Part shown: positions 1 through 64,000 of the stretch, in pieces | How the letters are laid out: each line of letters begins with the position of its first letter | Numbering within the stretch: the first letter of the stretch is position 1 | Virus record (IMG/VR): IMGVR_UViG_3300045988_027877 | Span: 32,001 to 96,000 of that record | Direction: 5' to 3' (one strand) | Source: a virus | Length of the DNA: 64,000 nt | Made by a program: the position numbers and the translations under genes | The notes under the pieces: model-generated | Seen by the model: only the letters and a program-made list of their open reading frames with translations | What the model was told of the DNA's origin: nothing | The model's database searches: none

Positions 1-1
1 A

Positions 2-3000
2 GAAGGTATTATAGTAAGTCTAGAAGATGTAATATGGAAGTACACAGATGGAGCTATTAAGGAAAGTATATCATGTAAGATACAACAAAACACTGTAAAT
101 ACTCTTGATTTTGTAGTAGACCAAAGTAATAAAGAAGTTAAGATATTTGTTAATGGTGTATTGAATGTAGCTAGAGAGATTAAAGATAACTTCACTTGGA
201 GTACATCAAGTAAGATATATTTAGGATGTACTTACTAGAATGACAAACCTAGTAACTTCAGTGATGTAGAGTTCTATGAAATGAACTTGTTTAGATCTCC
301 TCTTAATGATAAACAGATAGTTATTAATGCACTTAATGCTAGAGTAAGAGCTACATTAACTAGTACAGGTTCTGTAGATTTTACAGAGTATAACAACTTA
401 AAGTTAAAGAACTTCTTTAGTATAACAGAGAATAGTAGTTCTTCAACTCTTTGGGATGACTCTACTGGTACATATGCTAAATTGAATTTTAACAGTCTTA
501 TTGGTGATGTCAATAGAAAACCACCTCTTCCAGTAGTATTAATAAACTGTTCCAATTCTGGGTTTACTAAAGCTGTGTATGAAGCTATTGGACCTAATTC
601 AACTATGTACAATGGTTGTACACTTAGTTACTTTGATCCAGACTCAACTAGCGGATCTGCTGTATCTACTACAGATGTATCTGTATAGATTCAAGGTACA
701 TCTTCTACTGGTTACAGAAGTAAGAACTTAGAGATTGCTTTCAATAAAATACTTACAGATGATGAAGGTAAATCTATTGGACCAGAGCTATTTCAACCAA
801 AAGCTAGTTGGATGCCTGAGAATCAATTCACATTGAAAGCTGACGTTGTAGATAGCGCTCATGCTAATAATGCTTCTATTGGTAAGTGGATTAATGACAA
901 TGCAGATGTACTATTTGATAAGACACCTCCAATGTAGGAATTGGAATCTAGACGTCCTGTGGATTCTATAACCCCTAGTGAAGTACATAATGAGGTAACT
1001 ATCAAACATACTTTGGAAGGTTTCCCTATCATACTACTTATACAATTCGATGGTACTAGTACTCAAGAGATGTTGGGTATATATTCTTTCAACTTAGGAC
1101 GTGCTGCTTACTACAACATGGGTATGAAGTTCTTAAAGAACTTTACTACTAAGATTAAGAATGTAACTGGAGAATATGTAGATCAACCATTGCCTGCTTT
1201 CATTACTAAGTATGAAGCATATAAAGTAAATGAGAACTTTGGTAGTATCAATCAATAGTAGATTTACTCATATGAATTTGGAGATAATGCTAACATTATT
1301 GAGACTCCAGAAGGTATACAACATACTGCTCTATTCATGCAGGATGACTTAACCGTATTATAGCATGTAGGAGAATTTAAATATAATGGAGCTACTCAAG
1401 ATGCTACTTCTGTAACTGACAACAATATATGGTAGAGACTGTAGTTACTGTTTACTACATTAGCCGGTATGACTGGTGAAGAGATAAGTAAATACAGATG
1501 GAACACTATAACTAAAGGGTATGAAAAAACAGGAGCTACATATCCTGCATAGCAATCCTGGTCTGCTCTTGCCGATGATCTTACTTTAAGACTAAGTATT
1601 AGAAATGCATATTCATACTTTATGATATGTGTAGTATTCGGTCTTGTGGACTCATTAGGAAAGAATATGGTGTTAAGATCATGGAATGTAGGAGGATCCA
1701 CTACAGATTAGAATATGAATAAGTGGTACCCATGTTTCTATGATATGGATACTGCAAATGGAGTAAGTAATACTGGTGAAGAAAATGTTGCTAAGACGGC
1801 ATATATAGACGGTTTCAGAAATGCAGATACTACTACGGGTGTGAACTCTCTTATAATCAAATAGAACGATCCTAATAACGGGTATGACGAATACTCAAGT
1901 AGATTGTGGGATGTTCTAAGAGATAGTAGATTCATAAGTACTGGAGTATATTCAGGAAGTGATTATAATGGATTATGGGATCTATGGAGAACCAATAGTT
2001 CATTATTAACCAGTTCTTCTATGTTCGTTGAAAACTACTTTAGTGCTTAGACAAAGAACTGTGGAGAACTATTATACAACTATGACTACCGAGTTAAGTA
2101 TCTTACGAAATATTAGAAAGATGAAGATAGCCCTGCGTCATATGCGAATGTGGAGTTCTTGCATGGAACTCGTAATGACTTTGTAAGAGACTGGTTGAAG
2201 AAGAGATTGACGTTTATGGACGGAGTATTCTTATTTGCTAATAATAATATTATCTATCCATACAATGAAAAAGGTTCTTTCAAGTGTGGTGGTGCTTAGA
2301 ATAACAACTCTAAGTTAACTATTAAAATGAATAGTCCTGCTATACTTACTGTGAATATAGGTAATGCAGCAGGTAGTGAAACTAGATATTACATAGAAGA
2401 GAATGTGGATACAGATATATATCTACCGTCTTTATCTTCATTTAATACTCAGATTACAGTAAACAATATGTCTGAGATAAGTAATATGAAAGGACTGGAT
2501 GAAATTAGATTCCAAGGTTTCATGACATCAATGTCGCTACCTAGTATGTCTGAAATAGACGTATAGAATACTAGTACCTTATCATCTAATCCTATTGACT
2601 TTGCTACTATATTTGTTAAGAAACAAGATGGTCAATCTGTATCTGATATTAGACATATAAATTTATCTAATACTAATTTCTGGTCTGGAAATAGTGGCGT
2701 TAACTCATTCCCAGTAGACGTATAGAATTATAATAAATTAAAGACTATTGATATATCTAATGGTTGTGTTACATCTTTAGCATTACCTAATGCAGCTCTA
2801 TCTACTCTTACTTTAACAAACTCTGCTATTGAAAGAGTAACTTTGGCAGACCAACCTTTTATAAGTAAAGTAGATTTTACAGGATGTAATAAATTATAGT
2901 CTGTAGAGATAAGTAACTGTAACTAGATAACAGAATTAGATTTACGTAATCTTAATGACCTAACAAGTATTAATGTTATCGGGTGTGCTAAGTTAACTAA

Positions 3001-6000
3001 GATATACGCTCCTAACTGTAACAAACTAGCCACATTTAATGTGTCTAATGCTAATGCTCTTAAGTCTGTAACATTATCAAACTGTAGTAATGCTAGTTTA
3101 ACAATAAGCTTAGTAGGTGCTCCTAACTTAGAAGAACTAAATCTAGACAACACAAATACTACAGATGTAATAGAATTTGCTCCTAACTTCAATAAGCTTA
3201 AGACACTTAATATATCTTCTAGTAACATTAATGCGTTTTAGTTTGGTAATGATCCTGTAGCTACTACAGCCAGTGGAGAAAGGGTATTAGACCTTAGTCC
3301 ATTTAACTTTACTAATCTATATATGTACTATAACAGCTCTAAATATGTTAAGTTTAAGAATAGTAAGACTAATCCTTTTGTGGTTAATAGTTCTACATTC
3401 AATAACTGTTCTGCATTGATTAGAGTATTTGGACACATTAAACTTACATCAGGTAGTGTATTCAGTACTTGTCCTAACTTCTTTATACATGATGTGTTAT
3501 CAGATGTTACTATTAAACCTACCAGGGGATAGTGGTATGGACCAGATACAGACACTGTTGAAGGTAAACAACAATGGAATAACAATCAAGGATTAGAGAC
3601 TAATATCTCAGTAGGTACTAATAATCTAAGTAATTGTTTTGTAGGAACTAAAGTAAACATATATGATGCTTATTATATGTTGAACCTGTGTGATAATGTA
3701 GTTAATATAAATTCTATGTTCCACTCTTGTTCTAATATAAGAACTGACTTTAGTAATCCATTAAGTAGAGATACTTTCAAGTATTGTGGTAATGTGACTA
3801 GTGCTTCTACTTTATTCTATGCTACTAGAATAACAGGACCTATGTATAGTCCTACTCATACTGGGGATACTATTACGGCATATAATGGATTATTAAGTCC
3901 ATTAAAGAAGTTGGTTTCTTGTGATAGTATGTTTAGAACTACAGCTGGTACTTTCTATATAGATGATTTATTCTTTGCATAGATAGGCAATAATCAATAT
4001 TTACAATTAGCGCATCTGTCTAATATGTTCAATGAAGGAGATAGTAATGTTATATTTGTAGATAATTGTAATGAATCATTAACATCAGCTAGTGTTGCAG
4101 AATAGCACAGAGCATATGCTAGAGCATCTAAGCTGTTGAGAAATCTTCCTAATCTAGATACTATAGGAAATATGTTTAATGGTTGTTGGTTTAACTTTGA
4201 TACAGAAAGTATCAATAATGTTACATACAGTCCATTATTTGCTTATAACAAAAAATTAAGAGTAGTTAGTTGGAGTTTCAGAAACATTAAAGCTAAAGGA
4301 TCATTAATCAATCTATTTGGTGGTAATTCAGAATTTGATAGTAGTAACTTATTCTCTAGATAGATAACCAAATTATTAGGATGTTTTTATATAACTTCTA
4401 ATGATGGAGATAAAGTGTATTTCCCTATACACAATAGTATGTTTAGATAGATTAAACTAACCCTATAGCATATAGGTCATACTGAAGATACTAATCAGAT
4501 ACCTGGTCAATCTAGTACGTGTTTCCATGGAGCAGGAATAAATAGAACATTTGTAAGAGAGTCAGATGAGATATATCCATACGATGTATTCAAAGGAGCT
4601 GTTAATCTAATATCTTGTCCTTGTTTCTTTGCTAACATGACTGTTCCTAATTCTAGTGGAGTGGTATATGAATTACCAGGTACGATATTTCAAGACTGTA
4701 CTAATCTTGTACAGATAACTGGATGTTTCAGAAACCAATCAATCAAATATAAATTAACAGGAAAAGGATTTACTAATTGTAAACTTACTAATGTAGCTTA
4801 TGCTTTCTATGAAGATGAAGGTAACTATTCCAAAGAAGGAGGAGTTCCCTATGGTCTGTTCTATATGGAAAGAGATATAGTAAGATCATCTAAAGGTTGG
4901 AGTCATACAGATGCATTAAGACTTAATATAGACGAAAACTTTGGTATTACTGATGATGGTCAACATGATCCAGATGCGGTACTTCCTAATGCTATAGAAT
5001 ATAGTGATAGTATTAAAGCTATTCGAAGTAGTATAACAGATATGCGTTATTGTTTAGCACGTTTCTAGAGTACTAATGCGGAAGGTTATACTAGAAAACA
5101 GGTAGAGTTGAATAGTGTAGCTGATGCAGGAGACTTAATAATATCTAATGAGAACTATAATGTATCTGAGTATATTGTTAACACTGCATATGATCCTAGA
5201 GATCAGATACCTAATCCTGCATATGATCCAAACAATCCTGGTTCTATTCCATAGTATATAGATAATCCTAATAAAGATATACGTAGAGTAATAAAGAATC
5301 CTGATTACAGTCCATATAAAAAGATATGGAATATTGATTTCTATGACGGAGTATATGGACTAGGAGATATAATTCAGAATAGTACTTTGTATGCTAATAT
5401 ACAGTCAGGAGCTATAACAGATGTTGATCCTAATATTCCAGATGAATTCTTTAATGAGGATGATATGAAGACTCCTACTAATCCTACTGGTAACTATAGA
5501 TTGGATAATATGAACTATATAGTACCATCTGATTTATTCAAATACTGTGTTAATAATACTAATACTAACATATCATATGTTCTTGTTAGTAGTGGTAGAA
5601 AAACTAATATAGGAGTTCAAAGATACAATTATGGTATATATGGTAGAATACCAAGCAGATTATTTAAACCATTAACAAATATATCTAGTTTGTCTAATGT
5701 ATTTGCATACTGTTACTGTATTAATCCATATACTTGGAATGATGAGAACAATAATGGATAGATGTTTCCGCCTGATATGTTATCTAACAATACTGCATTA
5801 AAAAGCGTTTCAGGACTGTTTAAAGGAATATATGTACCAGCTAAGGTTGTAATACCTTCTACTTTACTTAGTAAATGTTTAGCTCTTACTGATATATCCT
5901 ACTTGTTCTTTGATGCTACATTCCAAGGATCTGCAAATGATGTACAGCAATTGAGTGATAATACTTTCCAGTATAACTATATACTTCAGAATATATCATA

Positions 6001-6280
6001 CGCATTAGCTAGTACTAATTCATCTGGAGGATGGATGGGACAAGGTCCTAAGAAAATAGGTTCCAATTTGTTTACTTAGGCTAAACATAAAATACTTACT
6101 AATGTTACTGGTCTATTCTATGGAAACACTAGTACTACAGGTTCTGTACCAGAATTCTGGACATGGTTAAATACTCTTACTAATACTAATAAACAAAATG
6201 TATTCGCTTATATGAGTAAGAGTCTTATTACTAATAGTGCTAATATACCAGAACAATGGGCAACTAATATGAGAAATTGA
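2..6280 (+). CDS. Giant tail/receptor-binding protein (5' end outside window): LamG-like jelly roll, CotH-like kinase domain, long BspA-type leucine-rich-repeat region; requires TAG read as sense
   Basis: Ten ORF-track fragments (281-688, 941-1258, 2327-2566, 3041-3241, 3323-3532, 3677-3982, 4136-4363, 4637-5068, 5387-5761, 5762-6079) share one frame (start mod 3 = 2). Hand translation of all gaps shows only TAG interruptions (about 29). The first non-TAG stop is TGA 6278-6280. Motifs: KIYLGCTY.NDKPSNFSDVEFYEMNLF (LamG end); IQGTSSTGYRSKNLEIAF, LGKNMVLRSW and WYPCFYDMDTANG (CotH-like, ~690-2230); then many LRR units (e.g. NCSNASLTISLVGAPNLEELNLDNT and FxxCxxL repeats to ~6000). Confidence 0.75.
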
Positions 6281-6281
6281 T

Positions 6282-6467
6282 ATGAATATAAAGTCACTAA
6301 CTGATAGAGAGTTATTAGAAGGCATATATACTATGTTGTAGTATGTATTAGTCAAGGTAAACGAAATAGATAATGACGATAAACAATTTGGCATGAACTT
6401 GGCTGCTAACTTACTCAGCAGCATGGTTTATGACGCTCAACCTAGAACTACAAGATATGCAAATTAA
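6282..6467 (+). CDS. Small hypothetical protein (61 codons, one in-frame TAG at 6339)
   Basis: ATG 6282 lies 1 nt after the TGA of the giant ORF. The frame is open to TAA 6465-6467 if TAG 6339-6341 is sense. It overlaps the next ORF. No recognisable motif. Confidence 0.3.
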
Positions 6468-6693
6468 ATGGTTAAAAGAGAGTAATAGAATGAAGCACCT
6501 GAAGTATGCTATAGTACCAGGTGCTCTGTTCACCATACTATTCGTAGCTGGTCTAGCATCAGGTATGGAGTTTAAAGATAAAATGTATGGTGGTAAATGG
6601 GATTGGTTGGACTGGATAGCTACTATGATCGGTGGTACTATAGGTCAAGCTATACAGATAGGTTTAATATATTTAGTAATGAAATTGTTATGA
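6430..6693 (+). CDS. Putative holin (two hydrophobic helices); true start probably ATG 6457 or 6490
   Basis: ORF track 87 aa: ...MKHLKYAIVPGALFTILFVAGLASG...WIATMIGGTIGQAIQIGLIYLVMKLL, i.e. two TM-like segments. TGA stop 6691-6693 overlaps the endolysin ATG (ATGA). No in-frame TAG. Confidence 0.5.
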   Translation: MTLNLELQDMQIKWLKESNRMKHLKYAIVPGALFTILFVAGLASGMEFKDKMYGGKWDWLDWIATMIGGTIGQAIQIGLIYLVMKLL

Positions 6694-7091
6694 TATACTT
6701 TACTTTATAGGAGCTAACAAAGTCTAATACAGCTATCGCAAAGAAATTAGATAATACACCAGATGAATAGGCAATAAAGAATTTAAATACATTGGTAGAT
6801 AATGTATTAGATCCTTTACGTAAGTTGTATGGTAAGCCTATCATTGTTACATCTGGTTATCGTAGCCCTGAAGTTAATCGTAGTGTTAATGGAGCTACAT
6901 CTAGTCAACACGCATTAGGAGAAGCTGTAGATATTAGTGTAGGTAGCAAAGAAGAGAATAAAAAATTATTTAGTCTTATAAAGGACAACTTGCCTTTTGA
7001 TCAGCTTATAAATGAACATGACTATTCGTGGGTTCATGTGTCTTACAGAGAGGGAAGATTACGTAAATAGATTTTAAATATTGGTAAATAA
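6690..7091 (+). CDS. Endolysin, peptidase M15 family (zinc D-Ala-D-Ala carboxypeptidase / L-Ala-D-Glu peptidase-like)
   Basis: Translation with TAG as sense: MIYFTL(Q)ELTKSNTAIAKKLDNTPDE(Q)AIKNLNTLVDNVLDPLRKLYGKPIIVTSGYRSPEVNRSVNGATSSQHALGEAVDI...DYSWVHVSY. The SGYR...N..V.G...S.H..G.A.D ... H pattern is the M15 metal-binding signature. In-frame TAGs at 6708, 6768 and 7068; TAA at 7089-7091. Confidence 0.8.
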
Positions 7092-9034
7092 TGAAAACAC
7101 TTTTATATAATCCAATATTCATTAATCCTTAGGCATACTATGTATTTCCAAGGTTAACTAGGTATCTGCAGCCAGACAATGAGTCTACTTCAGAACCAGC
7201 TAACTATATAGGTACAATTGAAGTAAAGGTAATAGCATATGGAGATACTACTTTAAAAAGAACCTATACTAATACAGATTCTATAGACCTAAGTGAATTT
7301 AAGAATACGTGGATACGTATTAGTCTATTCACTAAAGTAGGTTCATGTGTCTTAGGAGAGTGGAAGATTGGCAATATGGAATCAGATCTTCCTTATATAG
7401 ATCCAGAAGTATTAGCTTCTCTTAAAGCTGTAGTTATAGTTGGTAATAAGACTAATAATGATTCTGATAGAGCTATAGTCAAGAACTTGGTGGACCCTGA
7501 CAATCCCTTTGTGATTAGCAACGCAGCTTATGATAAAATGTCCAGTTATGGAGGTTATGAGTTTGCTAAGTTTGATAATACTTTAGATTGGTATAATACA
7601 GAAGGCAATGATAGTGTTGAAGTTGTGTCGAGAAATGGGCATAGTATTACTCTAAAAAGATTAACTGGTCCTAATTTTTGGTATTTCCAAAACAGCACAT
7701 TTAGAGGGCTTATATCGAATGTTATTCCATTTAAAGTTAATAGTAATAAGAATATAACTGTCGTTTGGGACGTACACGGTCTTAGCATTTCAGAAGGAAA
7801 AGATAAAAGTGTTAGAGTACAAGAACTTGTATTAAATCCTAATGAAGACAATTATACTAACTTAAAAACACTAAACGAAGAAGAACTAGCTCAAATAGAT
7901 ATTAGTACAAACTCTTTGTATTACTTATTATGGTTTGATTTGTCTACTCTTGCAGTAGATGAAGAAGTAACTATCGAAATGCTTCCCCTGTTCGAAGGTG
8001 CCTTCGTCACCGATGGAATCAACGACCTGATTACTTCCACCAAGACCGTACAGGAGATGCTGGGAGGAAGTAATGAGATTACGGTGGTGAGTATGATTCA
8101 TCAGATAAAAGAATCTATATATAATAATCGTGCTTATACTAATTATATAAGTGGTACTTATGGACATATTAGGAATCAAGTAGCTGACACTAAAACAGGT
8201 ATTTATGGTTATACCGTTACTGATTTAAACAACAGTTCTACAAATATTAAAGGAAGTGTTATTAATAATATATTAGGTGATAAGAACGACTATCTATATG
8301 ATGCAAATACTAATGTTGAGTTAGGTAATGCTAAATATTCAGTACAGAATTATATTAAAAGTGATGGTACAGTAAGTAATATTGGTTCACAACTTGCTTG
8401 GTATTGGACAATCATCGCCAACAAGGTACTGACTACCGACCAAATCAACCAGGTAATCGCCTACTTCAACTTGGATAGAACTCTTAAACCTGATATACTG
8501 TGTAATACTATCAAGCAGGGAATCACCAACGAGAACCACGCAGAGTTTGGCGACAGGCTGATTGACTTTTCCGGTAACGGTAGAGATATTCAGCTGAACA
8601 ATATTGCATGGAAGGGGGATTCAGGTATAGGAAAGTATGAGGTTGATTTCGCATCATTAAATTATAATAATACAACATCAGTATTTACAGCTACCTATAA
8701 ATCATGCTCAATTAGCAAGATTATAAAAGATGGTGTTGGAAATATTTTCTATAATTGGGGACAAACTTTAGCAGCCATTAATTCCACAAAAATACAAGTG
8801 ATCGGATTAGATGAAATTGGAGCTATATTAGAGTTTACGTATTTAGATGAATCCGGTAATAGCACAACTAAACAGTATTCTACCGATGGTATTTATGATT
8901 TACCTGCTTCGGCTGCATATCAAGGTGATTCTCACAATACCAATTTTAGATTTTCTATACGAGGATATATTGGAGACTGTGATATAACCATCACCCAGAT
9001 TCCCTCCCACGCAGGTGCTCTCTGCCTTGACTGA
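7091..9034 (+). CDS. Tail-fibre/receptor-binding protein with LamG-type modules; ends at an in-frame TGA inside a LamG domain
   Basis: ATG 7091 overlaps the upstream TAA. One TAG at 7130, then a 552-aa uninterrupted ORF (7376-9034). LamG-type strands: FEGAFVTDGINDLITS, WYWTIIANKVLTTDQINQVIAYFNL, LIDFSGNGRDIQLNNIAWKGDSG, HAGALCLD-stop. Confidence 0.7.
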
Positions 9035-9052
9035 GTAAATGACTTTGGTAAG

Positions 9053-10978
9053 GTGACAGGGATGCCGATTTACAAGGATTATACTTTCATTATAGACTAT
9101 GAACGTATAAGTTATGCTTCATCTGAAAGATGGGTAGCTGGTGTTGTATCTAAATCTCATGTAGCTAATCAAGGAGCTTTTATTTTAATGACAGCTAATA
9201 CAACAGTTGAGCCCTACAAACAAGCATATTCTTTTGGAGGAGTTACTTCATTTAATAGAGATGATTTTACAAGAGCTTTAGTATATCAAAGTAAGTATAA
9301 ATGTGGAGATGTCGATTTAACAGTAGGCGAAGGAGTTGATAGTAATACTCTTTGGCTAGGAACATTTAGAGATAATGACCAGAGGTTCTTCAACGGAGCT
9401 ATCTACTCTCTCATGTCCTTCCCTTATAGCATGTCCAAATTCTTGATAGAGCGTCAGTTGAAGAAGCATAAGCTGGGTACGCTGTATCCGGATATGGTGG
9501 AGTTCAGACCTGTTATAAAGAGTAACGTTTTATTAGATGCTAAGCCAACATTCGTTTTTCGTGGTACTAGTACTTATCTAAATGCAGGAGATTATGTTCC
9601 TGAAAATAGTCAAATATGGGTAAGTATTAAGATGAATAACATTGCCGATAGAATAACTAAGTTTACTGTTAATGGCAAAACTATTGATATTCCTGAAAAT
9701 GCTTATAGTGAAGTCACATTGCAATATGGTTTCCCTTTTGTAATAGATAAGTCTCCACAGAAGATTACTATGACTATCGAACAGGATGAAAACTACGTCC
9801 AATGGAATCCCACTGTGGAAAGTAATGTTGAGTATGCTTCTATTAATTATTTGCTTAGAATACCCGGTCAAGGCACAGTTACTCCTGTATCAGGTCAATA
9901 TTACCCAATATTATCTACTGATACCTCTCTAGTAATATATGTTGCTACAAAAGGAGTGGATGAAGTTGCTAATCTAACTATCAATGGACAAGAGCCTACC
10001 AGTAGTTCTATTCATGTTGATGGTAGATTTAAGTTTGAATTTCCTTTCAACAACTCCCCTCAAAAGATAAATATCACAATTGACGAGTACATCAGATACG
10101 AGGATATTGTGCAGCCGTATCCAAGTTTCGTTAAGTTAGAAAACCTAGATAGAACTTATACTTATACTTGGGGAGATAAGCTAAAAGTAGGAGATACTAT
10201 CAGGTATAATTCATCTGTAAACCTATTAGAAGGAGCTTATACTTTAAAGGGTCAATTAGAGTGCAACGGTGTATATGTATATGATAATAATCAATATATT
10301 ACTGTTGCTAAAGAGATGATATTTGCTTGGACAAATAGCCCTATTTGGTCAATTGATGATAATGAACCTAAATGTATTCTATCTCCTAGACTACTACGTA
10401 TTCCAAATTCTAGCTATAAGATATTGGGTTATATTCCTGATATATCAGGTCACGGTAATCATGGTAAGATAAACAATTCTGCTTATGCGGAAGGAAGTGG
10501 AGTTAATGAAGATGGTTCATACCAATTTGATGGCGTAGACGACTTTGTTACTATTCCTACTATTGTTGGTGGTAAGCAGGTATTGATGAAGGTGAATTGG
10601 CAAAGTGATGCTGCAAAAGCTATACTATATGACCAAAGAGGTTATCCTAATGAGTTTGCTATCTATAATGCTGATGTGGACAATAATAATCCTGTTTTTG
10701 CTTATCAGGCAAGAAATAATGGGCAAACATATATTGATGGTATTTTGAATAAAAATATCAAAGCATCTGAATTGAGGGCTATTACTCATAATATAACTAT
10801 TACAAATGAGTTAAGTTCAGGAGGAAATAATACCTATCCTATTATTGGTTCAAGCAAGGCGAATGCTAACTTTGTTAATATGGCATTATATGACTTCATG
10901 CTCTTCGATGAAATCTCAACAGATGACAAGATTTTAGAGCTGAATAAGTATGTAGGGATAGAAGGCAATACAGAATGA
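9053..10978 (+). CDS. Tail-fibre protein with N- and C-terminal LamG (concanavalin-like) domains; same frame as upstream ORF
   Basis: 641-aa ORF without any TAG; GTG 9053 or ATG 9062 start. N-terminus KDYTFIIDYE...LWLGTFRDNDQRFFNGAIYSLMSFPYSMSKFLIERQL (LamG end). C-terminus ISGHGNHGKINNSAY...YQFDGVDDFVTIP...MALYDFMLFDEISTDDKILEL (complete LamG). Confidence 0.7.
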   Translation: MTGMPIYKDYTFIIDYERISYASSERWVAGVVSKSHVANQGAFILMTANTTVEPYKQAYSFGGVTSFNRDDFTRALVYQSKYKCGDVDLTVGEGVDSNTLWLGTFRDNDQRFFNGAIYSLMSFPYSMSKFLIERQLKKHKLGTLYPDMVEFRPVIKSNVLLDAKPTFVFRGTSTYLNAGDYVPENSQIWVSIKMNNIADRITKFTVNGKTIDIPENAYSEVTLQYGFPFVIDKSPQKITMTIEQDENYVQWNPTVESNVEYASINYLLRIPGQGTVTPVSGQYYPILSTDTSLVIYVATKGVDEVANLTINGQEPTSSSIHVDGRFKFEFPFNNSPQKINITIDEYIRYEDIVQPYPSFVKLENLDRTYTYTWGDKLKVGDTIRYNSSVNLLEGAYTLKGQLECNGVYVYDNNQYITVAKEMIFAWTNSPIWSIDDNEPKCILSPRLLRIPNSSYKILGYIPDISGHGNHGKINNSAYAEGSGVNEDGSYQFDGVDDFVTIPTIVGGKQVLMKVNWQSDAAKAILYDQRGYPNEFAIYNADVDNNNPVFAYQARNNGQTYIDGILNKNIKASELRAITHNITITNELSSGGNNTYPIIGSSKANANFVNMALYDFMLFDEISTDDKILELNKYVGIEGNTE

Positions 10979-11024
10979 AGAAAGACGAAATAATTGATTT
11001 AAATAACAAAATATTTATACAAGA

Positions 11025-11300
11025 ATGAAATATATAGTAGTACCAGCTGAAGAGCTGATTGACATAACACAAGAAACATTAGATGAATTACATTTAGTAT
11101 TTCGTTATAGTGTAGATGGAACTAAAGTAATAATGAAAGTTGCTAACTATGAATTACTATTCCCATCAATAATGACTTTACCATTAACAGATGAAGATGA
11201 AGTTACAGAAGTAGTATATCCTTATCCTACTTATGAAGGTGACGCATTGGAAGAACTGTTAAACAGTGATGAATGGACTAATAAAGAAGAACAACTATGA
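11025..11300 (+). CDS. Small acidic hypothetical protein
   Basis: 91-aa ORF with no TAG. TGA 11298-11300 overlaps the next ATG (ATGA). Confidence 0.5.
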   Translation: MKYIVVPAEELIDITQETLDELHLVFRYSVDGTKVIMKVANYELLFPSIMTLPLTDEDEVTEVVYPYPTYEGDALEELLNSDEWTNKEEQL

Positions 11301-11827
11301 GAGAAACTATAAATTTCGTACCTAGTAAGTCAACCCCCAATCACAAAGAAGTACAGTATTGGATAGACTTACAAACTGATCCATATGGTAGATGTATTAA
11401 AACATGGACTGGATCTGAATGGAGTACTATTACTGATAATGATTTGATTGAGACTATTTAGAAAGAACTAGACAGTAAAGCTAATAAAGCCACTACTCTA
11501 TCTGGTTATGGTATTTCTGATGCATATACTAAAACTCAAGTAGATGCTAAAGTAGCATCAGTATATAGAGTGAAAGGTTCTGTAGCTAATTTCGAAGCAC
11601 TACCTGCTACAGCTGTAGTTGGTGATGTATATAACTTAACAGATACTGGAGCTAACTATGTATGTATTGTAGCTAATCCTGCTGAATGGGATAAGTTATC
11701 TGAAACAGTAGACCTTAGTCATTGTGTAGCTTCAGATGATGTATCTAATGTAGTTGCTATGACTCAAGCTGAATATGAAGCTCTACAGACTAAAGATTCT
11801 AAAACACTTTATTTAATTCACGAATAA
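11297..11827 (+). CDS. Short tail-fibre-like protein
   Basis: ATG 11297, one in-frame TAG at 11459, TAA 11825-11827. Contains ...KANKATTLSGYGISDAYTKTQVDAKVASVY..., a motif I recall from phage tail-fibre proteins. Confidence 0.5.
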
Positions 11828-11828
11828 T

Positions 11829-13070
11829 ATGAAACTAGGAGATAGAAATATTATAGCTGCATACTTAGGTGATGTGAACGTATTCACTAATTACTATGGC
11901 GTCAGCTTTCCTCTTGAACCTCAGAATACTATTCTAACTAGAACAGGTTATATGCCTTGGCATAAAGAACTACCTATACAGTCTAAGATGAAGTCTTGCA
12001 CGATTACTTCTGATGGAACAGTTAAATATCTTAGTGTTACAGATAGAACCAAGTATGAAGATGGTACTGATAGAGACATGACATTAAATACTATGGTAGA
12101 AATACCAGAGTTCTGGTATAAATGTATGAGAGATGATACTACTGTATATTTGAACTTATATCCAGCAGATCCTCATATTCCAGAAGCTGAACATGTGGAG
12201 AAGTTCTATATTTCTGCATATGAAGCATCTAATGTAGATAATGTGTTAAAATCTATTAACAATGGATCTATTACTCCAGTAGTAAACATTAATAGAACTA
12301 CTATGCAATCTAGAGCTAGGGCTAATAACTCCAGTACTACGAATTGGAACATGTATACTTACAGAGCTCATAGAATACTTACTGTGCTTTACTTAGTTGA
12401 ATATGCATGTACCAACAGTTAGAAAGCTTTCAATGCCGAATTAACTGCAGAAGGATATCATCAAGGAGGATTAGGAGATGGAGTTACTACAGGTAATATT
12501 AAAGTAAATGGAGTTGATACATGGAGTTTTATACCTTGTGGAAGTACAGACGAACATGGAAACTCTACTGGTATAACTTCCGTTACTGTTAATAGTACTG
12601 ACGCAGAAGGTGTTGCAACTCAGAAATCTTATAATGTTCCTACTTATAGAGGTATTGAGAATCCATTTGGTCATGTATGGAAAAATTGTATAGACACACT
12701 TGTACATTTTAATGCACAAACTAATAAAAATGACGTTTATATAAATACCGACTTAAGTACATTTGGATCTACTGATATATCTGATTATGACTATCAATGT
12801 AGTACTACTATTACTGAAGGTTATAAGAAGAAATTGGTATACAATGCAGCATTTGACATACTTCCTCCAATAGATGAAGCATTTGGTGGTAGTACTACAA
12901 CTTATTGGTGTGACTACAATTGGACTAATAATAGTACAACTGATAGGCTAACATTAATAGGCGGTCGTGCTGGTTCTGGCGCGGCTGCTGGGTTGCTCTC
13001 TGTTTATTCTGCCGATGGGCTTGGCGCTGCTCATGCTGGTGTCGGTACTCGGTTAATCTATATACCGTAA
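11829..13070 (+). CDS. DGR target (variable) protein, C-type-lectin/FGE-like fold, probable receptor-binding protein
   Basis: ATG 11829, one in-frame TAG at 12420, TAA 13068-13070. Contains YRGIENPFGHVWKN. The C-terminal 31 codons are the VR (IGGRAGSGAAAGLLSVYSADGLGAAHAGVGT). Confidence 0.85.
12958..13050 (+). repeat. DGR variable repeat (VR)
   Basis: Ungapped 93-nt alignment to 13107-13199. All 60 non-A template positions are identical. 28 mismatches occur, all opposite template adenines. Confidence 0.9.
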
Positions 13071-13106
13071 TTTAATTAAAAATATAGATAGGTTGTTCCT
13101 CATCAT

Positions 13107-13199
13107 TAAGCAGTAATGCTAGTAATAGCACGAATGCTAGGTTACTCAATGTTAATTCTAACAATGAGCTTAGCAATGCTAATGCTAATGTCAGTACAC
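13107..13199 (+). repeat. DGR template repeat (TR)
   Basis: Non-coding copy 36 nt after the target stop. Rich in AAT/AGY codons in the VR frame (LSSNASNSTNARLLNVNSNNELSNANANVST). 33 adenines, 28 of them changed in VR. Both repeats are followed by ...CCGTAA. Confidence 0.9.
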
Positions 13200-13328
13200 T
13201 GAATCCGTAATTAAACAAATAAAGAAATTAAGAGACTGTAGAGGGAGACCTTACCCCTTGGTAAAAGATAACATACTAATTAACTGTGTTAGTAACTTTT
13301 TTCGTGAAAACTCGGTAATGGATTACAG

Positions 13329-14354
13329 ATGAAAAGATATAATAATTTATTTGACAAAATAGTAACTTTAGACAATTTATATCTAGCGGATAAAAGAGCT
13401 AGAAGACAAAAACAACATAGACCTGAAATAATTAATTTTGATAAGAATAGAGAAAAATTACTTTTAGATCTATAGAAGAAATTAATAGATGGTGAATATA
13501 AGACTTCTGAATATTATATATTCAAGATATATGAACCTAAAGAAAGAGAAATATTCAAGCTTCCATACTATCCAGATAGAATAGTACATCATGCTATTAT
13601 GAATATTATGGAACCTATTTGGATATCATCCTTCATTAAAGGAACTTATAGTTGTATAAAAAATCGTGGTATACATAAAGCTCTGAAAGATGTTAAGTTC
13701 GCACTGAAAGATGAAGTCAATACAAAGTACTGTCTTAAGTTAGATGTCAGAAAATTTTATCCTTCAATAGATCATGATATATTAAAATAGCTAATAAGAA
13801 GAAAAGTAAAAGATAAGAAATTATTAATTATATTAGATGAAATAATAGATTCTGCATAGGGAGTACCAATTGGTAATTACTTATCACAATTCTTTGCTAA
13901 TTTATATTTAACATATCTAGATCACTGGATTAAAGAAGAGAAACATATAAAATACTATTTCAGGTACGCAGACGATATAGTAATATTAGGAAAAGACAAA
14001 GAAGAACTACGTCAGTTGTTCAAAGACATGAAAGAGTATATTGAAACTAAACTCAATATAAAGTTTAAAGACAATTGGCAGATATTCAAAGTAGATTCTA
14101 GAGGAATAGACTTTGTAGGATATAGAGTATATCACACTCATGTTCTTCTAAGGAAAACTATTAAGAAGAACTTCTGTAGAAAGATCAGTAAATTAAACAG
14201 AAGAGACGATCTTAGTAAGAGTGAATACAAATAGAAGATCTGTAGTTATATAGGTTGGATTAAATATTGTAATGGTAAGAATCTTTTAAGTAAAATGACA
14301 AAACATAAAGAGCTATTGGAATACATTAATACAAGTAAACGTAAGAGAACCTAA
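13329..14354 (+). CDS. DGR-type reverse transcriptase
   Basis: ATG 13329 to TAA 14352-14354 with four in-frame TAGs (13473, 13788, 13857, 14232). Motifs: YYPDRIVHHAIMN, LKLDVRKFYPSIDH, GVPIGNYLSQFFANLYL (DGR-RT hallmark), RYADDIVILG (YxDD). Confidence 0.9.
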
Positions 14355-14398
14355 TACATATAACTACGTTTTATAAGTAGTTTTCAGATTCATTGTCA

Positions 14399-14438
14399 GA
14401 TCCTAGTACATAAAGTTTGCGCTAGGATTAATTTTTTT
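14399..14438 (+). terminator. Hairpin plus T-run after the DGR cassette
   Basis: ATCCTAG (14400-14406) pairs with CTAGGAT (14422-14428), followed by ATTTTTTT (14431-14438). Confidence 0.45.
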
Positions 14439-14451
14439 AAAGATATCTCAA

Positions 14452-15075
14452 ATGTTTATAGAGTTTTTACCACAGATACTTACAGGAATAGCTTCTATCG
14501 CAGCACTCTGGTTTACTTATAATCAGTATACTAAAAATAAAATGACTGACTATAAGATTGAGAAATGGAGAAAAGAAGAACATCAGAATAACGTAAAGAA
14601 GGCTGGTAGCATTGCTACTATATATGGTGAGTTGTGGGAGTTATTATACTTCCTCAAAGCGGATAGAGTATACCTAATTCAACCACATCCTTTGTATAGA
14701 GAGATGTTCATATCTGCTACGCTTGAAGTAAAGAAGTACGGAGTATCTTCAGTAAGAGAATCTCTATGTGATATTAAGATTGAATCAGTAGCTAACCTCG
14801 TATCAGAACTAGCAAACCAAGATTATTTGTTCATAAAAGATATTGAATCATCTAATCTGGATAACAAGATTAAATCTATAATGACAAGTAACGGTTGTCA
14901 TACTACTGCTATACGAAAGTTATCAGACGAAAAGAATAACTGGATTGGAAGTATAGTAATAGGCTACATTCATGACTTCGATGAAAATGAAGTAGATGTA
15001 GAACTAGTAGAAAAAATGTCTAGATCTAGTGCGCTAGCAATCTAGTATATATTACCAGAATTTAAAACAGAATAA
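14452..15075 (+). CDS. Hypothetical membrane-anchored protein (N-terminal TM helix)
   Basis: 197-aa ORF starting MFIEFLPQILTGIASIAALWFTY. It ends at TAG 15043; with TAG as sense it extends 10 codons to TAA 15073-15075, 1 nt before the next ATG. Confidence 0.5.
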
Positions 15076-15076
15076 C

Positions 15077-15691
15077 ATGTTATCAGAGATTAAGAGTTAT
15101 CTCAGTAAATTGGCAGTCACTATCATAATTGGTTTGGCTGCCTTTTGTTTTTATTAGAGTAAGAAGATATAGGTTCTAGATGAACGTCTAGGGCAAGTAA
15201 CAAATAATTACGAATATTACCAGAGTTTGACAAGTAGATTAAGAGACGATAATAGAACACTTCAGTTGAAGGTAGTAGATCTAAATAACTCAAATGATAG
15301 TTTACTCTAGACTGCCAAGGAAGTGTAGAAAGAATTAAAGATCAAAGACAAGAACCTCTAGTAGGTACAAGTAATCAATACAGAAATGAAGGATACTATT
15401 ACTAAAATAATAACTAAAGAAGTAGACTTTAAAGAAGACTTAAAGCTAAATCCTTTAACTACTATCACAGTAGAAAGAAAAGACTCAATCTTAACCGCCA
15501 TATTAGATTTAAGGAACTCTCAAGTATTGTTCGTAGAAGAGAAAAAAGAATATCGTAATAAGTATAAGAATGGCTTCTAGAGGTTCTTACACTTTGATTG
15601 GAAGAAAGATCGTATCAGAAAGTATCAGATATATAACAGCAATGACTTAATTAAAGTAACAGATACTAGGATAGTTGAAGTTACGGAATAA
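15077..15691 (+). CDS. Hypothetical TM + coiled-coil protein (spanin-like architecture, speculative)
   Basis: ATG 15077, seven in-frame TAGs, TAA 15689-15691. N-terminus LSKLAVTIIIGLAAFCFY is followed by a charged, heptad-like sequence. Confidence 0.45.
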
Positions 15692-15724
15692 TCAAACAAA
15701 ATATTAAAATTAATCAATAATAAT

Positions 15725-16324
15725 ATGCATAGAATAATCCGTACAAAAGCTTATGAAGCTAAGCATGGTCCTCACTTTGATGACGAACATGCGCGTAAAG
15801 CTGTAAGTAAGATGGAGAATGAGGACGGCTCTAAAGGTCAACACTGGTCATTAGAGGAAACTTCTGCCTTAGCTAATCAGTATGGAATTCGTTTTGATGA
15901 CAAGTTCAACAAATACGATTGGTATGTTGCATTGAATATGGTTTACTCTGATTACTATAGAGTGATAGTTAACATGACTGGCTCTAACAACGCTAAGTAC
16001 TTTGTAGAACTAGCTAAAGCTTGGTTATGTGACAAAGATATCGACGAAGGTAAGATGTGGTATTACTATATTTATATCATGTGCGACAAGATTAGAGAAG
16101 CTGAAGATGAACTCTTCGACAGAAACTACAGCAGATATGAAGATGATGACGATGATGAAGCCTACGGTAACTTTCGTAGAGGCGGAAGAATGGGAAGATC
16201 TTCATATGGTAGACGTAGAGAATATGACAGAGAATACGACGAGAGGGACTATGAGAAGGAGAAAATGTTTCCCTACGAAGATGAACTCAAACGTGGTCGT
16301 TCTGTGCGCTACATTAGATATTAA
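15725..16324 (+). CDS. Hypothetical protein with acidic and Arg/Tyr-rich C-terminal tail
   Basis: 199-aa ORF, no TAG, TAA stop. The tail reads ...EDDDDDEAYGNFRRGGRMGRSSYGRRREYDREYDERDYEKE... Confidence 0.5.
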   Translation: MHRIIRTKAYEAKHGPHFDDEHARKAVSKMENEDGSKGQHWSLEETSALANQYGIRFDDKFNKYDWYVALNMVYSDYYRVIVNMTGSNNAKYFVELAKAWLCDKDIDEGKMWYYYIYIMCDKIREAEDELFDRNYSRYEDDDDDEAYGNFRRGGRMGRSSYGRRREYDREYDERDYEKEKMFPYEDELKRGRSVRYIRY

Positions 16325-16359
16325 TCAAATAAAATCAATCCTAAATAAAATCAACAATT

Positions 16360-17343
16360 ATGTTAGAAGATAAAATTATCCTTCAAGACCGCGGTTTCGA
16401 CGCTGGTCTGGCTGCTTTAATGCAGAACGCAAATAAAGGTATGGACCCTGCTGCTTTGATGGCTATGATGAATAACAATGGCGGATTCGGCGGTAACGGC
16501 GGATGGTGGTGGATCTGGATTATCCTGATCTTCTTCTGCTGGGGTGGCTGGGGAGGCAATGGCTTCGGTAACAGAGGTGGCGAAGCTTCTCAACTTGCTT
16601 CTCAATTGAATACTGATGCTAATACTAGTCTGTTGATGCAGGCTATCAATGGTAACAAAGAAGCTATCAGCAACTTGTCTAATACTCTGAATTGTGACTT
16701 TAACTCAGTATAGAGTGCATTGAATACTATTAATGCTAGTGTAAACCAGATTGCTTGCGATACTAAGTTGTCCAGTCAGCAAGTAATAAATGCTATTACT
16801 TCAGGTAATGCATCTCTTGCTTCTGAATTGGCAAACTGCTGCTGCACCACTTAGAGATCTATAGATGGTGTAAATCTTAACCTGACTAAGATGGGTTACG
16901 AAAACCAGTTGGCTGTATGCAATCAAACTAACAACTTGGTTAACACAATGAACAGCAATACTTTGTCTCTGCGTGATAATGGTACTGCAAATACTAATGC
17001 TATTATAGCAAAACTTGATGCTATGCAAAATCAGGCACTACTTGACAAGATTGACTCTCTGCGTGAGAAAAACTCTACACTGGTATCTCAGTTAAGTCAA
17101 GAACATCAGACTGCTACATTTGGTACAATGATAAGTCAGGCTACTACGCCTATCGTTACTAAGTTAAATGCATTGCAATCTGACGTTGATGGTATCAAGT
17201 GCAAACTTCCTAACACTGTAAGTGTACCATATCCTCAGCTGTCTGTTTATAATCCAGAAGTTTTCAAAGCTGCTGCGTATGGAGCTTTTGCTGGTGATAC
17301 TTATGCAAACTACGGAGTAGGTTATAACAACTGTGGTTGCTAA
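16360..17343 (+). CDS. Hypothetical protein with Gly/Trp-rich TM segment and long Asn/Gln/Ser/Thr-rich region
   Basis: Fragments 16360-16713 and 16891-17343 are in one frame, joined through TAGs at 16711 and 16852; TAA at 17341. Segment NNGGFGGNGGWWWIWIILIFFCWGGWGGNGFGNRGG; ends ...GYNNCGC. Confidence 0.55.
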
Positions 17344-17348
17344 TAAGA

Positions 17349-17355
17349 AAGGAGG
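17349..17355 (+). promoter_or_regulatory. Strong Shine-Dalgarno-like AAGGAGG, 5 nt upstream of ATG 17361
   Basis: taagaAAGGAGGtaattATG. I saw no comparable SD before the other starts I inspected. Confidence 0.4.
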
Positions 17356-17360
17356 TAATT

Positions 17361-17801
17361 ATGTTTCCTTTCTATAATACACAACAAACACTATTCCCGT
17401 TTGGTCCTTTTAATCCGTTCTTCTTCGGTAGACGTCGCAGAAGATTGAATACTATTTCTGGTATACCGGTACTTAGAACTACAGGTGTATCTGCTACTAC
17501 TACAGAAGTAAGATATGACGTAAATCATCAGGAATTCCTTAGTTTGCCTAAAGAAGGACTGTTTTTCTTGGATGTAAGACAGGCATCTGCTACAGCTGAC
17601 GCTTCTCTTCCAGTTGGTTTATCAGATGATAATGCAGAGAACAATACTACTCAAAGCATGCTTCGTAATGCATTACAAGAAGAAGTACAAGCCAGTGACT
17701 TACAACTCAATTTCAGATATTTGATTTACTATAATAAATGTAATAACACTTATCAATTAGTAAATGCATATCCTACAAACATAGCTGCACAGGCAGCTTA
17801 A
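17361..17801 (+). CDS. Hypothetical protein (146 aa), probably highly expressed
   Basis: ATG follows the SD. No TAG, TAA stop, and the hairpin terminator follows directly. N-terminus MFPFYNTQQTLFPFGPFNPFFFGRRRRRL. Confidence 0.55.
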   Translation: MFPFYNTQQTLFPFGPFNPFFFGRRRRRLNTISGIPVLRTTGVSATTTEVRYDVNHQEFLSLPKEGLFFLDVRQASATADASLPVGLSDDNAENNTTQSMLRNALQEEVQASDLQLNFRYLIYYNKCNNTYQLVNAYPTNIAAQAA

Positions 17802-17808
17802 TATTAAC

Positions 17809-17828
17809 AAGGGCTCTTCGGAGCCCTT
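17809..17828 (+). terminator. Hairpin with TTCG tetraloop
   Basis: AAGGGCTC-TTCG-GAGCCCTT, a perfect 8-bp stem 8 nt after the stop. No downstream T-run. Confidence 0.5.
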
Positions 17829-17843
17829 AAACAAATACTTATT

Positions 17844-18410
17844 ATGATAACATTTTCGCAATTGAGTATAGGCGATCCTATATATGTATTAGAAATCATA
17901 GGTACATTTAAGAAGAGTACTAATTACTTTGCTGGTAATATAGTAAGTGTATCTAAAGTGTATGACGAACCACTACCACCATAGTAGTTTCCAATGCCTA
18001 ACTAGAATAGAAAGAAGTTAGTAGACATAGTTATAAGTTGTGGTGGTGAACAAAAGAAGCTAACAGTAGAAGAAGGTAAATCATTGATTAATGATACTCA
18101 ATTAGGTCTTACTGTAGCTACAGATAAACAGCATATAGTCAACATGGTTAAGTCTAGTTACAATGAATACAAAGCAAAGAAAGAAGCTGTTGCTAGGTAT
18201 GATGAAGAAATGACAAAATGTGAAGCTATACTTAAGTAGTTAGACTATACAGAGAAAGAACCTGAGAAAGAAGATCCTAGAATATAGGAACTACAAGATT
18301 AGGTTAAAGAACTTAAAGATTTAATAAAGCAAGCAAGTAATATGGTTCCACCTTAGATGAAACAGATGTTACCATAGAATATACAGAATGCAATGAATGA
18401 GGCTAGTTAA
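17844..18410 (+). CDS. Hypothetical protein (188 codons, eight in-frame TAGs)
   Basis: ATG 17844 to TAA 18408-18410 in one frame; all eight interruptions are TAG. Not on the ORF track because the fragments are shorter than 60 aa. Confidence 0.5.
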
Positions 18411-18424
18411 TACTAGCCTTTTTT
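18401..18424 (+). terminator. Rho-independent terminator
   Basis: GGCTAGT-TAAT-ACTAGCC followed by TTTTTTATTTT. Confidence 0.65.
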
Positions 18425-18542
18425 ATTTTAAGACGTTTAGACAAACGCTATTATATTGGTCGATCAGTTGTACTATCCAACACACAAAAGAGCTTAGAGA
18501 AGCTTAAAATACGTTATAAGTATATTTAATAAATAATGCATT

Positions 18543-19199
18543 ATGAAATTAAATACCTTAAATACTATTATTGATGATATTCTACTTGAATTGCGCAATA
18601 GTTCTGTAGCTGAATCAGAACATATAAGTAGGATATAGATCGAACAATGGATAGCTAATTATCGAGCTGTACTTATAAAGCAAGATATAGACAAAGGTAG
18701 AGATATTAATCCAATGTACATCTAGACTATGCCATGTATACACTTAGACAAAGTAGATACTGTAGCTGGTAAGATAGAGTATAAGAGTAATATAGAACTA
18801 CCTAAACTAATAGACTTCCATTTCAGGACCGGTTTAGTATATGTCAAGGACATGTACGGTAATCTTATTCAGCTAGGTCATGAAACTAAAATGAAATATC
18901 AAAGATACAGAAAGTATACCTGTGGTGATTACATCGCTTATATTAAGAACAACAGGTTATATATCGAAGGTAGTGACAATCAACTAGAATGGGTAGAGAT
19001 AGGAATCATAGCAGAGAATCCGGCAGACTTAAATGAATGCTTTGATCCTGATAGTGAATATCCTGTACCTGCACATATGATACCAGTTATTAAAGATATG
19101 ATCTTTAGTAAAGAGTTAAATATCATGCATCAGATGCCATCAGACGAAACTAATAACTCTAGAGATGATATGTAGAACATTAATGTTAGATAGCAATGA
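18543..19199 (+). CDS. Putative neck/head-tail adaptor-type structural protein
   Basis: ATG 18543, four in-frame TAGs. TGA 19197-19199 overlaps the next ATG. Functional guess rests only on position upstream of the tail genes. Confidence 0.4.
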
Positions 19200-19639
19200 A
19201 GAAATCTTATACAATAAGCGACTTCTATGAGTTCTACTTATCTTATATCGAAAGGGAAACTGTATATGATGTTGATTACAAAACATACAGACAAATTGTT
19301 GAAGATTACTTTAAGTATATCGTAGAAGAGATAATGGAAAATAGTAGAGAATTCAAACTACCATGTAGACTTGGAAATCTAAGTATAGTAAAACGATAGC
19401 CTAAGAACTTTGATAACAAGAGCTTAAGAATAGATTATCACGAAAGTAAGATATACGGGAAGCCGATTTATTTTACTAACGAACATTCTAATTTTTTCAA
19501 ATTCAGATTTTTGTGGTCTAAGAAAGATTGTCTGTTAACGAACAAGACAAAATACTAGTTTATAGCGACTCGTGCCAATAAGAGAAGGCTAGCACAAATA
19601 ATAAAAAATAGAGAGCATGACTACGTGGAGATTAAGTGA
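19196..19639 (+). CDS. Small basic hypothetical protein
   Basis: ATG 19196, two in-frame TAGs (19397, ~19556), TGA 19637-19639. Confidence 0.45.
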
Positions 19640-20432
19640 TATTCAAAATATATCAAAACAAGCTGGAGTATATCAAATTAAGAATGTTTTAAATGGGCAC
19701 TCTTATATTGGTAGTACTAATAATTTTTACGATAGACTAATATAGCATCGGTCCCATTTGAGAAAGTAGAAACATCACAGCATTGCGTTGCAGAGAGCTT
19801 ATGATAAATACGGAGAATCTAATTTTGAAGTAAACATATTAGAGATCTGCTCACCCATAAGAGACACTTTATTGTATTTAGAATAGAAATATTTAGATTT
19901 AAACCCTGAATACAACATAAGTAAAATAGCGAGTCATCCTTCAAACACTGGGCATAAGATGTCAGAGCGAGGTAAGAGAATATTGCATGATTTATATTAT
20001 GGAAAGAAAAGAGATCCAAATATAATAGAAAAAGCAATAAAAAATAGAATAGGAAAAGGATGTAAAAACGTATATTGTTTTAATAAGCAAGGCGAGTTTA
20101 TAGGATGTTTTTTAAATTCTAAACAGGCCGTTAAACTATTAAATCTCGGTATATCTCCTAGCATAATAAATAAATGCTGTACAGGTCTATGTAAAAGTGC
20201 AGGAGGATTTGTATGGTCTTACACTTATAAGACAATCGGATCATATAAAAAAGATAATGCAAAAAGAACTAAGATAATTAGAATTTATAAAAACGGAATG
20301 GAAAAAGTATACAGTTCTGTTGCTGAAGCAGCAAAAGATACTGGTAATATAGATAACAGATCTGCTATATCAGACTGTCTACGCGGAAAAAGAAAAACAG
20401 CTTACGGTTCTAAATGGAGGTACTACAAATGA
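19617..20432 (+). mobile_element. Free-standing GIY-YIG homing endonuclease gene (I-TevI-like with C-terminal NUMOD/IENR-type DNA-binding repeats)
   Basis: MTTWRLSDIQNISKQAGVYQIKNVLNGHSYIGSTNNFYDRL..H...(GIY-YIG); later AGGFVWSY and AYGSKWRYY repeats. In-frame TAGs at 19743, 19767 and 19884. Overlaps the upstream gene by 23 nt and the downstream ATG by ATGA. Confidence 0.8.
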
Positions 20433-21337
20433 TTGATAAACTAACAACGTCTAAAGAAATAATTGCTAAGATCATAGCCGATTATGATCTTAAAGAAGAT
20501 GAAATTAAAATAACAGATATTCGAGAATGGATTGGCGAAGGTATGGAAAAAATAGGTGCGGTACAATAGTTAGAACATAAAGTAGCTAATCTGAAGATAT
20601 GTGACTATCAAGCTAAACTACCGTGTGATTTGTATAGATTAAATCAAGTTGCATTCTCATTTGAGAATAGTTGTGGTTGGTTACCAATGAGAAAGGTGAC
20701 TAACTCTTTTGGTATATATAAGAAGTGTGGAGAATGTGATCCTAAGATGTTGATACAAGATAATGTTTTACTTCCACTAGTAAAGAATATCTTTAACTTA
20801 GATAATGATAAGGATGCATTAGAGATACTTAATAGTGATTAGAACATTAAACAAACTCTTAGTGCTCTAGTAAATCAGTATACCGTACCTAGTAACAATG
20901 GTAGACTTATAGTAGGTAATCCTGCTACATTCAATACTAGTTTACAGTACTCTACTAAACCGGGTTACATTACAGTTAATGTACCGTGCGGTTGGGTTAA
21001 AGTATCTTATCACGCTATACCTACTGATGAAGATAATATGCCTATGATACCAGACCTAACTTCTTATAAAGAAGCATTAATGTATTATATAGGTACAAAA
21101 CTATTATACTCTAAATGGATAAAAGGATAGGTATCTAATGAGATATACTATACAATAAAAAGATCTTGGAATTTTTATAGGAAACAGGCATATGCTGAAG
21201 CGATGATGCCAAGCACTGACGAAATTAGAGGTATTCAGAATTCCTGGGACAGGTTATACCCTGAAAGAGATGAGCATAGTAGTTTTTTTGAATATCTTGG
21301 TGATCAACAACATATTTATAATTAGAATAGACCATGA
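20429..21337 (+). CDS. Putative tail/neck structural protein
   Basis: ATG 20429, four in-frame TAGs. TGA 21335-21337 overlaps the next ATG 21334. Confidence 0.45.
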
Positions 21338-24300
21338 GTAATACATTACAGACAAATACATTTACAGGAGGATTGAACCTAGATGCTGACATTACTATGG
21401 TTCCTAATAACTAGTATCGTTATGCTGAGAATGTTCGCGTTATAACCGATACTGATGGGAGCACTGGTGTACTGTAGAACATACAGGATGTAAAGTTAGT
21501 AGAAGGAGGAGACTTTCTGTTCTATGATGAAAAGATACTAGCTACTACTACTATAGATAAGTATGGGATTATTATTACTGTAGATGATGCTCATGTAAAT
21601 AGAATTCATAGAGTAGATAACTATGATAACCCGCCTCTGAAACACACTATAGTAGTAAAAGGTAAGCTGGGTTATACTGTAGATTCTAACATTAAGATAG
21701 TAGCTAATTACGAATCAGAAGGAATTATTAAACTATACATAGCTTGTCCAGAGTAGATCATAAAGACTCTTAACATAATGGATGATAAGTATGTATATGT
21801 ATCTGGTAAAGAGAATTCATATCTTGATAGTGCAGGTAATCTGAAGAATCCTAGCCTACTAGATATACAGATTTCTGCTTTACTTACTCAACCTGAAGTA
21901 ACTTCACTAGGAGGTGGATAGTTAAAAACCGGAGTTGTACAATACGCATACCAATTGTTTAATGCTCGTGGTTCTAGTACTAATTTCTCTCCAGTAAGTA
22001 ATGCCATACACTTAACCACTAGTAATGTATCAACAGGTTAGCAGTAGTACATGGGGGCTAATAAAGATATTAACTCTGGTAAGAGTGTTAACTTTACTGT
22101 TAAACTTAATGATATTCCCGAAGGATTATTTGATAGTATTAGACTTATACGTATACATTACACAGACTATACAGAAGATCCTATTATCGAAGTATTTCAA
22201 GAAGCTACTATATCTACTTCTGTTAGAGAGTATAGCTTTACAGATGTAGGCGGTTCTGCTATCAATACTCTAACTATAGAGGAGTTTAACAAGACATAGG
22301 AATCATCATTTGCAGCCGCGACCATAGAAGCTAAAGATAATATTCTATTTGCAGCTAATATAACTGAAGCTACATGGAAGCCTGATTATGATGCAAGAGC
22401 TTATCGTTTTACTTCTAATGGCAGATTGATACTTAAAGGAGCTAGTTCTGATTAGGATATAGATGTCACTCTATCTAGTTCTACTCTAAACTCTTATCTA
22501 AAAAACATACCAGAGGATCACGATTGTATAAATCCGTATAACTTGACAGACTATGCAATGAGCGCTGCTAACGTAACCAAATATAAATTTGGTAGCAATA
22601 CTCTTGGTGGTACTGGTCTTAATATAGATTATGAATTTATTACTACGGATATTACATTAGACGAGTAGTACCAGAATACTCTATCTATAACTACTAATGT
22701 TACTAAGGATAATACGATCAACATAAGTAAGCTAGATGGTTCTCTAATAGAAACTGTTACTTTAGGTAGCGCATCTGACAGTAGATTTAAAAACTACGCG
22801 GATCCATACTTTGCTTCTAAATATAGAAGTCATCATAGAGATGAAATATACAGATACGGTATAGTATTCTTTAATGATAAAAACATTGCAACTCCTGTGT
22901 ATTGGATAGGGGATATTAAGTTTCCACATTGCTATGAAGCGTGTCCTTGGTATGTAGACAATTAGTCATTGAAAGGAAAACCAATAGGTATTAGATTCAA
23001 TGTTAGGAATTACCCAGATGGTGCACATACTTATCAGATAGTAAGATGCAAGAGAACTAAGGAAGATAGAACAGTATTAACACAAGCAATAGTATCAGCT
23101 ACTGTATCGTATCCGTATCACTCTGTTAGAGATGCTGAGTATGATATAGCATCTGAAAATACTAGACGTCCTTACACATTCTTAGGTAACTCATATCAGA
23201 AGAATGGCTTCCATGTTACTGTTACTGGTTTTGTTTATAAATGGTTGCTAGGAGAAAGAGTAGATAGTAGTATAGTAACTCTGATAAGTCCTGAAATAGA
23301 CATGAACAAAGATGATATGGCTGCTAGTATTAAAGGATGTACAGGTGACTTGTGTATGTATTTGGATCCTAGAACTAACAGAGTAGTAAATGTTGGTGAT
23401 AGGAATTACTATGGCGCTTATATTTCTTCCGACAGAACTCAATTAATAGTAGAGCATACGCAGGTGAGTGGAGAGATGAAATCTCAGAAGAGTGATAAGT
23501 ATTAGTTTAGAGCTGGTGATTTGGTATCAAGTTCTGATGATTATAATAACATGTTCCTTATATCAATAGATGGTACCATGCAACTAGGACATCAGTTTAA
23601 TGGTATAACTAATATGATTGGTAAGCGTTATGTAGCTCATTATACTGGTCTAAGTAATAGTGTAAGAGGTAAGTTTGACATACTTGAGGTTACTAACCCT
23701 ATGATTATGCAAGCTCTAGAATGGAACGATGCTGTATCTAGACATTCATCCATTGCTGGAAAGACATACCTAAATGCTTCAGTATCACATAACCAAGATC
23801 AAGATAATGGAACTAATGCTAATAAGACTGGTTACTTTGGTAACTGCTTAGTAATAAATAGAAGTAATAACAACATAGGTGTACCTAATAATATTAGTAC
23901 AGATATGTCTACTTCTAATAACTTATCTACTAAAGCTAACTCTGGAGTAGCTTCTGCTATACAGCAGTTCAACTATACTCCATTCACTACACCTGTAGTA
24001 AACATTAAGACTACTAATATACCTTATGGTGGCAATACTTATAACGCTCGTAGTAACTCTATATATATAAGTACTTACAGTAGCCACTTAATAGAGAACG
24101 AATCTAGTAGTTATATTAATGTGTTTGGTGGTGATACTTACTTAGGAGTACTGGATAACAAGACTGTGATTTATATTCCACAGCTTACAGGAGATAAACA
24201 ATGTCCAGATACTTACTGTGGTATATCTATATCAGATTACATTCCATTTGAAACTACTATCAATATGGCTCTAATGTATGGTCAATCAGCATCTAGAGTT

Positions 24301-25476
24301 GCAAGTGGCGGATTAGATTACGTTGATCCATATCTAGGTATAACCGCTGCTGGTGGATCGTATGGAGGTCATAGTCAAGAGAAACCATATTATGCATATA
24401 ATGATGCATACAGTATCCAACCTGATGCATAGATGTATGCAGTAGATTCTACTTACTCTATAAGTAATCTTAAGTCTGGTAATCGAATCAGATATTCTGG
24501 TACTAAGACAGCTAATGAAATAACAGATAGTTGGACTAGTTTCAAAGCTGCTGATTACTTAGATGTAGATTCATCTCACGGAGATATAACTAATCTAAAG
24601 AACTTCAATGATTAGTTATTATTCTGGTAGAAGGATGCTGTAGGTATAGCTGCTGTTAGAGATAGATCTTTGATTACAGATAACGATCAAGCATCACTAG
24701 TATTAGGTACTGGTGGAGTACTAGATAGATATGATTATGTAACTACTTCTAATGGTTCTGATACACCTAATGATAAGAGTATCATTGGTACTCCTAGTGG
24801 TTTGTATTGGTATGATGATAGTAAGAATGAAGTATGTTCATATACTAATCAAGTACAGAAGTTATCTAAAGCGAAGAGCGTACAATCATGGTTTAACGAT
24901 AATACTAAGAAAGCTAAAGTAAGTATATACGATCCTAAGTTCAATGAAGTACAGATGGGATTTGAGGATAAGGATCTAGTGTACAATGAATAGTTACAGC
25001 AGTTTTCATCATTCTATACACTTAATCCAGATAACTGCTTGGCATTCCCAGATAGACTCTTGTATATCAAAGACTAGATGATACAAGAAAATGCAGATTT
25101 TCCGTTAAATAAGATGCGTTCTAAGTTATAGATTATAGTTAATAAGGATCCATTACTTACTAAAACTTATGATAATGTATTCTTTAGTGGAGAGTTCGAT
25201 AATGTTCAAGAGATGATGTAGGATATTAAGTTTACTACTAAGACTCAAGAAGGAACTATCTTCAAAGATGATACTGAAGTAAGTAATCCGATAGAACAAA
25301 GAGAAGATACATATAGATTTGCTGTGGGTAGAGAGAAAGAAAGTAAAGATGATATGTCATTACCGGGTAGAATGAAAGGTAAATACATGATATGTGATTA
25401 CTTAATTAACTGTGACAATCAGCGTAACTTCAAACTCCCTAATATTAACACAACATATAGATATTCATTAGTATGA
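21334..25476 (+). CDS. Large (1,380-codon) conserved tail protein (tail tube/muzzle/stabilisation-type, role inferred from size and position)
   Basis: Fragments 22051-22299, 22969-23505, 23521-24432, 24433-24615 and 24670-24993 share a frame with ATG 21334. About 18 in-frame TAGs; TGA 25474-25476. Confidence 0.6.
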
Positions 25477-27101
25477 GAAAAGTAAATAAAAAGAATTGTT
25501 TTTCAGGAGGTGGTACTTCTTATAACCCACAGACACTACAGTCCCCGTATCTATAGACGGATTTCAGTAAACAATTACCTACACAATTAACAGCTCCAGC
25601 ATCTGTACAGCAATATGCACCTGGTAATTATAATCCGGGTAGTTCTGCTAATCCATTGTTTGGTTCTAAAGTATAGAACTTGTTTGGTGGAGCTAGTGCA
25701 GGAGGTCAAGGAATAGGAGGCATAGGTCAAGCTGGAGATGCTATTAACTCTATGATAGGTAATGTAACTGCTCCTGCTACAGCTACTACTAAAGGAGAAG
25801 CTAACATGCAAACTGTAACTAATACAATCGGTGGAGCAGCTAAGGGAGCAGCAGCCGGGTTTGCAGTTGGTGGACCAGTAGGAGCAATAGTTGGCGGAGT
25901 TGCTGGTTTAGCATCTGGTATAACAGGTAATAAAGGTAAAGTAAATCTACAATCTAATCCATACGATGATAATATTACTGTTAATTACGGTACTGGTATC
26001 AGAGGTGGAAAAAAGAATAGAAGAAAGATAGAGAGACAAAGAGACCAAGCTATAGCTAATGCTAGAAGTAATCAGGCTAGTTTAGCTATGGGTTATTAGA
26101 ATGAATAGGAATTCTATCAAGACTACGATACAGATATACAGACAATGGCTTACGGAGGTACAGCTAGTAGTCTGGCGTATGTAGATGATGGAGAGGTACT
26201 CAATACTCCACAAGGAGATATAGTTAATGTACCAGAAGAAGGTAAACCAACAGATAGTAATTTGGTTAACTTACCAGAAGGTACTAGAATACTTAGTGAT
26301 AAGAGAAAAGTACCGGGAAGTAAAGAAACGTTTGCACAGATGGGTAAAAGATTAATGTCTAAGAAAACAAGTAAGTCTAAAGATAAGTATGCAGAGAATG
26401 CAGCTATGTTAAACTAGATGCATGACTAGATGATATACGATAGACTGTTTGCTATACAAGAAGGAACTAAAAAGAAAAATGGGAAGACCAAGAAGTTTGC
26501 AAAAGGAGGAAGTGTAGGTAATTTGATCACAGATCTAACAGCTTTAGCTCCTACTATATCTAATATGTATGCAAAGCCAGAGTCTTTCAATGCAGTATAC
26601 AATCCATATGAATCACAGATAAATCAGACAATGGCTAATCGTAGATTTGACATTAGTCCAGCTAAAAGAACTATCCGTGAGAATAGAACAATTAGTAACT
26701 ATAATGCAGCTAATTACAATCCTAATACTGGAGCTAATCTAGCGTATAGAATTCAGAGTCAGGTTGCAGCTAACAAAGCTATATCCGATTTATATTCTAC
26801 AGCTAGTAATGTTAATAACCAGTATAAAGCAGATTATGCTAGTACTTTGAATAGTTTAGGACAGCAAAGAGTTAATGCTACTAACATGGCAGTAGATATG
26901 AATGCTAGAAGCAGAGCTGCTGCTAGAAACATTCAGAGAACAGCTTTGAGTCAATTGAGTCAGTACGCACAGAACAAACAACTTATGAAGAATCAGAAGT
27001 CTAGAGATATGGCTATGTTAGAAATGTATGGACCATTCTTGGAAGCTGGTTATAAGTCAGGAGATTATGCATCATTCATGAAACAATTTAGAAAGGGATA
27101 A
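25473..27101 (+). CDS. Gly/Ala-rich internal virion (ejection/cargo-type) protein, speculative
   Basis: ATG 25473 overlaps the upstream TGA. Fragments 25680-26099, 26145-26417 and 26430-27101 are in frame. Six TAGs; TAA 27099-27101. Includes GGASAGGQGIGGIGQAGD...GAAAGFAVGGPVGAIVGGVAGLASG. Confidence 0.5.
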
Positions 27102-27102
27102 T

Positions 27103-28902
27103 ATGGCAGCAAATATGTACGATCAAGCCGCGTAGGCTTAGTTTATTAATACTTATGTGCCTATTAATTTTGGAGAATTATATAGAATAGGTGCGGCACA
27201 AAAACAAGCAGTAGATCAAGCAGCAGAACAATTTACTACACAGTTACAGAAGTTTGGAGAATTTAGATCACCTTCCAGAGTAGATACAGAAAATTATTAC
27301 AATATGACTATTGGCAGAGAAGACTTTCAGAATGCCATTAATCAAATGGTATCTAATCCCGACTATATGAAGGACGCTAGTAATAGAGCTAAACTACAAT
27401 CATTAATAAATAGTGTAGATTATGCTGCTCTGTCTCAGTTGAAGGAAAGTGCAGACTATTAGAGAATGGGTCTACAGACGAGAGCTAAGATGAAAGCAGA
27501 AGGTAGGCTCAAAGACAGCTGGGACAAGTCAGATATAGCTAACTATGATACTCTAGGTACTGGTAAAATATTTGATGATATTACTCCAGTAGCTTATATG
27601 AATCTGAATGAACTCAGTACTCCTTACTTTAATGATCTGAAACCGGGTTTCTTAGGTACGGATTATGTGAATGGTACTAGATATGTAGTAACTGGTAATA
27701 ATATGGAAGATCTTATGGCAGTAGCTACAGCTAAGTTCAATGATTTAATTGATACTCCACAAGGTCAGAAGTACTTTGAAGAGTATTTAGCTATGAATAA
27801 CGGTGATGCAAATGCTGCCAAATCTCAATTCATTAATGCAGTAGCTCAATCACAAATTGATAGAACTCGTAGACCTAAGTATGATGTAGATCCTGCTTTC
27901 ATAGAACAGTTGAGATATAGTTTAAAGGCAAAGGCTGCTGGAGCTTCAGAAGCAAGTCAAGTATTGCCAGACTTATCTAGAATACTGGCTACTACTACTG
28001 TACAAAATAACTTAGCTACTCTTGGAGGTTTAACTCCTGAAGAGAGATCCGCAGTTGCTAGTGGACAAGCTAATTCTGAAGTATATCAGAAAGCAAGTAG
28101 AAATATGAGCAACAATCTCAAGACAGCATGGAATAGCTTGAGTAAAGCTTCTGGAATAAACAGTGCTTCTAGAAAACTATTAGACATGATCAGTCAGCCT
28201 TTATCTAAAGAAGTAGACACTAGCCTACTTGTAGAAGGTGGTGGAGAAGCTCTGGGTAAAGATGCAAAGCTTACTAATAGTACAGCTAATATGACACTTG
28301 GCGCAGATATGACGTTTGGATTACTTGGATATGAGAATGGAGCTCTAGGTTATGCAATGAGTAATATGCAGAATGCTTCAGATGAAAAACAAAAAAAAGC
28401 ATGGAAAGATAGATCTGTGGCAATGGCTACTATTCAACAAGCTTGGTACAACGATCAATTCAGAGATGTTATTGTTAAAGGATCTGGTCAAGTACTTAGT
28501 GATAATAATGAAGTATATCACAAACGTAAAGTATATATACCTATAGATCAGTTAAGAAACATTGGTTTCGAATCAATTAGTAAAGGAGACTTCTCTAAGT
28601 TAATAGGTAGTAAAGTAGTATCTCTGGGAGATATTATAGATAAACAATAGATAGAGATCACACAAGAATATGATCCAAAAACTGGAGAGGTACTAAAAGG
28701 AGAAACTACTAAGAAGTTAACTAGAAAGAAACTAGATGATTCCGATCTGTATGTAGAGTTTGATGCTACTTATCCTCTACAGATAGGTAATAATGAAGCT
28801 ACTATTACCAGAAATGCCAATTACGAACGACAAGTCAGAACACTTGGAACTAAAGAAAAATATTCATAGGCAGAAGATTCAGCTAACAGATATCTAAGAT
28901 AA
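27103..28902 (+). CDS. Hypothetical virion protein (599 codons)
   Basis: ATG 27103. Fragments 27157-27462 and 27466-28650 are in frame. Five TAGs; TAA 28900-28902. Confidence 0.5.
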
Positions 28903-28903
28903 T

Positions 28904-31900
28904 ATGGAAGATAACAAATTCATGGTAGGCGCTCCCAAAATGAACGCCATGACTTATGGTTCTATGGATACCGTACAAAATATACCTACTACTTCTGAGA
29001 GGAAATAGTAGGTATAGGAGTATGATTATGATATACCTTCTAACTTAGCAGATATATATACTAGAAAAGGCAGTACTGAGACTCCAGAAGAGAAAAGCAA
29101 CGACTATAACTGGTCTAAGATACTTAACGTTGCTACAGGTATTGCCTTTACTCCTAATGCGGGTATTGCAATAAAAGGAGGTTACGATATATATAATAGC
29201 CAGTTAGGTCAATCTGTTGTAGAGAAAGCAGTAGAAACAAATATCAGATCCTTAGAAGGTGATTTAGCCAGAAAAGAACTACGTACTATGCAAAGTATAG
29301 AGTTCTTGAAAGACTATGAAGAGAAACTACAAAGATTAAATCAGATACAAAGTACAGGAGAAGGTGATCCATAGGAAGCAACTCAGTTATAGACGTATTT
29401 GGATCAGAATGCTTAGACTTATGAGTTACTGATAAGAGGTAACAGTAAGTTAGCTCCTCTGTACTACGATGGATTTGAAACAAACAGTATTACTGGAGAG
29501 AAAACAACTTCCATAGGATTGCAAGTAGATCCTAAGAAAGTACCATTATGGGATAGACTTATGCTTAGTATATCTACTATGTTTGATAACAAAGCTGAGG
29601 CATACGAGGAGTACGTTAAAACTGGTTATGGTGATGCTGTATTAAATATCAAGCCTAAAGAAAGTGTATGGAATAATCCTGATAGAACTGGTATTATAAA
29701 CAGTTTGTAGAAGTTATATGATGATAGTATAACATCTCAAGAACTTAAGGTACAAAAGATTAAAGACAGACAAGGTATCTTAAAAGAAGGTAGCTGGTTC
29801 TTTGATCCTAATCAAATATCTCCAGAGTTTAGAGAAAGAGTAAACAATAATGAGTTTGCTTGGGGAGATCTAGAATCTTATCCTTACGCAATACCGCAGT
29901 TAGGTTCTTCTTTAGGAGAAATTGCTTCTACTGTAGAAACTGCTACTCTTGGTAGACTAGTAAGTATGGCTGCAAAAACTGCCGCTAAGAGAGGAAATCC
30001 CTATTCAGCTGCTTTGTTAGCTATCGGGGAGTTTGGTTTAAATGCAGCTAACAGTTATTATCAGCGTACTCAAGAAACCAATGCTGAAGTATTTGATGCT
30101 TACTTGAATAACATAGTAAATCAAATGGATTCAGGTAATCTGGATGTAGATAGAATATTAGATCAAGGTATCGAGAAACTACAGGCTAGAGGGATTAATA
30201 CAGATGAAATGACCATGCCATAGATTCTTGAAGATATGCTTCTGTACAATATCAAAACAGATGATCCTAACTTTGAGAATATAAAACTTAGTGCATACAA
30301 TGGTCTGGATAATATCTTTACTTCTAACATGGCTTTAGGAGTATGGGATGCCATGGATATAGCTTTATACTCTTATGGAGGTAAGCTTGCTGTGAAATCA
30401 GCAAAAGAGTTACTCAAGCAGGGAGGTAAAGGTTTAGCTAAAGCCACTGGACTTACTAAGGTTGCGGATATAGCCGATAAGTTTATAGATAACAGAATAA
30501 ACAAAGCTCTATACAGAATGGCTTCTAAAGACGTATTTAAAGCCAATAAGTATAGAGATGTACTTAATACTGTGGTAGGTTTAGGTACTAAACTTGGAGT
30601 AACCGCATTCGGAGAGGGTACAGAAGAAGGACAGCAGTACTTAATTCAAAGAGATTACGAATTAAGTTCTAAGTATGATCCTAAGAAGATGACATTGCTG
30701 GATGCATTCTTTAAGAACTTCCAATATGGTGCAGAAGCCAACATGGCTCTGATGGGTTTACATCCTGATGAAGCTTTGAACAATGACAAAGAACTAGAGC
30801 AGAACATGAAAGTTGGTGCTCTTATAGGTTTGTTAATGGGTGGTGCTGGTACTACTATATCTGATGGTCATCAACTTATTAGAGATGTGAAATCTAATAA
30901 GATGTTACGTAACATGGCTGCTTATGACATTAGTAATAAAGAAGAAGATATTAAAGTAGACAGATGGTATAATGCAGTAAAGAAGGGTTATACCCAAGAT
31001 GTGATTCAGAATCTTCAAGACATTAGAGATAGATTTACTCCAGAAGGTCTTACTCAAGAAGATATAGATGAAGATATTAAAAAAGCTAGACAATTAGAGA
31101 GTATATACTATAATCCTAATGTATCTGAGAACTTAGAACAATTAGGAATTAAAGTAGGCAGTGAGGAGCATAAGACGTTTGCTAAGAATGCAATGAAAGC
31201 GTATGACTTAGAACGCGTGTTTAACTCTCAAGCTAAGGAAGCCAACAAGAAACTTGCTGAAAAAGTAAATCAAATATATAGTTCTGATGAGTTTAGAAAC
31301 TCAGTGGATGAGTATTGGGATAATTTGTCTGATGCAGAAAGAGAAGCATGGGGAGTTAAAGAGAACCTAATTAGTATAGTAAGAGATGCTCAGTAGACAT
31401 TCACTACTCTTAATGTTCTGAATAAGCTGAAGAGACAGCTCAAAGACATGCAATCCTTTATTGCTCAAGCAAAGAAGAACGGTCTGGATGTTAGTGACGA
31501 GAATATAGCTTCTGTAGTATATCACATTAATCGTAAACAGAAATAGTTAGAAGATGCTACTAAGAAGGATAAGAAGATGTTCAAATAGCTTAAAGATATA
31601 TTTGGAATCAATACTGATCCAGAACTAGAGCAATTAATAGCAGATGAAAATATACTTGTTGGATTACTTAGTAAGGCTGTAAACCGACGTGCTGCATATT
31701 AGAACGGAGTAGTACTCAGAACTGATATGAACAGACGTGCTGACTTCAACATTCGTAACTGGTCACAATTATCAGAACAAGAACAACAAGAAGTACGTGA
31801 TAGATATACAAAAGAAGCACAAGACAACGGTCAAGAAGCTCCTAGCGATAGATCTATAATTGCTAGATACAATAGAGATGTACAGCAAAATGATATTATA

Positions 31901-34900
31901 GACGAGTCTGTAAATGCTGCTAGAAAGTATGCTAATGATATTATTAAGGCAGATCTTGATAGATATACTTAGAATGACAGATCTTATAGTGAAGTAAGCG
32001 AAATAGAAGATGCTCAGAATGAGGATACACAAGATACTCAGATGATATCAGAAGAAGAGCCTGACTTTACTCCAACTGGAGAAGGAGATAACTCTGGATC
32101 TCAAATAGCATCAACTGACTTAGATGTTAAGCAGAGAGAAGAAGAAACTAGTCTGGTAGAGGATGTATACACTGAATCTGAAGAAGATAAGTTAATTGCT
32201 AAGGATGAAGAGACTGGAGACATAGAAGAGATGGATATAAGTGATCTAGTTACTGTAGCAGATGATGCTGAAGATGTATCAAACGAAAGAACTGTTGATG
32301 ATATAACTGAAGAGGAGATAACTAGAGATACTAAAGACGATACACAAGATAAGATAGATATGGAAAATCTTATGGATGCATCTAACTTTAGAGATCCTGA
32401 CGATGACTTTGGTTTAACATCTGATGATAATCCTTTCTTAGATCCTCAAACAGAACCCGAGATTCCAGATGCTATAAAAGCTACTATGATAGAAGATCAA
32501 CCAGAAGAACTTCCTTTCATTGATCCTGTAGCTCTAGAAAGATCAGCAAATAAAGCATTTCCTGATGCAGAGGACTACTTTATAGATAATCAAGGTAGAA
32601 TGTTCTTGAATGGTAAAGAGGTTACTAAAGAACAGATTGAGAAAGAGAATCTAGCTGAACAATACTCTGATGATTCTACTAAGACCCTATCGGAAAAAGC
32701 TAATGAACAGGAGAAGGAAAAGGGTATAGTACCGGGTCTTTCGTCTTCTACTAGCATAATGAATAGTTGGTTAGTAGGAAGAACATTATTTTATAGACCA
32801 GATGCTACTAAGCCTATGGATCTTCCATTCAAAGTAAAAGGAGCAAAGAATATACACTCAGGAAAGGAGTTAGGAGAGGCTATGGGTGATCCTAATTTCT
32901 TATCTGATGCTAAGGTATACTTTGTTCCGGGACCCACTATGTCTTCAAATGAAGCTGCTTTTGATCCTAATGATCCAACTACATATAGAAATGCAGCTGT
33001 CTACATGATTATAGACAAGAATGGAGAGATATATGCTGCGGCATATAGAAGCAACGCTAAAGCTGCAATCGACTATCAACACAGACTAGGTAGTGTACCT
33101 AAAGAGTCTAAAGCTGCCGAAGACTTAAATACTCTTGCTGCTCAAAAAGAAAAGATAGTATCTTTCTACTTATAGAAATGTAAGAAGGACAAGAATGGAA
33201 AATACGTACTACCAGAAGAAGGACTTACTCATGTAGTACCTACTCAAGTAAATGTATCTAATGGTACATTTAATAACCAAAAAGATGGTAATAAACCTAT
33301 CTTCAGAAAGTTATCTGAATGTAAAACATTCCAGATTCCTTTGGATCCTAATAAAATATTGACTGAATGTACATTTGGTTATGGAGTCGGTGGTATTCAA
33401 GTAGGTTATAAAGCGGATCCGTTTGCTATTAAACAGTTAGGTACTGATGAAGTATTAGCTAGTAGTGGAGGATTTGCCGGTAAGATGGCTATATTTCCAA
33501 AGCCTTCTGCTACTCCGAGAGGTAGATATACTGTTCCAGTATACTTGAGCGAAAAATTCTTTAGAGACGAAAGTATTAAGAAGCCTTCTGACATTAAGTT
33601 GAGAAGTCACGATGAAGCTGGAAATCCTACTCCTAATGGATCATATTCTAACTTTATGGAATATGTACTTGATTTGATTACAGATGGTGATCCGTATGGA
33701 GTACTACCGTTGATAGTTAATCAAGGTGAGAAAACACGTTTATCAGCTAAGAAACAGGAAGAAGTACAGTTCCTAGCTAAAAAGCAATTAGGCTTTGATC
33801 CTGAAACAGAATTGTTCTACTTTGCTAGTCCTAGAAGTGATAGAAATGGTCTATACTTTAGAACTGATGTACCATTAAGTGAAGTAAAGACTAACCCGAT
33901 GGCTAGAAAGGCTATCTTGTGGTATATGATGTAGAACTATCACTGGAACATGGATAAGAATGTTCTTAGTCAATCTTTACCAGAAAGACTTAGAGATCTT
34001 GCAATTCGCGTACTTGAACCGGGAGATGAAAAATTAGTGCTGTATCCCGGAGAGCTTGAATTTACTTTAGCTGAATTAGGTATTTCAGAGAAAGAAGGCA
34101 AACTAGTAAAAGACAAAGTTGCTCCACCGGCAATAGCTTGGGCGGTTAATAGTGGTAAATTGTTAACCGATATGGGAGACTATGCCTTTAGAGACGGTTT
34201 TATATACGCAGAAGACATAACTGTGAATGAAGCTCAAACTCCAGTATCAGTATCTACTGAACCGATTAGTGTAGCACAACCTGTTGAGACTAAACCAGAG
34301 CCAGTAAAAGAACCAGAAGTACAGCCTGAGAAACCAGTAGAGGAAAAGGTAGAAGAACAACCTAAAGTAAAACCTACTTCTGAAAATCGTCAAAGTAGAA
34401 GAGCTAAGGCTCAAGAGCTAGTAAAATCTCTTAACCAACCTGATGCTAGTGCACCTAAAGTAGCTAGATATATGACTAGTGAGGAACGTGAACAATTTGC
34501 TGCTTCTCTTGGTTAGAAGGTATCTAAGGAAAACTTCGTATATCTATATGATTTGGATGGTAAACCTCAGATGTTCATAAAATCTATGTTAGAAAAGGTA
34601 TTCAAAGAAGTTGGGTTAGAACCTACTTTCTATGTTACTGGTATGTATTCTACTGAGGAAAATGAAGTAAATAGAATATCTCAAGACTTACGTGAAGCTA
34701 AATCTTGGTTGATGGATAAACTAGGTCTATCTGTAGACCAAGTAATGGTATTCAACGGAGTAATGAGATCTGCTTCTAATGGTCCTAGAGTATATGGTGT
34801 TACTAGATTAGCTGCTAACGGAATAGGTAATATTATCCTTGGACAAGGTGCTGGGAAAGGTATTCAGTATCATGAAGCTTGGCATTATATAAACCTACTT

Positions 34901-37900
34901 GTACATTCTCCTAGAGAAAGACAGATCGTATACGATGATTATGTAAAACATCATCCTGAATATAAGAATGCTTCTATAAATGAAGTAGAGGAAGCTATGG
35001 CAGAAGACTTCCGTAGCTGGGCTATTGTTCAGAATGCTAAGTGGTATAATCTTGGTTACTAGACTATTAAGCTATTTAGAGCCATAAAAGACTTTGTTAA
35101 GTCTATGTTCAATATATCTGATAGTCTCTATACTACTATATATAAAGGTATAAACAAGGGAAGATATTCTCAATATGAACTGAACTCTGTATCTATGGAG
35201 GAATTCCATAAGGCATTTACAGACAATGGTACATTCTTCTCTATACCGGGAGTACCTCAAGACAGATTGAAGAACATGCCTTCTATCATTAATCCAGATG
35301 TATTTTATAATGTATTAGACTCACTTACTAGTACATTGTTATCTGTGTTTAATGTTAGACAAGCATCTGATATATCTAAGTTAACAGAGAATCTAGATTA
35401 TATTCCTTCTATTATAGAGGGAAATATGATGGCTGGTCTTACTCCTGAAGAGAATGAACAACTTATTGAAGAAGTACTTGATAACTGGGATATCTTCAGA
35501 AAAGAAATGGCAGAGCAACTATCTACTCTGAATATCAAAGCTGAGGAAGTAGAGGTAGATAAAAATGGTGATACAGAAGGACAGAATAATAATGAGAGAT
35601 ATGATAGAGTTGCTTTTGAATTCTCAAAGAAGCTCAATATGTCTTTCAACGCTAAGCTATTCTTTTACTCTATTCCTAAAATGGAATATGATAAGAATAA
35701 AGAACTAGTGCCTGTAGTAGATCCTATCTTTGGACTCAATATGACTGAATCCTTTGATGTGTCTTGGAATAAAATAATGGAAAACCTATGGGATATCGAA
35801 AGATGGGAAGATCTAGAATCTAGATGTTTAAGACTTGGTAATGCCGATCCTTTCTTTAAATCTCTATATAACTACATTAGTGGAGATAATAAACCAGATG
35901 AAAACACTTGTACTCAAATACTTACTACTATTAAAAGTGCTAAAAACGAGATGACTTCTATAGAATTTAAGGAAGCGTTCGAAAAAGCAAACAGTAGAAT
36001 ACAAGATGAGGATTTAGTATTGGATGTAAAAACATCAATGAGAGCTAAAGCTGGTAAATGGCGAATCCTGGATTCCTCTTTACTTAGATTATAGAATAAA
36101 TATCCTAGACAATGGGGTAAACTATTCTATGTGTCCGGTATGATAGACAAGAGTAATCCTAATAAGTTTGAAATAGACTAGGACAAACTTGAGGATTTGA
36201 ATGTCGACTTTATGCTAATAAAAGAGAAGATAGACGAAATAGCTGCTCCATTTACTTCTAAGAGACCCAAAGCCATTACATTCACAGAAGATGATATCCG
36301 CAAGGCTAGTGTTACAGCAAAAGAGGAATTAGTGAACTGGTTGAACGGAATAGGTATAGACGTAGATATTAAGTCTATAGACTACTTATTATACGGTATG
36401 AAGTCAATGAATCCTAAACTACCTACTATTGAAGGATTCGATAAAATGTACACTTTACTTAATGACTCTAGTAAAGGAAATATTCGTAACCAGATATTAG
36501 GCAACTTAGATGCATTATCTAAGGGAGAAACAAAACTATTAAAGCTAAATAATCCATTCCCGGTAACAGAAGACAGTTTTATATAGAAACTGGCTATTGC
36601 TCATGGTAAGTCTCACCCAAATCCATCAGAATTTAGTGTAACTGGTCCTAATAATACTACAGTATACCCAATAACCTAGAATAACTATATGTCTGATAGA
36701 ATTAGATGGTTTAATACAGATCCTTCAGAAGTATCAAAAACTAGGAAGGCTGTGTATAATCGTCACTCTATACTGTTGCAGGCACTAGAAGACGGATCTA
36801 AATTAAGTTTAAGTACCTTTATTGCAGTTCGTAACGAAGATAATAGAACTAGTAGAGATTACTTCTAGATATCTCCAGTAGAGGACTATATATCTAAAAT
36901 GGTGCTTGCTCATAACGATAGAATACTATTACCTACTATGGCAGATAAGAAGACATGGTATTCTATTAGTGGAGTTAAACTGTTCCACGATATGTTGTCT
37001 AAATCTAGATTAACTGAAAGACAGACAGATACGGGTATACAGGTTCAATATGTTGATGATCAGATGTATCATTATTCTGATGATACACTACAGACATTTG
37101 CAGATTATTTCCTTGATGAATTTAATGCTATAGAACAGTATTACGCAGATAAATCACAAGTAGAATAGAATCCTAATCTTGCTATTGATAATTACCACGG
37201 TAAAATAAAGAATGGTAAGATGGATAATATGGGTAATGGAGGGTATTTCAGATACTTCTCTTCCATCAGAATGAGAGGAGAAGATGGAAACTATAAATAC
37301 ATGCCTTTGAACCAGATGATTTATGCTTGGTCAAAATTTGATTATGATAATAATCAAAATCAAATGCCAACCAGACTTAAACAACTTAAAAATACTTTGT
37401 TTAGTAATAGAGAAGTATTATTTGATATGATAAATGCAACTCTACAAGATAAGGTATAGGAAGAACTTGATTTCTTAGTGGATAAAGGTATAATCAAAAA
37501 GTATGCCAATGGTGAATATGAGAACTTGTTAATACCATCTAACATGCTAGACGATTATCATGAACGTTCTCGTTCACTTCCTAATGGAGATTCTTCTAAG
37601 AGAAGTAAGCCTGCTGCACTTTATTCATTAATTGCAAACCATGTAGCTAACTAGATGGTTTCTATTATAGAAGTAGAGAAAGCATTTGTTGGGGATCCAG
37701 CTTACTATAAATGGAAACGCGATAAGAAACAACCATGGATAATAGTAGAAAGATCTGTAGACAAAATTAAACGTCTTGGTTCTGTATTGTCTACTGGAGA
37801 TAACCTTAGAACTTATTGGGGAGACGGAGATCCTAGAAATAACTCTAAGTTTACAGTATTACATATGAGTGATAATGAGGTAGGATCTATCAAGTTTGAC

Positions 37901-40900
37901 GAGTACAAAAAGATGTTTACCGCTGCTGAAGTGATGAAACATATTCAAAGAACTAACCCAAATATAGACCAGAAACGACTGGTTAATATGGTTAGTAAAG
38001 AGAATATTAACAACACTATGAAAACTCTTAATGCTAAAGTAAAGAAAGCTATAGAGGATTCAGTAGCTAGACAGATTGCTGCATATGGTATTGATGAAAA
38101 CGGTAGGGGTAGGATAAACCAAGCCGATGCTGCTGTGTACATTAGACCTGCATTGTATAAGAGAATTGTCCAAGCAGTAGGAGAATGGTCACCAGAAGTA
38201 GAAAGAGCGTTTGATCTATTAGAGAGTCCTGATGAATCATGGTTGTCAGATCCTAAACTATACGCACAAGCTATAGAGACTCTTATCAAACCATTAAAGA
38301 TGGTATACTTTGGTAATCATGAACTCACTAAGTTAGGATTGAATGTACCGGTATTTGACAAGATGGCTATCTTCCCGATGTTCAGAGTGATGGCAAAAGC
38401 AGATAACTATCATCTGTACAATCGTATGAACAATGAAGAACTAGGTGCTATTGATATGCTTACTTTTGAATCTGCGGTTAAAGTAGGTGGTAGAAAGAAA
38501 TTCAAACCATATAAAGATGCATAGAACAGTAGATTTAACTTAGAAGATCTGAATAAACCGTCCACTTCTATAGTAAATGGTGAGACTAACTTCGAAGGTT
38601 TAGATTCTGACAATTCTAAATTGCCTACGTATATTCAAGATTTGCGTAATCTTAGATTACAGATGAATACAGATCCACACGAACATACTGATAGATCGTT
38701 AGGTACTCAGTTTGCTAAAGTAGCACTAAGTAACTTGGTCAAGAGTAGACCGTATGGATTAAATAAAGGAGTAGAATACACTGGTAGATAGATTATAGAT
38801 AATGTATTTAACTCTATTAATAGGTTATCAGATCTAGGAGCACAGAAGATATACGATGAATTTACTGATGATGGTACGTTATCTACTAGAAAGTTATCTA
38901 ACTTCTTAATACGTCAAGCTAAAGATAGTGGACTATCCAGAGATGTGGTGTCTTCTTTCGAAATTGATGAATCCACAGGTCAAATGCGTGTTCCTCTGTC
39001 AGCATAGAGTAATAGAAGATTTATCGAAAGTAGGATTATATCACAAGTAGGAAAGAGAGCTATTGATATCAATACTCCGGGTGGTTCTGCTATCCAACAC
39101 GCGTTCTTTGGATTTAAGAATACAACTATAACAGATCAAGAATTTGTAGGTAGAGCATTCAATGATGGTAAAGATCTGAGTCCTTTGAATGAAGACGGTA
39201 GTATGGACTGTATGCTTAGCACCAATTTCTTCAGACATGTAGTACCTGCTTCAGTAAGAAAACAAGGTTATACAGCTATCAGAGAATGGTTAATAGAGAA
39301 GAATATAATTGGTCAGAATGCTAAGCCGTATGCATTAGGTTATCGTATTCCAACGCAGGGTTTATCATCTACAGCATCTCTTAAAGTAACAGATGTACTT
39401 CCAGAGTCTATGGGTGATGTTATTGTAGTTCCTAATGACTTTACTGCAATGACTGGTTCTGACTTTGATATTGACAAGTTGTATATAGTTACTGGTTACT
39501 ATGATAAAGATGGTAATTATTTAGAATGTAATTGGGATGATATAGATAGTAACTCTGAACAACAATTAGTGAATGGATTAATTGATATGTATCGTATTGC
39601 TATATCTGACGATACTAACATAGATCAAACTAAAGCTCCTCTTGATAACCTTACTGAAAAGGTAAAATCAAACATTCTTCCACTAGTAATGGGTACTGCC
39701 AAAAATGAAGCTAAACCAATGTATGAATTACTTCCTTCTTATCAGTTGTTTAAAAAGTTTGAATATACCGGTGGTAAAGATGGTATTGCTCCATTTGCTC
39801 TAGCTTCTACTAATCATGCGCTTACTCAAGCACTGAATCTTAGAATGGATTTGGGTGAAGTAGCCGATTTATACGACTTAGGTAATATAAATGATATAAC
39901 TTCTCAGGATGGTGAAAGAATACTTGACTGGCTATCTGCCATGATTAACGCTCACGTGGACGTTGCTAAAGATCCTTACATCATTAACTTGAATGTTAAC
40001 TCTGTTACTTATAGTATGACTGAGTTCTTGCTTAGAACAGGTAAGGGAGAAGCTACATTCTACTTCTTATCACAGCCTATTTTGAAAGATTTTGCTAACA
40101 TGATTATCAAACTGAATGGTCAATATGGTGTAGATCCTCAAGACGTTTCTTATAGCCAGTTAATAGATGATACGTTATCTGGTTTAAAGAAACAGTATAT
40201 GAGAGAGTTTGCCAACTTTGTTGACTCACAATCTGATGAAAATATTAAAAAGAAATTAAATCAAGAATGGGCAGGTCTATTAGATTTTGAAAGAAGCCCA
40301 GATACTCCTAGACGAGCAGTAGATGTAGAGTTACTTAAAAAAGCACTTACTTCTAATATAGAGGGAAATAGAGATTTAAACTTCTATCTACAACAAGTAT
40401 TAGTTGCTACAGCCTATCAAGACATGTTACCATATGCAGAAAGACTAACAAAATTAGTTAGATTATCGCAAATTGATACTAAGAAATATGGTAATACTTT
40501 AGCTCAGTAGGCTAACTATAGTAAATCAGTATTTGATTTTATCAGGAATGATGGTGAATTATTCTATCAAACTGATGATAAAGGTGTGAAAATAGAAGAT
40601 GAAAATCAAAACGCTCTGCTTAACTATTACTCTAATAGCTTCTTGATGAAGAAATTAAAAAATGCGGTAGATATTCCTAGATTTATATTACATCAAGATT
40701 TTATTCAAGCTACTGATATGTATGGTGGTTTGTTTAATAATATGATAAACTCTATGATAGGAGAACGAAGTGGAATAAACAAACAATTAGCCATGAAGTT
40801 GGATTCCATTGTAGATAGTGTAATTAGAGCTAGAATTGCTAACAGTACTCCAGCTATGCATTTAGAGTAGGGAGAACTAAAGGAAATGGTAATGGGTAAT

Positions 40901-42298
40901 AGAACTGTTCCTAAGAGATTACATCAACTTAAGTATGCCATATATAGAAATATAAATGGTAGATACGATAACTTGCTTAATGGAGATGGATCAATAAGTA
41001 ATGCTTTCTTAAATTACCTAATTCCAACTCTAGCTACAGACAGTACAGAAGGTGGTATTGATGCAATGTCTTTACTTAATAGTTCTATGGCTAACAGTTC
41101 TAATTTTGAGAATAGATTAATTGCATACTTTAGTGACTTGATGTCCAGTGAAGATGCAGCTGTAAGACAATTTGCAAATAGATTAGCATTGTATGCTTAC
41201 TATACATCTTATGACAATAAGGCTCCAAATACGTTCTCACATTTGATATCTAGTCAGTTTAGAGTTGATTCAGGTTATGCAGATAATATAAGACAAGCTA
41301 TAGGTGATATGAATACTGGACAATGGTTAGGAAATGTGTTTAATGAAACTATAGACGAACCTACGTTAAGCTCATATCCTTCTATCGCATTAAATATTGC
41401 TAGAAACAATGCTTAGGATTCTGAAGTAGTTAAGAATGTAGTTAAACCTAAATCCAATAGATATAATAGTAAGTCGTTTATATATGCTCCATCCCCGTGG
41501 ACCGATGGTACAGGTACATACCTTATGTCATTCAGTACTAAACCTAGAAAAGACGAAAGAGATTTCTTATCTATTGATTATCCTGTTTACGGAAAGAGAA
41601 ATACTGTATTATATGTCAAAATAGGTAGACTTGAAGTATACGACAAGGAGAAAGGTAAAAAACTAGGATAGGCTGGACAGACAATATATGCTGCTGTACC
41701 TAGATTAGGAATACAGTCCGGATCAAATACAGTAAATGAGTATTATAAAGACGCTTATTCTCTATCTGACTTTGATGAAAATAATATAAGTGTGTTATCC
41801 TACAAGTATTTAAATGACTTCTTTAATGATCAATCTAAGTATAAGATGTGGGTTAAAGGAGTAGACAGCAAAAATATAGATATATCACTTATACCAAGTC
41901 AATATTTCAACGAACAGTTCAATGCTCATGGATTAGACAGATTAACAGAAGATGTAGATCTATCAGAGAATTCTGCTGATAACATTATCAGTCAAGAAGT
42001 AAATGACGAGAAGCCTACTCAACAGAGTGAGAAACCTAAATCTAAAGCAATGGAAACTAAAGAGTTAGATAGAGATATAGCAGCAGAAGCAGGTTTGTTA
42101 GATAAAGGTAATTTAATGACTAAAGTAAACCAACAATTACTAATGACAGAAGCAATGATGGAAGCAGTTCCTTATGAAGATCCTAATGCTGGAGTAGAAT
42201 CATCTGGTGAAGATATATCAGACATGTTTACTTCTGAAGATGATCTTAATGAGGATAATTTCTCAGACGATGCTTATAATAACTGTAAAGGTAAATAA
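28904..42298 (+). CDS. Giant 4,464-codon ORF: virion-packaged multisubunit-like RNA polymerase fused with zincin-like and acidic domains
   Basis: Eighteen ORF-track fragments from 29519 to 42298 all have start mod 3 = 2. I translated every gap and found only TAG (about 32) between ATG 28904 and TAA 42296-42298. Contains HEAWH (34871-34885) and GSDFDIDK (DFDID at 39461-39475). Confidence 0.7.
34871..34885 (+). other. HExxH zinc-metallopeptidase-like motif (HEAWH) inside the giant ORF
   Basis: cat gaa gct tgg cat, in context GKGIQYHEAWHYINLL. Confidence 0.5.
39461..39475 (+). other. DFDID motif (DxDxD catalytic metal-binding loop of crAss-type virion RNAP)
   Basis: gac ttt gat att gac, in context VVPNDFTAMTGSDFDIDKLYIVTGYYD. 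Confidence 0.6.
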
Positions 42299-42300
42299 TT

Positions 42301-45300
42301 ATGGCAAAAGGAATATGCCCAAACTTAAGTGATCCGCAGATTAAAGCGGAGTTTGATGAGATGGTAGCTGCTCTTGGAGAAAAACAAGCATATGCTATCT
42401 GGGACATGAATAATGGTTATAGTTTAGATAAGGCTCCGAATGGGGAGCCTTCTGTACTATTCGCTAGACTATTAGAATATAATAATGATAATAGACAAGC
42501 TGCAATACAGGATAAAGCTAAAATATACACCAATTCATTTATAGAGAGATATGGTAATTGGATAGAAGGAGAGAAGTCTGACAAATTCTCTTATGTAGAA
42601 GGAGAACCTATTGTTAGTAAGGAATCCTTAAACATATTTGATAAACAAGACTCTCCACTTCAGCAACAATCTATGTCTCAAATAGATGAAGCTATGAAGA
42701 AATTTAGAGCTGAACGATATGATTTTGATAAGACATTAGATACGTTAAGACAACTAATAACTAATGCTGTACAAGCACGTATTAAGTCTATTTAGAATCG
42801 TAAGATAGCTAACAAGACTGCTTTATTAGTTCCTTTAGAGCAATAGCTATCTGCCCTCAAGAATCCGAATATCGACTCATTACAGACCATAGTATACTGT
42901 TTATCGGATATAAAAAGAACTATGACTCGTCCAGTTAATGCCATACTTACTGCTCAAAAGAATCTTAGAGAAGGTAGAGATAGTGGATTTAGTAATCTAG
43001 CACTAATACAACTTCAATAGGATTATTTTGGTATGTATAATAACGTGCTAGAGGAAATTGCTAGAAATGTATTTGATTCTGACATTTATAAAGACATACT
43101 TGGAGCATAGAGTTTCGATCAGATGAAGACTATGATATCCAATATGCGTACTCAATTTGCAGCAGCTAGGCAAGGACTTATCGAACTTACTACAGACTTA
43201 GCATAGAAGACTATGTTAAAGTATGGTATCAAGGATGAACAAAGCAGAACAGAACTGGAATAGTATGTAGGAGAAGATCTTATTACTACTGAAAATGACG
43301 TTAGTTCTCTAATGAGATGGATAGGGTCTGGAGATAAAATGAACGATAAGGCTGCTAGAGTTATGTTCGATATGATAGCAAACACTAATAATAAGACTCG
43401 TTTCGCTACTCATAAGTTCGGTAACAAGTTGTTACGTCTATAGAAACAAATATCTCTAGGAGATCAAATGAGACTATTTGAATATGATTCAGATGGTAAA
43501 AAAACTGGTTACTTTATTAGAGACAGAAAGTATGGAGAGTTTCTTAATAATCTTGAGAAAGAACGCAAACGCTTAAAAACTAAGTATAATGTTCCGGAAG
43601 GATAGAACATGCCTTTAGAGAAGGAAGCTAGAACTGCTTTCAATAAGGAGATGAACGATTGGTTAAGTAAGCATTGCGAACGTAGATATACTAAGAAATA
43701 TTATGATGCATTTAACTCACTTAGTCAAGAAGCCAGAGATGCACGAGACGCAATACAATTTAAGATATACAAACTACTAGATGATGTAAGAGATAGTAGA
43801 GGAAAAGTACATCTTGAGAATCTAGATGCTAAACAATGGGCACAATATGAGAACTATAATATACAGAAGAAGCAGTTGATGTCCATGTATTATGAAGATG
43901 GTACTCCTAAGACTGATTTAGATAAGTAGATAGCAGAGGAACTTACTGAATTGAATAAAATGCTTCATGAAGGAATGCATTATGTTACCAATGAAGAGAA
44001 GTTCAACGAAGCTAAACGCGAAGCAAAGGAAAATCTTACTCCAGAACAGTATGAAGCATGGAAAAAGAGATATACCAGAGTATAGATTAGTGATGAATTC
44101 TATAAACAACTATCTTAGATAGAGAAGAAAGAATACGGGGATAGGTATATTGAGTTAAAGAAGATAAGGGAAGAGCTTACTAAACCGTATAGAAATGAGT
44201 ATACTGGAGGTATTGATGTACAGTATATGTCATCTACTCTGCTGCATACTCTAAATAGTCTGGATAGAGAAATGCGTAAAGAGAGGAAGAACGCTCGTAA
44301 ATCCAAATCTAAGAAAGAAGAAGAGTCTATAGAAGGACTTAAATTCGAAGATATTGCAGAATCAGTTCCTACTGAACAATATAAAAGAGATAAGTAGGCA
44401 GCTATAAACAGAGGTATAGAGTTCTATGAACTATGGGAGAATCAGCACCATATCAAGTACTATATAGGTGAAAAAGAAGTAATAGTTCCAAAATGGTACT
44501 ATACTAAGATAGTTCCAAAGGACGAAAGACTTATAAATTATGAAGCACCTACTAGAGAGTTTAGTGAAATAGATCCTAATTCAGAGTATTTCAATAGTAA
44601 ATTCGATGTAAATATTGACGAGTACTATCAACCTAAAGAATCTCTTTACAAGAATAAAGAGTATGATAATTTATTTAAAGTAAAGAAGGATAAGAACGGT
44701 AATGAAGTAGCTACTAGAAATATACCTCTGTGGAACTTATATAAAGAGTTACTCAATGGTATGGAAACATCTAATGATAAACTTACTTTCTTGACCAGAA
44801 ATAATCCATATAAGTTACCACAAATGAGTGGTAGTATGTATCAATATGCTAAAGGAGATGGTATTATAAAAGGATTCTTACAATATACCAGACAAGGTAT
44901 AGTAAAAGACGTAGATGATGTAGGTTACGTTGATGCTCCTACAAGTAGACCAGATGGATCTGCTTAGAGAATGATTCCTACTTATTATATAAACAAGTTA
45001 GACGATCCTAATAAGATTACAAATGACTTAGTTGGTTCTGTTATAGCTTACTTCAAGATGGCTGAAAACTTCAAGAATAAGACAGAGATACAACCAGACC
45101 TAGAAGTAATAAAGATGTAGATGGCTAATCGTGCATATACTGGAAAACCTATAGGATTAGATGCTCTCAAAAGAAAGATATTTAAGCAGAGTGATAAGAA
45201 AGTAGGTGCTGATACTAATACTTATAAGTTTATAAGTAGGTTTATGGATATGCAATTATATGGAGAAGAATCTAAATCTATACTTAAGAAATTTGCAGAG

Positions 45301-46623
45301 GATAGTAAGATAGGTAAATTCTTTGGATTAGCAGGTAAAGAAGTAAACTTCTCTAAAGTAATCCACAGTATTAAGAACTATGGTCAATTACTTGGATTAG
45401 GTCTCAACTTAGCTGTTGGAGCTACAGGTATGGCTACAGCTTTTTTGGCTCAGCTAGGTATGGCCGCTAATGGTAGATATTTCGATTTTTCTTCTTTTTC
45501 CAAGGCATATTTCAATATGGTAAGTAACTTGTTTGGTATAGTATAGTATGCAAAAGATACTACCACTAACAACAAGTATGTGGCATTGATGCAGAGATTC
45601 GAAATAGGCACAGAATTCTAGAATGCTTTTAGAAACTCTAATAGAATTGGTATAATAAACACGATAAGTAGGAACTGGGCGTTCGGAATTTTTTCATTTT
45701 CTGATTTTGTAATCAAAGGTACTATACTAAATTCGATTATGAATAACTATAGATACTACAATGGAAGATTCTATAATAGTCAATAGTTCAATTAGTTATT
45801 CTCTAACAAAGAAGATGCAAAAAATATCTGGAGAACTCTATAGAGTACTTATGATATAATTGAAATAGAAAATGGAAATATTGTAATTAGAGATAAAGCA
45901 TAGGCTAAAGCTTTTGCTGAAGTATAGAATGAAATTAGTAATAGTGCTAGAGCTCTTTCTGCTACAGCTGATGGACAGTTAACAGAAGAATAGAAAGCAC
46001 AATTTGCTTCTAATGCTTTTGGTTCACTTATAATGATGTTCCGTAACTATATACCAAATATTATTAGTGAGAGAATCACTATGAAAAAATAGTATGATTA
46101 TAATTTAGGTATGGAACGTGAAGCTTTATTAAGAACTATAGGTAGAGTAGTACCTATGTTAATAAAAGATTGGAATAGTCGTAAACAACTAGATGCATCT
46201 GATATAGGGAATATTAGACAGTTTGGTTACGAAATGACTATGATTGCTCTATTATCATTTGTAGTTAAACCTCTATTAGTTGAAGCTGCTGATGATGATC
46301 GAGATAATTGGGTTAAGAATTTCTTAGCTCTTCTAGTAACTAGAACTGGATTTGAGTACGGTAATCAATATAATCCTCTAGACTTACTTAATACTATTAC
46401 TTCAGTAAGTTCTATATTTGATATAATGAATCCGTTCACTAATCTTTTATCACTTAGCGAAATGTGGGAAGTTGCTATTAATAATAAGAAAATTAAGTAT
46501 GGAGCCTATAAAGGTGATACTAAATTAGAAAGATGGTTATGGAAAATGACTCCATTTAAGAATGTTAAAGAGATTCAAGATCCGGCAATCAAACGAAAGT
46601 ATTACGAACAATTATACAAATAA
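42301..46623 (+). CDS. Large (1,440-codon) hypothetical virion protein, last gene of the late block
   Basis: Fragments 42301-42795, 43609-43929, 44761-44967, 45121-45546 and 46111-46623 are in one frame. About 23 in-frame TAGs and no TAA/TGA before TAA 46621-46623. Hydrophobic segment LGLGLNLAVGATGMATAFLAQLGMAANG. Confidence 0.55.
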
Positions 46624-46627
46624 AAAT

Positions 46628-46653
46628 AAAGGCTACTATTTCTAGTAGCCTTT
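46628..46653. terminator. Bidirectional hairpin terminator between the convergent blocks
   Basis: AAAGGCTACTA-TTTC-TAGTAGCCTTT, flanked by A-run and T-run, lying between TAA 46623 (+) and TAA 46676 (-). Confidence 0.7.
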
Positions 46654-46675
46654 ATCGTTTGAAGTGCCTTGGAGG

Positions 46676-47179
46676 TTAGCACTCTTCTGGCATGTCTTCG
46701 AAGGGATCTTCGATAACATCACCAAAAGGGATGACGGATTTTATTTCGTGAAATTCATTAGTAAACAATACACTTGGCAAATTAGTACGAATACCATTAA
46801 ATAGCTCAAGTGTCTTACTCATTTCGGATTTACTTAGTTCTGCGGGTCCACCGCTGATTAGTATATCTCTACGAGTTTTAATTTCTTTAGGTAAAGTAAA
46901 TACAGCTATTTCATACCACTGGTCATTTATTCGAATCTGACGTAGACTATGAAAATACTTATTCTTTCTTAGCTCGTATTGAAGATTCAACAATGCTTTT
47001 ATTGTTGTTTCTCTATACATTACAAATAAGTTATCACAGAAATAAGGTTCATCTGGATAATCTGTATATACATTTACAAGATTTTCGTTTACTAACTTCT
47101 TATTGTCTATCACTAAGTGCAACAAACAAGCTGTTGCTTCATTTAAGTTCTTCAGTTCCATTATTCTCGTAATATTCAC
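46676..47179 (-). CDS. Hypothetical protein
   Basis: 167-aa uninterrupted ORF with TAA stop. The 5' end overlaps the upstream gene, so the start may be internal. Confidence 0.5.
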   Translation of the reverse strand: MNITRIMELKNLNEATACLLHLVIDNKKLVNENLVNVYTDYPDEPYFCDNLFVMYRETTIKALLNLQYELRKNKYFHSLRQIRINDQWYEIAVFTLPKEIKTRRDILISGGPAELSKSEMSKTLELFNGIRTNLPSVLFTNEFHEIKSVIPFGDVIEDPFEDMPEEC

Positions 47180-48113
47180 GAGTATGGTCCCAATTTCCTG
47201 TCTGATAATGATATGATATTTCTGTCAACGCTTCTGATATTAGGTCTTTACGGGCCAATAACTCTTGTTCGTTTAACATGTTAAATACGCGTATCTCATT
47301 ATTACCATTACTTTGGATAGCAATGATATACGCTTCAAGATCATAGTCTTCTATATCGTAACCTTCCTCTTTCATATACCAAGTAAGAGCAAGTATATAG
47401 AAGGCTATTTGTCTATAATAATCATACTCTTCTACAGAGTGTTTGAAGTTATAGACATCAGCAGTTGTTTTCAGGTCAATGAGTACAATTTTACGTTCTG
47501 CATGATCAATTTTAACTCTATCTAGCAGTGATTTACACATGACCTGTTGTTTCTCGGCTTCCCAGTTGATATGAAATTCATTATGGCATTCAATACCAGG
47601 CTGGTTTTCAAGCAACTCTTTTGCTTTAATGTGATTATATATATTCTCTTTAATGCGTTTTAGCATTGTAAGATCTGCGAATGATATAATCTTATACGTT
47701 TGATTCTTATCTAAGAACTCAATGTATTCAGCAAATTTGAGTTGTAATTCTTTTGCTTTTTTCAGTATAGCATCTTTTGACATATTATTGCCAGAGTAAG
47801 ATGCTTTGTACGCATTTATAAGTTTATCTTCTTCTAGTATTTCAGTAGAATTGAAGTAAGCTTCACAGAAAGCTAACTGTTGAGTTGTCTTGGGTTTCTC
47901 ATAATCAATTATCATATAATTCTCCCAAAACTCTTCAGGTTGAAGTAGATACATGTGAATCATAGTTCCCTTATCAAGATACTTACCACTAATACCTTCT
48001 TCTTTACCATCAAGCATATCCTTGAGGTATCGCGGTCCTTTCTTTAAGAACCACCCGATTGCTGAATTTGATATTCGCGTGTTATCTTCATAATACGGAA
48101 TCTCTATTTTCAT
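47139..48113 (-). CDS. PD-(D/E)XK nuclease (RecB/Cas4-like exonuclease family)
   Basis: 324-aa ORF. ...KIVLIDLKTTADVYNFKHSVEEYDYYRQIAFY... matches the D-x(n)-(D/E)LK core followed by the QxxxY motif of this family. Confidence 0.6.
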   Translation of the reverse strand: MKIEIPYYEDNTRISNSAIGWFLKKGPRYLKDMLDGKEEGISGKYLDKGTMIHMYLLQPEEFWENYMIIDYEKPKTTQQLAFCEAYFNSTEILEEDKLINAYKASYSGNNMSKDAILKKAKELQLKFAEYIEFLDKNQTYKIISFADLTMLKRIKENIYNHIKAKELLENQPGIECHNEFHINWEAEKQQVMCKSLLDRVKIDHAERKIVLIDLKTTADVYNFKHSVEEYDYYRQIAFYILALTWYMKEEGYDIEDYDLEAYIIAIQSNGNNEIRVFNMLNEQELLARKDLISEALTEISYHYQTGNWDHTREYYENNGTEELK

Positions 48114-48217
48114 GCTGCTAAATATAAATCGGTTTCAACTTCCATGTTTGTATTCCATGGGATCTCGTCTTCTATATCCTGACGGATATGTTTAGACATC
48201 TTGTATATGACTATCAT
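48110..48217 (-). CDS. Possible 35-aa ORF filling the gap
   Basis: ATG 48217 to TGA 48110-48112, which overlaps the downstream ATG (ATGA). No other support. Confidence 0.2.
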   Translation of the reverse strand: MIVIYKMSKHIRQDIEDEIPWNTNMEVETDLYLAA

Positions 48218-48234
48218 TAGAAATAAAATCATAA

Positions 48235-49119
48235 TTAAAGTGGATTCAAAATCTTATTCTCCATTATTTCGATACATACTTCATCCATATCAGATGACTG
48301 TGTATCATCCTGAGTAGATACTTTGTTCTCTTCTTTTATTTTTTCAGTAGAAATATTCATATCTTTAACTATTTGAGTTAAAGGCATGTCTTCAAAGAGA
48401 ACAACTTCATCTAAGAATGCAGAAATATTATCAAATGATTTTACTTTCATATATTCGTTAATGAAGTTCACAACTTCATCTATATTCTTAACTCCCTTAT
48501 CTTCTGCCATATAGCGTACAAATACCGAGTTAGAATTAGCTTCATACTGTTTGAAATAACGAACACGTGAGCATCTATCGAAGAAGTTTTCGTCTATCTT
48601 TTCTGCTCTATTACAAGTCATTAATACAAGTTTCTTTGCTGTTGACTCTACTCCATCTAAGAATCCTAATAGATCCTTAGTTTCCCACCAATAATCGTTC
48701 TTCTCAATCTCATCAAACATGATTACTACAGGAGTAGTAAAGTTTTTGAAGAACGCACTTAGTTTATCAGCAGGATAGTCAGTTGCAACAACAATAATAG
48801 GTAGATTACTTTCTAAGGCAATACGTTTAGAGAGCATTGTTTTGCCTGTACCTTTAGTACCAGCAAGTAATACACCTGTTGTTTGGTTAGAACTTTCAGA
48901 ATTGAAATAAGTAAGCACACGGTTAATAAAGTTATTATCCTCATCTAGCTTATACAGTTTCTTTGGCATATTCAAATCACCATTTTCTACTAAATAAGAT
49001 TTTCCTTCCATACGATTGTACTTCAGATCATATACTTTACCTTTAATAAGTTCATATGCTAATCCTTCTAACTTTGGTTTAACTGTGATCTCATTACCTA
49101 CTTTAATAAATTCTGCCAT
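48235..49119 (-). CDS. AAA+ ATPase
   Basis: GVLLAGTKGTGKTMLSKRIA (Walker A) and VVIMFDEIEK (Walker B). Confidence 0.7.
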   Translation of the reverse strand: MAEFIKVGNEITVKPKLEGLAYELIKGKVYDLKYNRMEGKSYLVENGDLNMPKKLYKLDEDNNFINRVLTYFNSESSNQTTGVLLAGTKGTGKTMLSKRIALESNLPIIVVATDYPADKLSAFFKNFTTPVVIMFDEIEKNDYWWETKDLLGFLDGVESTAKKLVLMTCNRAEKIDENFFDRCSRVRYFKQYEANSNSVFVRYMAEDKGVKNIDEVVNFINEYMKVKSFDNISAFLDEVVLFEDMPLTQIVKDMNISTEKIKEENKVSTQDDTQSSDMDEVCIEIMENKILNPL

Positions 49120-49130
49120 AACTTCTGTTT

Positions 49131-49508
49131 TTATGTTTTTAGTTTGTCGATTAACTCATCGACTTGTTTCTACGTATGTACAACATAGAACGCTGTTTTA
49201 GGTTCATGTGTGTACAAATAATAGTTAAATAACTTTTCACGCAAAGGCCACGCCTCATTAGGGAAGCCTTTACATTCAATCACGAAACCTTTACCAACAA
49301 AGTCTGGTAAATAGGTCATCGGTCTGTATCTTTTGTTTCCAAAAGTAAAAGCTGGAAGAAGTTCGTATCTGTGCTGCTCATAGTCTGCCTAGATCTTTGC
49401 TTCTTTCAGCTTTTTATATGTATAAGTTTCCAGTTTACTTCGGAATTTTATTCCATCGTATTCATTAGGAGTTGCGTTTCTTACTTTTCCAGTCTTCTAT
49501 TTTTTCAT
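49131..49508 (-). CDS. DUF1064-like / Holliday-junction-resolvase-like nuclease with three in-frame TAG codons
   Basis: Minus-strand ATG 49508 to TAA 49131-49133. TAGs at 49497-49499, 49389-49391 and 49170-49172. Translation: MKK(Q)KTGKVRNATPNEYDGIKFRSKLETYTYKKLKEAKI(Q)ADYEQHRYELLPAFTFGNKRYRPMTYLPDFVGKGFVIECKGFPNEAWPLREKLFNYYLYTHEPKTAFYVVHT(Q)KQVDELIDKLKT. The K..N..T..DGI.F.S..E and Y.PDF...IE.KG patterns match the family as I recall it. Confidence 0.55.
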
Positions 49509-49815
49509 AAAAGAATTCTTTAATATAAAATATTATATTATCTATTTTCCACCATAACTTCTTATAAAAAGGAGTTTTACGTAAGTCATCTTCGATGCGC
49601 TTATAATATTCTTCTTCTGAAAAAGTAAGTAATGCTATATACATGTCGTCCCGTTCACTACTACATGTAGTGCACCAGTCGATAATATCTTTCTCTTCCC
49701 ACATATCTTGACGAATCACGACATCTGGGTCCTTTTCATCTTCTTCTAAGAAACGATTATTTTGAAATTCTTCTCTATAATTTTCAAGAAGTTCGATAAG
49801 TTTAGATAACTTCAT
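49465..49815 (-). CDS. Hypothetical protein
   Basis: 116-aa ORF with TAA stop. Confidence 0.5.
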   Translation of the reverse strand: MKLSKLIELLENYREEFQNNRFLEEDEKDPDVVIRQDMWEEKDIIDWCTTCSSERDDMYIALLTFSEEEYYKRIEDDLRKTPFYKKLWWKIDNIIFYIKEFFYEKIEDWKSKKRNS

Positions 49816-49816
49816 G

Positions 49817-50782
49817 CTATAATTGTTTTGTTAACCAGTTCTTTACTTTTTCAAATCCATTAGCTTTAATAGCATCAGATATATCTTTTGCTTTAAATCT
49901 TTTATGGACTAGCATACCTTCTAAGCCTGTTTTTTGGCTCATTTTACGGAGATATTTCACTCCAGCTTCATCTCTATCAAACATTATAATAATACGTTTA
50001 AAGCGCTTCTTTAGGTGCTCTAAGACATCATTCGGAATAAATGTTGATTCAGATGAAGGTGAAATGGCAGGTATTCCCATTTCATATAGACACATGACAT
50101 CCTTCATACTCTTAGTAATTATTAGGATATCACCTTTCTTTGGTAGTTGCTTATAACCTTGAATATCATATTCAGTAAGGTTATTACGCCACTTTGTATA
50201 TTTATCTGCTAAAGGTTTATATATCTTAAAATGATTATAAACCTTATAAGCATACATTGGATTATCTTCTTTATAAATGCTTTTTACTATGCCATTACAT
50301 AGGTAGTACTTTATACTACTTACTCCAAATTTTTTTAGAGTTTCTACCGTAATATTAAACTGCTTCCAGTAATTGATATCAGTTTCAGTGAATTCCTGAC
50401 GTACAACACCAATTACTGTTTCAGTTGACGGTATGTGTTGCTTAGAGCTAACTAATTGCGTATCATTAGTAATCTTAAGTCTACTTACTATATCTTTAAG
50501 TATATCTGAATAGTTAGTAATGCCTGTGTAAAGCTCTATGAACTTTATTACATTACCACATTCTCCAGTGCCATGATCTTTGAAGAGTAATTGCTTAGTC
50601 TTCCTACTATAAAAACAACCAAATGATGGTGTTTTATCTTTCCTTAAAGGAGAGTTATAGATCATGCCTACTTTAAAATTACCTATATACGCAGCATATA
50701 TATCATATTCTGTTACTCTAGCTAATATCCATTCTAGAGTAATACCAAAATTGTCTTTTACTTTACTTGTATCGTAAACCAT
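49817..50782 (-). CDS. DNA primase (Toprim domain)
   Basis: 321-aa ORF. ...ILIITKSMKDVMCLYEMGIPAISPSSE...IIIMFDRDEAGVKYL (E ... DxD Toprim). Ends in TAG 49817-49819, with TAA 4 codons later. Confidence 0.65.
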   Translation of the reverse strand: MVYDTSKVKDNFGITLEWILARVTEYDIYAAYIGNFKVGMIYNSPLRKDKTPSFGCFYSRKTKQLLFKDHGTGECGNVIKFIELYTGITNYSDILKDIVSRLKITNDTQLVSSKQHIPSTETVIGVVRQEFTETDINYWKQFNITVETLKKFGVSSIKYYLCNGIVKSIYKEDNPMYAYKVYNHFKIYKPLADKYTKWRNNLTEYDIQGYKQLPKKGDILIITKSMKDVMCLYEMGIPAISPSSESTFIPNDVLEHLKKRFKRIIIMFDRDEAGVKYLRKMSQKTGLEGMLVHKRFKAKDISDAIKANGFEKVKNWLTKQL

Positions 50783-50798
50783 GATATATAATTATTTG

Positions 50799-50897
50799 TG
50801 AAGGGAGTCAGATTCGAACTGACATCTGTAACTTCTCCTACAAGCTACTGTATTAGACCTAGATAAGGGCGCCCCTATCGTGTTATACTATCCCAAC
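50799..50897 (-). ncRNA. tRNA-like element (99 nt) with canonical T arm, imperfect acceptor and a 28-nt insertion
   Basis: Minus strand: GTTGGGA-TA-GTAT-AACACG-ATAG-[28 nt incl. GGGCGCCC]-AGCTT-GTAGGAG-AAGTT-ACAGAT-GTCAG-TTCGAAT-CTGAC-TCCCTTC-A. Acceptor stem pairs 5 of 7. The 3' end is 16 nt upstream of the primase ATG. Confidence 0.35.
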
Positions 50898-50904
50898 TTA
50901 TCAA

Positions 50905-50942
50905 ACGTGAGTACTTTCGTTAGACTCTACTTGTACTCACGT
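50905..50942. repeat. Perfect 10-bp inverted repeat with 18-nt loop
   Basis: ACGTGAGTAC (50905-50914) pairs with GTACTCACGT (50933-50942). Confidence 0.6.
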
Positions 50943-50984
50943 ATTCCTAGCTTAAGCCCTAGGTGGCAGCTGTTTTAAGTACGA

Positions 50985-51611
50985 TTAGAACGGCAGATCG
51001 TCTGCTGGATCATTACCTACAGACAATTCATCTACTTTAGTCTCTTTATCGGCAATTACTGGTTTAGTAAACATGTCGATAGAGAGTTTCGTAATCATAC
51101 TTTTATTTTCTGGATTTGTCTCTTTATCATAGAACCCTTCTGGAATATCCATAGGTTCAATTACTGCATAAGAAACATATGAAGGTAAGGTTGTGTAACC
51201 TTTCTCATTATAAGTAACCTTCAATTTCAACAAGATATTCTTATTAGCAGCATTTAGCATAGCAATAGCCCAATCGGAGAACTCCTTATAGCTATTACCA
51301 TTGAAGTTAATCAATTCTTTTGGATAGAAACATTTCAGTACACGCATAATACGTGTTACCTGATTAGTAATCTTACTTTGACTTTGTTCTTCAGTCTCTT
51401 CAGGTTTAATGTTTGGTTCCCATTCAGTATGTAACAATTCCTTTCCGTCTTTTTCAAAACGGAGCTCCATAAAGTTTTTACCAGTAGGAGAGGTCGCAGC
51501 TCTCGCACCAGTGAATTTCACATTATCGTGTATACCAGCTTCGAGAAACTTGCTATTCTTGTTACTATCTGTTATTACTATCTTGCTTGCTAATTCTGTA
51601 CTGTAAATCAT
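50985..51611 (-). CDS. ssb: Single-stranded DNA-binding protein
   Basis: C-terminus ...VGNDPADDLPF matches the acidic DDxPF tail of SSBs. I prefer ATG 51611 (MIYSTELASK...) because the longer ORF-track start overlaps the upstream gene. Confidence 0.6.
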   Translation of the reverse strand: MIYSTELASKIVITDSNKNSKFLEAGIHDNVKFTGARAATSPTGKNFMELRFEKDGKELLHTEWEPNIKPEETEEQSQSKITNQVTRIMRVLKCFYPKELINFNGNSYKEFSDWAIAMLNAANKNILLKLKVTYNEKGYTTLPSYVSYAVIEPMDIPEGFYDKETNPENKSMITKLSIDMFTKPVIADKETKVDELSVGNDPADDLPF

Positions 51612-51630
51612 AATTTCTTTGTTTTGTATG

Positions 51631-52374
51631 TTATTCTTCAGGTAAGAAAATACGATCCATATGGAACGTAATATTGTTATCTTCGTCACTTTCAGCAACG
51701 ACTATGTTCTTACCTCTTAGATGTGGTGCTCTTGCTTCTCTTACTATGTTACTACCACCTTCAAATGAAATGATAGTTTCGTTTTTCTTACGATAGACAT
51801 ATCCAATAGCATCTGCTTCACCACAGATAATGTCTCCTAATCTACCAGTAAGATCAAGTGTCATTTCTGACATTTCTTGTCCTTCTACATTTATCTGTTT
51901 ATCTCTCGTATGAGCAATCAATATAAGATGATCACTTAGATCTCTGAACAAGTCGATTACCTTCTTCACAGCCATTCTAAGCCACATATAGCCACTACCA
52001 TTAGGTAGAGTACGAATGTCTGTTCCTTGATAATTTTTTCCTTGATTCGTACTTTTATAAAGCTGTATGGCATAACCCATACATATCTCCTCTAGTCGAG
52101 TTGCATTATCTATAGTAATATACTTATACGGTTTCTTACCCGTACGACTAATCTCTTCTTTAATTGCTGTAACAATATCTCCAAAATCCTTTACAGATCT
52201 TGCTTGAATAACTAAAGCAGATAAAGCCTGGTAACCGTTTTCCAGGTCGATAATCAGATTGTTCTCTAGGGCTGCCATAAGACAGGATTTACCTGCCTTA
52301 GGCTTTCCATAGAAAACGGCAAACTTAGGATTACATACCTTTGCTTCGGTTTTTTCTTTTGGTAATACAATCAT
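51631..52374 (-). CDS. RecA-like ATPase of the AAA_24 / Sak4-like family
   Basis: FAVFYGKPKAGKSCLMAAL (Walker A) and DHLILIAHTRDK (Walker B-like strand). Confidence 0.55.
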   Translation of the reverse strand: MIVLPKEKTEAKVCNPKFAVFYGKPKAGKSCLMAALENNLIIDLENGYQALSALVIQARSVKDFGDIVTAIKEEISRTGKKPYKYITIDNATRLEEICMGYAIQLYKSTNQGKNYQGTDIRTLPNGSGYMWLRMAVKKVIDLFRDLSDHLILIAHTRDKQINVEGQEMSEMTLDLTGRLGDIICGEADAIGYVYRKKNETIISFEGGSNIVREARAPHLRGKNIVVAESDEDNNITFHMDRIFLPEE

Positions 52375-52454
52375 AAAGCTAATTTATTTCTTGTATTCCG
52401 CGTTTCTGGTAAACTCTGACAAATTCTGATAAGTACGGAATCTTAATATCTTAT

Positions 52455-52880
52455 TTAGAACAAACCACTATTCTTCAACTTAATTGTGATGTCGATAATG
52501 GTTTTCTTTGTTTTCGGTTTTAGGTGATTCAGAGAACCCGGTGTAATAGGAATTACATCGTAGCCAATCTGAACGAAATTATCGAAGATACGAATCGGAG
52601 TACCGAACTCGTCTTCAAAGTCATAGTCTTTAGCTGTTACACTAAGAGCGCTCATGAATTTGAAGAACTCATCCTCCAAGTCGCTAATATTAAACGGACA
52701 TTTTGTTCCAGCAGGGCAAGAAATTGTATCTAGATAATAGTAATCAAAGATCTCTTTGTCTTCTTTCTTTTTACCCAGCCAAGGATAAGCGTTCAATATT
52801 TTATCAGCAAGAATGTTCTTGTTGTTAAAAGCACTAGTATTGTTTTTCTTCGGTAATGTAAATGAATATTTTGTAATCAT
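52455..52880 (-). CDS. Hypothetical protein
   Basis: 141-aa ORF with TAA stop. Confidence 0.5.
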   Translation of the reverse strand: MITKYSFTLPKKNNTSAFNNKNILADKILNAYPWLGKKKEDKEIFDYYYLDTISCPAGTKCPFNISDLEDEFFKFMSALSVTAKDYDFEDEFGTPIRIFDNFVQIGYDVIPITPGSLNHLKPKTKKTIIDITIKLKNSGLF

Positions 52881-52905
52881 AATTTTCAGCCTTTAATTGT
52901 TATTA

Positions 52906-53868
52906 CTAAAACGAAATCTTCTTTGCAGGTTCCGTATTCTTTAGCGTTTCAATTAAATTATTGTATTTTAAATCATTGTCAAACTCTAGAATTGCACATT
53001 CTCCAGCATCTCTATTCTTTAAGATGTGGAGATATACCTTATTCTTAACTAGTAGACGATTTGGTCCATACTGCTGTATATTGAGCAATTCTGGTCTGTG
53101 AATACAGATAACGTAATCTGACGCGTGAAATATAGTATCCGCAGAAGAAATATCACTACGCATTGGATAATGCATAGATGGATTGTTAATCCTATCAGGA
53201 GCCTCAATGTTTCGGTTCATCTGTGATAACTGGATTATAGTAGTATTAGGGTACTTTTTAACCCTAATAAACAGTTTCTGTAAATCCGAAATCACTTTCA
53301 GTGCAGATTCTTGACCTTCTACAAGCAAGGTATGGTCTAGGATAATAATAAATTTCTTATCCTTAGCATAATTCTCATAGAAGTAATCAATAGTAGAAGC
53401 TATTTCTCCAACCGTCCCAGGTGTATCTACATAATATATCTGGTATGATTTTATCTGTTGAGATGCTTTCTCAACTTCTGCTAATGTTTCATCTGCAAGA
53501 TCTCCATTAGCGCTGTATAGCTGTGCAGTAGTTTGCCTTAACTTACTACTTAATTTTCTACCTACCTGCCTTGAACTTAACATCTCAAATGAGAAGTTAA
53601 GCACGACGACATCCTGATCTGGATTTAGGTCTATCAAATCAGTTTCTAACGTATTAACAAATGATGATTTACCACTACCTGATATACCTACTATAGTATA
53701 TATCGTATTCGGTTCAATACCACCCATACAATGTGTATTGAACTTATTCCATCTTGTCTTAAGAGATTGAATCTGATGATTCTTTCTCTCTCTGATATAC
53801 TCTACTGCTTCATTAGCAGCAGTAGAGATATGACGGAAAGTAAGTGTATTAGTAGAGTTCTGTTCCAT
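52906..53868 (-). CDS. DnaB-like replicative helicase (RecA-fold C-terminal domain)
   Basis: IYTIVGISGSGKSSFVNTL (Walker A), FIIILDHTLLV (Walker B), IIQLSQMNR. The stop is TAG 52906-52908, immediately followed by TAA TAA. Confidence 0.7.
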   Translation of the reverse strand: MEQNSTNTLTFRHISTAANEAVEYIRERKNHQIQSLKTRWNKFNTHCMGGIEPNTIYTIVGISGSGKSSFVNTLETDLIDLNPDQDVVVLNFSFEMLSSRQVGRKLSSKLRQTTAQLYSANGDLADETLAEVEKASQQIKSYQIYYVDTPGTVGEIASTIDYFYENYAKDKKFIIILDHTLLVEGQESALKVISDLQKLFIRVKKYPNTTIIQLSQMNRNIEAPDRINNPSMHYPMRSDISSADTIFHASDYVICIHRPELLNIQQYGPNRLLVKNKVYLHILKNRDAGECAILEFDNDLKYNNLIETLKNTEPAKKISF

Positions 53869-54415
53869 AACTATTACTAATTACAGGTTCCTCTACTTTC
53901 ATTTGCTCCTCGTAGGTTTCCCACTCGTGTTGAGTGAGCCATTTCCACATAGTTTTCATATAACCTATTTTACCGGTTAGCATTTTATTATCTATCTCGA
54001 AAGATAAACAATTCATTATATGCTGATGCATAGCTCTGCTTTTACCGACTATTCGATTATACTCTTTCCTACATTTGTTTACATTAGCCCTTAAGAAACC
54101 TTTAGTTCCATCAGGTCTTATAACATAAACTGGAAATAGGTCATAGAATTCATCAAACATAGATTTATCTTCTTTTAGAAGTTCCTCTAGTTTTGCTGTT
54201 TTCTTTATGACTGTGGTATCGTCTACAGTGCTGGTAGCGATTAAACCACGAGATTCTAACTCTTGTATCTCTTCTTCATTAACTAGGCTGAGAAGTTTCT
54301 GAATGTCTTGATTGATGTTTTTGAAATCACTCAATACAAGTGTTAGGAATACTAGCTGATTAATAGATAAATTTTCAATCCTGTCAAGGATTGAGGTGTC
54401 TATTTCTAAAATCAT
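53849..54415 (-). CDS. Hypothetical protein (helicase-loader/replication-organiser position)
   Basis: 188-aa ORF overlapping the helicase start by 20 nt. Confidence 0.45.
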   Translation of the reverse strand: MILEIDTSILDRIENLSINQLVFLTLVLSDFKNINQDIQKLLSLVNEEEIQELESRGLIATSTVDDTTVIKKTAKLEELLKEDKSMFDEFYDLFPVYVIRPDGTKGFLRANVNKCRKEYNRIVGKSRAMHQHIMNCLSFEIDNKMLTGKIGYMKTMWKWLTQHEWETYEEQMKVEEPVISNSYGTELY

Positions 54416-54470
54416 AGTCTCATATATTATATGAGCTTACGGTTTCTGAAATTATCTGATAAAGCCTCTG

Positions 54471-56450
54471 TTAATCCCATAGGCTCATTTGTAACGGTTT
54501 CAGTTCTCTGATTATCTTATAGGCTTCCATAATGTAATACCTATAATTAATCTTTCTCTCTTCTATTGGTTTATCATCTAAGTAATTTAATAAAGTAACA
54601 CCAGATGCAGTAAGCATATTCTGATACTGCCTTTCTTTGGCTGTATATCTTTGTGTGCCTACATAAGGTACATCGTATTCAACGATTTCACCCTCTTTAT
54701 AACCTGTTGGTTTCCATTTCCATAAGTAAGCACCATTAGTACTTGCATAGAAACGATTAGTTCTCTGTTGTTCTTTATTATTATACTCAACATGCCATTG
54801 TTTACCAGTCTTTTCAGACATTAGAAAGTCTCTAATATCTTGGCAACCTTTTATAGTTTCCTCTACTGGCACTCCGTTCTTAAAAAAGTTTATTACTGCT
54901 TTCGGTATGATCTTCGGAGTTAGACCTTTTCCTAATTTTACAGTAGTAATAAACATACCTTTCTCTTTTACTGAATCATCTTCAGCAATAGCGAAATAGT
55001 CATTTATAGCATATTGATACATGGCTTTGAAACGTTCTTCCTCAAGTGTTAGCTTAGTAAGTTGTTCCCAATCACGACAAACTTTGTTTACTTTAGAATA
55101 TACATCTTTCTTAAGTAAGACGAATAAACCATCAGTATTTGCCTGGACGATTCGACATCCTAGTTGGGTAAGTTTCTCTGCTAGCATTAGTAATAGTAAC
55201 TGTCCATTTATTCTAATTTGCATTACAGCAAATGGACTATAACAGAAATTATGTTCATTCTGTAAGTTACCTGATAAACCATTAAGAGCTAGCTTTAAGG
55301 TTTCATTCTTAACCTTATTGCCATTGTGTTTTGCTTCGATACGCTCATCTTTAATCTGCTTATATACTTCTAGGAATTCAGGACCTAAGTGTTTAGGATA
55401 GAATTCATATTCTATTAGCATACTTGGATATAGAGATGCAACATCTATATCAATGAGCAACTCGTCTTCTTTCGGAATTATTATTTCTGGCTTATTCACT
55501 GAATGAATGCCACCAACTCCTACAGAATACTGTAATCCTTCAAATACGAATTTGTTTTCATATCCTTTTCTTCCAGGAGATACTATCTGACTTTTCATAT
55601 CAGCTAGTACTTTTTGAAGTACAGGACTATCGTACTTAATAAATGGTAATATAACAGCATTTAACGGTATTACAGACATAGGAGATCTTAAATCTTTAAT
55701 ATCCCACCATGTTTGTCCTGTCTTTTCCAGATACTTCTGGGTTAGGATCTTCATACCAATGTTTACACCATCTTTACTAAGTACTCTTACTCCGTATTCG
55801 TCTTCGATAGCGATCCTAAGATCAATATCTTTTTTGCATCTATTGAGTAACTCTTCAGTAGAATTAACATCATTAATATTATACTCAATCATTGAGTCTA
55901 TTTGACTTTCAGGCAAATCAGCCTGCCAGTCTGTAACAAATTCCTGTACATTTTTGTACTGCATTGTTACTTGAATCTCTTTCAAACCTACTCTTAACTT
56001 ATTACTATATAACATAGTAAGTAAATCAAAAGAATCGAAACAAACCATATATTTCCACTTCTTCCAAGCGTTGATATCATCTTCACTTGAATCAGTGATT
56101 ACTTTACTTAGGTTAAATATAGACCTACATATAGTTCTATAACCTTTGTATTTCATAGTATTATAATAATCTATTATATAGTTTATAATAGCATTATCAT
56201 AATGAAGATTATTATATCCACAGAATAGTTTATCAGTATTAAACTGAATATCTGTAGTATAAAGATCTCCGAATGTATGATTTGTATTTATAGTATGAAA
56301 GAACTCTACGAGCTCATCTAATTGATTGCTTCTGCAAGATATTTCAAATTTATGTAACTCACCTGTTTCTGTATTTTTTACAGTACAATGAAAGACATTG
56401 GGGAATACCTCAATATCATATACATAAACAATCTTATCTCGTATAATCAT
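54471..56450 (-). CDS. Family-B DNA polymerase
   Basis: 659-aa ORF. VYVYDIEVFPN (Exo I), IDVASLYPSMLIEY (motif A, DxxSLYPS), KLALNGLSGN (motif B-like), VQANTDGLFV (motif C). Confidence 0.8.
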   Translation of the reverse strand: MIIRDKIVYVYDIEVFPNVFHCTVKNTETGELHKFEISCRSNQLDELVEFFHTINTNHTFGDLYTTDIQFNTDKLFCGYNNLHYDNAIINYIIDYYNTMKYKGYRTICRSIFNLSKVITDSSEDDINAWKKWKYMVCFDSFDLLTMLYSNKLRVGLKEIQVTMQYKNVQEFVTDWQADLPESQIDSMIEYNINDVNSTEELLNRCKKDIDLRIAIEDEYGVRVLSKDGVNIGMKILTQKYLEKTGQTWWDIKDLRSPMSVIPLNAVILPFIKYDSPVLQKVLADMKSQIVSPGRKGYENKFVFEGLQYSVGVGGIHSVNKPEIIIPKEDELLIDIDVASLYPSMLIEYEFYPKHLGPEFLEVYKQIKDERIEAKHNGNKVKNETLKLALNGLSGNLQNEHNFCYSPFAVMQIRINGQLLLLMLAEKLTQLGCRIVQANTDGLFVLLKKDVYSKVNKVCRDWEQLTKLTLEEERFKAMYQYAINDYFAIAEDDSVKEKGMFITTVKLGKGLTPKIIPKAVINFFKNGVPVEETIKGCQDIRDFLMSEKTGKQWHVEYNNKEQQRTNRFYASTNGAYLWKWKPTGYKEGEIVEYDVPYVGTQRYTAKERQYQNMLTASGVTLLNYLDDKPIEERKINYRYYIMEAYKIIRELKPLQMSLWD

Positions 56451-56470
56451 AGTTAATGGTGTTAAGTTTG

Positions 56471-56529
56471 TTCCCCTGGTCGGACTCGAACCGACATTTA
56501 GGAATTTTAGCCATTTAAACTACAGGGGT
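56471..56529 (-). ncRNA. tRNA-like element (59 nt) lacking an anticodon arm
   Basis: Minus strand: ACCCCTG-TA-GTTT-AAATGGCT-AAAA-TTCCTAAAT-GTCGG-TTCGAGT-CCGAC-CAGGGGA-A. U8, A14, G18G19 and the T-loop are canonical. Only 9 nt occupy the place of the anticodon arm plus variable loop. The 3' end is 20 nt upstream of the polymerase ATG. Confidence 0.45.
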
Positions 56530-56592
56530 TCCAGCGTATTACCGCATGATTACATTTTTTTAATTATGAAAAATTTAATTCGCAGGCAAAGT

Positions 56593-57219
56593 TTAGGCGG
56601 CCTGCTTAGCCTGTTTCATTGAATAGATTTTTGCTGTGCTATTGCGTGCAAAACCTCTATTCTTCTTGTGACGCCCAGTTCCTTTTTCAGGACATCTAGT
56701 GTTTCCTACCTTGTATGTACGAACATACTTGGTCTTAAACTCTACAAGGGAAGCTTTATACTTAGCCTTGTCTTCTTTACTCTGTTTTCTAGCTATTGCT
56801 CTGTCAAGCTTAGCTGTAAGCACAATAGTATGCTTAATAGCATCTATGTCTTTATGCTTTAATCCATGCTTAATTGCTTTAGTAAGCATAGCTTCTTTCG
56901 CTTTGAGTATGAGAGCCTTTCTATGAGCTTTCTTTGCTTTTCTGCGTTCTTTCAGCTCATCACAGTAAAAGTCTTTAGGTTGAAAGTCAATCTTTGCAGA
57001 TCGCTCACGAGCTTCACGAATTCTAGCATTTCTTTCTTCTTTCCATTTCTTAGGAACGATAGGTTTCTTTCCTGCTTTTTCGCGAGCTTCAGCTTCTTCA
57101 GCAGATATTAACATCTTGCATCCTTGCAAACTTCTTCTGTCGGCTTTCCAGATGTTTCTTAACTCAATTCTCTTTTTGCTACGAGCTATTTTATATTGCT
57201 TATTATTCTTGTCCATCAT
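56593..57219 (-). CDS. Highly basic Lys/Arg-rich protein
   Basis: 208-aa ORF dominated by K/R/A/E runs (e.g. KERRKAKKAHRKALILKAKEA). Confidence 0.55.
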   Translation of the reverse strand: MMDKNNKQYKIARSKKRIELRNIWKADRRSLQGCKMLISAEEAEAREKAGKKPIVPKKWKEERNARIREARERSAKIDFQPKDFYCDELKERRKAKKAHRKALILKAKEAMLTKAIKHGLKHKDIDAIKHTIVLTAKLDRAIARKQSKEDKAKYKASLVEFKTKYVRTYKVGNTRCPEKGTGRHKKNRGFARNSTAKIYSMKQAKQAA

Positions 57220-57236
57220 ATCTTGATAATATTAAT

Positions 57237-57244
57237 AGTTAATA
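57237..57244 (-). promoter_or_regulatory. TATTAACT motif 17 nt upstream of ATG 57219
   Basis: Minus strand: gtTATTAACTattaatattatcaagatATG. Confidence 0.3.
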
Positions 57245-57245
57245 A

Positions 57246-57908
57246 CTATGCTGCAAGCAGCTTTGACCTAGTATAATAAGTTATACTATTGTCTCCTTCC
57301 ATATCATAAACGGTAACACCAGTAAAAGAGGAATCCTTTTCAAATTTCTTAGCTTCTTTTACTGCTAATTTGAAAGCGTCTTCTTTAGAAGTAGCTTCAA
57401 AATAGTCGGTCTTGAAATCGTATACTCTGTGATCTTCTATAGTTTGTACTACTGCTGGTACAATCTTTTCAGGTCTCTTTCGTTGAATTACGTATTTAAA
57501 TTTACGTTTATTCACTTCCTCTTCGGAAGGAATTACAACTTCTTTCTTAGCAAATAGATTCTTTTTTACAGTACGAGTGAATTTCTTCTTCTCTTTTCTT
57601 GTATACTTAATAGTAGGATCGAAGCCAGCACTAGCTAAGATCTGTTTAATACGATCTTTCTTAGCTTGTTTAGCTGTTTTATTCTCTTGTCTTGCATTTT
57701 TACCTATATCTGTTGTGTAGCTCTTCTGGCTAACTTTTCCAACGATATTAGTAATACTGACTTTCCCATCTTCTCCTTTAGTAATAAAGGGTGACGGACC
57801 CGGACTTCTAAATACTACTTCTGTCTTCTTTGAACGACGTAGTTTAGAACGGTTAGTTCTGGATAATTTTACTCCAGTTCTCTTATGTTGTACTTTCTGC
57901 TTTTTCAT
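57246..57908 (-). CDS. Second basic Lys/Arg-rich protein
   Basis: 220-aa ORF. Ends in TAG 57246-57248, with the next in-frame stop (TGA) 9 codons later. Confidence 0.55.
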   Translation of the reverse strand: MKKQKVQHKRTGVKLSRTNRSKLRRSKKTEVVFRSPGPSPFITKGEDGKVSITNIVGKVSQKSYTTDIGKNARQENKTAKQAKKDRIKQILASAGFDPTIKYTRKEKKKFTRTVKKNLFAKKEVVIPSEEEVNKRKFKYVIQRKRPEKIVPAVVQTIEDHRVYDFKTDYFEATSKEDAFKLAVKEAKKFEKDSSFTGVTVYDMEGDNSITYYTRSKLLAA

Positions 57909-57924
57909 CTTGATAATGTTTAAT

Positions 57925-57932
57925 AGTTAATA
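57925..57932 (-). promoter_or_regulatory. TATTAACT motif 16 nt upstream of ATG 57908
   Basis: Minus strand: agTATTAACTattaaacattatcaagATG, directly after hairpin 57936-57953. Confidence 0.3.
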
Positions 57933-57935
57933 CTA

Positions 57936-57953
57936 GTGAGCCCGAAGGCTCAC
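57936..57953 (-). terminator. Hairpin with UUCG tetraloop between two early genes
   Basis: Minus strand: GTGAGCC-TTCG-GGCTCAC, 5 nt after the stop of 57959-58468. No T-run. Confidence 0.4.
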
Positions 57954-57958
57954 ATTTA

Positions 57959-58468
57959 TTATGCCGCTAGGCAAATTGGTGCAGACTCTATATCTAGTTC
58001 TGCTTTTTCGTTGAAATCTACTAAATCTTTTGTTAATTTATTGATCTCTAGCTGAAGCTTATTCTTCAACGTACCAATAAAGGCAGAAGTAAGCTCTTCT
58101 GTATTATTGAGCGCTTTCTTACCCTTAGCACGTTTAAGCTTCGGATCAATTGTTTTAATTCGATTTAAATGGTTTAATTGTTCTTGTTTCTCTGAAAGTG
58201 AAAATATCGTAATGTAATTATTATCATTAGACAATTCTGAAAACTTCTTGTATCCCATGTTAATACACTGTAGATACAACTTCATAAGGAAACGTTCTTC
58301 AGCCATCTCTTGGATCTTAGTAAGTAATACTTTAAGATCATAGTTTCGCTTTGCTTCCTTAGAAATAACGTTTTCAATCTGTATTATGTGCCAATACTTA
58401 GTTATATCTTTACTAAGATTGTAAATACGTTCTTTTGCATATTTAGATGTAATTGATTTCATATTCAA
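57959..58468 (-). CDS. Hypothetical protein
   Basis: 169-aa ORF with TAA stop. Confidence 0.5.
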   Translation of the reverse strand: MNMKSITSKYAKERIYNLSKDITKYWHIIQIENVISKEAKRNYDLKVLLTKIQEMAEERFLMKLYLQCINMGYKKFSELSNDNNYITIFSLSEKQEQLNHLNRIKTIDPKLKRAKGKKALNNTEELTSAFIGTLKNKLQLEINKLTKDLVDFNEKAELDIESAPICLAA

Positions 58469-58484
58469 GTGATTTGTTTTTTTA

Positions 58485-58492
58485 AGTTAATA
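58485..58492 (-). promoter_or_regulatory. TATTAACT motif 16 nt upstream of ATG 58468
   Basis: Minus strand: agTATTAACTtaaaaaaacaaatcacttgaatATG. Confidence 0.3.
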
Positions 58493-58519
58493 CTCAACCA
58501 AATTACGTCTACTAGTTAG

Positions 58520-58584
58520 TCATGCATGAGAGGATCAAACTCCCGTCTCTCTAAAGAGCGCTCTAATCACTAAGCTAATGCATG
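58520..58584 (-). ncRNA. tRNA-like element (65 nt) with truncated anticodon arm
   Basis: Minus strand: CATGCAT-TA-GCTT-AGTGATTA-GAGC-G-CTCT-TTAG-AGAG-AC-GGGAG-TTTGATC-CTCTC-ATGCATG-A. It has a perfect 7-bp acceptor stem, a D arm and a T arm. The central arm is only a 4-bp stem with a tetraloop. Confidence 0.4.
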
Positions 58585-58681
58585 GGATTGAAACTGCCCA
58601 GTTCAGCAGTCTCTATTTTGTTGTAGTACCCCATTCAGTACTATAACAAAGAGATTAATTGACAAGTGTCCAGTTCAACAC

Positions 58682-59242
58682 TTATTCGTCAATTATAACT
58701 GTTTTACCAAGATAGCACGGTAATACCCGTCCATCTTCTAGTCTAATACCTATAAAGCCCCGAGGACCTTCAGTCATCTTAACTTTTCGGTTGTGCCCTT
58801 TCTCATCTGCATACTTTTGTAAATACTTTTCATTGATATACTTAGAGTGTAACTCCCCGTTCGGACTACACCGTAAGTTATCAAATAAGATGTCTACTAT
58901 ACAGTCGAGATCATTATTATCTTCAGCTTCCTTAAGTATGGCTTTCATCATGCCATAGAAAGCTTCTTCATTTTTTGCTTCTCCAGAGCCAGACATTATG
59001 CTTGCTGCTTTGATTGCGATATCCGTGATACTCACCGATCCATGAGTATTAAAGAATCGTTGCAACCATTTCGGACCTGAACCATAATATAAGATAACCT
59101 GTCCATTATCTAATATATCTACCTTTTTTGGCTGCTCTTCAAGTCTCCCATTCAATACCTTTACTTTAGCCAAAATAGATGGTTCATATATGATTAGCAT
59201 ACGTAAGAAGTCAACCCGAGAAGGTGACAATCTTCCTATCAT
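58682..59242 (-). CDS. Hypothetical protein
   Basis: 186-aa ORF with TAA stop. Confidence 0.5.
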   Translation of the reverse strand: MIGRLSPSRVDFLRMLIIYEPSILAKVKVLNGRLEEQPKKVDILDNGQVILYYGSGPKWLQRFFNTHGSVSITDIAIKAASIMSGSGEAKNEEAFYGMMKAILKEAEDNNDLDCIVDILFDNLRCSPNGELHSKYINEKYLQKYADEKGHNRKVKMTEGPRGFIGIRLEDGRVLPCYLGKTVIIDE

Positions 59243-59247
59243 AATGT

Positions 59248-59880
59248 TTATTCGCTCTTTTCAATGTGAACGTTTACCTCAAGTTCTGCACTGCTGATAC
59301 CGCATTCGCGCATATAGTTAGTGTAGATCCGTCGGTTGTTTTCTGAATATCCACGAACAGTCTTAGCGAGCATCATACACTTACGAGCCATTTCCTCGTA
59401 CGTATTGATACTACCGTTGTTCGCGATCTCTACGAGCTTGTCAAGGTTCGGCAAGTCTTCAGCAGAGAAGAACATCGGTTTGCTACCTGGCTTACTAAGC
59501 CGGTCAATAGCTTCAGTGACTGTTTCACGAGTTGCTTTACTGAAATCCGGTTCAGCGATTTCGAACATCATCGGTTCTACGCCGGGAATACCAACATTGA
59601 TACCGATCTTCGGCCGTTGATCCAAATCTTTTTCAATAATACTGATACTCATAATGTCAATAGCTTTGACAATATAAGCCTTAATTTCGTTGCGGAAATC
59701 ATTGATTCCGTTCATAGTGTTTTCCTTCCATTTCGGATCAGGACAAACAGCTACGATAGTAAACACTTGCTTACCGAACAAAGGTCCGTAATACTTCTGA
59801 GCGATTTGCCGGTTCTGGGCAAGAATCTGTGCAGCCATAGTTCCAACTACGGGGTTGCCGTTCTGATTAATATTGTCCAT
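59248..59880 (-). CDS. Hypothetical protein (GC-richer than the bulk of the window)
   Basis: 210-aa ORF with TAA stop. Confidence 0.5.
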   Translation of the reverse strand: MDNINQNGNPVVGTMAAQILAQNRQIAQKYYGPLFGKQVFTIVAVCPDPKWKENTMNGINDFRNEIKAYIVKAIDIMSISIIEKDLDQRPKIGINVGIPGVEPMMFEIAEPDFSKATRETVTEAIDRLSKPGSKPMFFSAEDLPNLDKLVEIANNGSINTYEEMARKCMMLAKTVRGYSENNRRIYTNYMRECGISSAELEVNVHIEKSE

Positions 59881-59943
59881 AAAAATGTTTCCCTTCTTGA
59901 TTCCGTACTTGATATACCATACGGATCATTTTAATGTTTTTTA

Positions 59944-59951
59944 AGTTAATA
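59944..59951 (-). promoter_or_regulatory. TATTAACT motif 63 nt upstream of ATG 59880
   Basis: Minus strand: aaTATTAACTtaaaaaacattaaaatg... Confidence 0.25.
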
Positions 59952-60074
59952 TTCGTTTTAATGCTCTCTACCGTTCGATTATTTCTTAGCACTACAGTAA
60001 TGGTAGTGGTGAATTCAATCACATAATCTACTAAGCTTTAATAGAATAAATGTCAATTTATTTGAAAATATCAT

Positions 60075-60115
60075 CTGATAAAATCTCTGATAAAATATGA
60101 CAAAGATTGATAAAT
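60075..60115. repeat. Iteron-like short direct repeats (CTGATAAAAT x2, TTGATAAAT)
   Basis: CTGATAAAAT at 60075-60084 and 60087-60096; TTGATAAAT at 60107-60115. Confidence 0.4.
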
Positions 60116-62102
60116 GTTTATCGTCCCGTGTCGACGGCTAAGATTCAACTCTTTCGATGCTTAGCGCACCTATCACCGTAATCCTATATCGCGATTGGAT
60201 GCAATATAGAAAACTAAGTCAATGGCATCTTTTCAGCCTATTAGTATTTCCGGAAATTACGACAATCTATGCGATTGAAGGTCGTTTTATCTAAACATTA
60301 CTAAAACTCACAAGCCCATTGCTTGAAGCATGGCCCACTTGTACCTCTCGGATTTGTTGTTTATACTGCGCGAATACTGGGATTTCCACCCTTCATCGTT
60401 TCCTTACTGCCTAATTGCTCTTGCTATTAGGTCAAAATGTACTTAGCCCTTTAATCTACCGAGACAGGGTGATTGGCTGTAGGTTATTAACGATTCAGCG
60501 TTCTCTTTACACATTTATTTGCTGTAAATGTTTTAGGAGTGTCTAATGTCAGCGTAACGGTTGGCAGTCTAAGGGTGACTCGTACTCCATGCGGTCTATC
60601 TTACAACTGATAATTTGCCACTTCTGTACTATCATTGAACTTCCTTAATTATTTGTGACCATAGCCTTCCTTCACTATGCGTCGATTAATAATATATTAA
60701 CTATCTCTTAGAACAGATTTAACTAGGCCAGTTCTATTCGGCATTAACTTTCAGATGCAGTAGAGTAACATCATCTGTTCACAATCTTACCTCTCTGGTT
60801 CCAGGGTTCTAAGCTGGAGCAGCTTGGCTCTTACTTGTTAACTTGTTGTTTTTGACTACTACTAATATCTCCTACTCTGGAATGAGTGTGATAATCTAAT
60901 AGTACACCTTTTCATATCTTGAAAGGTATAAGCTCTGCTGTTTTTTAATAGGAGTACCAAGACTCTCCTTGCTTATTATTTTATGCCATATCATACTTGC
61001 TAAAGGTATGTGACAACTAGAATCAGGGTTATAGCGCCCTCAAACCGCCTGAACACTCTGGGTTCAGTCATTCCTCATTCATTTATACTCACACGAACGA
61101 CTAAGCACGTGAGTCACTTTAGACTTGAAAGAATGCTATCAATCTCATATAGCTTCATCCCTCATACGTAAGTTCTTTTGCAGCACACTATTTACGATAA
61201 TGCACAGGATTGGCTCCTGCTCCACGATAATCAATCAGAGTAAAACTACACGTAGTTCTACAATCTGGATCATTGCGTTTCCAGCTTTCATATCCTTACT
61301 TTGCATAAGTATGTACCATAACACGGTTATCCTTCATTAGTATCAGTATTTACTTCCCTTCATATAACGGCTATCTACAAGCTTTTACGAGTAGACGAGA
61401 CAGATTCTCTCCATTAGAACACTAGAAGTTAGCACCCGTATTTTCTCTTTCTGAACGCATACTTGCGCTTTTGTTAAGCGAGTTTGGAGCCCGCTGGAGG
61501 ACGTTCGTCAGTCCTTAATATAAATATATGTTTCGACGTTCCTTTCCAAAGGGATTAGTCCAAGAGCCGTATTGCCCTTGTTTCAGCATCGTGTTTATAC
61601 TCCTTTTTGAATCACATCTTGATAGTGCATACGAGCATTAGGATTTCGTTCCTATTTTGGAGATTATGGATATTGTTACTAAGTAGTTTTATTTGTTTAT
61701 TCTACCAACTATATCTCTCCGATTTGAATTAATTTATGACTAGGGTATCTTCTTGTAGCTCCTAAATCAAGGGTTCTTCACATTTAATATCGCCAGCCGG
61801 TTCTCATATTATTTGCGTGGGCTATTCACCCTCTCCCACTTTCCCTACCTTTTTCACCAGTATGGGCTATTATCCTACCTTTTGAGTATCTCACCGTTGT
61901 TGCGGCTATGGAGCATCTCATAACTACTCCTGACATATTCTCGGATTCTGTATCTTTTCGGGCTATGTGTTAATGGACACAAACTCCCTGACGCGGTAGT
62001 ACTTGAAAACTTCCTACTGTGACCGCCGGAGTGATTCACGCTTTGGTTTTACTCCTCTCGAACCATAGTATAATTATAGTATTTGTATAGCGGCTATTAC
62101 TA

Positions 62103-62528
62103 TTAACTTTTTTCCGCTGAGGATTTATCTTCTCCTGCAATTTCTTGTTCTGGTCTTGCCGGAATAATTTCTCCTGATGGTAGAAATATTGTAGCTACAA
62201 CTTTCTTGCCACGGCATAGATCAACTACGCCATCTTTTATATCACTACTACTGATATAATCGACAGGATCCATTCTTCCTGGATCAAATCCATCCAAACT
62301 AGCACAAATCTTACTTACAGACGAGCGTAAGTACTGTTCTACGAATAAGGTATTACTGATACTAGCTTTCGCTTGTACCTGTATGAGATTAGAGTTCTCT
62401 CCAGCTACTATAAAGTAGTTGGTTTGGTCTATCACTGAATCTAAATTACGCCTTGCATCTTTGCAACTACGAATGATACGTGATAGCCGTACCATCGTAG
62501 TAAGCATAATAAGATTCTTCTTATTCAT
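62103..62528 (-). CDS. Hypothetical protein
   Basis: The ORF track gives 62103-62555. ATG 62528 (MNKKNLIML...) gives an ATGAATAA overlap with the upstream stop, so I prefer it. Confidence 0.45.
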   Translation of the reverse strand: MNKKNLIMLTTMVRLSRIIRSCKDARRNLDSVIDQTNYFIVAGENSNLIQVQAKASISNTLFVEQYLRSSVSKICASLDGFDPGRMDPVDYISSSDIKDGVVDLCRGKKVVATIFLPSGEIIPARPEQEIAGEDKSSAEKS

Positions 62529-62925
62529 TTGAGATATCTTTAGTAAAAGGTGCAAGTGGTTTTACATCCTCTGGCATATTCGCGATACTGCGTACCTTTG
62601 GAAATCCTGTGTTGACTTCTTTTACTCTAGTTCTCCACTTAACAACTGGTTTAAGCTCACCAGTTGTTGTAACGTTCACAATTGCGTCTGCTGTTCCTTT
62701 TACGGATACTTCCTGAGTATTAACGTCATAAGACACAGTAATAGTGTCTACTTTACTCACAGACTGCTTCTCTTCTTTATTAGAGTTCATCATAGACATT
62801 AACTCTAAATATGAAGGAACTACAGGTTGTTGTGCCTGCACGGGTTCGACAGTACTGATTAAATTATAACCAACTAATAAGCTGATTGCAAAGAAACCAA
62901 TTGTCGATAGAATTCTACTATTCAT
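62521..62925 (-). CDS. Small secreted/membrane-anchored protein
   Basis: 134 aa. The N-terminus MNSRILSTIGFFAISLLVGYNLISTVEPVQAQQ looks like a signal peptide or TM anchor. Confidence 0.5.
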   Translation of the reverse strand: MNSRILSTIGFFAISLLVGYNLISTVEPVQAQQPVVPSYLELMSMMNSNKEEKQSVSKVDTITVSYDVNTQEVSVKGTADAIVNVTTTGELKPVVKWRTRVKEVNTGFPKVRSIANMPEDVKPLAPFTKDISNE

Positions 62926-62989
62926 ATTGATTATGAGTTAGTGAACAGTTTCTTAAGGTAGTATACGATATTCCACTTAGACGGCGCTG

Positions 62990-64000
62990 TTAGCTTTTTT
63001 TTTCTTCAGCCGGCTTGTCTTCAGTCTTTGGAGTTTCCGGATATTCTCCAACGAGAGTAGGCAGAGGGCCTTCGAATTCAGCTATCTGATCCATTGGTTG
63101 ACGATATACATTGATGATCTTACCGATTGCGAAACGAATCTGTTCGTTAGTCGGTTCAACCTTGCCTGGATAATAGTTAGCACGTACAAGACTGATAATC
63201 TTGCGAGCAGCAGCACGGGATTCCTTGATTTCCATTAACTGCTCATCTGTAGCATTTTCAGGTACAGGGCGAGTATAATCAGCCATCAATTTGTCAACAT
63301 ATTCCAATCCAACACTACCAACTACAGATTGAATAGCCTTATCCTCTGTAGGTTTCGGCTTTTCGGTTTTGATAACATTGCCGTTTGCGTCAATCTTATC
63401 TTCCAAGCTATAGCGATAGTTTTCCTGAATCAGTACTTTCAGCAGACTGACAATGTCTTCTTCACTCCAGTTAGGCAATTTGCCATGCAGAATACTGTGA
63501 GCAGATACTGGAGAACCTTGCTGTTTCGTATAAAGATATACGGAACGTCCAAGACCCTTCATCAATCCTGCAATTGGAATGAGATGGAAGATTTCGTCAA
63601 TCCATTCGTTAAGTGGTTTAGCATCGAGTGCAAGCTTAGCATCAGCAGAACTTGCGTTGTTCATACACAACCCACGATACCATTCTAAGGTTTTGTCAAT
63701 ACAAACCGTAATATCACGGTTCTGGTGCATCAAATAGTCCAAAGCTGCACAAATCTTTTCGTGATCTGTACCAACTTTGCCATAGTCGAGATCAGGTACA
63801 GTTTGTACCGGAGCTTTCTTATCATTCAATTCTTCGGGAACAACAGTATCCGGTGAAGTGAAATCAATAGCAAGCTGTTTTTCACCTTGCGGGCCTACAA
63901 TTGCTTTTGGTGCAGCAAGAGTAATACCCAGCATTTCTGCTACTTCGTTCAAAGGCATCAGCTGATCTTCAGGTATCTTCGCAACAATCTGACCACCTGA
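62990..64000 (-). CDS. Hypothetical protein, 5' end possibly beyond window edge; GC-richer
   Basis: 322-aa ORF from ATG 63958. The frame stays open upstream to position 64000 (…SGGQIVAKIPEDQL-M). TAA stop at 62990-62992. Confidence 0.5.
   Translation of the reverse strand, partial: SGGQIVAKIPEDQLMPLNEVAEMLGITLAAPKAIVGPQGEKQLAIDFTSPDTVVPEELNDKKAPVQTVPDLDYGKVGTDHEKICAALDYLMHQNRDITVCIDKTLEWYRGLCMNNASSADAKLALDAKPLNEWIDEIFHLIPIAGLMKGLGRSVYLYTKQQGSPVSAHSILHGKLPNWSEEDIVSLLKVLIQENYRYSLEDKIDANGNVIKTEKPKPTEDKAIQSVVGSVGLEYVDKLMADYTRPVPENATDEQLMEIKESRAAARKIISLVRANYYPGKVEPTNEQIRFAIGKIINVYRQPMDQIAEFEGPLPTLVGEYPETPKTEDKPAEEKKS

Follow-up and report, generated by a model that had tools for sequence, protein, structure and literature searches.

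Probable reassignment of TAG to glutamine in the late module of a crAss-like Buchavirus

The late genes of a gut crAss-like phage (IMG/VR record IMGVR_UViG_3300045988_027877) are very probably written in genetic code 15, with UAG decoded as glutamine by a phage-encoded tRNA(CUA), and its early genes in the standard code, an arrangement that would act as a translational gate. The window analysed here (64,000 nucleotides, positions 32,001 to 96,000 of the record) comprises a plus-strand late block of structural, lysis and virion-cargo genes (1–46623), in which TAG reads as a sense codon, and a minus-strand block of 19 replication or early genes (46676–63958), among them those for DNA polymerase, helicase and primase, without internal TAGs. 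It adds a clean further case of a phage genome divided between two genetic codes. Earlier publications already describe the lineage, the reassignment of TAG to Gln, the restriction of recoding to late genes, the suppressor tRNA and the preference of lysis genes for TAG, and no new principle emerges. The increments are small: TAG-free tail-fibre modules common to standard-code Bacteroides phages, and backup stops behind early TAGs. In practice, code 11 shreds a 46-kb module, and annotation requires code 15.

Phage identity and closest known systems

By nucleotide identity and gene order, the window is a Buchavirus segment (Crassvirales, Suoliviridae) that covers about two thirds of a crAss-like genome. 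It is 96.6% identical to cr52_1 (NC_055888.1; Loutivirinae, Buchavirus copri) over 96% of 46000–64000 and 88.9% identical over 81% of 6000–29000, and the two genomes agree in gene order and in the convergent layout of late and early genes. The likeness to crAss-like phages proposed in the initial annotation is thus borne out by 89–97% nucleotide identity and the gene order of cr52_1, together with ring 1, ring 2 and muzzle proteins. Contigs of the same species (ENA, Logan) that carry an identical DNA polymerase are 99.2–99.6% identical to the window, and none of the IMG/VR contigs found exceeded ~96% identity; the sister species of cr52_1 are cr109_1, cr56_1, cr60_1 and cr113_1. Late genes of cr52_1 are already annotated in RefSeq as continuous coding sequences through TAG. 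The two genomes have 111 aligned TAGs in common, and about one quarter of aligned TAG positions differ, mostly with CAG or CAA in one genome.

Among crAss-like phages, reassignment of TAG to Gln in late genes has been described for the delta group (Yutin 2021, PMC7886860). Published code-15 crAss-like phages (PMC7886860; Borges 2021/2022, 10.1101/2021.08.26.457843; PMC9523058) resemble the window in having recoding confined to late genes and replication genes in the standard code; they have a suppressor tRNA, TAG-rich lysis genes and genomes of ~100–105 kb. No essential difference separates them from the window, which is known from sequence alone. Lak, Jade, Agate and Garnet phages also combine a suppressor tRNA with recoded late or lysis genes, for which temporal gating has been proposed (10.1101/2021.08.26.457843). 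Phages of this type differ in that several reassign TGA to Trp and several carry release factors or aminoacyl-tRNA synthetases beside the tRNA, whereas genes of either kind are absent from the cr52_1 annotation and none were seen in the window.

TAG as a sense codon in the late block

In refined models of the 24 plus-strand genes (2–46623), 154 of 15,257 codons are in-frame TAG, a rate of 10.1 per 1000 codons that agrees with the ~155 counted by hand in the initial annotation. Naive first-ATG models yield 159; the surplus comes from a mis-called N-terminus of the gene at 14972–15691, whose true start lies near 15077. As had been claimed, no TAA or TGA interrupts any of these genes, all of which end in TAA (14) or TGA (10) and none in TAG. 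The accompanying statement that every long plus-strand gene is broken by TAG was too broad: six of the 24 genes are TAG-free, including a 638-aa gene (9062–10978), and a 647-aa gene (7091–9034) contains one TAG only. The terminal stops had also been said to abut or overlap the next ATG, and an ATG is present at all ten quoted junctions, with six ATGA overlaps (6690, 11297, 19196, 20429, 21334 and 25473), one TAATG overlap (7091) and three cases in which ATG follows TAA by 1–2 nt (27103, 28904 and 42301).

In code 11, 52.4% of positions 1–46623 lie in open reading frames of at least 100 aa, and 97.4% do when TAG is sense, so that coding density almost doubles upon re-prediction in code 15. Control reassignments give no gain (TGA-sense 53.3%, TAA-sense 53.4%). 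Off-frame in the same DNA, TAA and TGA occur at 53 and 31 per 1000 codons, respectively; at these densities a frame of 4464 codons without either is not a product of chance. That frame encodes a giant virion protein of 4464 aa (28904–42298) with 32 TAGs.

Conserved domains run across TAGs. Full-length Pfam matches traverse them in tail ring protein 2 (18543–19199, four TAGs; CrAss_Ring_2, 1–210/210, 7.7e-79) and tail ring protein 1 (20414–21337, four TAGs; CrAss_Ring_1, 1–271/272, 1.8e-114). Of the domains that had been read through TAGs by eye, three are supported by Pfam, namely Peptidase_M15_3 in the endolysin (6690–7091), RVT_1 in the reverse transcriptase of a diversity-generating retroelement (DGR; 13329–14354, four TAGs) and GIY-YIG in a GIY-YIG/NUMOD homing endonuclease (19617–20432, three TAGs). 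The fourth, a CotH-like domain, has no Pfam match at E≤0.01 in the genes at 2–6280 and 42301–46623 or in the other late genes scanned, which comprised all but the 4464-aa protein.

Homologues of the muzzle gene (21334–25476; 1380 aa, 18 TAGs, with crAss_MUZ recorded on homologues) extend the pattern beyond this genome. Among 80 IMG/VR homologues with amino acid identities down to 35%, 74 contain no TAA or TGA but 7–25 in-frame TAGs, whose positions vary, which indicates that recoding is conserved and is not decay. Homologues do not terminate where the window has TAG. A standard code throughout, with genes truly fragmented into pseudogenes, short independent reading frames or products of assembly or sequencing errors, would accommodate the 39 reading frames of at least 100 aa (up to 642 aa) that code 11 yields and two long genes that are uninterrupted. 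Against it, all 154 interruptions are TAG, though TAA and TGA are more or similarly frequent off-frame, frame is preserved across every TAG, full-length profiles and 74 relatives with differing TAG positions retain the pattern, and Gln codons substitute for TAG in relatives. Fragmentation is refuted, and its probability is practically nil.

TAGs are distributed unevenly among late genes. The first gene in the window (2–6280, 29 TAGs; orthologous to gp11 of cr52_1) is the 3' portion of a gene for a giant LRR/receptor-binding ("internalin-like") protein. Six and five TAGs occur in the genes for two virion proteins (25473–28902; 542 and 599 aa), and 23 in the gene that closes the recoded block, which encodes a 1440-aa virion protein (42301–46623). 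TAG makes up 23% of Gln-type codons overall compared to 60% in the endolysin (three TAGs) and 54% in a lysis-regulator or spanin-like membrane protein (15077–15691; seven TAGs in 204 codons). The highest TAG density occurs in a 188-aa late protein (17844–18410), in which eight TAGs account for 50% of Gln-type codons.

At the other extreme, the two tail-fibre-like genes at 7091–10978 carry one and no TAGs. Segments of these genes are 88–95% identical at the nucleotide level to standard-code Bacteroides phages crAss002 and DAC16. From cr52_1 they diverge, with protein identity of only 40–54%. These similarities suggest that TAG-free tail-fibre modules were imported recently and that the host may be a Bacteroides. 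The DGR is also located in the late block. Its target is an Mtd-like tail protein (11829–13070, one TAG) with a variable repeat at 12956–13054; the template repeat (13105–13203) and an Rfam RT-17 RNA (13247–13335) lie directly upstream of the reverse transcriptase gene. The repeat pair was detected by a custom scan in which mismatches were permitted only at template adenines, and neither a generic repeat search nor blastn returned DGR repeats.

Standard-code early block

The 19 minus-strand genes contain no internal TAG in 4,567 codons, where ~46 would be expected at the late-block rate, in agreement with the initial description of uninterrupted standard-code reading frames on this strand. Their stops are TAA (15), TAG (3) and TGA (1). 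The three genes that end in TAG (57246–57908, 52906–53868 and 49817–50782) have backup stops, with an in-frame TAA or TGA 10, 1 and 5 codons farther on, respectively. Gln content is normal (3.2%) and is encoded entirely by CAA or CAG. The early genes are therefore compatible, as far as their codons indicate, with translation in the standard code.

Could code 15 apply uniformly across the phage, with the minus-strand block TAG-free by chance or through a mutational effect? In the RefSeq annotation of cr52_1, some minus-strand coding sequences outside the region that corresponds to the window continue through a few TAGs, and the backup stops mean that the three TAG-ending early genes would give near-identical proteins in either code. 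However, the absence of ~46 expected TAGs, a normal Gln content supplied by CAA and CAG only, the use of TAG as first stop in three early genes compared to none of the 24 late genes, and the precise onset of TAG use at the tRNA(CUA) gene in cr52_1 (see below) make a uniform code extremely unlikely. A split between a code-15 late block and a standard-code early block is preferred.

Glutamine as the residue at TAG

The initial annotation named Gln as the inserted residue by analogy with other phages. Protein-level tallies of residues opposite TAG proved circular and were rejected: the database of 5.8 billion proteins renders in-frame TAG as Q, as verified on the DNA of two homologues. Databases of this kind are unusable as proof of a Gln assignment, which was therefore approached by codon-level DNA comparison with sister genomes, muzzle homologues and standard-code relatives.

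Across four Buchavirus sister genomes, where the window has TAG and the sister another codon, that codon is CAA or CAG in 48–62% of cases; CAA is as frequent as CAG, and neither TAA nor TGA is present. CAA is two substitutions from TAG, and its equal frequency argues that the pattern is not one of mutational proximity. In the muzzle gene, for which 79 distinct homologues were compared codon by codon, positions 48 and 1099 hold solely TAG, CAA or CAG in all 79, and columns that contain TAG show a 5.5-fold enrichment of Gln, followed by K and E (1.7-fold). Six standard-code relatives give a tabulation that is likewise non-random: of 55 TAG positions in 12 genes, 18 have Gln as the majority residue, against a background of 2.6–3.9% Gln, followed by N at seven and by K and S at five each. 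The presence of CAA and CAG opposite TAG in relatives, including those with the standard code, points to Gln as the residue inserted in the window. Peptides with Gln at TAG have been reported for two other crAss-like phages (Peters 2022, PMC9523058).

Decoding of TAG as a residue other than Gln (pyrrolysine, Lys, Glu, Tyr, Leu, Ser or Trp) has some apparent support. ARAGORN labels every CUA tRNA "tRNA-Pyl", N, S, K, T and E occur opposite TAG at variable positions, and K and E are mildly enriched in TAG columns. The "Pyl" label derives from the anticodon alone, though, and no pyl genes (pylS/pylBCD) occur in the complete cr52_1 annotation, with Gln as the aligned residue. Residues N, S, K, T and E at variable positions are as expected for polar surface sites and are not Gln-specific. 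The restriction of conserved muzzle columns to TAG, CAA and CAG, the lead of Gln (5.5-fold; 18 positions compared to at most seven for any other residue), the parity of CAA with CAG despite its greater distance from TAG, and the proteomic result in other crAss-like phages all favour Gln. Another residue is extremely improbable.

The suppressor tRNA

The decoder would be a phage-encoded amber-suppressor tRNA(CUA), which in the nearest relatives precedes the terminase gene. ARAGORN finds no tRNA in the 64-kb window and the only Rfam tRNA match there lacks an anticodon arm, so that the initial failure to fold a canonical tRNA(CUA) is upheld. The earlier suggestion that a suppressor should be sought elsewhere in the genome is supported by relatives. 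In cr52_1, a tRNA with anticodon CUA, annotated as tRNA-Gln, lies at 93287–93362, 14 nt before TerL, a site that maps ~15 kb past the end of the window. Use of in-frame TAG in cr52_1 begins exactly at this tRNA: a single TAG occurs in all 12 plus-strand genes that precede it, compared to 11 in TerL and 10 in the portal gene. Among 60 related loci, 44, closest contigs included, have a tRNA(CUA) on the same strand no more than 1.5 kb upstream of TerL; in the other 16, none occurs within 1.5 kb of TerL. This genome probably has its own copy, which would be charged with Gln by the host GlnRS. The tRNA(CUA) carries U1-G72 and A73, which we take to be only a partial match to the identity set of E. 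coli GlnRS.

Read-through might depend instead on the host, through an amber suppressor, a near-cognate tRNA-Gln or weak RF1, in a genome without tRNA(CUA). This would fit the lack of a tRNA in the window and the 16 relatives without one near TerL, and it has a precedent: recoding and detectable suppressors agree imperfectly, with recoded Crassvirales known in which no suppressor is detectable (PMC7886860). The region that holds the tRNA in relatives falls outside the window, however, and all of the closest contigs checked have tRNA(CUA). Moreover, 154 TAGs, 32 of them in one gene, would need highly efficient suppression, for which near-cognate reading seems implausible. Dependence on the host is very unlikely, and a phage-encoded tRNA(CUA) remains the preferred decoder.

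A translational gate on late genes

The late module (tail, muzzle, virion-cargo, lysis, DGR and homing-endonuclease genes) would be read in code 15, with only UAA and UGA as terminators. With no internal TAG, the early module can be translated by unmodified host machinery at the start of infection. Late proteins would remain incomplete until the suppressor tRNA accumulates and out-competes release factor 1. Recoding may in this way gate the translation of structural genes and, above all, of lysis genes, although a timing function is at this stage a proposal. Placement of late and lysis genes behind a suppressor tRNA is thought to time lysis and to guard against premature late expression. Any such gate would be uneven: six late genes are TAG-free, and the cr52_1 major capsid gene contains one TAG only. 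A familiar counterpart is supE/glnV44 of E. coli, whose product, a tRNA-Gln(CUA), competes with RF1 for UAG codons. By analogy the same competition could operate here, with the difference that supE/glnV44 is a host mutation of partial efficiency and that the phage tRNA would serve 154 codons in essential genes.

Non-coding features

A conserved non-coding region of 2.2 kb was also observed. It has no Rfam match and no repeats, and its consensus fold consists of scattered small hairpins only, for which a column-shuffle control gave no meaningful null. Hidden coding was considered and rejected: substitutions show no 3-base periodicity, and all kinds of stop occur in all six frames.

On the minus strand at 56470–56530 (Rfam tRNA match of 59 nt, 56471–56529), ~20 nt upstream of the DNA polymerase gene, lies a tRNA-like RNA that has acceptor, D and T arms. 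This RNA is conserved among relatives and is not called by ARAGORN. Four nucleotides occupy the place of the 18-nt anticodon arm, a region that is hypervariable among relatives, and the lack of this arm rules out the match at 56471–56529 as the suppressor tRNA. The RNA is likely a real, selected structure. That it is active in phage takeover of translation, possibly in the code switch, rather than a decayed tRNA gene is a long shot. It could be a decoy or titrant of a host tRNA-processing or tRNA-binding factor, or an RNase P-dependent timing signal; a connection to recoding is pure speculation. If true, the window would contain a phage non-coding RNA of a new class with a link to recoding.

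Identity and Gene Layout of the Phage

The closest classified relative of the 64 kb window (34% G+C) is cr52_1 (NC_055888.1; 103,665 bp), a metagenomic crAss-like phage assigned to Crassvirales, Suoliviridae, Loutivirinae, Buchavirus copri. Gene order and orientation are conserved between the two, with 96.6% identity across 96% of the query for window positions 46000-64000 and 88.9% identity across 81% of the query for 6000-29000. The two window ends, positions 1 and 64000, map to ~13.7 kb and ~78.2 kb of cr52_1. The window is also 99.2-99.6% identical to contigs whose DNA polymerase protein sequence is identical, which marks the phage as a common species. Both GC skew and AT skew flip sign at ~46600, exactly at the junction where plus-strand late genes (1-46623) and minus-strand early genes (46676-63958) converge, and cumulative skew is maximal at ~46 kb.

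TAG as a Sense Codon in the Late Block

When only TAA and TGA are counted as stops, the plus strand from 1 to 46623 becomes a tight run of long frames that includes 2-6280 (29 in-frame TAGs), 21322-25476 (19), 28898-42298 (32) and 42295-46623 (23). Once starts are assigned, 154 TAGs fall in frame among the 15,257 codons of the 24 late genes, whose interiors are free of TAA and TGA; these genes terminate with TAA (14 genes) or TGA (10), never with TAG. Naive first-ATG gene models give 159 TAGs; the surplus comes from 14972-15691, where the N-terminus was mis-called and runs into the gene before it. In cr52_1 the orthologue begins at a Met near 15077. Off-frame reading of the same late-block DNA yields 53 TAA, 36 TAG and 31 TGA per 1000 codons. 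Against this background, the complete lack of TAA and TGA in the late frames is not due to chance.

The initial annotation held that TAG is reassigned in this block, and comparison of codes 11 and 15 agrees with it: coverage of the region by ORFs of at least 100 aa rises from 52.4% under code 11 to 97.4% with TAG as sense, while the controls with TGA or TAA as sense reach 53.3% and 53.4%. A Pfam search with X placed at each TAG recovered Peptidase_M15_3, RVT_1 and GIY-YIG with a NUMOD-like domain, together with end-to-end CrAss_Ring_2 (1-210 of 210) and CrAss_Ring_1 (1-271 of 272), all running across TAG positions. The M15 endolysin, reverse transcriptase and GIY-YIG domains said to cross TAGs are thus borne out, and a "CotH-like" domain named with them found no confirmation in Pfam scans (E<=0.01) of 2-6280 and 42301-46623. 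The wording that every long gene is broken by TAG was too broad, since 6 of the 24 late genes are TAG-free, including one of 638 aa (9062-10978). At ten gene junctions cited in support of the reading, an ATG is present in every case and either overlaps the prior stop or follows it by at most 2 nt (six ATGA overlaps, one TAATG, and three TAA codons followed by ATG after 1-2 nt). That the late genes are fragmented under the standard code is rejected. The late block shows every testable feature of a code-15 late module, the source genome's own tRNA apart.

Stop usage also differs between the blocks: TGA terminates 10 of 24 late genes versus 1 of 19 early genes, and, at the junctions checked, at least 5 of the 10 late TGA codons share bases with the next start as ATGA. 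RF2 is the release factor that reads TAA and TGA; translational coupling and reliance on RF2 are candidate reasons for the difference.

Residue Inserted at TAG

Database proteins of recoded phages are code-15 translations that already carry Q at TAG, as is evident from the DNA of two of them, P0001 and P0093 (L007 and L008). A protein-level tally of residues at TAG, which at muzzle position 1099 gives Q in every one of 120 homologues, is therefore circular and was rejected, and codons were compared instead. In each of four Buchavirus genomes, 33-111 of the window's TAGs face another TAG; 48-62% of the non-TAG codons are CAA or CAG, and TAA or TGA never occurs. CAA, two substitutions removed from TAG, turns up opposite window TAGs as often as CAG does, and the reverse comparison agrees.

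Wider sampling of the muzzle gene (crAss_MUZ; 21334-25476, plus strand) gives the same picture. Of 80 IMG/VR loci, 74 contain in-frame TAGs, numbering 7-25 and shifting in position from locus to locus, and identity in this group goes as low as 35% aa; six loci (33% identity) have none. The window TAG positions 48 and 1099 are occupied only by TAG, CAA or CAG in all 79 distinct sequences, and at positions 27, 48, 1099 and 1220 the six TAG-free loci read CAA or CAG. Gln is enriched 5.5-fold in TAG-containing columns, followed by K and E (1.7-fold). When 12 late genes are aligned with these six loci, which are in the standard code, the residues opposite TAG are not random: 18 of 55 positions have Gln as the majority residue, followed by N (7), K (5), S (5) and E (4), for a background Gln content of 2.6-3.9%. 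These codon comparisons indicate that TAG stands for glutamine, because Gln codons oppose it in sister genomes, IMG/VR muzzle loci and standard-code loci alike; Gln had been suggested from the outset as the probable residue. A published study reports Gln at TAG in peptides of two other crAss-like phages (PMC9523058). Pyrrolysine decoding is rejected; the "Pyl" label assigned by ARAGORN follows the anticodon only.

Suppressor tRNA and Late Gene Expression

ARAGORN detected no tRNA in the 64 kb window. The cr52_1 genome has a CUA-anticodon tRNA, annotated as tRNA-Gln, at 93287-93362; the gene for the terminase large subunit (TerL) begins 14 nt downstream of it. The 12 plus-strand genes upstream of this tRNA hold a single TAG in total; downstream of it, TerL has 11, the portal gene 10 and the major head protein gene 1. 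A tRNA(CUA) occurs on the same strand within 1.5 kb upstream of TerL in 44 of 60 related TerL loci, including the IMG/VR contigs nearest to the window. The window ends ~15 kb short of this site as placed in relatives, and the source genome itself probably carries the tRNA.

Recoding has been proposed as a gate on late and lysis gene expression (10.1101/2021.08.26.457843). Here, early genes, which are free of internal TAGs, would be translatable by an unmodified host. A suppressor tRNA, presumably charged by host GlnRS, would then compete with RF1 at UAG, and suppression would let the lysis proteins, the structural and cargo proteins and those of the DGR and homing endonuclease be made at full length; the gate itself, the enzyme that charges the tRNA and RF1 competition are what we infer. 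TAG's share of the Gln-type codons is 23% across the late block, 60% in the M15 endolysin gene, 54% in a spanin-like gene (15077-15691) and 50% in 17844-18410. The RefSeq record of cr52_1 already annotates both the read-through CDSs and the tRNA, and its genome belongs to the family of genomes treated by Yutin et al. The window thus shows again what the literature already describes for this lineage.

A tRNA-like RNA near the DNA Polymerase Gene

A match to the Rfam tRNA model (35.4 bits) occurs on the minus strand at 56471-56529, within an element delimited at 56470-56530 that is identical in cr52_1 (~70785-70845). It has acceptor, D and T arms, with 4 nt in the place of the anticodon arm. In the window it ends ~20 nt ahead of where the DNA polymerase gene begins, and the element holds this site in cr113_1, cr53_1 and cr114_1 as well as in 71 of 78 IMG/VR loci searched; copies were located in L093 (8923-8980), L094 (7973-8044), L095 (9410-9491) and L100-L179 (~1060-1183). 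Covariation supports the three helices, with the caveat that the alignment was fitted to the model: 97.4% of their cells pair, compensatory changes occur at 14 of 16 pairs, and slid controls are 28-47% paired. The central region is hypervariable and ranges from 4 nt to ~65 nt among relatives. ARAGORN treats the element inconsistently, missing it or calling it His(atg), Met or "???", and one RefSeq record annotates it as tRNA-His. As a TAG suppressor it is rejected, being without an anticodon arm.

Outside the window, a permuted tmRNA is called by both ARAGORN and RefSeq at 81171-81551 of cr52_1 (31171-31551 of its DNA piece L002; minus strand), with tag peptide GNTSYVTDYTRLVA. Permuted tmRNA calls are frequently false positives.

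Early Block and Its Non-Coding Region

The 19 minus-strand genes at 46676-63958 include exonuclease, ATPase, primase, helicase and DNA polymerase genes. They contain no internal TAG in 4,567 codons, where ~46 would be expected at the late-block rate, and their Gln residues (3.2%) are encoded by CAA or CAG only. The description of this block as uninterrupted standard-code ORFs therefore holds for gene interiors and needs amending at three gene ends, where TAG is the first stop. At these ends (minus strand; 52903-52908, 49802-49819 and 57216-57248), an in-frame TAA or TGA follows 1, 5 and 10 codons later, distances that are statistically unremarkable. The helicase gene ends in TAG TAA TAA, which is conserved within the species. 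With backup stops so close behind, early proteins are nearly identical under both codes, and late suppression would hardly change the three that end in TAG.

Inside the early block, a 2.2 kb interval at 59935-62100 has no ORF longer than 71 aa and a slightly raised G+C content (38%). It is non-coding, because all three stop types occur in each of six frames and substitutions lack 3-base periodicity. The interval is conserved, with 66-99% identity across 55 distinct relatives, and some blocks (e.g., 61305-61334) hardly vary; it has no Rfam match and no repeats. A long non-coding RNA, an origin and a regulatory region are candidates for its role.

DGR, Fibre and Homing-Endonuclease Modules

A complete diversity-generating retroelement (DGR) at 11829-14354 (plus strand) has the C-terminal part of an Mtd-like tail protein as its target. 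The variable repeat (12956-13054) closes the gene of this protein, the template repeat (13105-13203) mismatches it only at template adenines, and an Rfam RT-17 RNA occurs at 13247-13335. The reverse transcriptase gene (13329-14354, plus strand) has four in-frame TAGs, so the enzyme would be made only once TAG is suppressed.

Two tail-fibre-like genes at 7091-10978 (plus strand) lie within the recoded block and have one TAG, at codon 14 of the first gene, and none in the 638 codons of the second. They share segments (notably 7985-9520 and 9418-10602, plus strand) of 88-95% nucleotide identity with DAC16 (gp162) and crAss002 (gp22), which are cultured standard-code Bacteroides phages. This likeness fits receptor-binding modules recently imported from standard-code phages and, through the matches to crAss002 and DAC16, hints at a Bacteroides host.

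A GIY-YIG homing endonuclease gene (19617-20432, plus strand) sits between tail genes and has in-frame TAGs as its neighbours do. It is variably present in sister phages (compared with L004, L005 and L006): it is absent from this site in cr60_1, and cr109_1 has a second copy past ring protein 1.

Follow-up and report, generated by a model that had tools for sequence, protein, structure and literature searches.

A compact diversity-generating retroelement in the TAG-recoded late module of a Buchavirus-type crAss-like phage

Organization of the cassette

The DNA analysed here, a 64-kb stretch referred to as the window, belongs to a Buchavirus (Crassvirales, Suoliviridae), a TAG-recoded crAss-like gut phage. 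Its late virion module harbors a target gene, a repeat pair and a reverse transcriptase (RT) in close succession. The individual features, with coordinates counted along the window, are as follows.

11297..11827, + strand: context gene whose 176-aa product contains a phage tail tip domain (Pfam PF24243 Phage_tail_C, E = 1.5e-11)
11829..13070, + strand: target of the diversity-generating retroelement (DGR), 413 aa, a stand-alone tail-fibre C-terminal (receptor-binding) module; open reading frame with TAG as sense
12958..13050, + strand: variable repeat (VR), comprising the final 31 codons of the target's variable region, defined by the 93-nt match to TR
13051..13106, + strand: 3' flank of VR, IMH-like, then the leader to TR; invariant among relatives
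13107..13199, + strand: template repeat (TR), the master copy that does not vary; non-coding, with A making up 35% of its bases; shared without change by 12 genomes, the window among them
13247..13335, + strand: structured RNA in the spacer between TR and RT (Rfam RT-17, RF03020, and RT-18), overlapping the RT start codon
13329..14354, + strand: DGR reverse transcriptase, 341 aa (Pfam RVT_1, E = 3e-17; PHROG 1423, E = 3e-121)

The template and variable repeats

VR and TR align without gaps over 93 nt at a constant offset of 149 nt. Of the 33 adenines in TR, 28 are changed in VR (17 to G, 7 to C and 4 to T), and none of the 60 non-adenine positions is. The hypergeometric probability of all 28 mismatches falling on the 33 adenines is 5e-19. 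Coordinates, gapless alignment and substitution counts had been given in an earlier note on this DNA, and all of them held on re-alignment, which brought no mismatch outside the adenines. A scan of the whole 64-kb window found a single VR, the next-best match to the non-adenine positions of TR having 29 mismatches, and additional VRs in the window were rejected.

VR covers codons 377-407 of the 413-codon target and encodes IGGRAGSGAAAGLLSVYSADGLGAAHAGVGT. Read in the VR frame, TR is rich in AAT, AAC and AGY codons, in line with the AAT and AGY codons described before, and it contains a stop, so it is not translated. No stop codon can be reached from the TR codons of the window by substituting adenines. 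The hypervariable core of VR consists of ten codons templated by AAY in TR (12966-13039). Their 20 adenines are truly hypervariable, and the window VR carries G at seven of these positions, C at seven, T at three and A at three. About 11 other TR positions are changed identically in almost all relatives, ten of them to G and one to T. The VR had been called nearly saturated and G-biased; the counts behind this description stand, while the description itself merges the 20 hypervariable AAY adenines with the roughly 11 constant positions.

Adenines followed by G

About ten TR adenines with G as the next base are G in the VR of nearly every relative. Across 56 TR/VR pairs, such AG sites turned to G in about 95% of cases, synonymous sites included, and C or T occurred in 0 of 327. 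The same was seen in five other crAss DGRs, where 36 of 39 AG sites were G. At synonymous third positions, GCA|G went to GCG in 20 of 20 cases, and TCA|G and CTA|G also changed to G. Furthermore, TTA|C became TTG in 31 of 34, and CTA|T varies freely. A G at template position +1 is reported to bias the Bordetella RT toward A-to-G and to lower its mutation rate (bioRxiv 10.1101/2025.03.24.644984). The G bias of the VR is mostly a fixed AG-to-GG pattern that matches the context bias reported for the Bordetella enzyme.

The constant A-to-G changes could instead reflect nothing but protein-level selection for glycine (AGY Ser to GGY Gly) following unbiased A-to-N mutagenesis, since most AG sites are the first position of AGY codons with Gly as the outcome, and Gly is highly conserved at these scaffold positions. 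However, selection of this kind does not account for the conversion of synonymous third positions, the lack of C and T at AG sites or the same outcome in the five other crAss DGRs, and the +1 template G already pushes the Bordetella RT in this direction. In addition, obtaining about ten Gs by chance in each homing event would have a probability of about 1e-6 or less. We therefore regard glycine selection alone as an unlikely cause. An extra step behind the AG-to-GG pattern could be, for example, TR RNA editing or G.T-specific heteroduplex repair; A-to-I editing of the TR RNA and G.T repair are possible but not needed, given the published RT bias.

The target protein and its fold

The target matches the PHROG 5302 'tail protein' family (E = 1e-72) and ends with a TAA stop at 13068-13070. 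Its fold was not recognized from sequence alone, as Pfam and NCBIfam gave no match and a profile of 12 target sequences returned only a chance match among PDB sequences. A further profile search for homologues yielded the same near-identical proteins and no added diversity. AlphaFold2 (AF2) reached a pLDDT of 35 with an alignment of little depth, which covered few clades at 33% to 96% identity. A good model (pLDDT 89.7, pTM 0.90) was obtained with an alignment that included 50%-cluster representatives, and represents the orthologue P0001, which is 96% identical to the window protein.

A Foldseek search of this model against the PDB retrieved the DGR variable protein TaqVP (E = 1e-8), PvdO (6e-4), Mtd (about 1e-2) and TvpA (0.1), and its matches among viral structures were crAss 'tail (collar) fibre' proteins with TM-scores of 0.85-0.87. 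The orthologue model thereby supports a C-type lectin/FGE-like fold as the carrier of the variable region, as the earlier note had proposed. Its view of the target as a hypervariable tail-fibre receptor-binding protein likewise agrees with the PHROG 5302 match, the collar-fibre structures and the VR variation among genomes described below.

The target module belongs to a family of more than 3,000 clusters at 50% identity, in which thousands of near-identical proteins differ in VR only. Distant relatives bear a homologous module within fused fibres of roughly 1300 aa, and the N-terminus of these fibres is resembled by the 176-aa protein encoded just upstream (EVQYWIDLQTDPYG vs EIDYWVDLSDNPYG, compared by eye).

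Variation of the VR among genomes

Among 84 related loci, 76 have their own A-only TR/VR pair. The TR of the window is found unchanged in 12 metagenomic genomes, counting the window itself, and their VRs are all different save for one identical pair (L019 and L020). Thirteen genomes have this TR or one nearly identical to it, and across them VR varies at 24 of the 33 adenine positions and at 2 of the 60 non-adenine positions. The pairwise difference among same-TR genomes is 16% in VR, compared with 1.8% in the 300 nt upstream. At the protein level, the entropy of 117 near-identical homologues is concentrated on the ten AAY-templated codons, at about 3 bits compared with roughly 0.05 at the other codons. 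Different VRs on an identical TR would require repeated recent homing, and judging from these differences between genomes, the DGR is apparently working. In one close relative, cr109_1, the RT is lost and the VR frozen, indicating that the cassette is dispensable.

TAG recoding of the cassette

In-frame TAG codons occur once in the target (12420-12422) and four times in the RT (13473-13475, 13788-13790, 13857-13859 and 14232-14234), as previously counted. With TAG as sense, the longest open reading frame of the window grows from 660 aa to 4465 aa. In-frame TAG abounds in the + strand block 161-46623 and is almost absent from the - strand block. Across 72 related RT genes, TAG alternates with Gln codons at the same columns, and the Gln of the SQ motif is encoded by TAG in 34 genes and by a Gln codon in 38. 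The target TAG falls on Gln198, which is invariant in relatives of 33-96% identity. These patterns support the reading of TAG as Gln in the late module (genetic code 15). No suppressor tRNA was found within the 64-kb window; in the relative cr60_1, a tRNA bearing the CTA anticodon lies a short way upstream of terL, a region that is outside the window.

Could the cassette be a fossil, with an RT pseudogene broken by four stops and VR/TR differences that are frozen relics? Under the standard code, the RT reading frame does fall into five pieces and the target into two, one close relative has no RT and a frozen VR, and many incomplete cassettes are described in the crAss literature (PMC7290462). 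With TAG as sense, however, the RT frame is open over 341 codons, all 72 of the related RT genes carry 1-13 TAGs in alternation with Gln, and the whole late block is recoded. Relics would also not be expected to differ among genomes with identical TRs or to keep 93 nt free of non-adenine mismatches. The TAG/Gln alternation and the VR turnover on an identical TR largely refute the fossil reading, which we consider very improbable.

For a functional cassette, the recoding has several consequences. Since the target and the RT both need TAG to be read as Gln, the cassette would be expressible only while the phage amber-suppressor tRNA is active, i.e. together with the late genes. As even the catalytic-site Gln of the RT can be TAG, diversification would be tied to expression of the suppressor tRNA. 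Gene prediction under the standard code fragments both DGR genes of recoded phages, which are therefore overlooked by DGR finders. The in-frame TAG codons had been considered unusual for DGR genes, yet amber codons are on record in crAss DGR RT genes (PMC12386605).

The reverse transcriptase

The RT bears PIGNYLSQ, a GxxxSQ motif, and YADD; PIGNYLSQFFANLYL, YADD and YRGIENPFGHVWKN were all found in the cassette genes. The best match among solved structures is 8ub7_A, a DGR RT of 328 aa (E = 1e-52), which scores well above group II intron RTs (2e-19) and retron RTs. We take 8ub7_A to be the Bordetella DGR RT from its 328-aa length and its Arg74 and Ile181, in agreement with the R74N and I181N variants of the DGRec preprint. 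A literature search for the PDB code 8UB7 found nothing. Equivalents of Arg74 and Ile181 are conserved in the RT of the window, along with GxxxSQ and YADD. Furthermore, the protein is 54% identical to the DGR RT of crAssphage LMMB, which has been assigned to DGR lineage 3 (PMC7290462). The comparisons support placing the RT in the DGR clade, closest to the Bordetella phage enzyme, and bear out its first identification from the hallmark motif and YADD.

A retron or group II intron RT beside an unrelated duplication is practically ruled out: RefSeq notes do label homologous genes 'Intron reverse transcriptase' or 'retron-type', and NCBIfam gives sub-threshold matches to group II, Drt3a and retron models, but these lie far under the cut-offs (e.g. 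116 vs 300 bits), the DGR RT structure outscores group II RTs by 33 orders of magnitude, GxxxSQ is present, the locus has no intron RNA domain but only the RT-17 motif, and an A-only mismatch pattern is impossible by ordinary divergence.

RNA elements around the template

The RT-17 motif in the spacer scores 40.8 bits (gathering score 40.4; E = 1e-6) and is found at the equivalent place in the related locus L062 and in cr6_1. RNAalifold gave the first hairpin only, and the fuller fold comes from the Rfam model followed by pair counts. In 18 sequences, 80% of the cells are paired as opposed to 34-40% in slid controls, and both-side changes occur at 10 pairs, so that the motif is backed by covariation. 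The spacer of Bordetella phage BPP-1 contains the RT-10 motif, which is related to RT-17 (PMC5737381). By analogy, the spacer RNA presumably corresponds to its BPP-1 counterpart, which both primes cDNA synthesis and positions it.

VR and TR part after 13050 and 13199, respectively. Five Buchavirus genomes, the RT-less cr109_1 among them, have an identical VR 3' flank. Past VR, a weak inverted repeat is formed by ATCTATAT (13057-13064) and ATATAGAT (13083-13090). Relatives keep both arms, separated by loops of 9-21 nt, and show one double compensatory change (ACCTATAT/ATATAGGT), while its folding energy is no better than that of shuffled sequences (z = -0.9). We tentatively consider it a candidate target-recognition hairpin. 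Consensus scans for promoters and terminators gave nothing over shuffled expectation.

Absence of Avd

Avd, or HRDC, accompanies most but not all DGRs, and the RT of BPP-1 requires Avd. Searches with Pfam and PHROGs found no Avd-like protein among 15 ORFs of the window that are small or flank the cassette, the genome of roughly 100 kb extending about 36 kb beyond it. The 91-aa ORF at 11025-11300 was rejected as an Avd candidate, being acidic, without a match and missing from cr56_1. A partner of the RT could be encoded in the roughly 36 kb beyond the window or by the host. The absence of Avd is typical of lineage 3 and crAss DGRs (PMC7290462). Both the start of TR 36 nt past the target stop and the lack of Avd, for the window ORFs tested, had been noted correctly, whereas their supposed unusualness does not stand next to the Avd-less crAss cassettes of the same study.

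Proposed mechanism and significance

Taken together, we read the locus as a compact DGR made up of target-VR, TR, spacer RNA and RT, without an Avd gene, in the late virion module of a TAG=Gln Buchavirus-type crAss-like phage (probability about 0.93). A DGR that diversifies a tail-fibre receptor-binding protein in a TAG-recoded late module was also the central proposal of the earlier note, and it is supported by the A-only mismatches, the RT match, the fold, the VR variation across genomes and TAG as Gln. The three points that it singled out as unusual all have precedent, namely in Avd-less cassettes, amber RT codons and the +1 G bias.

The mechanism, whose steps beyond the evidence shown are drawn by analogy with BPP-1, would start with binding of the RT to a transcript that spans TR and the structured RT-17 spacer. 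During cDNA synthesis, C, G and U would be copied faithfully, with misincorporation opposite adenine, and the cDNA would then replace VR at the 3' end of the tail-fibre gene. Homing would take its direction from the difference between the 3' ends of VR and TR, perhaps with a contribution from the small hairpin past VR. As a result, the ten AAY-templated codons on the lectin/FGE-like ligand-binding face would be randomised with the scaffold kept, adenines before G would become G almost every time, and the phage would gain many receptor-binding variants.

A more specific version, which we put forward as a tentative possibility, holds that TR contains two kinds of adenine, those of AAY being randomised and those before G turning to G in a near-deterministic manner, either by an RT-intrinsic rule far stronger than that of Bordetella or by an extra step. 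The Avd-less RT might further need nothing but the RT-17 RNA to work, its activity starting only with the appearance of the amber-suppressor tRNA late in infection.

The strong AG-to-GG signature of natural VRs bears on nucleotide choice by DGR RTs and on TR design for directed evolution. The data also give RT-17, an orphan motif of Rfam, its place as the spacer RNA between TR and RT in this DGR lineage.

Comparison with known systems

The cassette type is already known in crAss-like phages, and the locus described here is a good example of it, not a novel class of system. Its contribution as a DGR is small, given that crAss-like phages are well known to have Avd-less DGRs with lectin-type targets and that nearly the same cassette is present in RefSeq Buchavirus genomes; its value lies in a clean and very abundant natural data set. 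Among the closest counterparts are the RefSeq Buchavirus genomes cr52_1 (NC_055888), cr60_1 (NC_055891) and cr56_1 (NC_055890), in which the cassette has 77-89% nucleotide identity and an unchanged gene order. All three possess A-only TR/VR pairs of their own, with VR sequences unlike that of the window. RefSeq annotates the Buchavirus target as 'similar to sulfatase, major tropism determinant' and the RT as 'Reverse transcriptase', and leaves TR, VR and DGR unannotated. A literature search found no paper explicitly describing the Suoliviridae cassette.

The DGR of crAssphage LMMB and other members of genus I of the Intestiviridae (Morozova et al. 2020, PMC7290462) shares the target-VR / TR / RT layout without avd, and its target is likewise a tail (collar) fibre with a C-terminal lectin-type VR. 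It shows the same AG-to-GG pattern, and this type of system corresponds to DGR RT lineage 3 / CLec3 of Wu et al. 2018. In contrast to LMMB, which uses the standard code, the Suoliviridae cassette reads TAG as Gln in target and RT, its RT is shorter (341 vs 431 aa), its IMH and IMH* are non-identical and its target is a stand-alone 413-aa module.

The DGRs of the TAG-recoded zeta and epsilon crAss-like phages (PMC12386605, PMC11054128) share amber codons in the RT genes, GxxxSQ and lectin-type tail-fibre targets. Most of them are without avd, while some zeta phages have Avd and several TRs. These phages form a different group with genomes of 145-190 kb, and the authors state that their RT resembles Suoliviridae proteins.

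Among experimental models, BPP-1 (Mtd / TR / Avd / bRT) shares adenine-specific mutagenesis, a structured TR-RT spacer RNA and a receptor-binding protein of lectin fold that carries VR at its C-terminus. The RT residues involved in its adenine mutagenesis are conserved in the window, and a +1 G biases A-to-G there as well. Unlike BPP-1, the cassette has no Avd, RT-17 instead of RT-10, AAT over AAC codons, a recoded genetic code and an AT-rich, weak hairpin past VR. Moreover, AG-to-GG is near-complete here, whereas the bRT of BPP-1 is less mutagenic when G is at +1.

Repeat pair and gene order

The locus is a genuine diversity-generating retroelement (DGR), complete for its lineage, in a TAG-recoded phage of the genus Buchavirus. 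Judging from sequence comparisons, it is apparently active and diversifies the lectin-fold tip of a tail fiber. Its components are located as follows:

11829-13070: target gene, with one in-frame TAG
12958-13050: variable repeat (VR), within the target gene
13057-13064 / 13083-13090: inverted repeat following the VR, around the stop codon
13107-13199: template repeat (TR)
13247-13335: spacer RNA between TR and reverse transcriptase (RT), Rfam RT-17, 40.8 bits against a gathering score of 40.4
13329-14354: RT reading frame, with four in-frame TAGs

VR and TR align without gaps over 93 nt at a fixed offset of 149 nt. Altogether, 28 of the 33 TR adenines are changed in the VR (17 to G, 7 to C and 4 to T), and the 60 non-adenine positions are all the same; the probability of all 28 mismatches landing on the 33 adenines by chance is 5e-19. 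On recheck, the numbers of the earlier note on the repeat pair and the TAG counts were all correct (28/28 mismatches at adenines, 0/60 elsewhere). No second match to the non-adenine TR positions was found anywhere in the window, the runner-up having 29 mismatches. Read in the target frame, the TR consists of ten AAT/AAC (AAY) codons, seven AGC/AGT codons and a few others, and the VR encodes the peptide IGGRAGSGAAAGLLSVYSADGLGAAHAGVGT.

Phage identity and TAG recoding

BLASTN matches of the cassette were to crAss-like phages of the genus Buchavirus (Crassvirales, Suoliviridae, Loutivirinae), namely cr109_1 (92% identity, with the alignment ending at the TR start), cr60_1 (89%), cr52_1 (84%) and cr56_1 (77%). 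In these RefSeq records, the target homologues are labeled [quoted passage not shown] and the RT homologues "Reverse transcriptase"; a TR, VR or DGR annotation is absent from all four.

Once TAG is read as sense, the longest reading frame in the window grows from 660 to 4465 aa, and the + strand block 161-46623 becomes an unbroken run of large genes with many in-frame TAGs per gene. In-frame TAG is dense in this late/virion block, with up to 32 per gene, and almost absent from the - strand replication block 46676-63958, a dual-code arrangement already reported from recoded crAss-like phages. TAG-to-Gln recoding is documented in Suoliviridae (PMC10136315). No tRNA genes were found in the window; cr60_1 carries a tRNA with anticodon CTA immediately upstream of its terminase gene, a region whose counterpart lies outside the window. 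Also outside the window, cr60_1 has a tmRNA-like gene overlapping tRNA-Leu(TAA) at its positions 12092-12567, called by both ARAGORN and RefSeq.

The earlier note was right that both target and RT need TAG suppression, as the TAGs align with Gln in both. In-frame TAG occurs in every one of the family's 72 RT genes (1-13 each), and the other sequences mostly have Gln at each TAG column; for the four TAGs of the window RT, Gln is found in 46, 30, 9 and 25 aligned sequences. The only TAG of the target corresponds to Gln198, a residue that never varies in alignments with relatives as distant as 33% identity. The need for TAG suppression is a general condition of late genes in these phages. In 34 of the 72 RT genes even the Gln of the SQ motif is encoded by TAG, making the RT active site itself dependent on amber suppression in those phages; in the window RT this residue (Gln187, alignment column 187) has a normal Gln codon. 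Amber codons within DGR RT genes have been reported for zeta crAss-like phages (PMC12386605).

An N-terminal target fragment of 197 aa (P0184 in the representatives library, window 11829-12422) is deposited as a separate "protein", because gene calling under the standard code ends there, at the target's TAG. DGR finders would miss both DGR genes for the same reason.

The reverse transcriptase

The DGR-RT hallmarks claimed in the earlier note are present, with PIGNYLSQ as the GxxxSQ motif together with YADD. The window RT matches Pfam RVT_1 (E = 3e-17) and PHROG 1423 (E = 3e-121). Among solved structures, 8ub7_A (328 aa), taken here as the Bordetella DGR RT, is by far the best match (E = 1e-52), with group II intron and retron RTs trailing at 2e-19 or worse. 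NCBIfam scores for group II, Drt3a and retron types lie far under the model cut-offs, and a retron or group II identity was rejected. Arg74 and Ile181 of 8ub7_A are conserved in the window RT; R74N and I181N reduce adenine mutagenesis by the Bordetella phage RT (bioRxiv 10.1101/2025.03.24.644984).

The RT of crAssphage LMMB, a member of another crAss-like family, is 54% identical to the window RT (E = 5e-119). It was assigned by its authors to DGR lineage 3, in which the typical order is target-TR-RT and avd is lacking (PMC7290462). Pfam and PHROGs searches of the five cassette-flanking reading frames and ten other small ones in the window found no Avd-like protein, and the absence noted earlier holds for these 15.

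Two RT alleles, ~97% and ~89% identical to the window RT and with different C-terminal ends, occur beside the same TR as that of the window (L007, L010, L015 and L018-L021 versus L008, L009 and L012-L014, all related loci), which suggests recombination inside the cassette.

Fold of the target protein

Sequence searches with the target returned only PHROG 5302 "tail protein", with no hits in Pfam, in NCBIfam or, by profile, among PDB sequences. A profile run against 1.84 billion representatives showed a large family of 3,202 clusters (50% identity), most of them made up of proteins of 400-1600 aa whose C-terminal ~400 residues are the target module. With a shallow alignment, AlphaFold reached a pLDDT of 35, and a diverse alignment was used instead; for P0001, a homologue 96% identical to the window target, this gave a pLDDT of 89.7 and a pTM of 0.90.

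Foldseek against the PDB matched the P0001 model to the Thermus aquaticus DGR variable protein 5vf4 (E = 1e-8, probability 1.0, TM 0.45-0.51), with the FGE-like PvdO in second rank, followed by the Bordetella Mtd variants (about 1e-2), Treponema TvpA and the FGE-like domains of EgtB and CalU17. These matches of the predicted model therefore support the C-type-lectin/FGE-like fold proposed earlier. Among predicted viral structures, the whole module resembles other crAss-like phage proteins (TM 0.85-0.87), and the matches include many "tail collar fiber proteins".

The stand-alone 413-aa target is preceded by a separate 176-aa tail-tip domain protein (11297-11827). Distant relatives (among them L059 and L062, ~40% identical) have a single ~1300-aa fiber that begins with the N-terminal motif of this tail-tip protein and ends with the target module; the fiber seems to have been split, or shortened, in Buchavirus.

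Diversification across genomes

We fetched 79 loci encoding target relatives from IMG/VR. With the RefSeq loci and the window included, 76 of 84 loci contain a TR/VR pair, 40 nt or longer, whose mismatches are all at adenines, and the RT is full-length in all RT-bearing loci when TAG is read as sense. Five loci (L055-L058 and L066) have a clear pair of this kind and no RT found within 3 kb downstream of the target; their RT may lie elsewhere in the ~98-kb genomes or have been lost.

Eleven loci share the TR of the window, and one further locus differs from it by two bases. The VRs of these 13 genomes, window included, are all different except for one identical pair (L019 and L020), and they vary at 24 of the 33 TR-adenine positions versus 2 of the 60 others. 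The earlier note had proposed to test by read mapping whether polymorphism is confined to the TR adenines; in its between-sample form this test is positive. The mean pairwise difference is 16% in the VR versus 1.8% in the preceding 300 nt. In a set of 117 homologues sharing 93-96% identity with the window target, protein-level entropy reaches ~3 bits precisely at the ten codons templated by AAY and is ~0.05 bits elsewhere.

A deletion in cr109_1 (L004, NC_055892; positions 6040-6320) has removed the RT-17 spacer together with almost the whole RT, fusing AAACAAATAAAG after the TR (window 13217-13228) with AAACATAAAGAG close to the 3' end of the RT (window 14303-14314). The target, the diversified VR and its flank are retained; the TR remnant is shortened, and its adenines appear substituted and VR-like.

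Two classes of template adenines

By their behavior in the 13 genomes, two kinds of adenine can be distinguished among the 33 of the TR. The 20 adenines of the ten AAY codons show all four bases in relatives. About ten others (TR positions 3, 6, 15, 21, 24, 33, 38, 61, 66 and 87) are G in the VRs of 11-13 genomes; without exception, the VR has T at position 92 and A at positions 2 and 90. The VR had been described as nearly saturated and G-biased. Near-saturation stands, in that the 28 substitutions of the window are at the top of the range (21-27 in relatives), but the 20 AAY adenines (17 substituted; G7, C7, T3, A3) show no excess of G, the constant Gs lying at the other positions.

The TR adenines followed by G (AG sites) number 327 across 56 different TR/VR pairs, which include 27 TR sequences (loci L001-L083 and L086-L090). 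The VR has G at about 95-96% of these sites and A at 3%; C and T do not occur there. Selection for glycine could be proposed as the sole cause of the constant Gs. It cannot by itself account for them, since third positions where the change is synonymous follow the same A-to-G rule (GCA|G to GCG in 20/20, with TCA|G and CTA|G likewise going to G), as do five other crAss DGRs, LMMB included (36 of 39 AG sites G). TTA|C becomes TTG in 31 of 34 cases, and CTA|T is free to vary. The adenine of AG sites is retained in the TR across lineages only 38% identical.

RNA and DNA signals

The spacer between TR and RT also matches Rfam RT-18, and RT-17 lies at the equivalent place in L062 and cr6_1. Across 18 spacer sequences, paired cells make up 80%, compared with 34-40% for slid controls, and both-sided changes occur in 10 of the 17 RT-17 pairs; there is support for helices 1, 3 and 4 and none for helix 2. 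RT motifs were first described as RNAs of unknown role adjoining RT genes; RT-10 sits between the TR and RT of BPP-1, and other RT motifs were guessed to be DGR parts (PMC5737381). RT-17 can be assigned as the TR-RT spacer of this DGR lineage.

The sequence 3' of the VR is invariant among relatives. The arms of the inverted repeat are kept despite varying loop length, with one compensatory double change. Because it is weak in energy, a role as candidate target-recognition hairpin is only a suggestion.

Comparison with known systems

The architecture, the absence of Avd and amber codons in the RT are already published for crAss-like phages, and cassettes near-identical to that of the window are already present in RefSeq; our literature search found no paper describing the Suoliviridae cassette as a DGR. 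Modestly new are the RT-17 assignment, the TAG-encoded Gln of the SQ motif and the near-deterministic AG-to-GG conversion. The missing Avd matches the published crAss DGR and lineage 3 (PMC7290462). The direction of the AG-site bias is known, since a +1 template G "strongly biases" the Bordetella RT to A-to-G, while lowering its error rate (bioRxiv 10.1101/2025.03.24.644984); that effect agrees in direction with the AG-to-GG conversion seen here but does not match its near-completeness in natural VRs.

What the first reader, a model, noticed from the sequence alone, without database searches (positions are those of the whole stretch)
56471..56529. Anticodon-arm-less tRNA-like element 20 nt upstream of the DNA polymerase start
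The minus-strand 59-mer has a 6/7-bp acceptor stem. It also has U8, a D arm with A14 and G18G19 in register, and a canonical T arm (GTCGG-TTCGAGT-CCGAC). Only 9 nt (TTCCTAAAT) occupy the place of the 17-nt anticodon arm plus variable loop, so it cannot decode.

Two further aberrant tRNA-like elements also sit just 5' of early genes (see the other findings). An acceptor/T-arm minihelix is the minimal substrate of RNase P, RNase Z and the CCA-adding enzyme. I therefore hypothesise a tRNA-punctuation role: host RNase P/Z would cut the polycistronic early transcript immediately upstream of primase, polymerase and the 169-aa gene. Decayed tRNA genes are the conservative alternative.
Basis: partly seen in the sequence, partly recalled or inferred. 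Interest (0 to 1): 0.65.

Follow-up and report, generated by a model that had tools for sequence, protein, structure and literature searches.

The report
Conserved anticodon-less tRNA-like phage element
A 59-base tRNA-shaped RNA element with no anticodon arm sits 20 bases before the DNA polymerase gene of a crAss-like gut phage; relatives keep its shape at the same site but not its decoding part, so it most likely marks where host tRNA-processing enzymes cut the phage messenger RNA.

Summary
Window 56471-56529 (-) scores 35.4 bits against Rfam tRNA (threshold 29), with the anticodon arm replaced by a few bases. ARAGORN calls no tRNA in the window.

The window is a crAss-like phage (Suoliviridae, Buchavirus copri; 95.5% identical to cr52_1). 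All 78 related IMG/VR contigs that include the region carry a tRNA-shaped element ending 18-21 nt (28 in one contig) before the polymerase ATG. So do other Suoliviridae subfamilies.

Acceptor, D and T stems covary: 96.9% of cells are paired and 13 of 15 pairs show compensatory changes. The anticodon domain ranges from absent, through tetraloop-capped stubs, to inserts of about 130 nt. Only 5 of 78 look like decoding tRNAs.

Two sister elements lie before the primase gene (50799-50897) and the 169-aa gene (58520-58584). They behave the same way. Relatives have a real tRNA-Arg at the latter site.

Neutral decay is therefore rejected. These are tRNA genes turned into shape-only elements. The best explanation, inferred and not shown, is that they act as cis-acting RNase P/RNase Z processing signals, like plant mitochondrial t-elements. 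I found no paper describing this in phages. The proposed cleavage was not tested here.

The parts
56471..56529 (-). TLS1: 59-nt anticodon-arm-less tRNA-like element (acceptor 6/7 bp, D arm with G18G19, 8-nt linker, canonical T arm, discriminator A, no CCA)
   Evidence: Rfam RF00005 at 35.4 bits, above the gathering score of 29. Custom model R1 gives 54.7 bits. Fold. The same element at the same site in relatives has covarying stems.
56451..56470 (-). 20-nt A/U-rich trailer and leader (CAAACUUAACACCAUUAACU) between the discriminator and the polymerase ATG. It begins C-A-A rather than CCA.
   Evidence: The distance is 18-21 nt in 77 of 78 contigs. This is the least variable non-coding stretch (pi 0.039, against 0.23 for the upstream spacer and 0.10 for polymerase third codon positions).
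54471..56450 (-). DNA polymerase gene (659 aa)
   Evidence: PHROG 1252, E = 6.8e-148. Annotated 'DNA polymerase' in cr52_1 and relatives. No Pfam or PDB sequence hit.
56582..56605 (-). Conserved 6-bp hairpin with the stop codon of the upstream 208-aa ORF in its loop, about 50 nt upstream of TLS1
   Evidence: GCAGGC...GCCUGC in the window against GCUAGC...GCUAGC in relatives, two compensatory changes (alignment). Predicted in the fold.
58520..58584 (-). TLS2: 65-nt tRNA-like element whose anticodon arm is cut to a 3-4 bp stem with a 4-nt loop, upstream of the 169-aa gene
   Evidence: R1 gives 23.6 bits, E about 5e-3. Fourteen distinct 64-67-nt forms in Buchavirus show 98.4% of cells paired and 10 of 18 pairs with compensatory changes. 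Other genera have a 74-nt tRNA-Arg(UCU) at the same site.
57959..58468 (-). 169-aa gene of unknown function downstream of TLS2. The conserved ATG at 58462 is the likely start.
   Evidence: ORF list. The leader and start ATGAAATCAATTAC are conserved in relatives. No Pfam, PHROG or PDB hit.
50799..50897 (-). TLS3: 99-nt tRNA-like element (acceptor 5/7 bp, enlarged D region, 7-bp stem with 7-nt loop, canonical T arm GUCAG-UUCGAAU-CUGAC), ending 16 nt before the primase ATG
   Evidence: R1 gives 26.7 bits, E about 1e-3. Fold. The cr52_1 copy differs by 2 compensatory double changes. Nearly all of the 80 related contigs have a T arm plus acceptor about 11-20 nt before the primase ATG; the scripted parse mis-set the boundaries in a few. 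Bodies range from 42 to about 136 nt.
50905..50942 (-). 10-bp hairpin (ACGUGAGUAC...GUACUCACGU) followed by UUUG, 7 nt upstream of TLS3. It is terminator-like or a 3'-end-protecting hairpin.
   Evidence: Read from the sequence. The homologous hairpin plus UUUU lies 3-8 nt before TLS3 in most relatives.
49817..50782 (-). DNA primase gene (321 aa) downstream of TLS3
   Evidence: PHROG 12622, E = 3.2e-38. Annotated 'DNA primase' in cr52_1.

Best explanation
The element is a former tRNA gene turned into a shape-only, non-decoding tRNA-like element (TLS). It is one of three in the leftward replication module of this crAss-like phage.

Proposed mechanism:
1. The TLS is transcribed as part of the polycistronic message and folds into the acceptor/T-arm coaxial helix plus the D-loop/T-loop elbow.
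2. Host RNase P cuts at its 5' end.
3. Because no CCA follows the discriminator (CAA or CUA instead), host RNase Z cuts right after the discriminator.
4. This separates the upstream message from a polymerase message that starts with a fixed, unstructured, A/U-rich leader of about 20 nt. Such a leader suits ribosomes of Bacteroidota, which I take to be the host phylum and which start translation without a Shine-Dalgarno sequence (both points from my own knowledge).
5. The upstream message is left ending near a hairpin.

Shown here: the fold, its fixed position, selection on the three helices and on the tertiary-contact nucleotides, and the freedom of the anticodon domain.

Inferred: transcription through the element, the two cleavages, and their benefit.
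For: 1. Position. A tRNA-shaped element ends 18-21 nt before the polymerase ATG in 77 of the 78 IMG/VR contigs that include the region (28 nt in the other). These share 75-98% polymerase identity. The same holds in Uncouvirinae and Boorivirinae representatives.

2. Selection on shape. On 33 distinct sequences, 96.9% of cells are paired and 13 of 15 pairs show double changes. Slid controls reach at most 49%. RNAalifold on the arm-less subset recovers the same helices, with 6 compensated pairs. G-U pairs on the sense strand show the structure is in the RNA, not the DNA.

3. Tertiary contacts. The invariant or near-invariant columns are the universal tRNA tertiary nucleotides: U8, G18, G53, U54, U55, C56, A58, C61.

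4. Decoding is dispensable. The anticodon domain is absent, or a stem capped by GUAA, GAAA or a short loop, or a 12-nt loop, or an insert of 56 to about 130 nt. ARAGORN sees a credible anticodon in only 5 of 78.

5. Identity elements are not conserved. Acceptor sequences and discriminators (A, U, C, G) differ between types, which argues against a role through charging by a specific aminoacyl-tRNA synthetase.

6. Two other sites evolve the same way. TLS2 derives from tRNA-Arg(UCU). TLS3 shrinks to a 42-nt acceptor + AAUGGUUAAU + T arm in 28 contigs.

7. Constraint. TLS and leader vary less than the neighbouring spacer.

8. Transcription context. There is no terminator-like site next to TLS1 on its strand and no Bacteroides-type promoter consensus in the window.

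9. Precedent. tRNA-like t-elements direct RNase P and RNase Z cuts that make mRNA ends in plant mitochondria (PMC1920247). From my own knowledge, acceptor/T minihelices are sufficient substrates for RNase P, RNase Z and the CCA-adding enzyme, and a 3' CCA blocks RNase Z.
Against: - There are no transcript-end or cleavage data for any Suoliviridae phage.
- The promoters of this phage group are unknown, so transcription could start at or just before the element.
- The window's copy has an A1/A72 mismatch, and TLS3 has two U-U mismatches in the acceptor stem.
- Position +1 is often U rather than the G that RNase P prefers.
- A 5'-monophosphate polymerase message made by RNase Z might be less stable, not more.
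- Only 3 of about 20 genes in the module have such an element, so 'punctuation' is partial.
- Bearivirinae cr6_1 has no detectable element before its polymerase gene.
- Some of the covariation reflects exchange of whole cassettes between phages rather than stepwise compensation. L008 has 98% polymerase identity to the window but carries a different, 119-nt element.
Confidence: 0.5

Rival explanations
1. The element acts in cis without being cut out. It could be a rigid structural insulator or 5' stabiliser that keeps the 20-nt leader unpaired and shields the message end. It could also be a binding site (translational operator) for a phage or host protein.
For: The element has a fixed distance to the ATG and the leader is strongly conserved. 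It folds stably and independently. From my own knowledge, T4 DNA polymerase represses its own translation through a hairpin just upstream of its start codon.
Against: Any stable hairpin would serve as an insulator. What is conserved here is specifically the tRNA 7+5 bp helix and the elbow nucleotides G18, G53, U54, U55, C56, A58. The same kind of element sits before three unrelated genes, at 16, 20 and about 57 nt from the start. That does not fit one protein's operator.
Confidence: 0.17
2. The released element is the functional product. It would be a stable, possibly CCA-tailed, non-decoding tRNA mimic acting in trans, for example by titrating host factors or defence nucleases that recognise the acceptor end or elbow of tRNAs.
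For: The complete tRNA tertiary core is kept, not just a minihelix, in the window's copy. Structured, tetraloop-capped replacements of the anticodon arm (GUAA, GAAA, UUCG) suggest selection for a stable RNA. The phage group carries several other structured RNAs.
Against: Acceptor sequence, discriminator and the whole middle domain differ freely between close relatives. TLS3 shrinks to 42 nt without a D stem. A trans-acting RNA with a specific partner would be expected to keep a specific surface. The strict linkage to a gene start is not explained.
Confidence: 0.13
3. The element is a tRNA pseudogene decaying neutrally after a deletion of the anticodon arm. It has no present function.
For: It derives from a tRNA gene, since some relatives have decodable tRNAs at the homologous sites. 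The window's copy has a mismatch at 1:72. ARAGORN rejects it.
Against: The arm-less form is shared by four Buchavirus species and 16 IMG/VR contigs. Its two sub-variants differ by compensatory double substitutions only in stems. Of all cells, 96.9% are paired across 33 distinct sequences. The tertiary nucleotides are invariant. The flanking spacer is more than twice as variable and full of indels.
Confidence: 0.05
4. The element is a DNA-level feature, such as a phage attachment site derived from a host tRNA gene, or a hairpin or cruciform signal for replication.
For: Phage attachment sites often carry tRNA gene fragments (my own knowledge). The element lies in the replication module.
Against: Both halves of the tRNA are present rather than a 3' fragment. 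G-U pairs would be A-C mismatches on the other strand. The position is tied to the start codons of three genes. No repeats were found in the one stretch tested, the ORF-free 59880-62110.
Confidence: 0.02

Closest known systems
t-elements of plant mitochondria (PMC1920247)
   Same: They are non-decoding tRNA-like folds with a conserved T arm (GGTTCRANYCC) that lie next to mRNA ends. They are taken to direct RNase P and RNase Z cuts that create the 5' and 3' ends of messages. Canonical tRNAs do the same job at other genes of the same genome.
   Different: They occur in organelle genomes, not in a phage or bacterium. Their cloverleaves are distorted, not lacking the anticodon arm. For them cleavage is mapped experimentally; here it is not.
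tRNA punctuation of animal mitochondrial transcripts (own knowledge: Ojala, Montoya and Attardi 1981)
   Same: tRNA-shaped units between cistrons of a polycistronic transcript are excised by RNase P and RNase Z, which releases the mRNAs.
   Different: There the punctuating units are the working tRNAs. Here most cannot decode, and only three junctions are marked.
mascRNA / MALAT1 and MEN-beta tRNA-like 3'-end signals (Rfam RF01684; own knowledge: Wilusz et al. 2008)
   Same: A tRNA-like fold without a usable anticodon, inside a longer transcript, is cut by RNase P and RNase Z and CCA-tailed. Its function lies in processing, not decoding.
   Different: It is a eukaryotic nuclear RNA that retains an anticodon-like arm. 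There was no Rfam hit to that family here.
Ordinary phage-encoded tRNA genes (Rfam RF00005)
   Same: The element passes the Rfam tRNA gathering score. Its acceptor, D and T arms are canonical, and it shares ancestry with real tRNAs at the same sites in relatives.
   Different: It has no anticodon arm (8-nt linker) and ARAGORN rejects it. The closest complete genome has a single real tRNA, a CUA suppressor with encoded CCA.
tRNA-like domain of tmRNA
   Same: It has an acceptor stem and T arm without an anticodon arm. A permuted tmRNA-like gene is annotated elsewhere in cr52_1.
   Different: tmRNA has a large mRNA-like and pseudoknot domain in place of the anticodon arm, a G3:U70 alanine identity pair and no D stem. 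Here the linker is 8 nt, pair 3:70 is C-G, and a D stem is present.
Arm-less mitochondrial tRNAs of nematodes and mites
   Same: They are drastically shortened tRNA derivatives (42-59 nt here).
   Different: Those lose the D and/or T arm but always keep the anticodon arm and still decode. Here the opposite part is lost.

Membership tests
Canonical tRNA (Rfam RF00005) | Score at or above the family's gathering threshold | tested here: met
   35.4 bits against 29.
Canonical tRNA (Rfam RF00005) | Seven-bp acceptor stem, D arm with G18G19, T arm with GUUCRANYC loop | tested here: met
   Acceptor 6/7 bp, D stem 4 bp (one G-U), G18G19 present, T arm 5 bp with loop UUCGAGU.
Canonical tRNA (Rfam RF00005) | Anticodon arm: 5-bp stem with a 7-nt loop carrying an anticodon | tested here: not met
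   Eighteen model positions are replaced by 4 nt. ARAGORN finds no tRNA in the window. The element is therefore not filed as a tRNA gene.
tRNA pseudogene (neutral decay) | Substitutions accumulate without regard to pairing, and there is no conservation beyond the flanks | tested here: not met
   96.9% of cells paired and 13 of 15 pairs compensated. Spacer pi is 0.23, against 0.099 for the element and 0.039 for the leader.
t-element-like processing signal (tRNA-like cis signal for RNase P/Z) | Non-decoding tRNA-like fold with a conserved T arm, inside a transcription unit next to a gene border | tested here: met
   Same strand as the flanking genes and 20 nt before the ATG.
t-element-like processing signal (tRNA-like cis signal for RNase P/Z) | RNA ends coincide with the borders of the element; cleavage by RNase P and RNase Z | not testable with these tools
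   No transcriptome or enzyme assay is available. No cultured Suoliviridae data were found in the literature searches.
t-element-like processing signal (tRNA-like cis signal for RNase P/Z) | No encoded CCA after the discriminator, so RNase Z is not blocked | tested here: met
   The trailers start CAA or CUA at all three sites and in relatives. The real suppressor tRNA of cr52_1 does encode CCA. That CCA blocks RNase Z is from my own knowledge.
tmRNA tRNA-like domain | G3:U70 pair, large mRNA-like domain with tag reading frame between the two halves | tested here: not met
   Pair 3:70 is C-G and the linker is 8 nt. There is no tmRNA-family hit at this site.
Bacterial Y RNA (YrlA) tRNA-like module | tRNA-like module joined to a Ro60-binding helix; match to a known Y RNA family | tested here: not met
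   The Rfam search at E up to 10 lists only tRNA at this site, so nothing matched any other family, Y RNAs included if Rfam holds them. There is no extra helix. PMC4201824 was seen only by its title and the start of its abstract.

The most novel reading that the evidence does not exclude
Suoliviridae phages may run a mitochondrion-like tRNA-punctuation system built from tRNA genes that gave up decoding. In addition, the excised mini-tRNAs (down to 42 nt) might themselves be active molecules. Once CCA-tailed, they could act in trans on host tRNA-binding enzymes or on tRNA-directed anti-phage defences. The element would then couple message processing to a counter-defence or to sensing of host tRNA-processing capacity.
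Probability: 0.12. Interest if true: 0.85.

Novelty: new variant of a known kind. Interest (0 to 1): 0.7.

Why it matters
crAss-like phages are, to my knowledge, among the most abundant viruses of the human gut, yet how they make and control their messages is largely unknown.

A family-wide set of shape-only tRNA derivatives fixed in front of replication genes would show three things:
- A DNA phage can reuse tRNA genes as RNA-processing signals. Of the examples I know, this is established for organelles and for some eukaryotic nuclear transcripts.
- It would give a concrete, testable handle on gene expression in hosts that lack Shine-Dalgarno-led translation.
- It would provide natural minimal substrates (42-59 nt) for Bacteroidales RNase P and RNase Z.

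It also matters for annotation. These elements are either missed (ARAGORN) or mis-called, for example 'tRNA-His' in cr53_1. tRNA counts and codon-usage arguments for these phages are affected.

Tried and rejected
- ARAGORN on the window found no genes. It is useful only as proof that the element is not a decodable tRNA.
- The generic sigma-70 promoter and terminator scan of 46600-64000 gave promoter-like counts at the level of shuffles and no terminator-like site next to TLS1 on its strand.
- The Bacteroides promoter consensus TTTG-N17-23-TAnnTTTG has 0 matches in the window. TAnnTTTG alone occurs at chance level. Promoters therefore remain unknown.
- Four literature searches on crAss or phage tRNA-like elements and RNase P/Z found no description of these elements.
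- Aminoacylation-based roles were rejected: no G3:U70, no G-1:C73, and variable acceptor sequences and discriminators.
- A tRNA intron was rejected for the 56-nt and roughly 130-nt inserts. They are too short for group I introns (my own knowledge), and the arm-less form has nothing left to splice.
- I looked for a phage-encoded RNase P-like or tRNA-processing protein among the neighbours. Pfam, PHROG and PDB sequence searches of the 169-, 186-, 208-, 210- and 220-aa proteins gave nothing.
- The repeat search of the ORF-free 59880-62110 stretch found none.
- ARAGORN's 'tRNA-His(atg)' call in 28 relatives was rejected. The homologous stem CGCUA...UAGUG is capped by GUAA or GAAA in sister types and folds as 6 bp plus a 3-nt loop.

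Full report
**1. The observation**

- a 6/7-bp acceptor stem with A1/A72 unpaired;
- U8, A14 and G18G19 in register;
- a canonical T arm;
- 8-9 nt where the anticodon arm and variable loop should be;
- exactly 20 nt to the ATG at 56450.

Rfam's tRNA model hits exactly these coordinates above its curated threshold (35.4 against 29 bits, E = 0.001). It deletes 18 anticodon-arm positions. ARAGORN finds no tRNA in the whole window. The element alone folds into the acceptor helix, a D-side hairpin (in a register that differs from the canonical D stem) and the T hairpin (-18.2 kcal/mol, z = -2.0). The downstream ORF is a DNA polymerase by PHROG 1252 (E = 6.8e-148). It has no Pfam or PDB sequence match.

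**2. What the window is**

The region is 95.5% identical to crAss-like phage cr52_1 (Crassvirales; Suoliviridae; Loutivirinae; Buchavirus copri). It is about 83% identical to three other Buchavirus species.

Plus-strand late genes are TAG-recoded. For example, a 4466-codon frame has 32 in-frame TAGs. The minus-strand replication genes are not recoded. The closest complete genome has one real tRNA. It is a CUA suppressor with encoded CCA, 14 nt before the terminase gene and outside the window. The phage therefore does not need the element for decoding.

**3. Comparative anatomy at the polymerase site**

I fetched 80 IMG/VR contigs whose polymerase is 75-98% identical; 78 include the upstream region. 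Every one has a T arm plus a 7-nt acceptor 3' strand. It ends 18-21 nt before the ATG in 77 of them and 28 nt before in L073. Most have a matching 5' strand; L080 has lost its 5' half. A covariance model finds 77 of the 78 at E <= 0.1. The last, L082, is divergent but parses by hand.

The middle of the element is extraordinarily variable:
- (a) absent, 58-59 nt: the window and L028, plus a second sub-variant GUCUGUG...CACAGAC found in four named phages and many contigs;
- (b) 71-72 nt with a stem CGCUA...UAGUG capped by GUAA, GAAA or a short loop;
- (c) 80-84 nt with a 12-nt loop and an enlarged D loop;
- (d) 117-119 nt with a 56-nt insert containing UUCG-capped hairpins;
- (e) single contigs with inserts of about 65 to 130 nt;
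- (f) a plausible tRNA-Met(CAU) in 5 contigs.

ARAGORN's calls on the 78 regions were none 42, 'His(atg)' 28, Met(cat) 5 and '???' 3. One extra 'none' in that output is, I believe, the program's end-of-file record. The 'His' call is an artefact of type (b), which folds as 6 bp plus a 3-nt loop. The GenBank 'tRNA-His' of cr53_1 is this form.

Outside Loutivirinae, the same site holds:
- an 80-nt type (c) element in Uncouvirinae cr114_1;
- an annotated tRNA-Val in Boorivirinae Culoivirus;
- a weak element in cr10_1;
- nothing detectable in Bearivirinae cr6_1.

**4. Selection on shape**

I aligned 33 distinct sequences (A1). The acceptor, D (3 bp counted) and T helices are paired in 96.9% of cells, and 13 of 15 pairs show changes on both sides. 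Column shuffles give 74%, and sliding the partners gives at most 49%.

Several caveats apply:
- I placed the 5' acceptor strands by maximising pairing.
- The sequences are related.
- Some differences reflect cassette exchange. L008 has 98% polymerase identity to the window but carries a 119-nt element.

Even so, within the homologous arm-less class alone, RNAalifold recovers the same helices unsupervised. The window differs from the other sub-variant by five compensated pairs in the acceptor and T stems, while the D arm and linker stay almost the same.

The invariant and near-invariant columns are the universal tertiary nucleotides U8, G18, G53, U54, U55, C56, A58 and C61. Sense-strand G-U pairs place the structure in RNA.

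In the arm-less group, nucleotide diversity is:

| Region | pi |
|---|---|
| Upstream spacer (which also has indels) | 0.23 |
| The element (mostly the compensated differences) | 0.099 |
| 20-nt leader | 0.039 |
| Polymerase third codon positions | 0.10 |

The arm-less pattern occurs in 16 IMG/VR contigs.

**5. The sister elements**

The model built from polymerase-site elements finds just two more hits in the window on that strand. They are 50799-50897, ending 16 nt before the primase ATG, and 58520-58584, before the 169-aa gene.

*Site 2 (169-aa gene).* Non-Buchavirus relatives carry a normal 74-nt tRNA-Arg(UCU). Buchavirus carries 64-67-nt forms in which the anticodon arm is a 3-4 bp stem with a 4-nt loop, including GUAA. 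The 14 distinct short forms are 98.4% paired, with 10 of 18 pairs compensated. The tertiary pair 19:56 is A:U in both the real tRNA-Arg and the short forms.

*Site 3 (primase).* Nearly all of the 80 related contigs have a T arm plus acceptor about 11-20 nt before the ATG; my scripted parse mis-set the boundaries in a few. ARAGORN accepts none. The bodies run from about 136 nt down to 42 nt (acceptor + AAUGGUUAAU + T arm, in 28 contigs). A hairpin followed by UUUU usually ends 3-8 nt before the element. The window's copy and the cr52_1 copy differ by two compensated pairs.

At all three sites the trailer begins C-A/U-A rather than CCA.

**6. Mechanism**

What is kept is the 12-bp acceptor/T helix and the elbow. 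What is free is the anticodon domain, the acceptor sequence and the discriminator. This profile matches enzymes that read tRNA shape, not identity: RNase P, RNase Z and the CCA-adding enzyme. From my own knowledge, minihelices suffice for all three, and CCA blocks RNase Z.

I therefore favour a cis-acting processing signal. RNase P cuts at the 5' border and RNase Z cuts after the discriminator. This frees a polymerase message with a fixed 20-nt A/U-rich leader and leaves the upstream message ending near a hairpin (56582-56605 at site 1; 50905-50942 at site 3).

Co-transcription is inferred from the shared strand, the lack of a terminator-like site next to TLS1, and the lack of a Bacteroides-type promoter. 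At site 3 there is no room for a promoter between the hairpin and the element.

The fold, position and selection are shown. Transcription, cleavage and benefit are inferred. Confidence is about 0.5 for this mechanism and about 0.9 that the element is a selected, non-decoding tRNA derivative.

Rivals, with confidence:
- an uncut structural insulator or protein operator, 0.17;
- a trans-acting tRNA mimic, 0.13;
- neutral decay, 0.05;
- a DNA-level signal, 0.02.

**7. Comparison with what is known**

The closest analogue is the plant mitochondrial t-element. It is a non-decoding tRNA-like fold whose borders coincide with mapped mRNA ends and which is cut by RNase P/Z (PMC1920247). Mitochondrial tRNA punctuation and the mascRNA/MALAT1 signal work similarly (my own knowledge).

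The element is not a member of the tRNA family in the functional sense, because the anticodon arm was tested and is absent. It is not a tmRNA domain, because it has no G3:U70 and no mRNA-like domain. It is also unlike arm-less mitochondrial tRNAs, which keep the anticodon arm. Rfam offers no other family at this site. Four literature searches found no description of such elements in crAss-like or other phages.

**8. Verdict**

I rate it a new variant of a known kind (tRNA-like processing elements), here in a bacteriophage family. The anticodon domain is reduced to nothing, and at the primase site the D stem is lost as well. Interest 0.7.

Noticed in passing
window 11817-14354 (+): A diversity-generating retroelement. 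The ORF 13308-14354 (4 in-frame TAG) encodes a reverse transcriptase (motifs YPDRIVHH and RYADDIVILG). The ORF 11817-13070 ends in a Gly/Ala-rich tail of the kind seen in variable regions of DGR target proteins. Rfam RT-17 (40.8 bits, gathering score 40.4) and RT-18 hit 13247-13335 between them.
   Followed up: partly
window 1-46623 (+) versus 46676-64000 (-): Late genes on the plus strand are TAG-recoded. Frames 2-6280, 21322-25476, 28898-42298 and 42295-46623 carry 19-32 in-frame TAGs each. The called genes of the minus-strand replication module carry none. The matching CUA suppressor tRNA lies outside the window in cr52_1, 14 nt before the terminase gene, and has an encoded CCA.
   Followed up: partly
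window about 59900-62100: A 2.2-kb stretch without any ORF under codes 11, TAG-sense or TGA-sense. It is unannotated in cr52_1. Its GC is 37-40%, against about 33% in the neighbouring genes, and it has no repeats. There is a weak tRNA-like hit at 60344-60465 (-) (13.6 bits, E = 1.2). It could be a large non-coding RNA or the origin of replication.
   Followed up: partly
L088 21172-21552 and 21878-21980 (cr52_1 81171-81551 and about 81877-81979; outside the window): The sister genome carries a permuted-tmRNA-like gene. ARAGORN calls it a tmRNA with tag GNTSYVTDYTRLVA, and Rfam tmRNA_permuted gives 41.3 bits, below the gathering score of 47. It also carries a strong RAGATH-20 RNA (119.6 bits).
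   Followed up: no
L002 5907-5978 (NC_055889.1 82122-82193): The annotated 'tRNA-His' of cr53_1, and ARAGORN's His(atg) call in 28 contigs, is very likely a mis-annotation of a non-decoding element. Its 'anticodon' stem folds as 6 bp with a 3-nt loop, and sister forms cap the same stem with GUAA or GAAA.
   Followed up: yes
L008 2862-2980 versus window 56471-56529: A contig with 98% identical polymerase and an identical 20-nt leader carries a different, 119-nt element with a 56-nt UUCG-hairpin insert. The D arm of the arm-less form recurs in primase-site elements of other lineages (L165-L174). The elements seem to be exchanged as cassettes between phages and between sites.
   Followed up: partly
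L090 5280-5347 (cr10_1) and L186 (IMGVR_UViG_3300007566_000008): Further unannotated tRNA-like elements with a shortened anticodon loop or odd bodies occur in other crAss-like genomes. The phenomenon extends beyond Loutivirinae.
   Followed up: no
L002 3074-5886 and L092 2416-4703: The polymerase gene is split in cr53_1, with an HNH endonuclease gene between the two parts. It is also split in cr118_1. This is consistent with the introns or inteins already reported for crAss-like phages.
   Followed up: no

Follow-up and report, generated by a model that had tools for sequence, protein, structure and literature searches.

The question raised by this locus is what fills positions 59881-62102 of the window, i.e., the 64,000-nt stretch of viral DNA that was analysed (IMG/VR record IMGVR_UViG_3300045988_027877). 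The window originates from a Buchavirus (Crassvirales, Suoliviridae, Loutivirinae), and the gap extends between the ATG of one minus-strand gene at 59880 and the stop codon of another at 62103. We propose, with a probability of roughly 0.7, that the minus strand of 60120-62064 specifies a new structured non-coding RNA of ~1.95 kb that acts in its folded form and is followed by a leader of ~240 nt.

A sequence-only reading of the window had pointed to an ORF-free stretch of 2.2 kb without signs of a second recoding, and both observations hold. The longest ORF in any of the six frames comprises 71 aa (61125-61340, plus strand), TAA, TAG and TGA are present in every frame, no single reassignment opens a long frame, and when any one stop codon is read through, minus-strand frames extend to no more than 86-108 codons. 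In terms of stretches devoid of ORFs of at least 90 codons, this locus ranks first in the window with 2168 nt; the runner-up of 1215 nt results from the TAG recoding of late genes. The region showed no codon periodicity, as mismatches at the three positions modulo 3 numbered 122/121/131 in comparison to 43/30/112 in the downstream 210-aa gene. Indels in the region are mostly not multiples of three (24 out of 35 are of length 1 modulo 3), in contrast to those in the genes, which are multiples of three. A protein-coding gene, standard or recoded, and a recent pseudogene were both rejected on these grounds: no frame under any code tested, no third-position excess, and indels not in threes. The region diverges no faster than the flanking genes, with 17.6% of mismatches relative to phage cr113_1 versus 29.5% and 18.8% for the two genes. 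The ~500-aa protein encoded upstream retains as little as 38% amino-acid identity among members of the subfamily and could not be detected beyond it.

The base composition is less telling than was claimed at first. The GC content of the region (38.3%) is indeed elevated relative to the window (34.3%) and the minus-strand block (34.2%), but not relative to the genes just upstream (62103-64000), which reach 40.1%; the argument from GC is weakened accordingly. The purine skew matches that of the transcribed minus-strand block, as had been noted (0.570 vs 0.567).

The homology search among crAss-like genomes, proposed earlier as a check, revealed the same syntenic gap with collinear homologues in all five Suoliviridae subfamilies, Loutivirinae, Boorivirinae, Uncouvirinae, Bearivirinae and Oafivirinae, a macaque phage included. 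At least 112 full-length copies of 2061-2222 nt were collected, and searches with nhmmer, with a covariance model and with anchor motifs recovered the collinear homology. The gap is retained in all relatives, and none was seen with intact collinear genes in its place. The order of genes leading to the element is an ECF-type sigma factor, a small membrane protein, a ~460-570-aa protein and a ~130-aa membrane-anchored protein; it is followed by proteins of ~185-210 aa and ~170-190 aa and, further on, by the DNA polymerase. In all subfamilies, the gene upstream ends at a stop codon of its own and the gene downstream begins with its own start codon. Some genomes encode a single tRNA 1-4 kb downstream, and the element is not embedded in tRNA arrays. 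The element is transmitted vertically and occupies one fixed position in each Suoliviridae subfamily (the 'delta' crAss-like group). crAss001 (Steigviridae), the only member of Crassvirales compared beyond Suoliviridae, has neither a homologue nor a comparable gap. The scan of a genome collection for a host returned two likely chance matches and otherwise only phage contigs that had been mis-binned into MAGs of unrelated taxa.

The evidence for a conserved fold comes mainly from comparison. When all subfamilies were aligned globally with MAFFT, the result was too poor except around a few anchors; anchor-based sub-alignments and a covariance model were used instead. Folding of alignment A2 with RNAalifold gave 430 pairs in 93 helices, and 95.0% of the 8471 pair cells are paired, compared to 35-41% when the partners were slid. 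Compensatory (double) changes were found in 138 pairs and 577 cells, while the slid controls gave 24-35 pairs and 49-76 cells. Read as the minus strand, the alignment contains 894 G-U versus 138 A-C combinations (636 versus 224 for the reverse complement), and this asymmetry points to a constraint at the RNA level, on the minus strand. A covariation scan that is agnostic of structure recovered 55 stacked helices, and canonical pairs constituted 46% of the top 50 column pairs out of ~2.2 million. Altogether, at least 30 helices have covariation support in a multi-domain fold with one conserved pseudoknot and T-arm-like hairpins, and invariance extends to many unpaired nucleotides, a trait of RNAs with tertiary structure. 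These data indicate that the base pairs and many of the unpaired nucleotides of 60120-62064 are under purifying selection. Kinship among the sequences inflates shuffle-based statistics, and the slid controls, together with a pseudoknot position that shows all four Watson-Crick pairs, constitute sounder evidence. Folded as a single sequence, the RNA is not unusually stable relative to shuffles (z = +0.11 for RNA positions 41-1000, z = -1.78 for positions 1001-1983); thus, the case for hairpins beyond chance density rests on comparison and not on thermodynamics.

Seven of the eight hairpins listed in the sequence-only reading pair as given, and the eighth (61540-61553) is real although it was misplaced by one base (CCUUU/AAAGG). 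In 20 homologues, these hairpins are paired in 84% of their cells and show compensatory changes in 15 of 37 pairs, versus 3-9 in the slid controls. The suggestion of a large structured RNA without a known family is supported by family-wide conservation, covariation, strand-specific G-U pairs, the lack of a coding signal and the lack of an Rfam match. The coordinates of the parts are collected in Table 1.

Table 1. Parts of the putative RNA element and its neighbours in the window.
Feature	Position	Strand	Basis
Core of the predicted large structured non-coding RNA, ~1.95 kb	60120..62064	-	alignment A2, RNAalifold, covariation scan, no periodicity
Boundary hairpin/inverted repeat AUAGUA...UACUAU	62065..62103	-	100% paired, 4/6 pairs compensatory
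5' domain module, kept in all subfamilies	61752..61864	-	cross-subfamily MAFFT alignment A7, not structure-fitted
69-nt expansion hairpin, lineage-specific	61654..61722	-	alignments (A2 columns 417-488)
Hairpin GCAGGA-GCCAA-UCCUGU, most conserved element of the family	61204..61220	-	exact 22-mer in at least 58 IMG/VR contigs
Closed 3' domain (GCUG...CAGC)	60345..60506	-	alignment A3, model R1
Two terminal core hairpins, GCUAAG/CUUAGC (60137-60165) and CGUC/GACG (60122-60136)	60122..60165	-	
3' trailer	59881..60119	-	helices 89-93; helix 92 compensatory in 5/6 pairs
Upstream neighbour, 150-aa protein	62103..62555	-	
Downstream neighbour, 210-aa protein, syntenic in all subfamilies	59248..59880	-	

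The putative 5' end of the core was set at the first invariant block, GGUUCGAGAGGAG, and the putative 3' end just past the last terminal hairpin. The boundary hairpin begins at the stop codon of the upstream gene and carries a 27-nt loop with TATAAT (62073-62078); both TATAAT and AATTAT are invariant in its alignments. It may represent a promoter or operator for the RNA; the sigma-70 scan did not list this TATAAT. In the 5' module, the helix GUGGG/CCCAC (61835-61839 with 61817-61821) is 98.8% paired and covaries in four of five pairs, and a further stem, covarying in five of six pairs, encloses the invariant loop UGAGAACCG..CUGG (61798-61806). The pseudoknot of this module joins GGGU (61828-61831) to ACCC (61771-61774); it is 100% paired and conserved across four subfamilies, one of its positions shows all four Watson-Crick pairs (AU:8 CG:4 GC:3 UA:1), and the covariation scan found it independently. 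The expansion hairpin is present in the window and in phages cr113_1, cr109_1 and cr56_1, and is absent from cr52_1 (95% identical), cr60_1, cr53_1 and cr4_1. The GCCAA hairpin has compensatory variants in all five subfamilies. Within the 3' domain lie the invariant AUAAACAACAAAUCC and a T-arm-like hairpin at 60378-60392 (GGG-UGGAAAU-CCC); model R1 places this domain at collinear positions in the gap of Boorivirinae, Bearivirinae, Oafivirinae and cr118_1, and in alignment A4 it is 91.8% paired with compensatory changes in 13 of 18 pairs versus 2-5 when slid. Of the terminal hairpins, GCUAAG/CUUAGC varies to GUUAAG/CUUAAC and GUUGAA/UUCAAC in relatives; they do not form an intrinsic terminator because no U-tract follows them.

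The trailer is probably not part of the big RNA but a putative regulatory region and leader of the 210-aa gene. It contains two TTATCAGA direct repeats (8-mers at 60086-60093 and 60074-60081), the invariant AGTAGATTATGTGATTGAATTCAC (60009-60032) inside a three-way junction (59970-60036), and a hairpin (59902-59925), kept in most subfamilies, just before a purine-rich ribosome-binding-like stretch and the start codon.

None of the families of known RNAs accounts for the element. The cmscan search against Rfam 15 (4227 families), advised earlier for GOLLD, ROOL, introns, RNase P and tmRNA, was applied to the window at the gathering score, to 59500-62600 at E up to 10 and to four homologues at E up to 1, and gave no match to the region in these five divergent representatives. 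The models of SSU and LSU rRNA and of RNase P showed no homology at E up to 10, ARAGORN found no tRNA or tmRNA in the region or the whole window, and no description of the element was found in the literature searched. Elsewhere, Rfam gave only an unrelated tRNA and a borderline RT-17 match.

The closest comparison is with GOLLD (~800 nt, found in Lactobacillales prophages and in lake metagenomes) and ROOL (~580 nt, known from the rumen and from Firmicutes prophages), the former being modelled with a conserved 3' half containing pseudoknots and E-loops. The crAss-like element is of the same kind in a loose sense, i.e., phage-encoded, very large, non-coding, and richly structured with a covariation-supported fold and a pseudoknot. 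Nevertheless, it is 2.5 to 3.5 times longer, the GOLLD and ROOL covariance models found no match in the region or the four homologues, so that it belongs to neither family by these models, and it occupies one syntenic position across a whole virus family, outside tRNA arrays. To our knowledge, crAss-like phages do not integrate, unlike the prophages that carry GOLLD and ROOL. GOLLD and ROOL are both reported to assemble into RNA-only homo-oligomers (PMC12286853), and the crAss-like RNA may act in a similar manner.

Other large RNAs share single traits with the element. Like ribosomal RNA and RNase P, it combines a conserved core with variable expansion hairpins (61654-61722) and has invariant unpaired blocks between covarying helices; it falls into the size class of 16S rRNA and, like ribosomal RNA, uses T-loop-like hairpins. 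Unlike them, it is confined to one phage family (with crAss001 as the only outgroup) and has no recognised RNA-binding proteins. OLE RNA (~600 nt) of extremophilic Firmicutes forms a ribonucleoprotein with membrane-associated partners encoded nearby, and the upstream neighbours of the crAss-like RNA are likewise small membrane-anchored proteins, a link by synteny only; OLE is cellular, whereas the crAss-like RNA is viral and has no Rfam match. Group II introns, ribozymes of 0.6-2.5 kb, resemble it in size range and multi-domain fold, but the element matches neither domain V/VI nor D1-D4, encodes no intron protein and is flanked by two complete genes. A self-splicing group I or II intron was rejected, as there was no match to Intron_gpI, Intron_gpII or group-II-D1D4 and no single host gene is interrupted.

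Does the region specify one RNA? The covariation-supported helices are local and mid-range, spanning up to ~200 nt. A single fold of 2 kb would depend on helices with spans above 900 nt, which are invariant or vary on one side only and show no double changes; a single RNA is therefore not proven by covariation. Several smaller structured RNAs (5' ~1 kb, middle and 3' ~0.5 kb), made separately or cut from a precursor, would fit this pattern, as well as the separate detection of the 5' and 3' cores in distant subfamilies and the far greater divergence of the middle. We regard this arrangement as rather unlikely, since four subfamilies keep a total length of 2.05-2.2 kb even though internal hairpins have been swapped, the modules were never separated or reordered in the genomes examined, and minus-strand scans for sigma-70 promoters and intrinsic terminators, internal signals included, gave nothing above chance.

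A giant cis-acting leader or intercistronic element, controlling the 210-aa and later genes with no function in trans, would explain why no terminator separates the region from the next gene and why it directly adjoins both neighbours, which are encoded on the same strand, and it agrees with the conserved junction and hairpin in the last ~240 nt. Such a role for the whole region seems distinctly unlikely: the conserved core (the 5' pseudoknot module, the GCCAA hairpin and the T-arm-like domain) is 0.4-1.9 kb away from the start codon, and its many invariant unpaired nucleotides resemble those of RNAs with tertiary structure. We know of no bacterial or phage leader that approaches 2 kb.

The region lies beside the replication module, with the DNA polymerase ~3.4 kb downstream, and the direct repeats are at its 3' edge, which would suit a replication origin, an alternative raised in the sequence-only reading, or an R-loop primer RNA similar to ColE1 RNA II. 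We consider this very improbable, as the cumulative GC skew, computed over the 64-kb window, declines monotonically across the region and does not inflect there, the constraint acts on base pairs of one RNA strand, G-U included, two 8-mers are not an iteron array, the region is not AT-rich, and a conserved multi-domain fold of 2 kb far exceeds the need of a primer. Pseudogene debris (the decayed genes envisaged earlier), a recoded or frameshifted gene, a self-splicing intron or a mobile insertion might be expected in Suoliviridae, which are rich in group I introns and recode TAG in late genes (PMC7886860), but these are refuted as far as sequence analysis reaches by the coding tests above (no periodicity, indels mostly not in threes, no reassignment opening a frame), by conservation that equals or beats that of the flanking genes with compensatory changes, by the lack of an Rfam intron match even at E up to 10, and by a fixed, not sporadic, locus between two complete genes in every subfamily.

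Transcription of the RNA would occur with or beside the early/middle minus-strand genes, possibly starting at the conserved TATAAT, and the product would then act as a folded molecule and not as a message. We tentatively favour, at less than even odds, a stable RNA that associates with proteins of the phage or the host, as a scaffold or decoy, during the take-over of the Bacteroidota host; in this function, or as a ribonucleoprotein, the RNA would be made early or in the middle of infection, and a scaffold might form a multimeric particle by analogy to GOLLD and ROOL. Somewhat more speculative is a single RNA machine of ~2 kb, either a ribozyme or the core of a phage ribonucleoprotein or self-assembling particle, essential to infection and with a biochemical function undescribed for phages. 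A catalytic role as such seems quite unlikely.

The large structured RNAs of unknown function that we know from bacteria and phages are very few, namely OLE, GOLLD, ROOL, raiA and HEARO. Each of them opened new biology, most recently RNA-only nanocages. The crAss-like RNA would exceed each of them in length by a factor of two to three, and as a single RNA machine it would be the largest structured non-coding RNA of the bacterial and phage world outside the ribosome, residing in the largest family of gut crAss-like phages. Its fixed place in every subfamily of one of the most abundant virus groups of the human gut points to a probably new, unusually big functional RNA. In a 2021 survey by Yutin and colleagues, the 'delta' group (Suoliviridae) had the most genomes among crAss-like groups and drew 13-18% of crAss-like reads (PMC7886860), and due to this abundance the RNA should be present in very many human guts and easily sampled. 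crAss-like phages infect the phylum Bacteroidota (PMC7886860), which we assume for the hosts here, and according to a 2023 review no member of Suoliviridae had yet been brought into culture (PMC10136315). The RNA would lend itself to cryo-EM and chemical probing as a well-defined target, could serve as a diagnostic marker of Suoliviridae, and would provide a concrete handle on host take-over by uncultured crAss-like phages.

The flanking proteins provide few clues to partners. No RNA-binding protein was recognised among the neighbours by sequence and structure searches: the flanking proteins had no match in Pfam or PHROGs, and the PDB sequence search gave at best E ~0.02, to phage baseplate and 'ripcord' proteins only. 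For the 210-aa protein, the database search yielded only 11 homologues, the AlphaFold2 model from this shallow alignment was poor (pLDDT 59), and Foldseek against PDB found nothing below E = 0.39. The upstream protein has ~125-140 aa and a hydrophobic N-terminus in other subfamilies. Current annotation overlooks the RNA. In RefSeq records, the locus is left blank, filled with spurious ORFs, or entered by neighbouring genes that run through TAG into the region; the in-frame TAG in the CDSs adjoining the RNA is an annotation artefact.

No other region of the window without ORFs of at least 90 codons is as large as the stretch that separates ATG 59880 from the stop codon at 62103. The sequence-only reading described it as ORF-free and not recoded a second time, and both points hold: the ORF listing gives nothing longer than 71 aa on either strand, TAA, TAG and TGA are intermixed in all six frames of 59881-62102, and reading through one stop codon leaves the longest minus-strand frame at 86 (TAG), 79 (TGA) or 108 (TAA) codons. 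Its argument from GC content was only half right, since the gap (38.3%) is elevated relative to the window (34.3%) but not to the genes just upstream (40.1%). In pairwise alignments, mismatches are concentrated at third positions in both flanking genes, as expected (43/30/112 and 17/19/44 by codon position), an excess that is missing from the gap (122/121/131 by position modulo 3); indels in these genes are multiples of three only, while 24 of the 35 gap indels have a length of 1 mod 3. The gap diverges no faster than its neighbours, with mismatches of 17.6% against cr113_1 (flanking genes 29.5% and 18.8%) and 32% against cr53_1 (40% and 33%). This rate, together with compensatory changes in its base pairs, speaks against the decayed genes offered as an alternative, and by these comparisons the region is non-coding and not debris.

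All evidence for an RNA is comparative; for the single sequence, the minimum free energy was no better than that of dinucleotide shuffles (z = +0.11 and -1.78). RNAalifold, applied to an alignment of 20 representatives with mutual identity below 98.5%, gave 430 pairs in 93 helices, and 95.0% of the pair cells hold standard pairs, as against 35%–41% when pairing partners were slid along the alignment and 88.6% in shuffles. Cells changed on both sides numbered 577 (49–76 with slid partners; 177 in shuffles) and pairs changed on both sides 138 (24–35 with slid partners; 81.8 ± 4.8 in shuffles, none of 500 reaching 138); kinship among the sequences makes the shuffle tests overstate significance, and the slid controls and a pseudoknot position found in several states are more trustworthy. 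G-U outnumbers A-C by 894 to 138 on the minus-strand RNA and by 636 to 224 on the reverse complement, an asymmetry that establishes the minus strand as the sense strand. A structure-free covariation scan (mutual information with average-product correction, 96 unique copies) found at least 90% canonical pairing in 46% of the best 50 of ~2.2 million column pairs. It rebuilt 55 stacked helices, 27 of which match the RNAalifold model; some of the others, including a pseudoknot, were missed by the energy model. The hairpins listed from the sequence are present, and homologues preserve their pairing (84% of cells paired; 15 of 37 pairs compensatory). The alignments show a conserved RNA fold under selection on the minus strand, and the large structured RNA proposed earlier is supported by covariation over the slid controls, the strand-specific G-U excess and the lack of any Rfam match.

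The region shares 94.8% identity with the crAss-like phage cr52_1 (Crassvirales, Suoliviridae, Loutivirinae, Buchavirus copri) and 70%–80% with six other Loutivirinae from three genera; cr52_1 and these six have an unannotated 2.1–2.15 kb gap between the same two genes. Exact-motif scanning of IMG/VR found one motif in 58 contigs and two further motifs with at least 118 matches each; among the matches listed, 112 are full-length copies of 2061–2222 nt. Contig IMGVR_UViG_3300045988_036136 (183,699 bp, about twice the usual genome length) bears two copies of the motif (loci L107 and L128) and is probably an assembled concatemer, not a larger genome. RNA-bearing phage contigs of 5.6–100 kb (six of seven at 25–100 kb) are also binned in MAGs (loci L202-L207 and L209) labelled Syntrophobacterales, Saccharibacteria, Clostridium, Sphaerochaeta, Bacillota and Bacilli, evidently through faulty binning of crAss-like phage genomes in public collections of MAGs.

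The gene order around the gap recurs in all five Suoliviridae subfamilies: an ECF-type sigma factor, a small membrane protein, a 460–570-aa protein, a protein of ~130 aa that is hydrophobic at its N-terminus, the gap, a 185–210-aa protein, a 170–190-aa protein and, further along, the DNA polymerase. Instead of collinear intact genes, the gap is kept in all genomes examined, which outside Loutivirinae were Boorivirinae cr10_1, cr50_1 and cr1_1, Uncouvirinae cr114_1 and cr118_1, Bearivirinae cr6_1, and Oafivirinae cr130_1 (macaque). Corrected for three RefSeq records in which the upstream CDS crosses TAG codons and enters it, the gap measures 2.10–2.15 kb in three of the non-Loutivirinae subfamilies, 2.4–2.5 kb in Boorivirinae and 1.9 kb in cr118_1. 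The over-extended CDSs (L198 3280-3747 in cr114_1, L200 3437-3907 in cr6_1, L201 2599-3096 in cr130_1), a 145-aa opposite-strand "hypothetical protein" inside the RNA of cr113_1 and cr109_1 (L002/L005 3650-4087) and small ORFs (53 and 61 aa) within the gap of cr114_1 and cr10_1 are annotation artefacts.

A profile of the Loutivirinae RNA has collinear matches in the gaps of other subfamilies, and a covariance model of one 3' domain places it as expected in nearly all gaps, including that of cr118_1, with E-values outside Loutivirinae that are weak and rough (0.002–0.3). In the alignment of this domain, which is model-fitted and so biased to structure, 91.8% of pairs are kept and 13 of 18 are compensatory. 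More telling is the 113-nt 5' module, aligned from four subfamilies by MAFFT alone: the helix GUGGG/CCCAC and its variants are 98.8% paired with four of five pairs covarying, five of six pairs covary in the stem enclosing the invariant loop UGAGAACCG..CUGG, and a four-pair pseudoknot is paired in 16 of 16 sequences, its second position being A-U in 8, C-G in 4, G-C in 3 and U-A in 1. Covariation in the hairpin GCAGGA-GCCAA-UCCUGU extends to all five subfamilies. These comparisons show a fold that matches the family in age and the neighbouring proteins in constraint, and mark the RNA as a hallmark of the whole Suoliviridae; crAss001 (Steigviridae) has neither a homologue of it nor a comparable gap.

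Within the core, covarying helices are interspersed with single-stranded invariant stretches and with hairpins that differ even between close relatives through exchange, lengthening or loss. Three hairpins look like the T-arms of tRNAs (GG-UGGAAAU-CC, GGA-ACGAAA-UCC and GGA-GCCAA-UCC). Promoter-like and terminator-like sites in the region are not above chance. The part beyond the core would serve the 210-aa gene as regulatory region and leader; its pre-start hairpin carries AUCAA both in the loop and directly behind the stem, persists across subfamilies through compensatory changes (same place in loci L196, L197, L200 and L201) and may serve to control translation.

Features of the RNA and the putative leader of the next gene (window coordinates)
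Feature	Position	Strand	Description
Inverted repeat just upstream of core	62073-62078 (TATAAT)		covarying; invariant TATAAT in loop
Core	~62064-60120	minus	both ends predicted
Core 5' opening		minus	invariant GGUUCGAGAGGAG
5' module	61752-61864		aligned across four subfamilies
Insert hairpin	61654-61722		69 nt; missing in 95%-identical cr52_1
Core 3' end	60165-60122	minus	two covarying hairpins, without U-tract
Last ~240 nt	60119-59881		two TTATCAGA repeats, 12 nt apart; invariant 24-mer within covarying three-way junction
Pre-start hairpin	59902-59925		adjoins purine-rich ribosome-binding-like site, before start of 210-aa gene

Rfam 15 (4227 families) gave no match in the region, with the window searched at gathering score and the region at E up to 10, nor in four divergent homologues at E up to 1, in keeping with the earlier statement that no known family is recognisable. 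GOLLD, ROOL, OLE, group I/II introns, rRNA, RNase P, tmRNA and riboswitches are rejected within the reach of these models. Full-text literature searches returned no description of the element. [quoted passage not shown] We file the element as a putative new class among the loosely defined giant structured phage RNAs, from which it differs in size (~2 kb against 0.6–0.8 kb), in its carriers and in being a fixed family hallmark.

From the comparative evidence, the RNA would be transcribed along with the early/middle minus-strand genes and would act as a folded molecule. T-loop-type modules usually make tertiary or protein contacts. Such modules, a conserved core with expansion segments, many invariant unpaired bases and small membrane-anchored proteins at fixed positions nearby are the reasons for preferring a stable scaffold, ribonucleoprotein or decoy as the mechanism, tentatively put at a probability of about 0.35 and possibly multimeric, as is reported for GOLLD and ROOL (PMC12286853). 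Several separate RNAs, a reading that overlaps with the principal one, are less probable and draw on the lack of compensatory changes in helices spanning more than 900 nt. A catalytic RNA is doubtful, and a giant leader acting purely in cis slightly more so. An origin or primer RNA is very unlikely, as the cumulative GC skew computed on the window has no inflection at the region, which counts against the origin suggested from the sequence. Debris, an intron or a recoded gene can practically be dismissed, given no third-position excess, no Rfam intron match and no frame opened by read-through.

The flanking proteins have no match in Pfam, PHROGs or PDB, and one structure prediction was too poor for use. 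In the upstream cluster (62103-64000; loci L001-L007 and L195-L201), the ECF-type ("sigma-W") sigma factor is followed immediately by a small one-hydrophobic-helix protein, a layout resembling a sigma/anti-sigma pair. The 460–570-aa protein is fast-evolving and is followed by the ~130-aa membrane-anchored protein; the ~500-aa protein two genes upstream of the gap shows amino-acid identities as low as 38% inside the subfamily and is undetectable outside it. The proteins of this cluster may be functionally tied to the RNA. Bacterial TROVE-domain (Ro60-like) proteins partner with Y-like RNAs, and so a ~0.9-kb unannotated stretch adjoining such a gene in crAss001 (MH675552 95965-96869; L212 43286-44190) may hold another phage non-coding RNA.

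Elsewhere in the window, late plus-strand genes (1-46623) need TAG read-through, which doubles the ORF content and gives one frame of 4466 codons; 12 of the 13 read-through ORFs of at least 250 codons contain 1–32 in-frame TAG codons. The minus-strand early/middle block (46676-64000) uses the standard code. ARAGORN found no tRNAs over the whole window, and no suppressor tRNA for the recoded genes is visible within the 64 kb. An Rfam tRNA match of 59 nt (56471-56529, minus strand; 35.4 bits, gathering score 29) lies just upstream of the DNA polymerase gene. RT-17, an RNA motif associated with reverse-transcriptase genes (Rfam), barely passes its gathering score (40.8 vs 40.4 bits) at 13247-13335 on the plus strand, in the TAG-recoded late region between the read-through ORFs 11817-13070 and 13308-14354.
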